A DNA stretch of 53,765 bases from a virus. Lineage: Duplodnaviria > Caudoviricetes. A model generated the notes under the pieces. The model worked only from the letters and a program-made list of their open reading frames with translations. It did no database searches and was not told the DNA's origin. Where the stretch lies: positions 1 to 53,765 of IMG/VR virus record IMGVR_UViG_3300023181_000008. One strand, 5' to 3'. Shown piece by piece: positions 1-53,765 of the stretch. The position numbers and the translations under genes are program-made. The stretch's first letter is position 1; every line of letters starts with the position of its first letter.

Positions 1-127
1 AAACGGCTTAGTATGTATAACATTACCGCTTAAGTTGGTAGTTTGCGCCTGTACCCCTAACGATACTAAAAACGCTATTATTAATAATTTAAATTTCATA
101 TATTTAGTTTAGTGTTAATCTTCTTCT
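1..127. repeat. Terminal overlap (copy 1), identical to 53639-53765; circular assembly
   Basis: aaacggcttagt...ttcttct occurs at both ends; 127 nt matches a common assembler k-mer length. Confidence 0.95.
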
Positions 128-996
128 TTATCGGGGTCAGTAGGAAACGGCATGGCATTATCGGGTCCGATGCTGTAATTATTGATATCGCTTTGATCTC
201 CACCGTTCCATCTTGCTACAATATATCTCATTTGCCCAAAAGGATATGCATCATTGGGTTCGAAATAAAACCATCCGCCTAAAAGGTCTCCGACCTCAGC
301 AGCGTAAATCTCTTCATTGCCTACAATTGTGTTGTCTTGCCAACCATATCCTTTGTGTAAAATTTTTCGTTCAGTAAATAAAGCAGGTCTATTGTAGTAA
401 TCTACAGGGTCAACAGTAACAAACCCTGCTGCCGAATTGCTTTCGCTTGATGAATCTATTTGGCTACTTGTCATAAGCAGCTTATTCGGTGGCAAGTATT
501 TACCATCTGGATATTCTATACCCCCGGGCGAAACTAAATAGTTAACTAAGTCCTGTAACTTTATAGTTTTAGCTGAATCAATTTTAGACGCTATCTTACC
601 TGTTGTTTCATTAACGTATAGTATCTGACCATTACGACCTGTAAAGCTATCAAAAGTGTCTAAAAGTTGCTTAAACGCGTTAACGCCGGAGACACTACCG
701 ACTACGTCAACGCTTACGTAAAAATTTTCTTCAACAAGATGTGCCATTAATTCATCAACGGTAACATCTGCACCATTCATGTTTTTAGTCGGGTCTAAGT
801 TGTCTATATAATTTATAACATTCCATTGCACATCTTTAAGAAGCACACCGCCTGTTAACGTTTTGGTAGTTATGAAATTACCCAACGCTGTGCCAGTATA
901 AGCACTTGCCCCACCTCCTTGCGGGTTTAAATTACTTACATACTTCCAATACCTCGGAGATATTTTAGTTATCGTTAAACTCGTTATCTGTTCCAT
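115..996 (-). CDS. Putative virion/tail structural protein
   Basis: 293-aa ORF; lies directly upstream of the tail fibre gene across the circular junction; no motif recognised. Confidence 0.5.
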   Translation of the reverse strand: MEQITSLTITKISPRYWKYVSNLNPQGGGASAYTGTALGNFITTKTLTGGVLLKDVQWNVINYIDNLDPTKNMNGADVTVDELMAHLVEENFYVSVDVVGSVSGVNAFKQLLDTFDSFTGRNGQILYVNETTGKIASKIDSAKTIKLQDLVNYLVSPGGIEYPDGKYLPPNKLLMTSSQIDSSSESNSAAGFVTVDPVDYYNRPALFTERKILHKGYGWQDNTIVGNEEIYAAEVGDLLGGWFYFEPNDAYPFGQMRYIVARWNGGDQSDINNYSIGPDNAMPFPTDPDKEED

Positions 997-998
997 AG

Positions 999-2390
999 TT
1001 AAGGTAATTCAAATTCAAAAACATTAGAAAGCACTAAGCCGTATGTACTGCCCCCATCATCATATCTAACCCTAAAGTATTTTATCGTTCCCGATGAAGT
1101 TGGGGGTATTATGCTAAATTCAGTAGCCTGTGAGTTTGCAGGTATCGTAGTTATTCCATTTATCCATGTTACACCATCGGTAGAAACATCTACTGAATAG
1201 CCAAAGTAAAACAAAGGCGCAAAATTACGCTGTATATAAATTGTATAATATCCGTTACCTAACGGCAGTTTACGACCTGTAATATTATTTATAAATATAA
1301 CGTTAGATTTTACTTGTAAAGCATTAGACCTGGTATTTGTTGGCGGGTGGAATACGCTGTAAAAAAAGTCGTTATCTAAATAATCATAAACATTTATAGT
1401 CTTAGGGTTTTCCTGTGTTGCTAAATACCCGTTAGGCCATAACACACCATCTAAGCTCCAACTAAACACTAATTCATCATTAGGCGGTATGTTAAGCGTT
1501 TCATAAGTATATTTAACCTGATAATTATTAAGCCCATCAAGTTCGGTTAGTTCAATGCTGTAGTTAATTTCAGGGTCAGGCAAAGGTATTGGCGCATAGT
1601 CAGGATCGTATCTGTCTGCATAATTACGCAACAGAATTACTTCAGTTTGTAAGTGATTTTCAAAGCCTTCAAATCTTGGTGTGTCGGTTGGGTCTTTTTT
1701 GCCAGTCCTTATAAGATCGCTGTAAACATATTTATTCCTGAATATCGACTTAAATAGCTTTAATACCCTGGCATCAATAACATCGGTTAGCCAAATCTCA
1801 TAATCAGTAATCGATACAGCATTATTACGTTCTCTGCCTGTTGTAGTCTCGGTATAATTAGTTATACTTTCATCCTCTGATTCCTGCGAGTAGTAAATGC
1901 GAAGTTGAGTAGATAGCATTGTGTCGCTATCTTTATTTTTATAATCCCAACGGCTTGTATATTCTTTTTCGTCAGCAGTGATGTAAAAAGGGCTGCTAAA
2001 GTATTCTTCGTTATCCCCGTTAATAATCTTTAGGTATATTAGTTGCAGCCCGGCATCAAACGGTATATCTGCTAGACTCCAAACTATCTGCGGCAATCCT
2101 GTATTGGGGTCGTTAAAGTTTTCCAATACGTTAAATGCATCAGTTATATCTGCTAATTCGTTACCACACATATCATAAACAAACACATTCCAATCTTCAA
2201 GCTCTACACCATCTCGTGTATAAGTCCTTTGTATATATGGGTAATTATTTTCTAAAGTCTGCGCATCACTTAGGTTAATTGGTATTAGCTGCACCCCCGA
2301 GAAGTAATACTGATTCATTACGGGGCTGTTACGGTAGTACATAGCCTCTTCGAATGTGTGTTCTAACCGTATGAATGTAGTTTGCTGCAT
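999..2390 (-). CDS. Putative tail structural protein
   Basis: 463-aa ORF in the tail module with a beta-rich C-terminus. Confidence 0.5.
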   Translation of the reverse strand: MQQTTFIRLEHTFEEAMYYRNSPVMNQYYFSGVQLIPINLSDAQTLENNYPYIQRTYTRDGVELEDWNVFVYDMCGNELADITDAFNVLENFNDPNTGLPQIVWSLADIPFDAGLQLIYLKIINGDNEEYFSSPFYITADEKEYTSRWDYKNKDSDTMLSTQLRIYYSQESEDESITNYTETTTGRERNNAVSITDYEIWLTDVIDARVLKLFKSIFRNKYVYSDLIRTGKKDPTDTPRFEGFENHLQTEVILLRNYADRYDPDYAPIPLPDPEINYSIELTELDGLNNYQVKYTYETLNIPPNDELVFSWSLDGVLWPNGYLATQENPKTINVYDYLDNDFFYSVFHPPTNTRSNALQVKSNVIFINNITGRKLPLGNGYYTIYIQRNFAPLFYFGYSVDVSTDGVTWINGITTIPANSQATEFSIIPPTSSGTIKYFRVRYDDGGSTYGLVLSNVFEFELP

Positions 2391-2467
2391 ATTGAGCGTA
2401 AATATAAGGCTAAATAAAATAAGTTAAAAATAAATTTAATTTAGTATACTTAATTAAAATAAAGTTG

Positions 2468-2475
2468 TATATTTG
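2468..2475 (+). promoter_or_regulatory. Bacteroidota sigma70 -7 element (TATATTTG) driving plus-strand island 1
   Basis: Matches TAnnTTTG; followed by an A-rich leader and ATG at 2507. Confidence 0.75.
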
Positions 2476-2506
2476 TACTCAGATAACAACAACAAAACAA
2501 TTTATT

Positions 2507-2752
2507 ATGACAACTACAGCAATGAATACTTTAGATACACTTTTCCCTTTTACTGATAAAGAAATCCGTTTTTTAAACGCAGAAGCTTCTTTACTTGAAG
2601 TAAGCAAGGATGATATTAACCTTAGTGATTACTTATCTGTAAAGGCTTTAAGTCTATACGAAGAGCGAAAAAATAAAGGACAATATCCATTTACTTTAAA
2701 ATATATGCTTGGCAGGTCTTACTTTTTAATGAACGGTAAACTATTAGCTTAG
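2507..2752 (+). CDS. Hypothetical early protein (start moved to MTTTAMN)
   Basis: The track's TTG start overlaps the promoter; ATG at 2507 follows an A-rich leader. Confidence 0.6.
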   Translation: MTTTAMNTLDTLFPFTDKEIRFLNAEASLLEVSKDDINLSDYLSVKALSLYEERKNKGQYPFTLKYMLGRSYFLMNGKLLA

Positions 2753-2913
2753 TGAGTAATTATAATCATGCTTTATTTATTCTTAAAGAGGAAAAAAGGC
2801 AATTGGAAACAATTTTAAAATCATGGAAATCTTTACACCATGAGGAAGCTAAAAAAGTAAGAGAAACAAAATTAAAGGATTTAAACGAAGCAATTAAAAA
2901 ACTTGAATTATGA
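2752..2913 (+). CDS. Small coiled-coil hypothetical protein (53 aa, not in ORF track)
   Basis: GTG overlaps the upstream TAG and the TGA overlaps the next ATG (ATGA). Confidence 0.6.
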   Translation: MSNYNHALFILKEEKRQLETILKSWKSLHHEEAKKVRETKLKDLNEAIKKLEL

Positions 2914-3206
2914 AAAATATAAAAAAAGGCGATATTGTAAATGTTAGGGTTGATAAGGATGGACATTTCAAAGAGATACATAATGCTATTGTAAAAGAAG
3001 TATATAATTACTCAAATTTCACTGAATTACATATTGTAAGGTGCGACAATACTACAATCGAGGGAAATATGGGATTTATGGGGGTTGACGGTAGATATAA
3101 TATTGATTTGGTAAGCTTGTCAAATAATAATATACAGTATTGTTATAAAGACAGAAAAGAAGTCAAAACTATGGTTTGTAAATGTCCTGGTATTTGTAGA
3201 GATTAA
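2910..3206 (+). CDS. Hypothetical protein
   Basis: Translationally coupled ORF in the island. Confidence 0.6.
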   Translation: MKNIKKGDIVNVRVDKDGHFKEIHNAIVKEVYNYSNFTELHIVRCDNTTIEGNMGFMGVDGRYNIDLVSLSNNNIQYCYKDRKEVKTMVCKCPGICRD

Positions 3207-3248
3207 ACTAACCATGGGCGGTTAATAATAAAAAAAACAACAACAACC

Positions 3249-3443
3249 ATGAGAACAATAGATTTAGTAGAAAGACAATTAGCGATAGCGGTTAAAAAAG
3301 GTCAACCAAGAGTTGCTAAAAATTTAGAAGCTGAATTAGCTGAACTCAGAGCTAATAGACCTGCTACTGTAGCATTATATCCGGCCAAACAATTCAATGA
3401 TACTTTAGATAACCGTGCAGCGTTTGCATTTTATAATTCTTAG
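3249..3443 (+). CDS. Hypothetical protein
   Basis: ORF with a strong A-rich leader. Confidence 0.65.
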   Translation: MRTIDLVERQLAIAVKKGQPRVAKNLEAELAELRANRPATVALYPAKQFNDTLDNRAAFAFYNS

Positions 3444-3445
3444 TT

Positions 3446-3691
3446 ATGTCAATTTACATTTATACAGGTAGGTCTAATGAATTAGATCACAATCAACAAA
3501 GCAATAACCCTAATCCATTTCAAGCAGTTAAGGTTAAATTAGACTGTAATGGACACTTTATATTGCCTGAGTTTAGATTCATGCTTAACGGTGTAAAACA
3601 GAAGTTTCATCCATGCAACTTTAGAGAAGCAACATTTACTGAAAAAATAATTTTTAAGCTATTAAAAAATGAGCAGGATAAAGTTGCATAA
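3446..3691 (+). CDS. Hypothetical protein
   Basis: Tightly packed ORF. Confidence 0.55.
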   Translation: MSIYIYTGRSNELDHNQQSNNPNPFQAVKVKLDCNGHFILPEFRFMLNGVKQKFHPCNFREATFTEKIIFKLLKNEQDKVA

Positions 3692-3866
3692 CGATGGTGT
3701 TAACGAAATAGTCTTTAAACCATCTACCAAAAAGGTAGTAATAGGCATTGATATACATTCATGGCACAAAGCAAAATACATATCTTTTAAAGCTACTACA
3801 CAAGAGGAAGCGTTAAAAATAGGCAAACAGTATGTAAATAAAAAAAGCCAATTAAAGATAGCTTAA
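3669..3866 (+). CDS. Hypothetical protein
   Basis: Tightly packed ORF. Confidence 0.55.
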   Translation: MSRIKLHNDGVNEIVFKPSTKKVVIGIDIHSWHKAKYISFKATTQEEALKIGKQYVNKKSQLKIA

Positions 3867-3868
3867 CC

Positions 3869-4252
3869 ATGTACATAGTAAACCACTACCCAAATTTAGG
3901 CGCTACTGAGGTTGTAGAGATACAAAACCCCGATAACCTTGAACTATTTATTAACGCCAATACACTTGATGTATGGGAAAATAACCCTTTTTATAATATG
4001 AGAAAAATTGGAATCTCAGTTATTACTAAAACCAAAGAAGATTACGAAAAAGTACAGGTATTCTTAACTAAAAAAGTAGCCTATATAGATTGGGCTCCTC
4101 AAATGGAACATACCGAAACTGCAATAGTTTTAAAAGCCAATAAAAACTCCGATTTTAGTTCGGGCTCTGTTGGTTCTGCCGAGTATCAAAGATCATGTGG
4201 TATTGTTACTTTGCCTTTTATAGAAAACCTTTCAGAATACTTAATTAACTAA
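3869..4252 (+). CDS. Hypothetical protein
   Basis: Tightly packed ORF. Confidence 0.6.
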   Translation: MYIVNHYPNLGATEVVEIQNPDNLELFINANTLDVWENNPFYNMRKIGISVITKTKEDYEKVQVFLTKKVAYIDWAPQMEHTETAIVLKANKNSDFSSGSVGSAEYQRSCGIVTLPFIENLSEYLIN

Positions 4253-4398
4253 TGAAAAACACTAACCCAAAAGGCGCGGGACGACCTAAAAAATACGATG
4301 AAGAATCGGCACATATCCAATTCAAGGTTCCCGCGTCAAAATCAGAACATATAGTAAAAGTTATTAACCGGTACTTAGATAAATTTAGGAAGAAATGA
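4252..4398 (+). CDS. Small DNA-binding protein (GAGRPK motif plus ribbon-helix-helix-like part, 48 aa; not in ORF track)
   Basis: MKNTNPKGAGRPKKYDEESAHIQFKVPASKSEHIVKVINRYL...; TAATG and ATGA coupling at its two ends. Confidence 0.65.
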   Translation: MKNTNPKGAGRPKKYDEESAHIQFKVPASKSEHIVKVINRYLDKFRKK

Positions 4399-4727
4399 CA
4401 GAACAATTAATAAGCTTTGATACGGCTGTATTAGCGAAAAGAAAAGGACTTAGTATTAAGACTGAAATGACATACGAATACGGGGGTCACATAGTTCACA
4501 AATCATGGCTTCCTGTTAAATCAAATCCTTTTTTGCCATGTTGTACTCAAAGCCTTTTACAAAAGTGGCTTAGGGAAACACACGATATTAAATTATGTGT
4601 ATCATGGACTGATAATGATAAATACCTTTTTGAAATAAACCATAAGCAAGATGGTATGTCAGGGTTCGATACCTACGAAGAAGCTTTAGAAGATGGATTA
4701 GTTTACGCATTACAATTAATAAAATAA
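4395..4727 (+). CDS. Hypothetical phage protein
   Basis: TQSLLQKWLRE...TYEEALE pattern, which I recall from Bacteroidota phages. Confidence 0.65.
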   Translation: MTEQLISFDTAVLAKRKGLSIKTEMTYEYGGHIVHKSWLPVKSNPFLPCCTQSLLQKWLRETHDIKLCVSWTDNDKYLFEINHKQDGMSGFDTYEEALEDGLVYALQLIK

Positions 4728-4731
4728 AATC

Positions 4732-5124
4732 ATGAGCAGAGAAATAAAATTTAGGTCTTTTGATAAAGTTAGAAAGATGTTTGTGCCACAAGGCGAAATT
4801 GTTTTTTATAACTATGGAGAAAACTATATAGGTGTAATACCTAATTGCCAAGAATACTGTTATGTTGAATACAAACAGGACGATTTCGTAGTTGACCAAT
4901 TCACAAGCTTGCAAGACAAAAACGGTGTAGATATTTATGAGGGCGATATTGTTAAAGTTAGAGGCACTAAAAGAATTGGAGTATATATAACAGAGGTTAT
5001 TTTTTCAGCTCCATGTTTTATGCTTAAAATAAACAATACATATTTAACAGATGTTTCTTCTTTACGTTTTTGTGAAGTAATCGGAAACATACATCAAAAC
5101 CCTGAACTTTTGAATCATGAGTAA
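4732..5124 (+). CDS. YopX family protein
   Basis: MSREIKFR...QFTSLQDKNGVDIYEGDIV...EVIGNIHQNPELL. Confidence 0.9.
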   Translation: MSREIKFRSFDKVRKMFVPQGEIVFYNYGENYIGVIPNCQEYCYVEYKQDDFVVDQFTSLQDKNGVDIYEGDIVKVRGTKRIGVYITEVIFSAPCFMLKINNTYLTDVSSLRFCEVIGNIHQNPELLNHE

Positions 5125-5329
5125 ACTACTATTCAACAGTGAAGAAAGGATGATGCTAAGGTTTTATCCCGAGACATTAACAGGCGCGCTTTTAAATCTA
5201 AAATTAGCCGGTTTAATATTTGAAAGAGTGATATATAGAGAAAGCAAAATACAGTGGGCTTTATATAAGCTATTTCCGCCTAAAAAATCATTAGTTCAAC
5301 TTGGTGTAAGAAAAGATAAACATGAGTAA
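5117..5329 (+). CDS. Hypothetical protein
   Basis: Coupled ORF. Confidence 0.5.
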   Translation: MSKLLFNSEERMMLRFYPETLTGALLNLKLAGLIFERVIYRESKIQWALYKLFPPKKSLVQLGVRKDKHE

Positions 5330-5645
5330 AGTAATAATAAAATTAGCCGACATAGAATTTATAGTAGGACAAGAATACGAATTTTCAGATGTGCTGCAGT
5401 CAGAAAAGGAATTTAAAGTAGAATGGGTTAAAGGTGTACTAGGAGGTTATTGCCCACACCCATATAGCGCTAATTCTTTTGTGTCTGATACAAACCAATG
5501 TTTTTACTATTGCAGGCACATTAATCCACTCAATGATGCCATAGACCACATAAATTACCTTATCATGCATAAATATAGAATGCAAAATAACATTAAGGAT
5601 GATTTAAAAGGCATTGTAAAAATGATTACCTTAACTACTTCATAA
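5322..5645 (+). CDS. Hypothetical protein
   Basis: Coupled ORF, last in island 1. Confidence 0.55.
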   Translation: MSKVIIKLADIEFIVGQEYEFSDVLQSEKEFKVEWVKGVLGGYCPHPYSANSFVSDTNQCFYYCRHINPLNDAIDHINYLIMHKYRMQNNIKDDLKGIVKMITLTTS

Positions 5646-5667
5646 GGTTAAATATTAAGGGCAAATT

Positions 5668-5698
5668 AAACCACTCCATAATAAGAGTGGTTTTTTTT
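5668..5698 (+). terminator. Intrinsic terminator between convergent genes (possibly bidirectional)
   Basis: AAACCACTC-cataataa-GAGTGGTTT followed by a T run. Confidence 0.8.
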
Positions 5699-8312
5699 AT
5701 ATATATAAGGCATATTCCATTAAGGCACTACTTAACGCCTCGCTGCTTTCAAATACACCTGAATTGTTTATCTGTACCCTATCGTAACGCACTTTGAATA
5801 ACATTAATCCCGTAACATCGAATATTGTTATTTCGCCAAATTCATCGGTGCTAAACTTAATCCCGGCAGGCTGTATTTCATCGTTTAATATAATAGTACC
5901 CCCCGATGCCCATATTTTAAGTAAAAACTGTTCGTATTTCTCTTTTACCACGCAATCAAATGTACCAATCATTTCGTCAACCTCATAATCGCCTGGTTTA
6001 ATTGGCAGCCACGCACCCTCTTTTATGTAGCCTTTAACAGGTAGGTTTGTAACAGGATCGTAAACTTGGATATATCCCGCTTCCGACACTACAGCGTCAC
6101 GCATACGGATAAATTCGGCTAAACTCATAACAATGCCTGTGTTTATTAAGAAAGGCGTTAATATCGCTCCTGTAGGCGTAAAGTTGCCACCCTCTACAAT
6201 AGTAGGTAAATCCCTAAACTGTGTGGTTGCTGTTGGGTTGAATTCGTATTTAGTAACGTTAACTGGCTGTCCTTTTTTAAACATGCAGTTCGTGGCAAGT
6301 TCCTCTTTGTATCGCTCTTGTGTAATACGGCCTATTGTATCGACTAAATTAGCGAAGTTATCGCCATCCGATATGTTTTCTATAAGTCCAAACTCTTCGT
6401 TAGTTCGATTAGTTAAAGTAACACTTGGGTCTACATAGTAAACAAACGTTGTGTTTTCTTCTTCTATGTTTACAGGGGTTACACCAATTGCTAAAAGCGT
6501 TAATACTTTAGGCGTTACTTCCTGTACTGAATATAGCCCTAAATTGTCTCCTGTACCTATTACGAATGTAGAACCAACGTAAACACCCAATTGCGCCCAA
6601 CTAAATGTGCTATCGGTTGTAAGCCTTAATATATTGCCGTTTGCCCTGTGTTGTAGTGTGGCTGTTTCTTTGTATTGAGTGCCTGGCGGTAATGGCACGC
6701 AATCAATAATAACAATCTTACCATCATCCTGTGTTGTGGTGTTTTCGCTAATCTCCTGCGACTTGCTTTGCATATCAGCTATTAGGAACGGATCTGCAAT
6801 AAATTCTATAGTGGATTCCCGCGTATTTGTTACATGAGTATTAGGCAGTTTAATTTCAATATTACCATGTACAATATCATAACTATTACCTTTTTCGTTC
6901 TCCTTTTGGGCGGCATAGTTTGAGTACGAAAGCTTAAATAGGTTGCAGGCATATTCAGGGTTTATGTCCCTGCTAAACTCTCCTGATTGCTCATTATAAG
7001 AACCTATGAAGTAATCCCTGTAGTGGTCACGATAAGCCGCTTTAATCTCAACTATGTTGCCGTTTAACTGATAGTCGCCATTTGACCACGGAACGATTAA
7101 CCCCTCAATTAGCTGCTTACATGTCATGTTAAACGGCTTATCTGTAAGTCCACGCATCAATGGAGCTGTAGTAAGGTATCTATTGTAATATTCTCCCTGC
7201 GTGTCTAACCTTGGCGCGGATATATCTACGCCCGATGCCGATTTAACTGTATATCTTGCGGCATCAATAAGCCTGACTACTTTTACTAAGGTATTACGTC
7301 CAACCCCTTTAGTAGTTATTTCCATTGTGTCAGCGCTAAACTCAATTAAAGAGTTGCTTACAGGTGTTGCGCCAGGTGTTGAAAACGGTTGAAATACGCT
7401 AATCTGAATCCATATTTTGCCTGTAGTCTGTATTAAAGGCAATGGCACGGTATAATCCTGATTAATTATGTTTACGTTAGCTGTAGTGTCTAAAAGTGTA
7501 ACCGATTCAAATTCGCCCGTTACATAGCTAATGCCGTAATTTACTTTTATTTGGGTACGCACATTAAAACCCGATGTACTTACGCCTAAATTAAGACCTT
7601 TAATGGTTATTACGGTATCGTTAAGGTTTGTTTTAGCGCGTATGTAAGTCTGTTGGTCGCGTATGGTTTGGTATTCTGATTCAGGCGCAGGATGGTTAGT
7701 AACGGCAAAGTTCTCAAACGGAACATTAGTATCTTTAATATCAGATAATACCAGTTCGTTAAATGGTGCTATAAATGCAGCATCCTGACCGTAACCCTGA
7801 AAACTACGGCTTATCGGTTCTCCGCTAAATTTCCATGAGCTTGTGGCGGTAACAGGCTTAGCTTTTAATAGTATCGTATCGGTTTGCACCCTGTTTATAG
7901 GATTGCCCTTAGTATCTGTATCGTTAAACAAATTTGTAGTAACCTCGTAATTCTCTTTAAATTCGCTGTTTACCTGTACAAAAACAACCTCGGCACTTTC
8001 GTAGTTATGGCTAAAACGTTCCATATCGGCACGCAGCACTATTTCGCTGCCGTTGCCTAAGTCTATATTGTAGTATATCTCTGCCTGATGCCCGTAAACT
8101 TTAAACTCGTGGATCCATATATCTAAGTGGTGTTTAGGGAAGCGTTGTAGCGTATAGCTTGCTTCTCCGTTACCTGAATAGAATGTATCTACTCCTTTTC
8201 TACCATCTGGGCGCGATATGGTAAAACCCACTGAATCCCACCCTGTAGGCTCGTCAGCTTCTTTTTTACCAAACCCCGATGTTACGAATGTGAAAAAATG
8301 TTTTATAGGCAT
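5697..8312 (-). CDS. Large tail/baseplate structural protein
   Basis: 871 aa; next minus-strand gene after the tape measure gene. Confidence 0.6.
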   Translation of the reverse strand: MPIKHFFTFVTSGFGKKEADEPTGWDSVGFTISRPDGRKGVDTFYSGNGEASYTLQRFPKHHLDIWIHEFKVYGHQAEIYYNIDLGNGSEIVLRADMERFSHNYESAEVVFVQVNSEFKENYEVTTNLFNDTDTKGNPINRVQTDTILLKAKPVTATSSWKFSGEPISRSFQGYGQDAAFIAPFNELVLSDIKDTNVPFENFAVTNHPAPESEYQTIRDQQTYIRAKTNLNDTVITIKGLNLGVSTSGFNVRTQIKVNYGISYVTGEFESVTLLDTTANVNIINQDYTVPLPLIQTTGKIWIQISVFQPFSTPGATPVSNSLIEFSADTMEITTKGVGRNTLVKVVRLIDAARYTVKSASGVDISAPRLDTQGEYYNRYLTTAPLMRGLTDKPFNMTCKQLIEGLIVPWSNGDYQLNGNIVEIKAAYRDHYRDYFIGSYNEQSGEFSRDINPEYACNLFKLSYSNYAAQKENEKGNSYDIVHGNIEIKLPNTHVTNTRESTIEFIADPFLIADMQSKSQEISENTTTQDDGKIVIIDCVPLPPGTQYKETATLQHRANGNILRLTTDSTFSWAQLGVYVGSTFVIGTGDNLGLYSVQEVTPKVLTLLAIGVTPVNIEEENTTFVYYVDPSVTLTNRTNEEFGLIENISDGDNFANLVDTIGRITQERYKEELATNCMFKKGQPVNVTKYEFNPTATTQFRDLPTIVEGGNFTPTGAILTPFLINTGIVMSLAEFIRMRDAVVSEAGYIQVYDPVTNLPVKGYIKEGAWLPIKPGDYEVDEMIGTFDCVVKEKYEQFLLKIWASGGTIILNDEIQPAGIKFSTDEFGEITIFDVTGLMLFKVRYDRVQINNSGVFESSEALSSALMEYALYI

Positions 8313-8316
8313 AGTG

Positions 8317-8324
8317 CAAATATA
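8317..8324 (-). promoter_or_regulatory. -7 promoter element (TATATTTG) 4 nt upstream of ATG at 8312
   Basis: Minus strand reads TATATTTG-CACT-ATG. Confidence 0.7.
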
Positions 8325-8336
8325 ATAAATATGTTG

Positions 8337-8456
8337 TAAGTTTGCTCCGTTGCCTTCTCACATTATCGCAACCAAAAAACATTATACGAACCCGTATATG
8401 AAGCAGACGTGAGAAGCTGTGGATTATACGGGTTTCTTATTTTATATTTTTAAGCT
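8337..8456 (+). ncRNA. Promoter (TAAGTTTG) plus kissing-loop leader RNA, copy A
   Basis: P1 GTTGC/GCAAC with loop CTTCTCAC (8354-8361); P2 AACCCGTATA/TATACGGGTT with UGAA/GGAU internal loop and apical loop GTGAGAAG (8409-8416); U-rich tail. Confidence 0.7.
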
Positions 8457-8792
8457 ATGGCAGGACATAAAAAAATACGTGATTTCTATATTCATACATG
8501 GGAATTGATTGGAGATAATAAATCCACTATCCAATTTATATACGAGCCTAAAGATTTTCAAGTTGAATATTGGGATTGGTATATCATTGTAGCTTTAGAA
8601 AAAGCTGATAAAGTAAAAGAAAATCGAGAGCAGCTTACTTCATCTTTGCTATTGGCGTACCGTTGGGCAATACGTGAGTGTTATAATCATCAACTCGACA
8701 GTTACATGAATAGATATGATTACCCTCGAAATAAAAATACTATAGAAGGTATTAAAGGATACATAAAACTAATTGAACTTAAATCAAAATGA
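8457..8792 (+). CDS. Hypothetical protein
   Basis: First gene of plus-strand island 2. Confidence 0.65.
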   Translation: MAGHKKIRDFYIHTWELIGDNKSTIQFIYEPKDFQVEYWDWYIIVALEKADKVKENREQLTSSLLLAYRWAIRECYNHQLDSYMNRYDYPRNKNTIEGIKGYIKLIELKSK

Positions 8793-9133
8793 CAATAGAA
8801 CAAATACCATCAGACGAGTTAACGGCAATGACAGATACTTTTTATAAAGCTTTTAAGGCTTCGGGTTGTAAACCTCGTTGCCATTGCTGTTCTAAAGAAA
8901 TTAAAACAAACAATTTTTTTAAATTAGGAACTGTAGTTAATGCGCCTAAAATAGATAGCGTTTCATCAGGGTATAGTAAGTGGCAAGAAACTGAAAGTAG
9001 AGAAGTAATGCTATGTGATGAATGTAGTGTAGATGATTATAACAACATGAGTGTTGAGGCTATTAAAAGTTACGAAGAATACCGAAAAAAGGGAGGCGGT
9101 TGTTTTAGGGTTAACGGAAAAATAATACATTAA
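8789..9133 (+). CDS. Hypothetical protein with Cys motifs (CHCC...CDEC), possibly Zn-binding
   Basis: CxxC pairs. Confidence 0.6.
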   Translation: MTIEQIPSDELTAMTDTFYKAFKASGCKPRCHCCSKEIKTNNFFKLGTVVNAPKIDSVSSGYSKWQETESREVMLCDECSVDDYNNMSVEAIKSYEEYRKKGGGCFRVNGKIIH

Positions 9134-9135
9134 TC

Positions 9136-9360
9136 ATGAAATACGACAGATACGAAAAACACTACCTTTCAACCGAAGGGTATTATTTTAAATACAGGAC
9201 AGATAACAATGACAGCACTATCGTTCGCGCTACACTTTATAACGATAACGGAGAACGCGTTGATGATGTAATGGTTAGCGCAGGCTGGGGACTTCCTGGA
9301 AAATCACAGCACGATGTTATAAATCACTTTGAATCACGAATATTTTTAAAACAGATTTAA
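9136..9360 (+). CDS. Hypothetical protein
   Basis: Packed ORF. Confidence 0.55.
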   Translation: MKYDRYEKHYLSTEGYYFKYRTDNNDSTIVRATLYNDNGERVDDVMVSAGWGLPGKSQHDVINHFESRIFLKQI

Positions 9361-9362
9361 CC

Positions 9363-9764
9363 ATGTTAGAAAACACATTAGAGAACAAGAGCCGCTTTAT
9401 GGCAAATTATTGGATGCAGAGAGTTTTATGCTTTAACGACGAAAATCAATACGTAATGGGTGAATGCTATTACGTAGATGGTAGTGTAGATGATTATATA
9501 TTCTTAGAACTAACCCCGCTATCTGCGATTACAGATGAAGATGCTATTGAGGTGGCTAAGATACTCAATGAAACCGTAAGGAATGATAGGTACAAAGAGG
9601 TAATTATTGACTATTTCGATGGGCACTTTGAAACCACAAATAGTAACAGAAAATGGCAAATTATGCATGTTACAGACTACCTACGCAGCAAATCTTACGC
9701 GTTGCCTTGGATGGGATTATCGGTTGAGGATTTAGTAAATTACGGATGGGTTAAACTTAAATAA
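9363..9764 (+). CDS. Hypothetical phage protein (paralog of 41207-41590)
   Basis: ENTLENKSRFMANYWMQRV...L+.LS.ITDED...YLRSKSY. Confidence 0.7.
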   Translation: MLENTLENKSRFMANYWMQRVLCFNDENQYVMGECYYVDGSVDDYIFLELTPLSAITDEDAIEVAKILNETVRNDRYKEVIIDYFDGHFETTNSNRKWQIMHVTDYLRSKSYALPWMGLSVEDLVNYGWVKLK

Positions 9765-9771
9765 ATTTAAA

Positions 9772-11079
9772 ATGAAAAAAATATCAGAATTAACAGGGAG
9801 TAACAATGTTATTCACATCAAAACAAAAAAGCAGGCTAAAGGCATTGCAAAGTTGTTTCCGGGATACGAAGAAGTGGTTATGGAAGCGTTTGTTAAATAT
9901 TATGGACAAAATACATGTTTGAGTCCTATTAAGGTTGGCGAAAATTTAAAAAGGGTTTATTATTGTGATTATAATAATTCAATAAAAAACGGCTACACAA
10001 TACACAAAGCCTCCGACTTTCTGCCAAAGAAATCTAAGCTTGCAAAACTTAGCAAACGCCTTACTATTGTGGAAACACAGATTGCTGAAATGATGGATAA
10101 GGATATTGACACTAAAGCAATGTCTAACATAGAACTTAAAACCGCTAATATAAACGGTAAATTGTATCATCTTAAATATGAAGGAAATGCAGCTTATATA
10201 GCGAATGTAGACAACATCGAGGTTAAGGACGCGCAACAGGAACTTTCAACGCTGCCTGAGAAGTGGTGTGTTAAGCCAATCGAAGAAACCTATAGATATG
10301 CTTTGCAATTTTATCCTAATTTATCAAATGGAGTTTTAGATGGATTAGGTTATTTACATTTTCCTTTATACAAAACAGGGTCTTGCAATTTATGTTGGAG
10401 TGCATTTATAAAAACAGGCTACACCGAAATAACCTTTGAGCAGTTTAAAAAATGGGTGCTGAAAGAAGATGTTTCCAAAATGGAAAGTACTGAGCCTGTT
10501 AAGTTACACACATGGTATATAACAGAAGATGGCGTGTCTTTATTTTGCTATTTGGATTTAGATTCAGCAAGGGTTTACGGTTTTCGTGAGGGTAATTTTA
10601 TCGAAAAAGATTCTTACTGGGGATGGCCTTTAGATTACAAAAAAAAGACACGTCTTGCTACTACCGAAGAAATATCAACCGCCCTTATAGCCGAAGCAAA
10701 GAAACGTGGGTTTGTAGATGGGGTAAAGTTTAAATCAGCAGCATCTAATGAACTTTTCGAAGCCACAGGAGACTATAAATATTATGATTACGACGGAGGA
10801 TTTGTTTCATATAAAGAAGGATGCATATTCCAAAAAGGCAAGTGGGCAGAAATAGTACCTGCTGAATTTGAATGGAGTAAGCCGGGGCAGTTGGTGCAGT
10901 ATCTTGATAGCCCATTTTTAGTTATAACAGGGCGTAATAATAGTTTAGTTTCTGAATATTTTAATGGCGCCATAGTAAGTATAGATGATAAATACAATTC
11001 AGTAATATTTGGAGATTACAGATCGTGGAATAAAGAAAGCTTCATACCATACACAGGAGAACCTATAATATTGAAATAA
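9772..11079 (+). CDS. Multi-module hypothetical protein
   Basis: 435 aa; contains LPEKWCVK, YTEITFEQFKKWVL and RLATTEEI..ALIAEAKKRGF blocks. Confidence 0.7.
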   Translation: MKKISELTGSNNVIHIKTKKQAKGIAKLFPGYEEVVMEAFVKYYGQNTCLSPIKVGENLKRVYYCDYNNSIKNGYTIHKASDFLPKKSKLAKLSKRLTIVETQIAEMMDKDIDTKAMSNIELKTANINGKLYHLKYEGNAAYIANVDNIEVKDAQQELSTLPEKWCVKPIEETYRYALQFYPNLSNGVLDGLGYLHFPLYKTGSCNLCWSAFIKTGYTEITFEQFKKWVLKEDVSKMESTEPVKLHTWYITEDGVSLFCYLDLDSARVYGFREGNFIEKDSYWGWPLDYKKKTRLATTEEISTALIAEAKKRGFVDGVKFKSAASNELFEATGDYKYYDYDGGFVSYKEGCIFQKGKWAEIVPAEFEWSKPGQLVQYLDSPFLVITGRNNSLVSEYFNGAIVSIDDKYNSVIFGDYRSWNKESFIPYTGEPIILK

Positions 11080-11360
11080 TGAATAACTTAACACCCGATG
11101 TAGTCAACTTTTATTGCTTAATTTGTTCATTAATAATGTTTGGTATGTATATAATATTTCAAATACTAAACAGCGAAATAAGGCACGAATGGCAGATAAA
11201 ACAGGAAGGTAATAAGTTTACCCCACAGAAAAAGATATTTAAACGGTGGAGTATACTTAATGAAACAATAAATTATGTTAAATTTGACACGTTACATGAT
11301 GCCGACTACTTTATTGGCCAGAAAAAACAGGTATTAAAAGTAACAATACATAAACGTTAA
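11079..11360 (+). CDS. Hypothetical membrane protein
   Basis: N-terminal hydrophobic helix. Confidence 0.55.
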   Translation: MNNLTPDVVNFYCLICSLIMFGMYIIFQILNSEIRHEWQIKQEGNKFTPQKKIFKRWSILNETINYVKFDTLHDADYFIGQKKQVLKVTIHKR

Positions 11361-11383
11361 TTGTTTTTTAGTTTGGTTGGTTT

Positions 11384-11413
11384 AGCCGCTGTATTTACAC
11401 AGCGGCTTTTTTT
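11384..11413 (+). terminator. Intrinsic terminator between convergent genes
   Basis: AGCCGCTGT-atttac-ACAGCGGCT followed by a T run. Confidence 0.8.
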
Positions 11414-14400
11414 ATCCAATCCTTTTGCCTTTAAACTGTGCCCTGTTATTAGCATCATGTCGTTTACCTGCCGCTGTAGCCGCGAAGTAATTTAAGCCCC
11501 TCTTATCGGCTGTCATTACGTTTACAGGCATCTTAGCTAAGGTTCTATCCATTACCCTCTGCATATCGGACTCCGTTAACCCTGCAATGTTATTCATTAC
11601 CACGTTCGGCAGTCCGTTACTTAACAATCCGCTGCTTGCAATATCAGGATATACCTTAGTACCTTTAGGTAAGTCTACCAATGTAGATTTATTAGGCGTA
11701 ATGCTAAGCTTACCATCAGGAGTTTGTATAACCTCATGTCTACCACCATCGCCCACTATTGCCTTACCTCCTATGTGGTTATCCGTACCTTCTGCATAAG
11801 CAGGTATCGGTCTTGATGCTATCATGGCTATTTGCGCTGCTCCTAACGCACCAACTAATGCCGCAAGAACTACGTTAGGTAATGCCGATACAACCGCGCT
11901 CGCTGTACTTATAATAGCGTTAAACAATGCTGCTTCTTTATCTGCCTTAGCTTCTCTAATTCTTATCTCTCGCTTTTGTTCTTCTAATTGCCTTGCAAGC
12001 TCTTGTTCTGCTTCTGCATTGCCGTTAGCGAATTTCATCCTAATACTATAATTTCTGTCAAGCTCCGCAAGTTCGGCATCAGTATTAGCCTGCCTGTTTT
12101 GGTTTATGAATCCGTAAAGGTCTTTAGTCAGGTCAGTAACCAAATTAAACGATGCTTTAAAACCCTCAAACTCAACTTTATTGGCTTGCTTCATTTGGGA
12201 CTTATACTGCTCAACGTTTATAGCCCCTGAATCTAAAGCTGCTTTTGCTGCCATGCGTATATTTGCCGCTGCTGTGTGTGCCTGGTCTTGTATCTTTTGG
12301 AACGTGCTACCTACCCTTTTTTCTATGTTGCCTGCGGAATCTATTATTTCATACTCTACCTTATCGAATAATGTTGATAGCCCACTAAAGCCCATTTCAT
12401 CAAAGAAACCTGATACACGTGATTGCGATAATTCATTAAGGTATCTTTGGGTTTCGCTTCTTACATCGGCAATTGCTTTTAACCTGTCATTATCTGTTTT
12501 AAGTATATCTTTTTTAAGTTGAAGTTCTTTATTTTCTAAAGCTACAATAGATTCGTTTTGCCCTAACTGCTGATTCCTTGCAATTATTCGTTCCTTCTCT
12601 GCTTGTACCCTTTTAAGTTCAATACCTAATATTTTTTGCTCCGCATCCTCTTGATCCTCATTAATGCGCATTAAACTATTTTCTAACGCTGTAAAATCTC
12701 CATTCTCACGTATTGAATATAGTAGTTTGTTTGCCGACACAAGTCCCGCAAGTTGTCTTTCTTCTATTGTGTTAACAGATGCTTGGTCTTGAATAGATTC
12801 TAAAACACCCTGTAGTTTTTTGGCAGATTCTATTTCTATATTTGTTTTCTTAGATAAATATTCCTCGTCTATTAGTTCTTTTTTTAGGATATGCGAATAG
12901 TGAAGTGACGTTAACGAGCTTGCCGCTAAACTACCTTCTTTTATATTCTCTTTATACGCTTTTACCTGATTAGCGTAGTCTAAATCTTCAAGCCTTTTTG
13001 CTTCCGAATACTCTTGTTGGTTAAGTGTGTTTCTCTTGAAAAAGTAATTATTAGCAGCAGCGATACGCTTTTGATAATTTACCTCTTCGTCATTCATAAT
13101 ACGATCTTCTGACTCTATCCAGTATTCGATGTTTTGCTTACGTAAATTGAAAACATCAGCTAAATAGTCAACCTCTATTTTCTGACGCTTTTTGGTGGTT
13201 TCGGTAACCCCAAGTATAGCTACTTTTTCAGCCTCTAAGGCTTTTATTTTTGCCTGTATTGGCTTAGCCTCGTCTCGTGTTGTAGATTTATCTAAAAGGT
13301 CTTTTTGTTCTTTTATTAGTTTTTCTATGAATGTTACGTCTCTTGGGTCAGCCTTAGGGGCTTCAGGGGCAGCATTAGGCGAGGTGTTGCCTGTAGCTTT
13401 GTTTAGCTCTGTCTGAATACCAAGCCTGTTTTTTAACACCTCAATAGCCTGTTTTGTTTTAGCTATATTATCTTCATTCGCCAAACGTGCTTTTAGGTAT
13501 ACAGTTCTTTCTTCATCGGTTAAAGTCCTCCAATTACGTGTTACTGTATTTTGAACAACTAAAACGTCATTTCTTCTCTTAATAAATCCAACACCTTGAA
13601 GCCTTAATCCGTTAACCTCTTTCTCGGTAACATTTAAAACCTGTGCTTCTTTTTGGTATTGATTAAGTAGTTCTTGATTTTTCTTTAGCTCCTTATTAGT
13701 TTGCCTTTCGTATAGTTCTCTTTTAGCGGCTATATATTCCTTAGTTTTTGCTGTGTTAATAGCTAAGGCGTTGCCGTATTTATCCATTTTAGATATGGCG
13801 GCAGGCACAGTTTTTCCTAAAGCAGCCAATATATTATTCAGCTCTACTTGCTCTTTTGAGTTTAATTTTGTCTTGCCTGTCAAATCATCATACCTATCAG
13901 ACAGCCTTTTTATATACTCTGCATTCTGTTGGTTTACGTCCCTGTTTTTAATAAATTCAGCGGTATTTTTTTTAACACCCTCTTGGTTTTGTTTTAATTT
14001 AGCTTCCTGCTCTTCTACACTCACATTCATTTTGCTAATCCAGTATATTAACCCCGCTACTGCCGCTATAGCAAGACCAAGTGCGTTAGCTTTTAATATA
14101 GCCGAAAATCTTCCCCATGCTGCAGAAGCTATATTAGTTGCCGTTGTGTTGGCAACCTGAGCAACCGTATTAGCGGCAACACCTACTGTATTTTCTGCCT
14201 CGGCTATAGTGTTGGCTTCTGATGCAACCGTATTTACAGCTTCTGCTACCGTATCAGCCTCTACCGCCACGACATTTGCTGCTACCGCGACCGTGTTGGC
14301 TGCTGTGGCTGTTGTATTTGTCGCTTGTGCTGCCGTTTGTATAGACAATGACTGAGTCATTAGCCATGCTTGTAATTGTGCTGCTGCGGCAAATAATTTA

Positions 14401-16079
14401 TATGTAGCCCATGCGCCCGCACCCTTTAAAATCCACCCTATTATCTGAGTTAAATTGTCTCTAAGATAAATAAGCGCATCGGTAATTGTGCTTGTTCCTG
14501 AATTTGCTTCATTAGTGTTTAAAATATATGCGTCCCATTCATCATTAATATCTGATAGTATAGATGATATACTCTTGCTTGCTGCTTCAACTTCTGTATT
14601 TAAAGCCACATTATCTTTATACTCTTTGTTAGCGGTATTAACAGATTTTTCTAACAAGTTATAGTTAGCGGCTAATGCCCCTACGACAGTAAATGTACGC
14701 TTTTCGCTAAGCCCTAATTTATCTAAAACAAGCCCTAAGTTCTGTCCCTCTTTTTTTGCTTTTGAAAGGCCTGCAACCAATTTAAGGAACACTCCAGCTG
14801 CATCAGTATTGAATTGATCGGCTAATTCTTTTTCACTTAAACCTGTTAATTGCAAAACATCGCTTAGGTTTTCCCCTAAAGATATAGCCCTGTTTATTAC
14901 ATTAAATGTTGACTGTATTGCGCTCCTTGATGCTTCGGCTTCTGACCCTAAAGACGATGTAGCTGCTGCAACTCCAAGTATGCTATCGGCAGATGAATTA
15001 TATACAGCAGTACCTTTTGCTATTTCTGTGGCATTCGCTAATATCTCTGCTTCGGTGGTGGCAAAGTTGTTACCTAATTGGGTTATAACAGACGCAAGTC
15101 TGTCAGCGTTTTCAAAACTGTCAGCCGATACCTCTATAAATTTAGCAAAGTTTTGAACCTGTTCGTCAGATATTATATTTGATGTTAACTTTAGCTTTTC
15201 AATGGCAAGTGAAAACTTAAGTATGTTTTCAGTTCCTTTTACACCAAGCTGCCCGGCTATTTCTGCTGACTTCAATAACCCGTTAATATTAACACCTTCT
15301 GTAGCTACACCTAAGTCTATAACATCCTGTCCTAATTGCTTTAATTGGTCGCCTGTTATGTTTGTTGTTTTACCTACGGCTATTAATTGCCTGTCAAAGC
15401 TTTTAATTTCGTTAAATACGTCTCTAAGCATAGTAGCCAATAAAGCTACACCTGTAACTAAACCAAAAGCCCCTAAAAAATCTCTTATGCCTTGTGCGGC
15501 CTGTCTCGGGTAATTACCTACATTACGATTAAACCGCCCAACAGCCCTATCGGCTGCAAGCACCCTGGCGTTAAGTCTGTCAAAATCTGCTTGCGCTGTT
15601 CTTAGCTCTCTATTGTATTGTTTTTGGCTTTGCTCTGCTGTTCTGCCTCGGGCTATTAAGTCTTGCACTCTTCTGGCAGCAATATTTTGTTGTGCGCTTA
15701 GCCTTTCGTAAGAGTTGGCAAAAGTAGAGTTAGCCTGAGCGGCACGAGCGGCATTGGCAGCAAGTAACCTATTGTTGGTTATTTCTTGTTGCGTACGTTG
15801 GTTGTTGTTAGCTCTGGCATTGGCAACGCGTTCAGTAGACTGCGCAAGAGTATTATTAAGCCTTAACTGTTGTTCTAAAAGTATGTTATTCTGTTTAAGA
15901 AGTCCGTTAAGCTCATTTACAAAGGACTTAGCCTGCGAAGGTACTTTTATATTTTTAAAAGATTCCCCCGCCTTGTTTATGCCTTTCTTAAGTTCCTCAA
16001 CTGTCTTAATTAAGTCCTGAACTTCTTTACGGGCGTTTTTCTCAACAACCGATACAAATTCTCCGCTATTTCCTGCCAT
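11412..16079 (-). CDS. Tail tape measure protein
   Basis: 1555 aa, Ala-rich and coiled-coil; TP901-like core (VGKTTN...LGNNFATTEAEI); C-terminal PAYAEGT...VGDGG.HEVI motif. Confidence 0.92.
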   Translation of the reverse strand: MAGNSGEFVSVVEKNARKEVQDLIKTVEELKKGINKAGESFKNIKVPSQAKSFVNELNGLLKQNNILLEQQLRLNNTLAQSTERVANARANNNQRTQQEITNNRLLAANAARAAQANSTFANSYERLSAQQNIAARRVQDLIARGRTAEQSQKQYNRELRTAQADFDRLNARVLAADRAVGRFNRNVGNYPRQAAQGIRDFLGAFGLVTGVALLATMLRDVFNEIKSFDRQLIAVGKTTNITGDQLKQLGQDVIDLGVATEGVNINGLLKSAEIAGQLGVKGTENILKFSLAIEKLKLTSNIISDEQVQNFAKFIEVSADSFENADRLASVITQLGNNFATTEAEILANATEIAKGTAVYNSSADSILGVAAATSSLGSEAEASRSAIQSTFNVINRAISLGENLSDVLQLTGLSEKELADQFNTDAAGVFLKLVAGLSKAKKEGQNLGLVLDKLGLSEKRTFTVVGALAANYNLLEKSVNTANKEYKDNVALNTEVEAASKSISSILSDINDEWDAYILNTNEANSGTSTITDALIYLRDNLTQIIGWILKGAGAWATYKLFAAAAQLQAWLMTQSLSIQTAAQATNTTATAANTVAVAANVVAVEADTVAEAVNTVASEANTIAEAENTVGVAANTVAQVANTTATNIASAAWGRFSAILKANALGLAIAAVAGLIYWISKMNVSVEEQEAKLKQNQEGVKKNTAEFIKNRDVNQQNAEYIKRLSDRYDDLTGKTKLNSKEQVELNNILAALGKTVPAAISKMDKYGNALAINTAKTKEYIAAKRELYERQTNKELKKNQELLNQYQKEAQVLNVTEKEVNGLRLQGVGFIKRRNDVLVVQNTVTRNWRTLTDEERTVYLKARLANEDNIAKTKQAIEVLKNRLGIQTELNKATGNTSPNAAPEAPKADPRDVTFIEKLIKEQKDLLDKSTTRDEAKPIQAKIKALEAEKVAILGVTETTKKRQKIEVDYLADVFNLRKQNIEYWIESEDRIMNDEEVNYQKRIAAANNYFFKRNTLNQQEYSEAKRLEDLDYANQVKAYKENIKEGSLAASSLTSLHYSHILKKELIDEEYLSKKTNIEIESAKKLQGVLESIQDQASVNTIEERQLAGLVSANKLLYSIRENGDFTALENSLMRINEDQEDAEQKILGIELKRVQAEKERIIARNQQLGQNESIVALENKELQLKKDILKTDNDRLKAIADVRSETQRYLNELSQSRVSGFFDEMGFSGLSTLFDKVEYEIIDSAGNIEKRVGSTFQKIQDQAHTAAANIRMAAKAALDSGAINVEQYKSQMKQANKVEFEGFKASFNLVTDLTKDLYGFINQNRQANTDAELAELDRNYSIRMKFANGNAEAEQELARQLEEQKREIRIREAKADKEAALFNAIISTASAVVSALPNVVLAALVGALGAAQIAMIASRPIPAYAEGTDNHIGGKAIVGDGGRHEVIQTPDGKLSITPNKSTLVDLPKGTKVYPDIASSGLLSNGLPNVVMNNIAGLTESDMQRVMDRTLAKMPVNVMTADKRGLNYFAATAAGKRHDANNRAQFKGKRIG

Positions 16080-16665
16080 TTTGTTGTGCTTTACGTTGGT
16101 TACTTACATCTATTGCTGCCTTAGTTAGTTCCGCATACATGTATAAGCTAATGTTTTCGTCAATATGCATTCCATCTAATGCTTGGCGTAATCTAACTAT
16201 ATCGCCCTGAAATACATATTTTGATTTTTCTTCTTTCTTTTCCTTATCATCCTTAATAGAGTTTATCTGATTTTTTAATATGCCCAAAACACTGCTTTGA
16301 ACCCTTTGAATCTCTGATTTTAATAAATTAAGGTCTTTTTTAAAATTTACTTTAACCCCATCAATAGAGTTTAGTTCATCTATAATCTTGTTACGCTCAT
16401 GTATAGTAAGCGGTGTAAATGATATCAACCCAAGTACTGAATTTATATATGTAATCTTTGCTTCTAAGTGATATATTTTAGCCTTCTTTAAAAGGTACGT
16501 TTTAAGTTTTATGTTAGGCAAAATAGTAAAATACTCGTCACTAATAACGTCGTAGGCTTTCTCACATTCCTCAATGCTTACCGTACCCATTTTTTGGTAG
16601 TCCTCGGTATGCATTATATCAAAGAATAGCTTAGCAGGTATCTCGCAGTTAGTGTAGTATATCAT
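16066..16665 (-). CDS. Putative tail assembly chaperone
   Basis: Directly upstream of the tape measure gene. Confidence 0.45.
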   Translation of the reverse strand: MIYYTNCEIPAKLFFDIMHTEDYQKMGTVSIEECEKAYDVISDEYFTILPNIKLKTYLLKKAKIYHLEAKITYINSVLGLISFTPLTIHERNKIIDELNSIDGVKVNFKKDLNLLKSEIQRVQSSVLGILKNQINSIKDDKEKKEEKSKYVFQGDIVRLRQALDGMHIDENISLYMYAELTKAAIDVSNQRKAQQNGRK

Positions 16666-17114
16666 TGTCCTAATCGTTGTTTTATGTATTTAGCAATTGG
16701 TGTAACGTAATATAAAGCCTCAACCTTAGCGAAAGTACGCTGATTTAAACCCATTATATCTCGTCCGTATGCTTCTATTAGTTTAGGGGCTTTACTGTTC
16801 CCTGAATCGAATATAAAGCCCCTTCCTGACTGAACAGGAAAAAGGCTATTAGCAAAAGCCCCCGTCTTGATTAGGTCAACATAACCATATCCAGCGAGGG
16901 CATTTTGTGCATGCTTAGCGGCAGCATACTCAGGGTTAGCGTATGTGCCTATTTTTTTAAATGAGGGTCTGTAACCAAATTCAAGTTCGTTAATCTTTGC
17001 CTTTTTCAGCACTTGATTTTGATCCCTTTCCACTAATATCACTACCTGTTGATGCAGATCCTGTTGGCTTATTGCCTTCGCTCTCCTTATCCACTCTGCT
17101 GCTGATATCCCCAT
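16662..17114 (-). CDS. Putative neck/tail completion protein
   Basis: Basic protein with Y...K...VDLIKTG.F..S pattern; position in the tail module. Confidence 0.55.
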   Translation of the reverse strand: MGISAAEWIRRAKAISQQDLHQQVVILVERDQNQVLKKAKINELEFGYRPSFKKIGTYANPEYAAAKHAQNALAGYGYVDLIKTGAFANSLFPVQSGRGFIFDSGNSKAPKLIEAYGRDIMGLNQRTFAKVEALYYVTPIAKYIKQRLGQ

Positions 17115-17271
17115 TTGGCACTCCTTTTAAAGCCTTTTCGGCTTGTTTATCGCTAACGAAAGAGCCATTTTGTTGTAGCTTTTCAATCTGCTTATCTTTT
17201 GTTAAAGATACAAATTTTTCGTAACCACTTGCGCTAAATGACAAGTGAAGTATGTTTGTTGACTTTGCCAT
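16990..17271 (-). CDS. Small hypothetical protein downstream of the tail tube gene
   Basis: ATG 3 nt after the tube stop; low-complexity C-terminus overlaps the next gene. Confidence 0.5.
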   Translation of the reverse strand: MAKSTNILHLSFSASGYEKFVSLTKDKQIEKLQQNGSFVSDKQAEKALKGVPNGDISSRVDKESEGNKPTGSASTGSDISGKGSKSSAEKGKD

Positions 17272-17274
17272 AAA

Positions 17275-18210
17275 TTAAGCTGTTACAGTTATGTTTGCGC
17301 TTTGACCGTAGTATAATAGATTATCGCCAAGCAAAGCCATAGGTTGCTCAGCAATTGCATCGTAAAGCTCTACAACTATTATATTGGTAGCGGTAATATT
17401 TGTAGTTGGATCGATGGTGTATTTACCTGGATTTCCCGGAACAGCAGTAACAGTATCAATAGGCACTATTAGTCCTGTAGTAATGTTTCTAACCCTAAAG
17501 CTTTCTTCTGTTAGTGCTTCTATGCCATAGCTTGTATTGCCCATAGCCGTAACATTAACAGTGATTAATGCAGGTGTTGCAGTTCCTGTAACTATGGTGT
17601 TATTGAAGCCTTTTAGCTCGTCATTTAGGTCTGCACCTATTTGCTCTTGTGTAATAGCTGTCATTTGGTTAGTCCACGCAACCTCATTACGTACTTGGTA
17701 CATAATAAATGTTTTTGCAGTTTCATCGTTAAACGCGTCAGTATACGTTGGCACGTTAAACATATTAGTATCATAAGCTGTTAGCTTAGTACCGGCAACA
17801 TTTCTTTGTAGCCAAACAGTACCGTTATTGTCAATCTCAATAACTCCACCGTTCCTGAATCCAGAATAGCTTGCTGCGGCTTTATGCCAGTAGATGCCAT
17901 TGTCAAATTCTAAAGACCTTTGCGGTTTTCCATTACTAACTACAGCAATGCTGTGGTCGGCATACTCTTTTGTTATTGACTCAGGGGTATTATTTAGAAA
18001 GTCAAGCGTATTAAGAAACGGTGCAAAAGTACCATCCTGAACTTTACTTACTACATAGGCTAAGTCAAAAGTTTCTGTAGCCGGGTCAAAGCTCCATCCT
18101 GGCTTAACTTTAATTACAGACGTTATCTTACCTTTTCTTAAAAGGCAATCAACTAACCCTGTTCCCAAAAACTGTTTGTTGCAATTTAATGCGTCTATTT
18201 GTGTAGGCAT
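17275..18210 (-). CDS. Major tail tube protein
   Basis: 311 aa, Thr-rich, beta-rich C-terminal extension; position after head-tail genes. Confidence 0.7.
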   Translation of the reverse strand: MPTQIDALNCNKQFLGTGLVDCLLRKGKITSVIKVKPGWSFDPATETFDLAYVVSKVQDGTFAPFLNTLDFLNNTPESITKEYADHSIAVVSNGKPQRSLEFDNGIYWHKAAASYSGFRNGGVIEIDNNGTVWLQRNVAGTKLTAYDTNMFNVPTYTDAFNDETAKTFIMYQVRNEVAWTNQMTAITQEQIGADLNDELKGFNNTIVTGTATPALITVNVTAMGNTSYGIEALTEESFRVRNITTGLIVPIDTVTAVPGNPGKYTIDPTTNITATNIIVVELYDAIAEQPMALLGDNLLYYGQSANITVTA

Positions 18211-18232
18211 TTGTTATATTTTTTAATAATTA

Positions 18233-18748
18233 TTAGCAAGAACATTTATTGTTAGGGTCAAAGCTTGATACGTTTAATAGCACCTTAAAACAATGGTAAG
18301 GCTGCATATCATCTTCAATCCTGTATGAGTAACCATTAAACACATCGGCAATGTCTGTAACCAATCTATTTATACTAATCATAGACGAACTCCTTAAAGC
18401 GGCTAAAACATCGTTGTGAACCTCTGCATCGCGCCTATCGGGTAATCCTGTTATCTCTGGCAAGTTCAGAGTGAAAAACAATTCCAATTCAGTACTATAC
18501 TTTAGGTTATTTATCTTCTCAATATCTCCAGTAAGCAAAAAGAAACATTTATTTTCTTCTGCAAACACTAAGTTTTGATAGTCTATTCGTTCAGTATAAT
18601 ACTCAATGGTGCTTAGTTGATCCCTTATTACTGGGTAACACCTCGGGTAAATGTTTAGTTTATCTGCCCACTTAAGCTTTTGTAAAGCCTTTTGAACGCA
18701 AAAAACTACTGCATCTATCCCTATTGGGTTTGTTTTTTCAATTACCAC
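18233..18748 (-). CDS. Putative tail terminator/head-tail joining protein
   Basis: Position in gene order. Confidence 0.5.
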   Translation of the reverse strand: MVIEKTNPIGIDAVVFCVQKALQKLKWADKLNIYPRCYPVIRDQLSTIEYYTERIDYQNLVFAEENKCFFLLTGDIEKINNLKYSTELELFFTLNLPEITGLPDRRDAEVHNDVLAALRSSSMISINRLVTDIADVFNGYSYRIEDDMQPYHCFKVLLNVSSFDPNNKCSC

Positions 18749-19398
18749 AACCTTGTGCCGTTTAGTCTTGGTCGCCTTACCGTTCCATCAGGGTCTAATA
18801 TAGAACCATCAGGTATGCGTGTAGGGAACAAAACGTTAATTAGTTTTTCTATAGTTTCAGCGTAAACAGCGTCAAGACCCTTTGATACTATAGTGCCATC
18901 GGGATTAAACCATCCTTTCAAATATTGCGGTATAGCATCATATTGCGCCTTATTAGCTACTGTGTTCCTGTTGCTTCTTTGTGTTGTAAGAAGTAGTTCA
19001 AGAGTTTTAATAGCCACAGAATACCCTATTGCTTCATCGAAAGACGCTTTCCTTAGGATAATAACATCTGAATAATCTAAGGCGTAATTTATGCTTATAA
19101 TATCATTGGTAACGGCTGCTGTTGCCCTTGTGTTTAGGTTGTAAACTTTGCTTAACACGTCCATAACGCCCTCGGCTTTTAACCTTGCCAATATTGCATT
19201 AAGCGTAGTATTGTCAACATCCTTGTTAGGTATTGAATCAAATACATTCTCAACGGTCACAAGCGGATTAAAGAAGCTAAAATACCTACCCGATTCGCTT
19301 AAACCATTCTCATGAGTAAGCGAAATCGAAGTTGGCGGTATTGGCTCATACCATCCTATTCTACCTATAAGGGCTTCTATGGATTGTGTGTTATACAA
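18742..19398 (-). CDS. Putative head-tail adaptor
   Basis: Position after the capsid gene. Confidence 0.5.
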   Translation of the reverse strand: MYNTQSIEALIGRIGWYEPIPPTSISLTHENGLSESGRYFSFFNPLVTVENVFDSIPNKDVDNTTLNAILARLKAEGVMDVLSKVYNLNTRATAAVTNDIISINYALDYSDVIILRKASFDEAIGYSVAIKTLELLLTTQRSNRNTVANKAQYDAIPQYLKGWFNPDGTIVSKGLDAVYAETIEKLINVLFPTRIPDGSILDPDGTVRRPRLNGTRLW

Positions 19399-19400
19399 AA

Positions 19401-19583
19401 TTACTCTTCTGTTTTAGTCTCTACCGGGGCAGAAACAATTTTACGGTTAACTAAGTTGGCTAATCTATCGGCATCGAAATGACTAACGTCAACGCCTGGC
19501 TCATAGCTTTCTGTGCCATACTCCTTAGCATCCTTAAAAGGCACTAATACAATATATCCTGTAGTTTCTCTTTTCTTAGCCAT
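19401..19583 (-). CDS. Small capsid-associated protein (start moved to MAKKRE)
   Basis: Y.V..PF.D...Y..G.DVS.F...RL..LV pattern, which I recall directly after phage capsid genes. Confidence 0.6.
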   Translation of the reverse strand: MAKKRETTGYIVLVPFKDAKEYGTESYEPGVDVSHFDADRLANLVNRKIVSAPVETKTEE

Positions 19584-27379: not shown

Positions 27380-27573
27380 AACTCACGTTGTTTTAGCATT
27401 GAATCGGCTATTGAGTAAGCTTGTTCTACAATTACAGTATCTTTCGATAACGATGTGTTTTCGTTGGTTAACATCGCTTGCATAGCTGCACTTGCAAAGT
27501 AATCGCGTACCGTTATGCCTATTTATTTAGTTCCTATTACCGATGTAAAAGCGGGGGATTGTCCTTTTTTCAT
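27376..27573 (-). pseudogene. Phage small protein (RDYFA..AMQ...AY..AD.ML family) with in-frame TAA at 27525-27523
   Basis: MKKGQSPAFTSVIGTK*IGITVRDYFASAAMQAML...QAYSIADSMLKQREL*. Confidence 0.75.
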
Positions 27574-27575
27574 AA

Positions 27576-27887
27576 CTAATATGTTTCAAGTTCGTATATT
27601 GGTAAAAGTTCTCCCCATTCATTACAGGGTTGACCATCCCTTTCAATTCGCATATGTCGGGTTACAGTAATAAATTTACCTGTACTTTCGTCTTTAAATT
27701 TTTCAGGGTAATGCATTATTTTAAATATTGCTATTTTAGGCTCTTTTTTTGTACCCACATTTTCCTCTATGGTGGTAAAACTTTTCGCCCGGCTAATTTT
27801 ATTTAAATACATTAGCTTAACATTTTCATTCAGCAAAACTTCTATTTTAGCTTTGTTTTTAGCTATCTTATTTGTGTATTTTTTCAT
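27576..27887 (-). CDS. Hypothetical protein
   Basis: Packed ORF. Confidence 0.6.
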   Translation of the reverse strand: MKKYTNKIAKNKAKIEVLLNENVKLMYLNKISRAKSFTTIEENVGTKKEPKIAIFKIMHYPEKFKDESTGKFITVTRHMRIERDGQPCNEWGELLPIYELETY

Positions 27888-28084
27888 AACTTGTCTATTA
27901 TTTTTTCGATTTGTTTTTGCGCTGTGTTAGCCATGCTTTCGTAAACTGTATATTGCTTTATTACGGATTCGGATAAATGCTCCACCCAAGTATCTTGCAC
28001 TAACTTTGCTTTCAATTCTTCGGCATGTCTTTTAATTCTCAAAAACTCCTTTAATAACTCCGCAGGTGTTGCTTCTTCGTTCAT
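27884..28084 (-). CDS. Hypothetical protein
   Basis: ATGA-coupled ORF. Confidence 0.6.
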   Translation of the reverse strand: MNEEATPAELLKEFLRIKRHAEELKAKLVQDTWVEHLSESVIKQYTVYESMANTAQKQIEKIIDKL

Positions 28085-28302
28085 AACTTCTCAAAGTATT
28101 TGTAATTAAAAAAATATTGTTCTTCAATCCTTCCAAAGTCGTAAATGTCTTTGTTGTGATACGCTTCGTTTTTATCATCAGAGCTAAATAATAACTCCTT
28201 GTTGCTCGGGTCTACCACGCAGTAGATGTATTTAACGTCTTGGTCGACATAATCGTTATCGTGGTCGTAAGCCTGGTTTAATAAGTAGTTGTCGTAGTTC
28301 AT
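28081..28302 (-). CDS. Hypothetical protein (start moved to MNYDNY)
   Basis: TAATG coupling with the upstream peptide gene. Confidence 0.6.
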   Translation of the reverse strand: MNYDNYLLNQAYDHDNDYVDQDVKYIYCVVDPSNKELLFSSDDKNEAYHNKDIYDFGRIEEQYFFNYKYFEKL

Positions 28303-28415
28303 TACTTCATACACCCAAAGGCGCAAAATGGGTTAAAACAATAGCTACCTGAATACTTGCAAAAAGCCATAAATTTAGCTTTACGTTTAGCGTGTATTTT
28401 TTTAAGTCTTTTCAT
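28302..28415 (-). CDS. 37-aa basic Cys-rich peptide (not in ORF track)
   Basis: MKRLKKIHAKRKAKFMAFCKYSGSYCFNPFCAFGCMK*; A-rich leader; TAATG overlap with the next gene. Confidence 0.55.
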   Translation of the reverse strand: MKRLKKIHAKRKAKFMAFCKYSGSYCFNPFCAFGCMK

Positions 28416-28433
28416 AATATGTTGGTTTTAGTT

Positions 28434-28604
28434 TTACTCGAATTTATTTAAATGCCTTTCACATTGCCTTTTAGTGTATCTTCTTTGAAAATACTTTATA
28501 GCGCAATTTTTAAACCCCGATGAATATCCGGTACAGTTACCTATTTAAAATGCTATCATTGAGCATACAAGGGCTATAATTACACAAAATTCAATTTTTA
28601 TCAT
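28434..28604 (-). pseudogene. Small membrane protein ORF with in-frame TAA at 28547-28545
   Basis: MIKIEFCVIIALVCSMIAF*IGNCTGYSSGFKNCAIKYFQRRYTKRQCERHLNKFE*. Confidence 0.55.
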
Positions 28605-28742
28605 CTTACTTTAATTTAGTGATATTTTGAAAAATTGCAGCCCGAAAGTGTACTCTACTATTTGGCCGCTTCTTATGTTTTCTACTTTTGAGTAAGTGAT
28701 TAGGCGCATTGGTTACGCGTATGCAGCCGCGCCCCTGATTTA

Positions 28743-28991
28743 TTATACTAATTTAAACATTGATGCACTTAAGCTTTCTAATTGTCCGAAACTCGTAACA
28801 AAGTTTCCTTTTAAATCTTTTAAATGATACTTCATAACTCCATAAAAATTATATTCTTGATGGATTATAAATATTTTTTTTAACCCTATCTTATCTTTCA
28901 AGTTTTCATATTGAAAATGATATTGCCCTGTTTTTTTATTAAAATCAATCTCATTTGGATTTTTTAATTTAACCCTGTTAACTTTTGCCAT
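28743..28991 (-). CDS. Hypothetical protein
   Basis: Packed ORF. Confidence 0.55.
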   Translation of the reverse strand: MAKVNRVKLKNPNEIDFNKKTGQYHFQYENLKDKIGLKKIFIIHQEYNFYGVMKYHLKDLKGNFVTSFGQLESLSASMFKLV

Positions 28992-28998
28992 AATGTTT

Positions 28999-29307
28999 TT
29001 ATTTAAGCCATTCGCCTGTTATGATTACCTTAGGAGAATCAGGAATGCTTAACCAATGTGTAGGGTCGGTACTTTCCTTTAATTCATCGTCCCAATCTTC
29101 AAAATGTTGCTCTGTTTTACATACGGTCATATATGTATCTTGATAGCTCCAATAAAAAGCTGTTATCCAAGTATCATCGCCATTTAAAAAACCTACTCGT
29201 GTGCCATTGGGGTTAAAATCTTCATCAACCCATTTTTCATTAAAGCATAAAACCTCTAACCCATATTCTGGAGTTTCGTCTTGTACTCTTGACCATGTTG
29301 TTTTCAT
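28999..29307 (-). CDS. DUF551-like protein
   Basis: W..V.DE.PE....VL...PTHW..IP..P. Confidence 0.7.
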   Translation of the reverse strand: MKTTWSRVQDETPEYGLEVLCFNEKWVDEDFNPNGTRVGFLNGDDTWITAFYWSYQDTYMTVCKTEQHFEDWDDELKESTDPTHWLSIPDSPKVIITGEWLK

Positions 29308-29542
29308 CTTACTTTATTTAAAGGCTTTCGCCTGTTAATGAGTTCAAATAAATTTCTCTCTTTTTGCAAACTGCTAATGCATCCATAAAATTATCTGCAT
29401 TTATATCTAAAGACAAAAAGTATTGTCTTGCTTCGTATAAAGCTTTTTTTGCATCGTAAATATCTAAAGCTAATGATACTGCTACGTCCATAACATAATT
29501 TATTTTAAAGGGCGGGGTTAACCGCCCGTGGTTAGTTAATTA

Positions 29543-29809
29543 TTATCGATATTTACTATTTACAAGCCAGCTAACAGCCTGGTTATACTCTTGCCATTCC
29601 TCAGGGCTTAAATCCCAATCTTCTACAACGGGAGTATAGTTACCTACTTTTTTAGAAGTACTGTAATCTGACTCCCTGTGCCAAGAGTTATTTTCTGTAT
29701 CAAATTGAACGTGTGTGTACCAAGTGTCTTCGCCTATACCACATAAAATTTTATCCCCTTCAACTAAGGTTTGACCTAAATCGTTAATGCCCCATGTTTT
29801 AGTTGCCAT
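29543..29809 (-). CDS. Hypothetical protein
   Basis: ORF preceded by near-consensus TACCTTTA. Confidence 0.6.
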   Translation of the reverse strand: MATKTWGINDLGQTLVEGDKILCGIGEDTWYTHVQFDTENNSWHRESDYSTSKKVGNYTPVVEDWDLSPEEWQEYNQAVSWLVNSKYR

Positions 29810-29855
29810 AATTTCTATTGCTTTATTATTATGATGTAAAGGTAACGGTTTTTAG

Positions 29856-30056
29856 TTACATACCAAATAAAATATCACTTATTTTTAAATTATTTTTTTG
29901 GCAAAGTAAAATACAGTTTTCGAGGCTTGGTTTGTGTGAACCATTTTTCCACTCCTGAAACCTTTGCCTTGTAATCCCTGCGGTATTAGCTAATGCGCTA
30001 CCTGTCTTACCAGATTGTTTAATTAGCTCTAATATGAATAGTTGCGAATGTGTCAT
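29856..30056 (-). CDS. XRE/Cro-like HTH transcriptional regulator
   Basis: SALANTAGITRQRFQEWKNGSHKPSLE. Confidence 0.85.
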   Translation of the reverse strand: MTHSQLFILELIKQSGKTGSALANTAGITRQRFQEWKNGSHKPSLENCILLCQKNNLKISDILFGM

Positions 30057-30241
30057 ATATATTTAGTCATTTGTTTTAATGGTATTTTAATAATCTCCCC
30101 GCCTATGTATCGAATCCAACAATCTGTAGTGTCGAATCCTGCAACATAGAACTCTAACCCCTGTGGCGAAGTATACACCTTAGCGTTATAAGGTATTTCA
30201 AAGCTTTTATACAGACGGTTACCACAGCGCACGATACTCAA
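30053..30241 (-). CDS. Hypothetical protein
   Basis: Coupled ORF. Confidence 0.5.
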   Translation of the reverse strand: MSIVRCGNRLYKSFEIPYNAKVYTSPQGLEFYVAGFDTTDCWIRYIGGEIIKIPLKQMTKYI

Positions 30242-30530
30242 TTTCTCTATCCCAGTCTATAGCATCCTGAATGCCGTGCTGCATGCCTGGGCTTATTCCT
30301 AAATCAGTATAAACAACTGTTTTATTTGCTGAATGTCTCCAACTTAGCCCGGCTTCAATACCAAGCTCACGTTCTTCCTTTATAGTGTCGTCCAATACCA
30401 TTGTATAAAGCAAATGGCTCAAAAGCGGAGCCTCATTTCGCATTAGGCTGTCTTTCATGCATAGCTTAGCATATTCTATGTTTTTTTCTACATCCCCCGC
30501 GTATGGAGATTCTAATATTACTGTTACCAT
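30219..30530 (-). CDS. Conserved phage protein (ESPYAGD; nucleoside deoxyribosyltransferase-like fold)
   Basis: VILESPYAGDVEKNIEYA..C..D...R.EAP..SHLLY...ER..GI..G..W...VY.DLGIS.GM. Confidence 0.75.
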   Translation of the reverse strand: MVTVILESPYAGDVEKNIEYAKLCMKDSLMRNEAPLLSHLLYTMVLDDTIKEERELGIEAGLSWRHSANKTVVYTDLGISPGMQHGIQDAIDWDREIEYRALW

Positions 30531-31171
30531 AGTGTTTGTTGGTTTTGGTGGTTTTTAAGGCGGTTTAAAGCAGCTTCGTAGTAATCTTTATCTAATTCAC
30601 ATGCAGTAAGGTCAAAGCCTAAATTATGACATGCTATAGCTATTGAGCCGCTTCCTAAATGGGTATCAAGTATTTTATTTCCTTGCTGCGCATACCTCAT
30701 TAACAACCATTCGTAAAGCTTAACCGGTTTTTGTGTTGGATGGATTCTAATTTCTTTTTCTTTCATATTTCCCTGTAGCATTCCATTCCACATAAATGTA
30801 AACTTATCTACAATAACACCAAATGAATGACTTGCCAACTCACATTTTGAAAAAGTACTACTTTCGTTTTGTTTGTCCCATACAATTCTACCAAAATCAG
30901 GAATGTGCTTCGCGTAATAATTACAACCCCAAATAATTTGATTCTTACTAACCCTAAACAATTCATTAAAATATTTTTCGTCAGGAATTCCCCAATGGTT
31001 TATTTTTTTTGTCTGCCTTTTAACTCCTGTTGTACTATAATCGTTACCGGTGTAATTTTGCTTTGCGTAGTTTTCAAAATAAGGCGGGTCTACAATAGCC
31101 AAATCAAAATAGTTATCAGGGTATCTCGACATAAGAACCATATTATCCTCATTTGTAATCTCTATGCTCAT
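30524..31171 (-). CDS. DNA N6-adenine/N4-cytosine methyltransferase, beta class (start MSIEIT)
   Basis: DLAIVDPPY; HPTQKPVKLY; ILDTHLGSGS. Confidence 0.93.
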   Translation of the reverse strand: MSIEITNEDNMVLMSRYPDNYFDLAIVDPPYFENYAKQNYTGNDYSTTGVKRQTKKINHWGIPDEKYFNELFRVSKNQIIWGCNYYAKHIPDFGRIVWDKQNESSTFSKCELASHSFGVIVDKFTFMWNGMLQGNMKEKEIRIHPTQKPVKLYEWLLMRYAQQGNKILDTHLGSGSIAIACHNLGFDLTACELDKDYYEAALNRLKNHQNQQTLW

Positions 31172-31270
31172 AAAATAAAAAACCCCTGCAATCAACAGGT
31201 CGTAGGCTGTATCATACAAGGGAATTGTAAAATGTTGTTATTGTAGCTACGACTCTACTTTGCAAATGTA
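31172..31270 (-). ncRNA. Promoter (TACATTTG) plus kissing-loop leader RNA, copy C
   Basis: P1 GTAG/CTAC with loop AGTCGTAG; P2 CCCTTGTA/TGCAGGGG with UGAU/UGAU internal loop and loop CCTACGAC; TTTTTTATTTT before ATG. Confidence 0.7.
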
Positions 31271-31581
31271 AGCATTAATTCCTTAAATTCAACAACAGAT
31301 CGAATAATGTTATACGAATATCCCAACAATTCTACTTGTGATTGAAATATTTTCTGCCCGGGCGACTGATTGTTATATCCTGTTTTGAACTCGACAAAAT
31401 GACATCCATTAAATAAAACAATAGTATCTGAACAACCTTCTTTTATTGTAATGTCTTTTCTTTTTGCTGCCAACTCATTTGGAACGGGTATAATAACGCC
31501 AAGCCCTTTACGTTCGTACTCATTACGGAACAGGGCAATTGAATCTGTCTGAATATAATGTTCAGAAGGGTATGTCTTCAT
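31255..31581 (-). CDS. VRR-NUC domain nuclease
   Basis: SEH.IQ...VPNE...G.SD......FVEFKT....QS..QK.F...V...G..Y..IRS. Confidence 0.85.
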   Translation of the reverse strand: MKTYPSEHYIQTDSIALFRNEYERKGLGVIIPVPNELAAKRKDITIKEGCSDTIVLFNGCHFVEFKTGYNNQSPGQKIFQSQVELLGYSYNIIRSVVEFKELMLTFAK

Positions 31582-33913
31582 CTTCTACTGGTTTTATTTT
31601 GGTTGAAAATTCTATATATCTCATTGTGTGTGTACGTCCTTGTTCTATTTCATATTCGTAATACTCTCCAAACCTCTCTAACCATTTAGTAAATGTTTTT
31701 TGAGACAGCCATTTTTTAAAGTCTTGGTAGTCGTTAAGGAATTTATTATAAATTTCGTTTTTATCATTTCTTATATTTAGGGGAATATTTTCAACATCTT
31801 GACCCCATTCGTAAAACTCAAAAGAAGTTTCTTTAATAAATTTACGCACTTCAAGGTTGTTGAAATCATGCTTAACAAGTCCATTCTGCAAATAGTATTG
31901 TGAGCAATTAATCATAAAATTATCGAACCTTAACCACTCTTCGTTATCCCAATCAGAAAAAAGCATGTGCCCAAACTCGTCTAATGGTGTGTGCTTATAA
32001 TTAAAATATGCAGACATTTCTACTTCAAATTTTCTACGCTCAAAAGACCCACCTATGCCGCCTATCGTGTAGTTTGTCGTAATAAGTATTTTAGGGCTTT
32101 TTTCAACAGGAATAGATATAGCGTCCTGTCCTTTATATTCAAGCGTTATACCCTCCGTAATTAGGCTAAAAAGGCTTTCAAAGTTGAAGTTCTTTTTAAC
32201 ATCATCAAAAACTAACAATTGAGTATCGGTAGATACTGTTTGGTAAGGAAATGACTTCGTAAACTCGAAAGTTTTACCATCTATAGACGATACTTTTTTC
32301 ATGTTTTTTAATGCATTCCAAAATAAACCTTTTCCGCTGCCACCGTTAGGGTTCTCAGAAATAGTTTCATCATTAAAAATAATAGCCTTATTGTTTGCGC
32401 TTGTTTTAAAAGAGTGCAGAAGATAACCTATTACAGATTTAAAGCTATTATATTTTTGTACATTCTGCCCGGATATTAGCCATAAGAACTTCCTGAATAC
32501 TGATGAGTGATGATCTGATTTTTTAAAAACCCTATTTATAATTTGCCGCTTCCAAATGTAACCATCAATGTCAATGTAATCAATTTCATTTAACCCACTT
32601 TTAGTAATCTCAACTACACAATTTTTATAATATAAATAGCATATTTCTTTTGTATCTTCTTTTATATTTACATCTGTTGTGTTCAGCATAGACAAGAAGT
32701 CTGACTTAAAATAAGATGTGTTTCCGGCCATAAAATCGTAGGGTGCATAGCCAATATCATTTCTTTCTAAAATATTGTTTAAAACATAATCTTTTATCCT
32801 CTTATCGCTTGTCTCTTCTAAAAGATTTTGTTCCTTTTTAATAAATGTAAAAGTGCTGCTTGTTTCAGATGGATAGTACTTAAAAAAATTATTCTGCTCT
32901 AACCAAAATTTAAATTTATGGGTAGAAAGTATTATTTTGTTTTTGTCGTTATAATACCAAAATTCATCAATATCTAAGTTTTGCTTAATTCTTGAAATAT
33001 CCACACCTTTAAAAGCTGCTTCAATATCTTTTTTAGTAGCTCCTGTCCTAACCATTTTTTCAACCTTTTCTTTTGTAATAACATCCTCAAAATGTTTAGT
33101 GCCTGGTGGAGAAGCTTTTTTATAAGAAGATTTTACAATCGAAAGTATTTCTTTTTGCTTACCGCCTTGATCAAATTTCAAACACTCATGTTCGGCATCT
33201 GTTTTAGATATTCCAAAGTCGTAAAACGCACTTGCAAGAATATAAAGATTTGTGTTCTTTTTACCTATTGTCATACCGTATTTTTTCTGCCACCAAGTCA
33301 ATAGGTTCTCTATTATTTGATTTTCAGATACAAGCCTAACAACGGGTTCATAAACCCCTATATCTTCAAGTTCCGGCTCATCTAAATATATCCATACAGA
33401 ACTTTCTTTATTAATGTAAATATCAGGGTCATAAGATTCAAAACAAAATCTTGATACATCACTGCCGCTATCATCCCAATTAGGGTGGTTAAAATGCTTT
33501 TTAAGGGCAATGAAATAACCTTTATGGTTTTCTACTTTTGCAGGAACTTTAACCAAGACTTTTAACCCTTTACCGCTTGGAGAAATCCATGCAGCAAAAA
33601 CAAATTCGTCAGATGATATGCTATCTCTTAAAATTATAGCAGCATCCATTGATTCAAGTTTATCAATATCAAGTATTATAAATCCTGAATGTTCAATTAA
33701 TCCAGTTACAGACCTGTTACTAAACTTACCGTTAAAGCAAATACCTGGAAGTATTGATTTATTTTTAGCATAATCATCATCACTCATTAACCTAAGTTGA
33801 TGAATTTGATCTTTTGATTTTCCTTCTTTTATTCGGTCTAAAGCATAATAAATTGACTTATTAAAAGGATTGTTTGCATCCTTAACCGATTTAAATAATG
33901 ATACTGTACTCAT
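31562..33913 (-). CDS. Primase-helicase (BT4734/VirE N-terminal-like domain, PriCT-like linker, P-loop helicase)
   Basis: HSGFIILDID, ISPSGKGLK, D.S..DVSR.CFESYDP; GGSGKG Walker A; LLVFDDV; TTNY. Confidence 0.85.
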   Translation of the reverse strand: MSTVSLFKSVKDANNPFNKSIYYALDRIKEGKSKDQIHQLRLMSDDDYAKNKSILPGICFNGKFSNRSVTGLIEHSGFIILDIDKLESMDAAIILRDSISSDEFVFAAWISPSGKGLKVLVKVPAKVENHKGYFIALKKHFNHPNWDDSGSDVSRFCFESYDPDIYINKESSVWIYLDEPELEDIGVYEPVVRLVSENQIIENLLTWWQKKYGMTIGKKNTNLYILASAFYDFGISKTDAEHECLKFDQGGKQKEILSIVKSSYKKASPPGTKHFEDVITKEKVEKMVRTGATKKDIEAAFKGVDISRIKQNLDIDEFWYYNDKNKIILSTHKFKFWLEQNNFFKYYPSETSSTFTFIKKEQNLLEETSDKRIKDYVLNNILERNDIGYAPYDFMAGNTSYFKSDFLSMLNTTDVNIKEDTKEICYLYYKNCVVEITKSGLNEIDYIDIDGYIWKRQIINRVFKKSDHHSSVFRKFLWLISGQNVQKYNSFKSVIGYLLHSFKTSANNKAIIFNDETISENPNGGSGKGLFWNALKNMKKVSSIDGKTFEFTKSFPYQTVSTDTQLLVFDDVKKNFNFESLFSLITEGITLEYKGQDAISIPVEKSPKILITTNYTIGGIGGSFERRKFEVEMSAYFNYKHTPLDEFGHMLFSDWDNEEWLRFDNFMINCSQYYLQNGLVKHDFNNLEVRKFIKETSFEFYEWGQDVENIPLNIRNDKNEIYNKFLNDYQDFKKWLSQKTFTKWLERFGEYYEYEIEQGRTHTMRYIEFSTKIKPVEDEDIPF

Positions 33914-34272
33914 AATAATTCTAATCTTACATTAACAGATTCTTTAACAGGAAATCCGTTTATAAAAACAAATGGTATCCCATTATGCATAGCCACATAC
34001 TTTTTCCTGTTCTTATTGTATACCAATAAATTATCAAAGGAGTTATCTTCTTTAATAAAATTTAAATGTGATATTTTAAAAATATTAATTAAATATGGTT
34101 CAAAATTAAACAAAACAGGGGCTATAAAATATTCAAGTCTTTTGGATCCATCGGAAAGATTATAAATAACATAACCTTTACTGCTTATGTGCCCTTTGAG
34201 TAACTTTTGGTTTTTATTTAAAACCGTTCCATCTTTGAGTATGGTATAATCGTTAATTTTTATGTATTCCAT
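33910..34272 (-). CDS. Degenerate HNH endonuclease-like protein (start MEYIKI)
   Basis: Y.I..DG.V......LK......GY...L and ISHLNFIKEDNSFDNL resemble HNH_3, but the HRL motif is eroded. Confidence 0.6.
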   Translation of the reverse strand: MEYIKINDYTILKDGTVLNKNQKLLKGHISSKGYVIYNLSDGSKRLEYFIAPVLFNFEPYLINIFKISHLNFIKEDNSFDNLLVYNKNRKKYVAMHNGIPFVFINGFPVKESVNVRLELL

Positions 34273-34383
34273 AATAAAAATAAAGCCCTTAAAATCCACG
34301 TGTCTACTCGTTTCATTCAAGGGCTGTTTTGGTTAAGTTAACCAGTATCTTGATAGAGGTAGACAATCTCTTTTGCAAATATA
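34273..34383 (-). ncRNA. Promoter (TATATTTG) plus kissing-loop leader RNA, copy D
   Basis: P1 AGAG/CTCT with loop ATTGTCTAC; P2 AGCCCTTGAA/TTTAAGGGCT with UGAA/GGAU internal loop and loop AGTAGACA; TTATTTTTATT before ATG. Confidence 0.7.
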
Positions 34384-34596
34384 TGAAATAATTTTAAGAA
34401 TTTTTAATCGTGTCGTATAAAAACACAAAATCACACCTTAAAAACTTAACTTATTGATTATCAGATATGCGTACGTGACTAATATTTTTACTTTTTTGGG
34501 TTGCCCTTAAAAATGATATTTTCATATAAAACGAATACCACGCCTTAATAATTTAGCGGCATTAAAAGACACAACGACACGCATATAGTTAATTAA

Positions 34597-36249
34597 CTAA
34601 AAATCAATATTTTGAGTAAAACAGTTAGCGAGTTTATCTTTTATCTTGTTAAGCAGGTAATCGTAAGTTCTCGGCACGCCATTAGATAATTGGTTCACAT
34701 AGCCATAATTTTTACGTAAATACTCCATTATGCGTGTTTCAAGATAACCGGTTTCAATCCTTTTTAAATAAATATCCCGTGTAACTCCATTCAGCTTCCA
34801 CAAATCAACGTATCGGTCTATTATTATTCGGAAGTAATCGTTTTTACTATCTGTAGTCCTTTTTACAAATTCGGCTATTTTTTTACCATTAGGTATTGGA
34901 ACTGTAGAAATAGCCATTGTTTTTTTATCCGATCTTTCTTGATCTTCTTCATTAACCCTTGAAGAAATTATACGCACTTGTGGTTGATTTTTATAACCAC
35001 AATCGGGGCATTCATCGGAATTATTACCTATCCAGTTGTAAGCGCATTTTTCGCATTGTATAAGTATTTCTTTTTTTTTCTTAGCCGGATTAACTCCATT
35101 GTAGAATATATTTTCCCAATCCACATTATCAGACCACTTACCAAGCCTTTTAACGTTTCCACCTAAATCTATAACGGTAAAAAATGGCTTATATATGTTT
35201 TTTGATACACGTCCGCCCCTGCCTACAATCTGATGCCAAAGTGATAATGATTTTGTAGGTCTGTTTATTATTATGACCTCAACGTCCTTATCATCGAATC
35301 CGGTTGTAAAAGTACCTGTACTTACCAATATACCGTCTTGATTTTCTTTGTACCAGGAGGTTATTTTTTTTCTATCACTAACGTCATTGTTTACGCTATC
35401 ATAAGATCTTATGTTAAATCCTTCTGCCGAAAAAACATCTACCAGTGATAAATTTTGCTTTGTTGACGCGGTAAATATCATTGTCTTTTTACCCAATGCC
35501 TTTTCTTTATATTCTTCTAAAACATCAAGGTCATGTTTTGCGCTTTCTTCGGCAATATCATTTTCATCATAATCGTCATTTTCTTTTGCTTCCAATTCCG
35601 AGTAATAATCATAAGAGAATATAACTTCATCTACTAAATGTCCTTCATCGATAAGAGTTTTAATAGGTACACCCTTAACAAATGAATCATAGGTTTGTGA
35701 CATTGTAACTGGGATTGACCACTTTTCTACTTTTTCATTATAGCAGCACTCTACTCTCGATTCATAATTTTTTTCGCAATAACCGCATTTGTATATTGTG
35801 TTACGCTTGTTTATTACAGGAGTTGCGGTAAATGCAACCCTTTTAGCGCCATCAAACAATTGAAATGTTTTTACGTGAATTTGCTCATGTGCCTCATCGA
35901 CTACGTGTAAGCCTATATTTAGCTTTATTTTACGGCTCCATATAGTTTGTGTCATACCTACGTATACCCTGCTATTAAAATTGTTTTTAGATTTTGCTGT
36001 TATCTTTTCATTTATTATTCCAAGTTCAGCAAGGGTATCAGACGTTTGGTCTACGAGTTCATCACGGTGCACGGATATAAGTACTTGTGCATCATTTTTT
36101 TCTAACCACCTTCTTATAAACTCTGACATTATAACGGTTTTACCACTTCCTGTGGCTGACTGACAAAGAACAGAGTTATAAATCAAAAGTGATTCAAATA
36201 TTGAAACTATCATATCTTCCTGATAGTAGTATGGTTTTATTTTGCTCAT
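34597..36249 (-). CDS. SF2 DEAD/DEAH-box helicase with Zn fingers
   Basis: SATGSGKT, VVDEAH, FTATP, TTGFD, QIVGRGGR; CxxC pairs. Confidence 0.92.
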   Translation of the reverse strand: MSKIKPYYYQEDMIVSIFESLLIYNSVLCQSATGSGKTVIMSEFIRRWLEKNDAQVLISVHRDELVDQTSDTLAELGIINEKITAKSKNNFNSRVYVGMTQTIWSRKIKLNIGLHVVDEAHEQIHVKTFQLFDGAKRVAFTATPVINKRNTIYKCGYCEKNYESRVECCYNEKVEKWSIPVTMSQTYDSFVKGVPIKTLIDEGHLVDEVIFSYDYYSELEAKENDDYDENDIAEESAKHDLDVLEEYKEKALGKKTMIFTASTKQNLSLVDVFSAEGFNIRSYDSVNNDVSDRKKITSWYKENQDGILVSTGTFTTGFDDKDVEVIIINRPTKSLSLWHQIVGRGGRVSKNIYKPFFTVIDLGGNVKRLGKWSDNVDWENIFYNGVNPAKKKKEILIQCEKCAYNWIGNNSDECPDCGYKNQPQVRIISSRVNEEDQERSDKKTMAISTVPIPNGKKIAEFVKRTTDSKNDYFRIIIDRYVDLWKLNGVTRDIYLKRIETGYLETRIMEYLRKNYGYVNQLSNGVPRTYDYLLNKIKDKLANCFTQNIDF

Positions 36250-36398
36250 ACCCTTGTTGTATATTTATGTTTACATTTTTTGCAGCTACTTAACATATAA
36301 TCATCGTAACCACCACAGTAAATATACCTTTTAGTATAACGATGCTTACACGTTAATTTATCCAACCACTTTGCGAATCTATTTATAATACTTTTCAT
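36246..36398 (-). CDS. Small Cys/His-rich protein (50 aa; not in ORF track)
   Basis: MKSIINRFAKWLDKLTCKH...CKKCKHK; ATGA coupling to the helicase gene. Confidence 0.5.
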   Translation of the reverse strand: MKSIINRFAKWLDKLTCKHRYTKRYIYCGGYDDYMLSSCKKCKHKYTTRV

Positions 36399-36424
36399 AA
36401 TTCCTACAATTTTTATCTTACACG

Positions 36425-36664
36425 TTATTTTGCGTATAATCTTATTTTACCGCCATTTCTAAGTTTGTACTCATGGTATTGCTGTTTACTTGTCATAGCA
36501 TCGTTAAGGATGTCCGTAAGCAGTTTAGTGCCTTTTAAATGTTTAGTTAGGTATGGCAAACCTATACTTGTACTTACCCGGTCGCAAAGCTTATGGCATC
36601 CTATGTATTCAGGAGGTATATTTATCTTTATATTCCAATGTTTGTAAATGTATTGAGGGTTCAT
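36425..36664 (-). CDS. Hypothetical protein
   Basis: Coupled ORF. Confidence 0.6.
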   Translation of the reverse strand: MNPQYIYKHWNIKINIPPEYIGCHKLCDRVSTSIGLPYLTKHLKGTKLLTDILNDAMTSKQQYHEYKLRNGGKIRLYAK

Positions 36665-36906
36665 ATTTTTATCTTGTTTAGCCGTTCAAGTTTTAATTTA
36701 CATGAGCGTATAGCACTTGACTTAATTTCTTTAGCTCTTTTTATAGCCTCGTACTTTGTTACATGCCATTCATTATTGTAAAACTTTGCAGGACATTTTC
36801 CATATTGAAGGACTACAAAGGCTACTTTTCCATTTTCCGATATTTCTGCATAATCATATTCAATAATGCCTTTAACAAGGAAATGTTTTGTTACATATAT
36901 TTTCAT
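36661..36906 (-). CDS. Hypothetical protein
   Basis: Coupled ORF. Confidence 0.6.
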   Translation of the reverse strand: MKIYVTKHFLVKGIIEYDYAEISENGKVAFVVLQYGKCPAKFYNNEWHVTKYEAIKRAKEIKSSAIRSCKLKLERLNKIKI

Positions 36907-37061
36907 TTCGATAAAGTTATTAGCATTTGTATTTCGGTTTTCTTCCAGTCGTTTTTTTTAAGTCGCTTATCAAGAGTAACCCTGGCTACTCCTAATTTTT
37001 CACATAGCCATTTTTTAGAGTAGCTATTTATAAGTGTTTCTGCTTTTAGTGTAATGTTCAT
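36903..37061 (-). CDS. Small HTH DNA-binding protein (52 aa; not in ORF track)
   Basis: SKKWLCEKLGVARVTLDKRLKKNDWKKTEI. Confidence 0.7.
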   Translation of the reverse strand: MNITLKAETLINSYSKKWLCEKLGVARVTLDKRLKKNDWKKTEIQMLITLSK

Positions 37062-37081
37062 TTATGTACGTTTTAGGTTAA

Positions 37082-37106
37082 ACAAAAACCCTCTTTTACA
37101 AGGGTT
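37082..37106 (-). terminator. Intrinsic terminator
   Basis: AACCCT...AGGGTT followed by a T-rich tail on the minus strand. Confidence 0.6.
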
Positions 37107-37113
37107 GTAAATT

Positions 37114-37311
37114 CTAACAATCTAAATTAGCTTTCGCCTGGTTATACTGTCTTTTAAGCTCTTGTATCGATGCCGGGTTACCGTTGCTATACTGTAGGGC
37201 TTTTTCGTAATTGTCTTTTAATTCCTGCGCTTCTTTCTCGCAGTCGTCTGTGCATGATGTTAGTAATGCAATTAGGCACAATGTAGTAATAAGTATTCGC
37301 ATGGTAAACAT
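37114..37311 (-). CDS. Small lipoprotein
   Basis: MRILITTLCLIALLTSC lipobox. Confidence 0.7.
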   Translation of the reverse strand: MFTMRILITTLCLIALLTSCTDDCEKEAQELKDNYEKALQYSNGNPASIQELKRQYNQAKANLDC

Positions 37312-37643
37312 ATTTTAAGGTTATTTTTATTATAGTATTTAGGTGTAGGATGAAATTCTTCATCAAGGCTTATTATTTTTAGATAAACCTGTTTTGTCTT
37401 TTTATCAAAGCCGTATTTCATGTCGTTTTTGCATACATTTATAGCGTGTATAACAGAAGCATGCCCTCTGTTGAAAATAGCACCTATAGCCATTAAAGAC
37501 ATTGTAGGATTCATTTCTTTAATCAATAGCATACATAGATTTCTTGGTCTAACACTTAGGCTATCTCTTTTCGCTGTTTGAAGTGATTCGTAAGTAACTC
37601 CGAAATCATTACAAACATAGTTTATAATATCTATATTTCTCAT
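37272..37643 (-). CDS. DnaA C-terminal (domain IV)-like HTH protein
   Basis: V...FGVT...L....R......R...M.L........SL..IG..F.R.H.SVIHA. Confidence 0.85.
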   Translation of the reverse strand: MRNIDIINYVCNDFGVTYESLQTAKRDSLSVRPRNLCMLLIKEMNPTMSLMAIGAIFNRGHASVIHAINVCKNDMKYGFDKKTKQVYLKIISLDEEFHPTPKYYNKNNLKICLPCEYLLLHCA

Positions 37644-37646
37644 AAT

Positions 37647-38276
37647 TTATTGAGCTGCTGTAAAACCCCCTATTATACCCAAACCAAGCCAAAGATACCA
37701 TTTTTCGTACCACTTAGGCTTAGCCGTTGCCTTTAGCAGTTCATCCTGTTTAACGTAAAGTGCCGCGTTAAGACCTGATATTACTTTTAATGAGTTTTGC
37801 AGGCTATCGTTATTGGCTTGTATTAAATCGTTAAGGCGTAACGCTGTGTTAAGGTACTGTGTTGATCTTTGTTTATACACTTCCCCTTGTTTAAGCCCAT
37901 TGTAAACCCTTTCGTATTCAGGTTTGGTTAAGCAAATAGTGTCTTGTGAATAGCACATGAAACCGAATAATAGGAATGCCGTAACTAACGATTTTTTAAT
38001 CATAGCTTCTATGCTATCGGCAAATGCGTGGTCAAGGGGTCTGAAACACTCGTTCTTAAACCACACTTCGTCATAACCGTCTAAATATTGTATTTTAGGG
38101 TTTACCAATTCTTCAAAATGGAAACATAAAACCTTATCTATAAGTTCCATTTCTCTTATAGTATACATTTCCTTAACTACAGGAAATCTAACACCGTAAT
38201 AGTCCTCTGCCTCGTCATATTGCCTCGGATTAGACTTTACACACACAACTTTCTGTCCTACTTTAAAATTGCTCAT
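37647..38276 (-). CDS. Apparent fusion: small early-type domain plus exported coiled-coil membrane protein (internal start at 38003)
   Basis: MSNFKVGQKVVCV...FRPL followed by MIKKSLVTAFLLFGFMCYSQ...KWYEKWYLWLGLGIIGG. Confidence 0.6.
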   Translation of the reverse strand: MSNFKVGQKVVCVKSNPRQYDEAEDYYGVRFPVVKEMYTIREMELIDKVLCFHFEELVNPKIQYLDGYDEVWFKNECFRPLDHAFADSIEAMIKKSLVTAFLLFGFMCYSQDTICLTKPEYERVYNGLKQGEVYKQRSTQYLNTALRLNDLIQANNDSLQNSLKVISGLNAALYVKQDELLKATAKPKWYEKWYLWLGLGIIGGFTAAQ

Positions 38277-38590
38277 TCCTTAACGGTATCCGACTCTATG
38301 GCACGGCTTGTATTATAGGTTTTTAAATATCGTTTTATTTCTTCTCTCTCTGCACGAAATTCAGGAACGGGTGTTACGTCCAATTCCTTTACTATCTTAT
38401 CAGCAGCTTTAGCGTTTGTTTCAGACGCTTTAGAAGCCGTTTCAATCTCTTTGGCTACTTCTTTCTTAATCTCTTTAATTTCAGCCTTAATAGGCTTTGT
38501 TGATTGTTGTCGGCTGCATGTGAAAACTATTATGCCTACTAATAAGGCTACAAGTATTACAAGCCAATTTGGGAGTGTTTTTTCTTTCAT
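38273..38590 (-). CDS. Membrane-anchored coiled-coil protein (spanin-like)
   Basis: N-terminal transmembrane segment ending VFTC, then a charged helix. Confidence 0.55.
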   Translation of the reverse strand: MKEKTLPNWLVILVALLVGIIVFTCSRQQSTKPIKAEIKEIKKEVAKEIETASKASETNAKAADKIVKELDVTPVPEFRAEREEIKRYLKTYNTSRAIESDTVKE

Positions 38591-38591
38591 T

Positions 38592-38786
38592 TTAAACAGG
38601 TGTTATTGTTATGTTTACTTTAATGCATTTCCAACCTTCCTTACGATACCATGCCCATTCTTTGCTGCCATTTCCTAAGAATGCTTTTATAGCTTCCCTT
38701 CTTGCATAGCTAATTCCTGAAATCCAAGTATAACCTTTTGGGCTTACCACCAACCATACTGCTTTTGTTTCTGTTTTTAATTCCAT
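38592..38786 (-). CDS. Hypothetical protein
   Basis: Packed ORF. Confidence 0.55.
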   Translation of the reverse strand: MELKTETKAVWLVVSPKGYTWISGISYARREAIKAFLGNGSKEWAWYRKEGWKCIKVNITITPV

Positions 38787-39259
38787 GAAATTTCAATTAT
38801 TTCGTTGTTATCGTTTATCGTAAGTGATTTAGGGAGGGATAGATCCTGCAACGAATCTATGTATTTATAAATACCATTTACAGAGCTTAAATGACTGCTT
38901 GCATACTTCATGGCTTCTATAAGCTGCTCACGGGTGTAAACCCCTTTGTTAGCGTTGTAGCCTGATTGAAAATCAGCAATACAGTTACGGCTTTCCCTTG
39001 TATTACCACAATCGGCTTGTTGGCAATATTCCACTGATAAATTTGCTAAATCAACAGGCTTAACAAACTGCTGCCTGTCAAGTTTTATAACGCCATCGAG
39101 TTGTGCGGTACTTTTATCGGTTGTAGCTAAAATATTGTATGTTTCCCTACGGTAATAGAAAGATGCTTTAGCCGGCGTATGTGGTTCGTGAGAGAATAAA
39201 AATATCTCCCCATCATGCAATATCAGGTCTTTCCCTGCGGTGTAGGTTGTTGTTTTCAT
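38777..39259 (-). CDS. Hypothetical protein
   Basis: Packed ORF. Confidence 0.6.
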   Translation of the reverse strand: MKTTTYTAGKDLILHDGEIFLFSHEPHTPAKASFYYRRETYNILATTDKSTAQLDGVIKLDRQQFVKPVDLANLSVEYCQQADCGNTRESRNCIADFQSGYNANKGVYTREQLIEAMKYASSHLSSVNGIYKYIDSLQDLSLPKSLTINDNNEIIEISWN

Positions 39260-39666
39260 TACTCGTTTTTTAAGTTTACATAATACTCACTTGGTATGCC
39301 CTCAATTATTGCAAAGTTGTATTCTAATAGCTTATTTACATCTTCACTTGACCACATTTTAGTATTACAATTTTTACCCTGTTCTAAGTAATGATTTATT
39401 GATCGCTTCCATAATCTTGATGATGGGTTGAAATCATCCCCATTATGCATTATTGTTTGGGTAAGCTGCTCTAAATTACGGGCAAGTATTAAATACTCAA
39501 CACCTATTTCATTATAGTTAATGTGAATGAATTTATTTGACATTCTCAATATCATTCGGGTATTTGATATTAAATCACTTATTTCCCATGTTTTACCCTC
39601 TTTATCCTGCAACTTATAGTTATTACCATATAGTACAGAAGCCTGTTGTTTGTTTATTCCGGTCAT
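39259..39666 (-). CDS. Hypothetical protein
   Basis: Packed ORF. Confidence 0.6.
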   Translation of the reverse strand: MTGINKQQASVLYGNNYKLQDKEGKTWEISDLISNTRMILRMSNKFIHINYNEIGVEYLILARNLEQLTQTIMHNGDDFNPSSRLWKRSINHYLEQGKNCNTKMWSSEDVNKLLEYNFAIIEGIPSEYYVNLKNE

Positions 39667-39670
39667 GGGT

Positions 39671-39943
39671 TTATGTATTTGGATTTGTAATTATTGCCCA
39701 GTATTGTACATCTGTTACATCCCATCCTATGTAATCCCCTTCAGGCGTTTCTATACCATGTGGTTCAGACAACACAACCAAATATTTTTCCCATCTTGAT
39801 TCATTATTTACGTTGTTAAAAACATTTATAGCAACTAAAAATGGTTCTTGGGGGCAGTTATTGTTTTCAATCCATGAGTATTTTTCATTTGTTTCGTAAG
39901 TAATATCTACGAAATGTTTGTCGTTTATATTTATCCAATCCAT
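39671..39943 (-). CDS. DUF551-like protein
   Basis: MDWININD...V.YW..I..P. Confidence 0.55.
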   Translation of the reverse strand: MDWININDKHFVDITYETNEKYSWIENNNCPQEPFLVAINVFNNVNNESRWEKYLVVLSEPHGIETPEGDYIGWDVTDVQYWAIITNPNT

Positions 39944-39946
39944 AAT

Positions 39947-40267
39947 CTATATCTTTTTAAGTATTACAAGTTTTTCAATAAGGTTGTTTTCGGCTGCTGA
40001 ATTGGGATTAGTAAAATGCAGCCCGTTTGCTGATAGTATGATTCTAAATTCTTTTGGAGTTATTCCGTATAAGCACGCAACATCGAAGTCAATAGTGTCG
40101 GCGGTAACTGTGCCTAAAATTTCAAATGTTCCATTGCCTACTTTTTGAGAACCATAGAAATTTTTAACATAAGTGTCTCCTTCATGTGCTATAAGGTAAT
40201 TTTCTTTAGCATCGCCTGGCACACTCACAGCGATTAGTTCGGTTGGGGTTAATTGTTTAGGTTGCAT
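39947..40267 (-). CDS. Hypothetical protein
   Basis: Packed ORF. Confidence 0.6.
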   Translation of the reverse strand: MQPKQLTPTELIAVSVPGDAKENYLIAHEGDTYVKNFYGSQKVGNGTFEILGTVTADTIDFDVACLYGITPKEFRIILSANGLHFTNPNSAAENNLIEKLVILKKI

Positions 40268-40426
40268 GACTTGGTATGTTTAGGTTAATACTTTTTAAAA
40301 GCCTCGTACAGATACGTATTTTAAGCTCACAGATTCGGTATTGCTTACTGTTACAATCCATATCCTGTAAAATATCCTCATTATCAACGATGATATTCAT
40401 TAGTTTTGCTACGGGTTTAAGCATGG

Positions 40427-40639
40427 TTAATTTCTGTTATTAAATTCATTCTCAACCGAAAAATAAACATCAATTATTGTAGCACCGCTATCTTGTCGGG
40501 CTATCCAATTTTCTTCTTTACCATCATTAAAATGTATTTTTAACTCTAATGTATAGTCAGTAACAATTAAACGACTGCTTTCATAAAAGTTATTTCTAAG
40601 CAGCTTCATTAATCTTTTAAAGTATTTTTCTTTATACAT
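40427..40639 (-). CDS. Hypothetical protein
   Basis: Packed ORF. Confidence 0.5.
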   Translation of the reverse strand: MYKEKYFKRLMKLLRNNFYESSRLIVTDYTLELKIHFNDGKEENWIARQDSGATIIDVYFSVENEFNNRN

Positions 40640-40645
40640 CTTATT

Positions 40646-41194
40646 TTATTTATAAGGATTCTCTTTAAGTGTTGTTACGTCAATCGCAAGGCCGCGTTCT
40701 ATAAGTCCCCGGTAATCTATAAAGTGTTCATCAAGCCAGTCGAATAACTCGGATTGGTTGGGCACTTTCATTGCTTCGTAAGTTTCATCATCATTTTCAA
40801 CGGCTGAAAAACCACCAAATTGAAAATCAAAGTGTATATCTCCTGATTTAGCTAATGTCATTTTTAAGGCATGGAACGTTTTTAGTTCAAATTTCCTGTC
40901 AGGAAACGCAATCTTAGCCAGTTCTAAAAGCGGGGTAATTGTTTTGCCTTTAATGGTTATGGGAGTGGTTAGGTTTGGCGAGTTTAAAACCAATTTGCAC
41001 ATGTGTACAGGATAGGCATCTTTTCTTTCTTTAGAGTTTAGGCAGTAATCGCCAAATAGCTCTACAATGCCGTTGCACGTATGAATAGGGTTTGTTTCCA
41101 TTTCTTCATAAGGCACATCTAACTCGCTTATGAATTTGGCGCCATAAGGCAAATACCTGGCAATGTCTTTTGGTTGTAGTTTAGATTTCATCAC
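40646..41194 (-). CDS. Hypothetical phage protein
   Basis: YLPYG...LFDWL..HF.DYRGLIE.GLAID...L..NPY pattern, which I recall from Bacteroidota phages. Confidence 0.7.
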   Translation of the reverse strand: MMKSKLQPKDIARYLPYGAKFISELDVPYEEMETNPIHTCNGIVELFGDYCLNSKERKDAYPVHMCKLVLNSPNLTTPITIKGKTITPLLELAKIAFPDRKFELKTFHALKMTLAKSGDIHFDFQFGGFSAVENDDETYEAMKVPNQSELFDWLDEHFIDYRGLIERGLAIDVTTLKENPYK

Positions 41195-41206
41195 ACACGT
41201 TTTTAG

Positions 41207-41590
41207 TTACTTCTTTGTTTTATCAATTTCGCACCACTCATAAAATATTTCTGTGTTATCTCCTAAATAAAACCCTTTAGATAAGAGAAAGTAAACAGCT
41301 TTATACATTTGCCCTAAAGAAGCACTTTCAAAACCCCCATTAATTATATCTAACGCCCTTTCAATATGCTCTCCTTTCCATCCTAATAGTACGCCTAATT
41401 CCAATAACTCATCGTCATTGACGGAAGATAAATCCCTAAGATATAAAACATCTGCTTTTATATCTTCATCAATAGTATGCTCAGTTGGTACATATTTAAA
41501 CCCTGTCCCGCCTCCTGATTTTTGAATAGCTACCTCCTGACCCCAATATTTTGCAAAAAATCTCTTTTTATTCTCTAAATTGTTTTCCAT
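41207..41590 (-). CDS. Hypothetical phage protein (paralog of 9363-9764)
   Basis: ENNLENKKRFFAKYWGQEV...L+.LSSV.DDE...FLLSKGF. Confidence 0.7.
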   Translation of the reverse strand: MENNLENKKRFFAKYWGQEVAIQKSGGGTGFKYVPTEHTIDEDIKADVLYLRDLSSVNDDELLELGVLLGWKGEHIERALDIINGGFESASLGQMYKAVYFLLSKGFYLGDNTEIFYEWCEIDKTKK

Positions 41591-41853
41591 TGCTTTGGTA
41601 AGTTTATATATTTGATTTGTAATTTCATCTTGTCTACTTCTTTAACACTGCCGCTATAAATAAAGTGTTTTATACTTTTTGGTTCTTCCATCATGTAGCA
41701 ATAATCGGGCTTTATCGGAACATTGCGCCTTTTGCAACTATAGCATCATTTAGATCTGTAAATCTATCATCCGCCATGTAATAAATCATTAGAGTTGTCC
41801 ATAAGTCAAATCCATATTTTACCGACACTTCGTCTTTAATCTGCTGTATTGCT

Positions 41854-42294
41854 TTACCTTCCATAAATTAGTTTTTTAGCGGTGGGGGTTAGCTTTGGAC
41901 TTCTGTCTGTTAAAAATTCTACGGTATGATTTCCTTTTTCAAGTATTCTTTTATCTGCATAAATGCCATTTTCCTTATTAAAGGTCTTTTGCATTATGCT
42001 ATCGTATTCAAACCCCTCAAACAAAACCTTTGATTTGGCTTCTTCAAAAATAGGCTGTTCTTTTTCCCATCTATCCCATTCCGAATCAGCAGCAGGGCTT
42101 AATGGTTTTCCTAATAACAGATTACCATCGGCATCACAAGGCAAAAACATACCTAATGTAAGCGGCTGCGTAAGGAATTGGGCGTAATTCAAGCTAACAG
42201 AGTGGTATTCATTAAGCGGTATAAATCCGTTAGTGTACCCAAAGCTTAAATCTATAATGAATTTTGTGGCGGGAATTAATTTGTCTATCTGCAT
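41854..42294 (-). CDS. Hypothetical phage protein
   Basis: NYAQFL.QPL.LGMF.PCD..GN.L..P...AK.KVLFEGF pattern. Confidence 0.7.
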   Translation of the reverse strand: MQIDKLIPATKFIIDLSFGYTNGFIPLNEYHSVSLNYAQFLTQPLTLGMFLPCDADGNLLLGKPLSPAADSEWDRWEKEQPIFEEAKSKVLFEGFEYDSIMQKTFNKENGIYADKRILEKGNHTVEFLTDRSPKLTPTAKKLIYGR

Positions 42295-42307
42295 GGCTAA
42301 TCGTTTA

Positions 42308-42529
42308 TTATTTTAATATTGTCTGATTCCAGTTTATTAGCTCTAAAACTTCATCAACTGATTCTGTAACTTGGTACTGATAATCATTTCCAAAAGACAG
42401 TATTGTTTTACCATTTATTGAAAGTATATCAAATACTTTAGAGTAGTTTACCATTATAGGTTCGTTACTGGCATACACAGTTAAATTAATAAACCCTTTA
42501 ACCTGAGATCTAATTGAATTTCCTTTCAT
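42308..42529 (-). CDS. FlbD-like small protein
   Basis: FI.LT......I.VN...+......T.L......V.ESVDEV..LI. Confidence 0.55.
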   Translation of the reverse strand: MKGNSIRSQVKGFINLTVYASNEPIMVNYSKVFDILSINGKTILSFGNDYQYQVTESVDEVLELINWNQTILK

Positions 42530-42553
42530 CTTATTTGTTTTTATATTTAATAA

Positions 42554-42862
42554 TTACCTATGTATGTATTTAATGTTAAAAGTTACGCTGTCGTTATTCT
42601 GCATGTACTCGCTAAGGTTAGCAGAGTAAAACTCCCAATTTTTACCCCGGCCAATAACTTCGTATGGGAATGGGTAATTGTTAGGTTTAAGCTCCCACAA
42701 CGCTTTATCGCTTGTTATGGTAATGTAATCCTCTTTCGAGTAGTCAGCGTGTATGCCTGGCGTTGCTGTTTGCTGTGTGTGGTGGTTTATTTTAACCGTT
42801 GCATTTCTGTAGTTTGATGCGCACCCTGTAAGCACCAAAAGTAAAATAGTTATATATCGCAT
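42554..42862 (-). CDS. Lipoprotein
   Basis: MRYITILLLVLTGC lipobox. Confidence 0.7.
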   Translation of the reverse strand: MRYITILLLVLTGCASNYRNATVKINHHTQQTATPGIHADYSKEDYITITSDKALWELKPNNYPFPYEVIGRGKNWEFYSANLSEYMQNNDSVTFNIKYIHR

Positions 42863-42983
42863 AGCCTTGTTTGAAAAATTATATCGTTTGGATCTGTGTA
42901 CATTGCAATTGTAGGTTCATCGTCGTGTATAAATGAGTTGGCGATGTTTAAGTTGTGCCGGTTTACTATCTGTTGTGTTGTCA

Positions 42984-43286
42984 TTACTCTGTTGCTTTTT
43001 GCACGGCTATGCCTGCGTTAATAAAAAACTCTGCTAATTGTAGTTTAAACTCTTCCGGAACATAACCGCTGTTGTTTAATGATTGCAGTAAGGTTATAGC
43101 GTCCTGTGTTGCATGTAATAAGTCAGGACTGGCGGAAATTAGTTTAGCGTTACTCCTTGTGTCGGCTGTAATTTGATTTTCAGGCAAGTATACATGGCAT
43201 ACTACACAATTAGTGTCTCTGTCTACAACAGCGGTGTTTTTAAAGTCTTTTAAATCTAAGTCTAACACACTCCAGTTTGGTTTCAT
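42984..43286 (-). CDS. Hypothetical phage protein (NAKLISASPDLL family; start MKPNWS)
   Basis: NA.LI.A.PDLL motif; the track's longer start overlaps the promoter. Confidence 0.7.
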   Translation of the reverse strand: MKPNWSVLDLDLKDFKNTAVVDRDTNCVVCHVYLPENQITADTRSNAKLISASPDLLHATQDAITLLQSLNNSGYVPEEFKLQLAEFFINAGIAVQKATE

Positions 43287-43314
43287 AATAATTACGTTTT
43301 TAATTTGTATGGAG

Positions 43315-43387
43315 CAAATGTAAAACAAACTTTTGAATAAATATTAATTATTTTAATTTTTTTATCTAATTATTTGTTGTATGTTTG
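43315..43387. promoter_or_regulatory. Divergent promoter pair: TACATTTG (-, 43315-43322) and TATGTTTG (+, 43380-43387)
   Basis: Two TAnnTTTG matches flank an AT-rich spacer at the main strand switch. Confidence 0.75.
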
Positions 43388-43413
43388 CGGAGTAATTAAA
43401 ACAAACTTTAAAA

Positions 43414-43626
43414 ATGAATATAGCAAAAGAAATTTACACGCAAATCGCTAATCATGTAGGTAATGAGAAGAAAATAAAAGGTCTTAGTCCTACACAACGT
43501 AAGCTTTTTAAATCAGGAGAATACAACCCTACTATAGGCACTATTAAAACAGTTCTTGTAGAGAACGGCATGCCTGCAACAATATGTATAACTTCCGGCA
43601 CTACCGAAACAACTATTAATTTTTAA
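43414..43626 (+). CDS. Putative HTH regulator
   Basis: GLSPTQRKLFKSGEYNPTIGTIKTVL resembles the C-terminal half of an XRE HTH; first gene after the divergent promoters. Confidence 0.5.
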   Translation: MNIAKEIYTQIANHVGNEKKIKGLSPTQRKLFKSGEYNPTIGTIKTVLVENGMPATICITSGTTETTINF

Positions 43627-43630
43627 GGTT

Positions 43631-43876
43631 ATGGGTAAGTATGTAATGCGAAAAGGTTTTGACGTCTCAAACACAGTAGGTCGGGCTAACAATATATCTA
43701 CAATAGCTTGCTTTAATTATGAAGCATTAAATAAAATTGTTAATTCTCCTTATTTTTCAGATTTACCCATAGTAAACATTGTAGGTGTTTGGAAACCTAA
43801 AGGCAGCCCCTCATTATTATGGGACGACTACAAAGCGAACAGCAGGAAGCAGAATTTTGGATTAAACAACAGATAA
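43631..43876 (+). CDS. Hypothetical protein
   Basis: Packed ORF. Confidence 0.5.
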   Translation: MGKYVMRKGFDVSNTVGRANNISTIACFNYEALNKIVNSPYFSDLPIVNIVGVWKPKGSPSLLWDDYKANSRKQNFGLNNR

Positions 43877-43889
43877 ATAAATAATTATT

Positions 43890-44540
43890 ATGAGTACAGA
43901 GATCACATTATTGCCGGTACACGACATTATGACAATGGCACAGACATTTGCAGAATCAGGAATGTTTGCAGACACAAAACAAGCCGCACAGGCGTTCGTT
44001 AAGATACAAGCCGGACAAGAAATAGGCATAGCACCGTTTCAGGCAATGAGCGGCATCCATATTATACAGGGCAAGCCTACAATTGGCGCGGGCATAATGG
44101 CAGCTAAGATAAAAGGTAGTGGTAAGTATGACTACCGAATTACAACAACAAACGATAATATTTGCAGTATTGATTTTTTCCAGGGTAAAGAGAAGTTAGG
44201 CAATAGCACCTTTACTATTGAGGATGCTAAAAAAGCACAAACAAAAAACCTTGATAAGTTCCCCAAAAATATGCTGTTTGCCCGTGCCATATCTAACGGC
44301 TTAAAATGGTTCTGCCCTGATGTATTTAGCGGTTCTGTGTATGTTCCCGAAGAAATGCCGGAAGTTGAGCCACAAACGCATGATACTACTTATGAGGATC
44401 CAACAGCAGAAGACTTATTGAACTCCGCAGCTAACCTTGATGAATTGGCTAAAATATACACAAGCCTATCTAAATCCGATAAGGTACGTACAGCACAGCT
44501 AAAAGAAGAATTAAAAACCCGCTTAACACCTGCTGAATAA
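43890..44540 (+). CDS. RecT-like single-strand annealing protein
   Basis: AQAFVKIQAGQEIGIAPFQAMSGIHIIQGKP...FT.EDAK.A.....KFP.NMLFARA.S....FCPDV..G.VY.PEE. Confidence 0.8.
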   Translation: MSTEITLLPVHDIMTMAQTFAESGMFADTKQAAQAFVKIQAGQEIGIAPFQAMSGIHIIQGKPTIGAGIMAAKIKGSGKYDYRITTTNDNICSIDFFQGKEKLGNSTFTIEDAKKAQTKNLDKFPKNMLFARAISNGLKWFCPDVFSGSVYVPEEMPEVEPQTHDTTYEDPTAEDLLNSAANLDELAKIYTSLSKSDKVRTAQLKEELKTRLTPAE

Positions 44541-45478
44541 TGGGAGCATCATCAGAAATGGCTATTCAAATGCAAGAGCAGGAGAATAGCCAATATTACG
44601 GCCTTATTGGTAGAATGCAGCGTAAAGAAGAAACGCTATCTTATTCAAGCCTTAAGGAATTTGGCAAGTCTCCGCGTAACTTTATAGCCTATAAGCTAAA
44701 AGAAAGAAGAGAGCAAACGGAATCACAAAAGTTTGGCAGCTTATGCGACTGTTTATTAACTGAACCCGAAAACTTTGATGAATTATTTAGTATTGTAGAT
44801 AACACCCCTACAACAGATAACCAATCAGGGTTTTGTAATGATTTAATTGCCGGAATTCATTTAGACGTGGCTTTTTCTAACAACTATTCAAGAGGTAAAG
44901 CATTGGAGTTATTTGCCCAATTCGAGCCTTATATATTAGCGGCAAAGGAGGGTAAAACAGTTATTACATCTAAGCTTAAAGAAGAAGCCGAAAAACTAAC
45001 ATCGGCTTTAAAACAAAGTCCTATTGTGGCGCAATACTTAGATGCATGCACTTCTTTTCAAAATAAAAAAGAATGGGAGTATAAAGGTTGGAAGTTTAAG
45101 GGGTTTACCGATTGTGAAGGACACAACCTTATTATTGATTTAAAGTTTACGGCTAACGCTGACCCCGATGCTTTTGAAAGATATATAATGAAGTATGATT
45201 ACTTTATGCAAATGGGAATGTATGCCGAAGCTCATGGCGGGTTGCCCGAATGCTTTTTTATATGCTACGACAAAACAGGCAATTTCTCTGTAATTAAATT
45301 GGATTATACACTTATTAATTATGGGACTCGAAAGTATCAGTATTTGGTTGAAAAGCTAAACCAATGCATACAACAAAACAGATGGTCGGAATCTTTTAAC
45401 TTTTTTGATGTGCAGCTAAGGACTGCATACAAACCTAAATGGGTAAAAGGCTTTGAAACTGATTTAACAGAAGATTAA
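44540..45478 (+). CDS. PD-(D/E)XK exonuclease (RecE/exonuclease VIII-like, DUF3799)
   Basis: LSYSSLK.F.KSP..F; FGS.....LTEP..F; KG..D......IIDLK; Y..Q...Y. Confidence 0.85.
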   Translation: MGASSEMAIQMQEQENSQYYGLIGRMQRKEETLSYSSLKEFGKSPRNFIAYKLKERREQTESQKFGSLCDCLLTEPENFDELFSIVDNTPTTDNQSGFCNDLIAGIHLDVAFSNNYSRGKALELFAQFEPYILAAKEGKTVITSKLKEEAEKLTSALKQSPIVAQYLDACTSFQNKKEWEYKGWKFKGFTDCEGHNLIIDLKFTANADPDAFERYIMKYDYFMQMGMYAEAHGGLPECFFICYDKTGNFSVIKLDYTLINYGTRKYQYLVEKLNQCIQQNRWSESFNFFDVQLRTAYKPKWVKGFETDLTED

Positions 45479-45497
45479 TTAAACAAAAAACAATAGA

Positions 45498-45773
45498 ATG
45501 GAATTAACAGGACAGATTATCTACATTGGAGAAACAGGCACTTATGGGGCATCAGGATTTAGAAAACGAATTTTAGGACTTGAAATACCAGGGCAGTACG
45601 CGCAGAAAATAGGAGTTGAATTAACGCAGGACAAATGCGACTTACTTAACAACTATAGGGTAGGGCAAATGGTAAAGGTAAGCACTAACCTACGCGGTAA
45701 TATGGTAGAGAAGGAATTCGAAGAACCTAAGTTTTTCAACTCGCTACAGGCTTGGAAAATAGAACAAGCATAG
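45498..45773 (+). CDS. DUF3127 family protein (Bacteroidota SSB-like)
   Basis: MELTG.I......T...GFRKR......QY.Q.I..E..QDKCDLL......V.VS.NLRG......FNSLQAWKIE. Confidence 0.85.
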   Translation: MELTGQIIYIGETGTYGASGFRKRILGLEIPGQYAQKIGVELTQDKCDLLNNYRVGQMVKVSTNLRGNMVEKEFEEPKFFNSLQAWKIEQA

Positions 45774-45783
45774 TAATACAACC

Positions 45784-45813
45784 AACCCGCCTCAATACTA
45801 ACGGGGCGGGTTT
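45784..45813 (+). terminator. Hairpin/terminator after DUF3127
   Basis: AACCCGCCTC...GGGGCGGGTT. Confidence 0.6.
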
Positions 45814-45861
45814 AAAACCACAAACTAACTGGCCGTTACGGTCGTAAAATTAAATAAGATT

Positions 45862-53765: not shown

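What the first reader, a model, noticed from the sequence alone, without database searches (positions are those of the whole stretch)
8337..34383. Four covarying copies of a promoter-linked kissing-loop leader RNA
Seen: copies at 8337-8456 (+), 25338-25435 (-), 31172-31270 (-) and 34273-34383 (-) share one layout despite divergent sequence. Each has a TAnnTTTG promoter, a short hairpin P1, a linker, a long hairpin P2 with a 4x4 NGAN/NGAN internal loop (UGAA/GGAU, AGAU/UGAA, UGAU/UGAU, UGAA/GGAU), a U-rich tail and then the ATG. In each copy the P1 loop is complementary to its own P2 loop: CUUCUCAC/GUGAGAAG, GUAGUAG/CUACUAC, GUCGUAG/CUACGAC and UGUCUAC/GUAGACA. Copies B and C differ by a compensatory A-U to C-G pair. 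The downstream genes are an unknown protein, an HNH nuclease, a DNA MTase and a degenerate HNH upstream of the primase. Inference: this is a family of cis attenuators or short terminated sRNAs with copy-specific loop codes that restrain potentially toxic, mobile DNA-acting genes. I cannot assign it to a named Rfam family from memory.
Basis: partly seen in the sequence, partly recalled or inferred. Interest (0 to 1): 0.85.

Follow-up and report, generated by a model that had tools for sequence, protein, structure and literature searches.

The report
Phage leader RNA with self-kissing terminator
Four short leader RNAs in this Flavobacterium-type phage, and dozens more in related phages, pair their own 5' end with the loop of a terminator-like hairpin just before the gene; this looks like an undescribed way of gating early phage genes.

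Summary
All four copies have a TAnnTTTG box, a 5' segment in or beside a weak hairpin P1, and a terminator-like hairpin P2. P2 has a 4x4 NGAN/NGAN internal loop, a T tract and then the ATG. Each P2 loop pairs 7-8 bp with its own 5' segment at -7.6 to -11.9 kcal/mol; pairing between copies is no better than -3.9.

The same layout recurs in related uncultured phages and in cultured Flavobacterium phage elemoE, with at least 24 different loop sequences that keep complementarity. I picked 18 GA-type hairpins without looking upstream. Of these, 14 pair at 7 nt or more with their own leader, against 9 of 298 cross pairs. No Rfam 15 family matches.

In relatives the leaders mostly precede primase and helicase genes. 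Homing endonucleases and the methylase appear to sit behind pre-existing leaders, so the "restrains toxic mobile genes" reading is only partly supported.

The best reading is a cis-acting promoter-proximal attenuator whose terminator is locked or tuned by a kissing helix. There are no expression data, and no conserved antiterminator was found.

The parts
8337..8344 (+). Copy A: Bacteroidota sigma-A type -7 box TAAGTTTG
   Evidence: The box spans -12 to -5 in Flavobacterium (PMC9723704, passages), so the inferred start of transcription is about 8349.
8349..8372 (+). Copy A: P1 hairpin (GUUGC/GCAAC stem). The 5' kissing segment CUUCUCAC is at 8354-8361.
8388..8435 (+). Copy A: P2 terminator-like hairpin. 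Internal loop UGAA 8399-8402 / GGAU 8421-8424. Apical loop 8407-8416 with kissing segment GUGAGAAG 8409-8416.
   Evidence: R1 52.2 bits; own duplex -11.9 kcal/mol
8436..8459 (+). Copy A: T-rich tail and ATG (8457) of the unknown 111-aa gene
25428..25435 (-). Copy B: -7 box TATCTTTG
25408..25426 (-). Copy B: P1 hairpin. The 5' kissing segment GUAGUAG is at 25418-25412.
25349..25386 (-). Copy B: P2 hairpin. Internal loop AGAU 25379-25376 / UGAA 25359-25356. Loop CCUACUAC 25371-25364.
   Evidence: (R1 30.0 bits)
25335..25348 (-). Copy B: T tail and ATG (25337) of the NUMOD4+HNH endonuclease. This gene lies between terS (25447-25980) and terL (23485-24789).
31263..31270 (-). Copy C: -7 box TACATTTG
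31243..31258 (-). Copy C: possible P1 hairpin GUAG/CUAC. The 5' kissing segment GUCGUAG is at 31253-31247.
   Evidence: This stem is not in the minimum-energy fold.
31183..31222 (-). Copy C: P2 hairpin. Internal loop UGAU 31214-31211 / UGAU 31194-31191. Loop CCUACGAC 31206-31199. Two G-U pairs in the lower stem.
   Evidence: (R1 53.9 bits)
31169..31182 (-). Copy C: T tail and ATG (31171) of the N6/N4 DNA methylase
34376..34383 (-). Copy D: -7 box TATATTTG
34355..34371 (-). Copy D: P1 hairpin AGAG/CUCU. The 5' kissing segment UGUCUAC is at 34365-34359.
34331..34343 (-). Copy D: middle hairpin GGUUAACUUAACC in the linker, conserved with compensatory changes in type-2 relatives
   Evidence: helix 3: 4 of 6 pairs change on both sides
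34284..34325 (-). Copy D: P2 hairpin. Internal loop UGAA 34315-34312 / GGAU 34297-34294. Loop AGUAGACA 34308-34301.
   Evidence: (R1 50.7 bits)
34270..34283 (-). Copy D: T tail and ATG (34272) of the 120-aa HNH-like remnant, which is followed by the primase (31562-33913)

Best explanation
These are members of an undescribed family of promoter-proximal leader RNAs, about 85-100 nt long, found in phages of Flavobacterium-type hosts.

Proposed layout. Host RNA polymerase starts about 5 nt after a TAnnTTTG box. A 7-9-nt segment lies near the 5' end of the transcript, often displayed in the loop of a weak 4-6-bp hairpin P1. This segment pairs with the apical loop of P2. P2 is a 16-20-pair hairpin with a G+C-rich base directly followed by a U tract, which is the form of an intrinsic terminator. 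P2 is often interrupted by a tandem G-A 4x4 internal loop.

Proposed mechanism. The element works in cis as a transcription attenuator. Most transcripts would end at the U tract, a few nucleotides before the start codon. Read-through would set the expression of the gene or operon behind it: mainly primase, helicase and other early replication genes, plus homing endonucleases and a methylase that sit behind such leaders. The kissing helix would be a tertiary lock on the terminator. It either tunes how fast or how firmly P2 folds, or it gives a sequence-independent shape that a host or phage factor reads.

Shown: the structure, its covariation, its strand, and its link to the promoter box and to gene starts.
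Inferred: the transcription start, termination at P2, and the direction of the kissing effect.
For: Structure and chance:
- P2 with its internal loop is the minimum-energy fold in 4 of 4 copies.
- Only these four NGAN/NGAN hairpins in the genome carry a T tail.

Covariation, selected without looking upstream:
- Of 18 unique GA-type T-tailed hairpins, 14 pair at 7 nt or more (17 at 6 or more) with their own upstream region. Cross pairs reach 7 or more in 9 of 298.
- Type-2 alignment of 7 sequences: the kissing helix is paired in 100% of cells and 3 of 7 pairs change on both sides. The whole structure is 95.2% paired against 78.5% in shuffles, with 0 of 500 shuffles as high.
- Type-3 alignment of 12 sequences: 6 of 7 kissing pairs change on both sides and 76% of cells are paired, although several rows are out of register.

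Link to the promoter and the GA loop, among 1724 unique T-tailed hairpins:
- 32 of 60 kiss-positive hairpins have TAnnTTTG 30-70 nt upstream, against 67 of 1664 kiss-negative ones (odds ratio 27, p 3e-26).
- GA/GA internal loops occur in 16 of 60 against 2 of 1664.
- The 32 carry 24 distinct loop codes.

RNA on the sense strand:
- 39 of 479 stem pairs are G-U.
- The sense strand folds better than the antisense strand in 28 of 32.

Kissing geometry:
- In 32 of 32 the paired segment abuts the 3' end of the P2 loop.
- 0-3 nt are left unpaired on the 5' side.

Terminator character:
- The T tract always follows the stem directly, whether the ATG is 6 or 37 nt away.
- It resembles the ordinary terminators at gene ends in the same phages.
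- In L008 and L009 an ordinary terminator stands just upstream of the box, so P2 there is not needed to stop upstream transcription.

The four window codes do not cross-pair: own duplexes are -7.6 to -11.9 kcal/mol and cross duplexes are no better than -3.9.

Distribution: five complete relatives carry 1-3 leaders each. More distant phages with helicases 32-35% identical also carry them, and so does cultured Flavobacterium phage vB_FspP_elemoE_10-3D.
Against: - There are no expression data of any kind, so the transcription start and termination are inferred from sequence only.
- No conserved antiterminator was found. Pairing of the linker with the 5' strand of P2 is stronger than in shuffles (z below -2) in only 9 of 32 leaders, and several of those reflect a hairpin inside the linker. 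Many leaders score 0 kcal/mol. A classical two-state attenuator is therefore not supported.
- No known antiterminator, NusG-like or RNA-binding family was found. 60 small ORFs were scanned with Pfam, 10 larger genes with both Pfam and PHROGs, and 20 with PHROGs alone.
- Copy B lies between terS and terL. An efficient terminator there would also cut off the packaging and head genes.
- In L004 a P2 survives before the primase without its 5' partner. The kissing is therefore not indispensable for expression of that gene.
- The tandem-GA loop is missing in some members.
Confidence: 0.5

Rival explanations
1. It is a 5'-UTR element that acts after transcription. The folded leader (5' end tied into the P2 loop, tandem-GA loop, A-rich linker) protects the mRNA from 5'-end-dependent decay, or it is the nucleation or binding site for a protein that controls translation of the adjacent start codon. 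This would resemble the pseudoknot in the phage T4 gene 32 leader (recalled from my own knowledge). In this reading P2 does not terminate efficiently.
For: - P2 ends only 6-27 nt before the ATG in most members.
- Translation in Flavobacterium is tuned by mRNA structure near the start (PMC6847099, abstract).
- The 5' segment begins 4-17 nt after the box, at about +1 to +13 of the RNA. The 5' end would therefore be sequestered.
- Copy B inside the terS-terL operon, and the L004 remnant, are easier to explain if P2 is not a strong terminator.
- The linker motif AAAAnATTATAC is conserved in sequence, which suggests a recognition site.
Against: - The T tract stays attached to the stem, not to the ATG, when the spacer grows to 20-37 nt.
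- The stem base is G+C rich, as in the ordinary terminators of these phages.
- A simple 5' hairpin would be enough for stabilisation.
- No candidate binding protein was identified.
Confidence: 0.2
2. The terminated RNA of about 85-95 nt is itself the product. It would be a compact, nuclease-resistant small RNA made early in infection. It could act as a decoy for a host protein that binds the tandem-GA or kissing shape, or it could act in trans on nascent copies of its own leader through the copy-specific loops.
For: - A promoter, a terminator about 85-95 nt later, and both ends tied into structure are the build of a stable small RNA.
- The four codes in one genome do not cross-pair. That matters only if the RNAs could meet in trans.
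- Terminator loops of small RNAs are known to be used for base pairing (PMC11979758, seen only as a title and the start of the abstract in the listing).
Against: - Every member sits immediately before a start codon in the same orientation, which is the pattern of a cis element.
- The variable loops are occupied by each other, so they are poor seeds for other targets.
- No convincing trans target exists in the genome. The longest foreign complement is one 14-mer, with a rough chance probability of about 0.04 that I worked out by hand rather than in a call.
Confidence: 0.15
3. It is a ligand-sensing riboswitch-like aptamer. The kissing helix, the tandem-GA loop and the conserved A-rich linker would form a pocket, and binding would stabilise the terminator.
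For: - The sequence-conserved parts are the NGAN/NGAN loop and the linker, while the helices covary. This is the usual pattern of aptamers.
- Loop-loop contacts organise the purine, lysine and guanidine-II riboswitches (recalled from my own knowledge).
Against: - The GA loop is absent in several members that keep the kissing.
- The linker motif differs between types.
- There is no alternative expression platform.
- There is no Rfam match.
- Host genomes could not be searched.
Confidence: 0.05
4. It is a DNA-level signal: an origin, an operator or a recombination site made of nested inverted repeats.
For: - The leaders lie in the replication module.
- In other relatives the same place before the primase holds iteron-like repeated boxes.
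Against: - G-U pairs and the strand asymmetry (28 of 32) point to RNA.
- 24 different loop sequences cannot all be sites for one protein.
- The fixed order of box, segment, hairpin, T tract and ATG is a transcript layout.
Confidence: 0.03

Closest known systems
Promoter-proximal terminators of phage early and late operons read through by antitermination (lambda N/nut at tL1 and tR1; Q at PR'-tR' with its short 6S transcript). Recalled from my own knowledge.
   Same: A host-type promoter is followed within about 100-200 nt by an intrinsic terminator placed ahead of replication and other delayed genes. A short terminated RNA is the default product.
   Different: Here the terminator loop pairs with the transcript's own 5' end. 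No N- or Q-like protein and no boxA/boxB-like conserved sequence was found. The loops differ in every copy.
Antisense-RNA kissing control of replication leaders (ColE1 RNA I/RNA II with Rom; R1 CopA/CopT; pT181 and pIP501 attenuation). Recalled from my own knowledge.
   Same: Loop-loop helices of 7 nt with covarying, replicon-specific sequences. In pT181 and pIP501 the outcome is premature termination in a leader before a replication gene.
   Different: In those systems the two loops are on two RNAs made from opposite strands. Here both are on one transcript. A TAnnTTTG box on the opposite strand lies near only 1 of the 4 copies (31053 (+) near copy C).
HK022 put RNA. Recalled from my own knowledge.
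   Same: A protein-free, promoter-proximal RNA made of two stem-loops that acts in cis on the transcribing polymerase.
   Different: put suppresses terminators further downstream and is not itself a terminator. No loop-loop pairing is described for it.
Phage T4 gene 32 leader pseudoknot. Recalled from my own knowledge.
   Same: A covarying pseudoknot at the 5' end of a phage replication-gene mRNA, followed by an A/U-rich stretch and the start codon.
   Different: The T4 element is a compact H-type pseudoknot without a terminator hairpin or U tract. It serves translational autoregulation.
Zipper-type attenuator of pLS20-family conjugation operons (PMC13401043, abstract read)
   Same: A leader in which an upstream segment is complementary to part of a downstream intrinsic terminator.
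   Different: There the upstream segment pairs with the terminator stem and forms an antiterminator. Here it pairs only with the loop, which is compatible with the terminator stem. No antiterminator is conserved.
K-turn and other tandem G-A motifs. Recalled from my own knowledge.
   Same: Tandem sheared G-A / A-G pairs in the middle of a helix.
   Different: A K-turn has a 3-nt bulge on one strand. Here the loop is symmetric, 4x4 or 3x3, flanked by U-U, A-G or A-A.

Membership tests
Any Rfam 15 family | Match at or above the family's gathering score | tested here: not met
   Whole window at the gathering threshold: only a permuted tmRNA and a tRNA. E-value mode up to 10 on 8300-8480 and 25300-34420: nothing at copies B, C or D; at copy A only sub-threshold hits of 14-22 bits against gathering scores of 37-60. 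Eleven related loci that hold leaders: only tRNAs.
Intrinsic (Rho-independent) terminator | Stable hairpin with a G+C-rich base, directly followed by a U tract | tested here: met
   Met in sequence form only: 4 of 4 window copies and all 32 box-linked members. The tool's simple terminator scan does not call them because of the internal loop.
Intrinsic (Rho-independent) terminator | RNA 3' ends at the U tract | not testable with these tools
   This needs RNA 3'-end mapping, which none of these tools provides.
Classical transcription attenuator or riboswitch expression platform | A conserved alternative (antiterminator) pairing that excludes the terminator | tested here: not met
   Linker against the 5' strand of P2: z below -2 in 9 of 32, mean z -0.76, many at 0 kcal/mol. 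The 5' segment pairs with the loop only and does not extend into the stem.
Kissing-loop complex | Two hairpin loops of about 7-8 nt that are complementary over nearly their whole length | tested here: met
   Copies B, C and D and the type-2 and type-3 relatives have 8-nt loops with 7 paired nucleotides. In some type-1 relatives the 5' partner has no clear hairpin, so the contact there is loop to 5' strand.
Kissing-loop complex | Covariation that keeps the loops complementary | tested here: met
Antisense-controlled attenuator (pT181 or pIP501 type) | A countertranscript promoter on the opposite strand within the leader | tested here: not met
   A TAnnTTTG box on the opposite strand within about 150 nt and pointing into the leader is found only near copy C (31053, +). 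There is none for A, B or D. Other promoter types were not tested.
K-turn | A 3-nt bulge followed by tandem G-A pairs | tested here: not met
   The internal loops are symmetric.
Bacteroidota sigma-A promoter | A TAnnTTTG -7 box at -12 to -5 | tested here: inconclusive
   The box is present in 4 of 4 copies and in 32 of 60 kiss-positive hairpins, against 67 of 1664 others. Its position relative to a real start site is unknown. The -12 to -5 position is taken from PMC9723704 (passages).

The most novel reading that the evidence does not exclude
These leaders are a natural set of mutually orthogonal, self-addressed attenuators. Each transcript would carry its own built-in 'antisense' segment at the 5' end. 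This segment kisses the loop of its own terminator, and the resulting bent loop-loop helix together with the tandem G-A platform would be read by shape, not by sequence. That would make a terminator loop a regulatory receptor for the transcript's own 5' end, a principle not described for any attenuator I could find.
Probability: 0.2. Interest if true: 0.85.

Novelty: new variant of a known kind. Interest (0 to 1): 0.68.

Why it matters
- Gene regulation in phages of Bacteroidota is almost unexplored, and their hosts lack Shine-Dalgarno-based initiation.
- This is a widespread, strongly covarying leader RNA at the head of the replication genes. It would be a new handle on how these phages time early expression.
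- Its architecture, with the loop of a terminator paired to the transcript's own 5' end, is not among the attenuator, riboswitch or antisense designs I could find.
- The many natural, non-cross-pairing loop codes would also interest people who build orthogonal RNA regulators.
- One member lies in a cultured phage-host pair (Flavobacterium phage elemoE on Flavobacterium sp. BAL314), so the question can be tested directly.

Tried and rejected
- Rfam at gathering and at permissive thresholds gave no family.
- megablast of 20 kb of the window against cultured phage records gave no match.
- A public-run search with kind 'any' on 25300-34420 listed no RNA holder, only two DNA runs. I therefore did not use read laying.
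- The classical antiterminator test was negative.
- The search for trans targets of the four leaders in the genome found nothing convincing.
- Pfam on 60 small ORFs found no antiterminator or RNA-binding family.
- The 435-aa gene of the copy-A operon has only unnamed relatives.
- MAFFT could not place the 5' segments of all types in one register. Tool-based pair counts were therefore made on the type-2 alignment and on a partly mis-registered type-3 alignment. The family-wide test was done by script.
- My test for a P1 stem was too permissive: it scored 32 of 32. I do not use it.
- Five literature searches found no description of this element. This covers only the held library.
- Table S7 of PMC9723704 lists 64 structured 5' regions of F. 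psychrophilum. It is a supplement that I could not see, and it might hold similar host leaders.
- Rejected readings: hammerhead or K-turn (the loop geometry does not fit), a leader peptide (no conserved small ORF, by eye), and a DNA-level repeat.

Full report
WHAT THE WINDOW IS

The window is a complete phage genome of 53,765 bp in one contig, with 36% G+C. The genes identified are:

| Gene | Coordinates | Strand |
|---|---|---|
| Tape measure protein | 11412-16079 | - |
| Major head protein | 19576-20655 | - |
| Portal | 22073-23506 | - |
| Large terminase (terL) | 23485-24789 | - |
| Small terminase (terS) | 25447-25980 | - |
| Primase | 31562-33913 | - |
| ResIII/DEAD helicase | 34597-36249 | - |
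| RecT-like protein | 43890-44540 | + |
| Exonuclease | 44540-45478 | + |

The nearest cultured relatives by primase are Flavobacterium, Nonlabens, Polaribacter and Cellulophaga phages at 43% identity or less. The host is therefore most likely a member of the Flavobacteriia.

Each of the four places reads, in the direction of the downstream gene:
- a TAnnTTTG box;
- a short segment that can sit in the loop of a 4-5-bp hairpin;
- an A-rich linker (with an extra small hairpin in copy D);
- a long hairpin P2, with a G+C-rich base, a symmetric NGAN/NGAN internal loop, a 3-4-bp upper stem and an 8-10-nt loop;
- a T tract;
- the ATG, 11-22 nt after the hairpin.

RNAfold returns P2 with its 4x4 loop as the minimum-energy fold for all four. 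It returns P1 for A, B and D. A descriptor scan of both strands finds six hairpins with this internal loop. Only the four reported ones have a T-rich tail.

The box by itself is as common as chance, with 84 found against 84.7 expected. The evidence therefore lies in its fixed distance from P2, not in its presence.

The own-loop duplexes are 7-8 Watson-Crick pairs worth -7.6 to -11.9 kcal/mol. All twelve cross-combinations between copies are -3.9 or weaker. B and C differ in the kissing helix by one compensated pair.

IT IS A FAMILY, AND THE LOOP-LOOP PAIRING COVARIES

Loci around primase relatives came from IMG/VR: 62 loci. A second set came from helicase relatives: 80 loci obtained from an alignment of eight helicases.

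The GA-loop descriptor, which knows nothing about the upstream region, gave 21 T-tailed hits in the window plus the 62 primase loci. Twenty of them have an exact complement of 6-9 nt to the P2 loop lying 28-41 nt upstream.

After removing duplicates, 18 elements remain:
- 14 pair at 7 nt or more with their own upstream region, and 17 at 6 or more.
- When loops are paired with the upstream regions of other elements, 9 of 298 reach 7 nt. Those nine are between visibly related loops.

A more general scan looked for any T-tailed hairpin whose loop is complementary to a segment 18-50 nt upstream. It found members without the GA loop as well.

Among 1724 unique T-tailed hairpins:
- 60 are kiss-positive.
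- 32 of the 60 carry a strict TAnnTTTG box 30-70 nt upstream, against 67 of the other 1664 (odds ratio 27, p 3e-26).
- GA/GA internal loops occur in 16 of the 60 against 2 of 1664.
- The 32 box-linked members use 24 different loop sequences.

Some of the 28 kiss-positive hairpins without a strict box have variant boxes such as TAnnTTAG or TAnnTTTA. Others are A+T-rich or inside genes and are probably chance.

Tool-based pair counts agree:
- Type-2 alignment, 7 sequences: the kissing helix is paired in every cell and 3 of 7 pairs change on both sides. P1, the middle hairpin and both parts of P2 also show double changes. No shuffle of 500 reaches the observed values.
- Type-3 alignment, 12 sequences: MAFFT leaves several rows out of register. 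Even so, 76% of kissing cells pair and 6 of 7 pairs change on both sides. Sliding by 3 columns also gives 56-59% because the loops are internally periodic, so this second count is weaker.

The structure is RNA on the sense strand. 39 of 479 stem pairs are G-U, and the sense strand folds better than its complement in 28 of 32.

The geometry is constant. In 32 of 32 the paired stretch ends exactly at the 3' end of the P2 loop (or one nucleotide into the stem), and 0-3 nucleotides are left unpaired on the 5' side. This is what a loop-loop (kissing) helix stacked on the 3' strand looks like. The last point rests on my knowledge of such complexes, not on a call.

WHERE THE LEADERS SIT

Five complete relatives carry one to three leaders each, all in or near the replication module.

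The open reading frames that follow the unique leaders are mostly these:
- The primase: about a dozen cases, matching the primase coordinates.
- A helicase of about 545 aa: nine cases, seven of them aligned.

The rest are small unknown proteins and a possible ATPase. There are also NUMOD4/HNH-like proteins (window B and D, L018, L023) and a GIY-YIG-like protein (L019). Apart from the window genes, which were scanned, these last assignments were made by eye from the N-terminal sequences.

Several observations show that the leader belongs to the replication genes and that endonucleases have come to lie behind it:
- In relatives the type-2 leader abuts the primase ATG (L001 5183-5224). In the window the HNH remnant lies between that leader and the primase.
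- Copy B with its HNH gene is lodged between terS and terL.
- One member is in a cultured phage, Flavobacterium phage vB_FspP_elemoE_10-3D. It lies before a 61-aa ORF, the 'replication protein' and the primase/helicase.
- More distant phages, with helicases only 32-35% identical, also have such leaders (L106, L113, L123).

HOW IT PROBABLY WORKS

In F. psychrophilum the sigma-A box TAnnTTTG occupies -12 to -5 (PMC9723704, passages). The 5' segment starts 4-17 nt after the box, at about +1 to +13 of the RNA.

P2 has the form of an intrinsic terminator:
- Its T tract stays attached to the stem when the distance to the ATG varies from 6 to 37 nt.
- It resembles the plain terminators found at gene ends in the same contigs.
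- In L008 and L009 a plain terminator stands immediately upstream of the box. P2 there cannot be explained as the stop signal of the preceding operon.

The simplest reading is a promoter-proximal attenuator that releases an RNA of about 85-95 nt unless the polymerase reads through.

It is not a classical two-state attenuator. The 5' segment pairs only with the loop, which is compatible with the stem, and no alternative pairing of the linker with the P2 stem is conserved. The kissing helix would instead act as a tertiary element. It could change the folding rate or stability of a hairpin whose upper stem is only 3-5 bp above a non-canonical loop. Or it could offer a shape that a factor recognises independently of sequence.

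I cannot tell the sign of the effect. I found no candidate factor: no antiterminator, NusG-like or RNA-binding Pfam family among 60 small ORFs, nor among the larger genes, of which 10 had Pfam and PHROGs and 20 had PHROGs only.

Three points speak against strong termination:
- Copy B lies inside the packaging operon.
- The L004 remnant keeps P2 before the primase but has lost the 5' partner.
- There are no RNA data at all.

For these reasons a post-transcriptional role (stability or translation) and a role for the short RNA itself remain live rivals.

COMPARISON WITH WHAT IS KNOWN

No Rfam 15 family matches the window copies or the leaders in eleven related loci.

Five full-text searches found no description of such an element. 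The nearest item in print that I saw is the zipper-type attenuator of pLS20. There an upstream segment pairs with the terminator stem to make an antiterminator (PMC13401043, abstract), which is a different logic.

The other comparators are recalled from my own knowledge, not tested here:
- Antisense kissing systems such as ColE1, R1 and pT181. The element resembles them in its loop-loop chemistry.
- Lambda-type promoter-proximal terminators. The element resembles them in its placement.
- HK022 put.
- The T4 gene 32 pseudoknot.

The element fails the defining features of each where I could test them; the membership table gives the details.

VERDICT

This is a real RNA family that is new to Rfam, with unusually clear covariation for a long-range loop contact. 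It is widespread in phages of Flavobacterium-type hosts. The mechanism is unproven. I rate it a new variant of a known kind (cis-acting leader or attenuator), with interest 0.68.

Noticed in passing
window 25978-26392 (-): A permuted (two-piece) tmRNA-like gene. Rfam RF04321 scores 52.3 bits against a gathering score of 47 at 26069-26300. ARAGORN calls a permuted tmRNA at 25978-26344 with a tag peptide ending in AA. It sits next to a tRNA-Asp at 26320-26392, between ordinary TATATTTG boxes and a plain terminator (26027-26002). A phage-borne permuted tmRNA in a Flavobacterium-type phage seems unusual.
   Followed up: no
window 8317-8324 (-) and 25988-25995 (-): TATATTTG boxes lie only 4 nt before the ATG of the 871-aa gene (8312) and 7 nt before the ATG of terS (25980). 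With a start about 5 nt after the box, these mRNAs would be leaderless or nearly so. This contrasts with the four leaders of about 90 nt.
   Followed up: partly
window 34420-34585 (-); L016 and L030 about 9750-10000; L033-L061; L048 and L049: Repeated short boxes lie upstream of the primase region. The window has GTGTC/GACAC-type boxes before the copy-D box. L016 and L030 have GTGTCAC boxes. The 37%-identity primase group has TGACGAT/ATCGTCA boxes. L048 and L049 have ACCGGAAT boxes. They look like iterons or operators. In some phages they occupy the place that the leader has in others.
   Followed up: no
window 24864-25337 (-): A NUMOD4+HNH endonuclease with its own box and leader is inserted between terS and terL. 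This is a typical free-standing homing endonuclease position.
   Followed up: partly
type-1 leaders, e.g. window 8376-8387; alignment A10: A sequence-conserved linker motif, AAAAnATTATAC, sits directly 5' of P2 although the P2 stems differ. Its reverse complement contains TATAAT. Its function is unknown. It could be a tertiary contact, a protein site or an antisense promoter.
   Followed up: no
L004 8634-8682: A type-1 P2 with a UGAU/UGAU loop survives before the primase but has lost its 5' partner. A TATATTTG box lies only 23 nt upstream, and a complete type-2 leader plus a 107-aa ORF lie just before it.
   Followed up: partly
window 10897-10910 (+) against the copy-D linker 34356-34343: A 14-nt perfect complement exists between the linker of leader D and the sense strand of the 435-aa gene in the operon behind leader A. 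The rough chance probability is about 0.04, so it is probably coincidence.
   Followed up: no
L003, L004 and L005, downstream of P2: The spacer between the U tract and the primase ATG is a G-free C/A-rich run (ACCAAACCCAACCAAAC). It is reminiscent of CA-rich translation enhancers or of a Rho loading site.
   Followed up: no
window, ORFs among 2910-5645, 26525-31581 and 36425-52142: Pfam families found among the small ORFs are HTH_3 (Cro/CI type), Bac_DnaA_C, YopX, DUF3127, DUF551, DUF7768 and Amidase_2. I did not look up which ORF carries which family.
   Followed up: no
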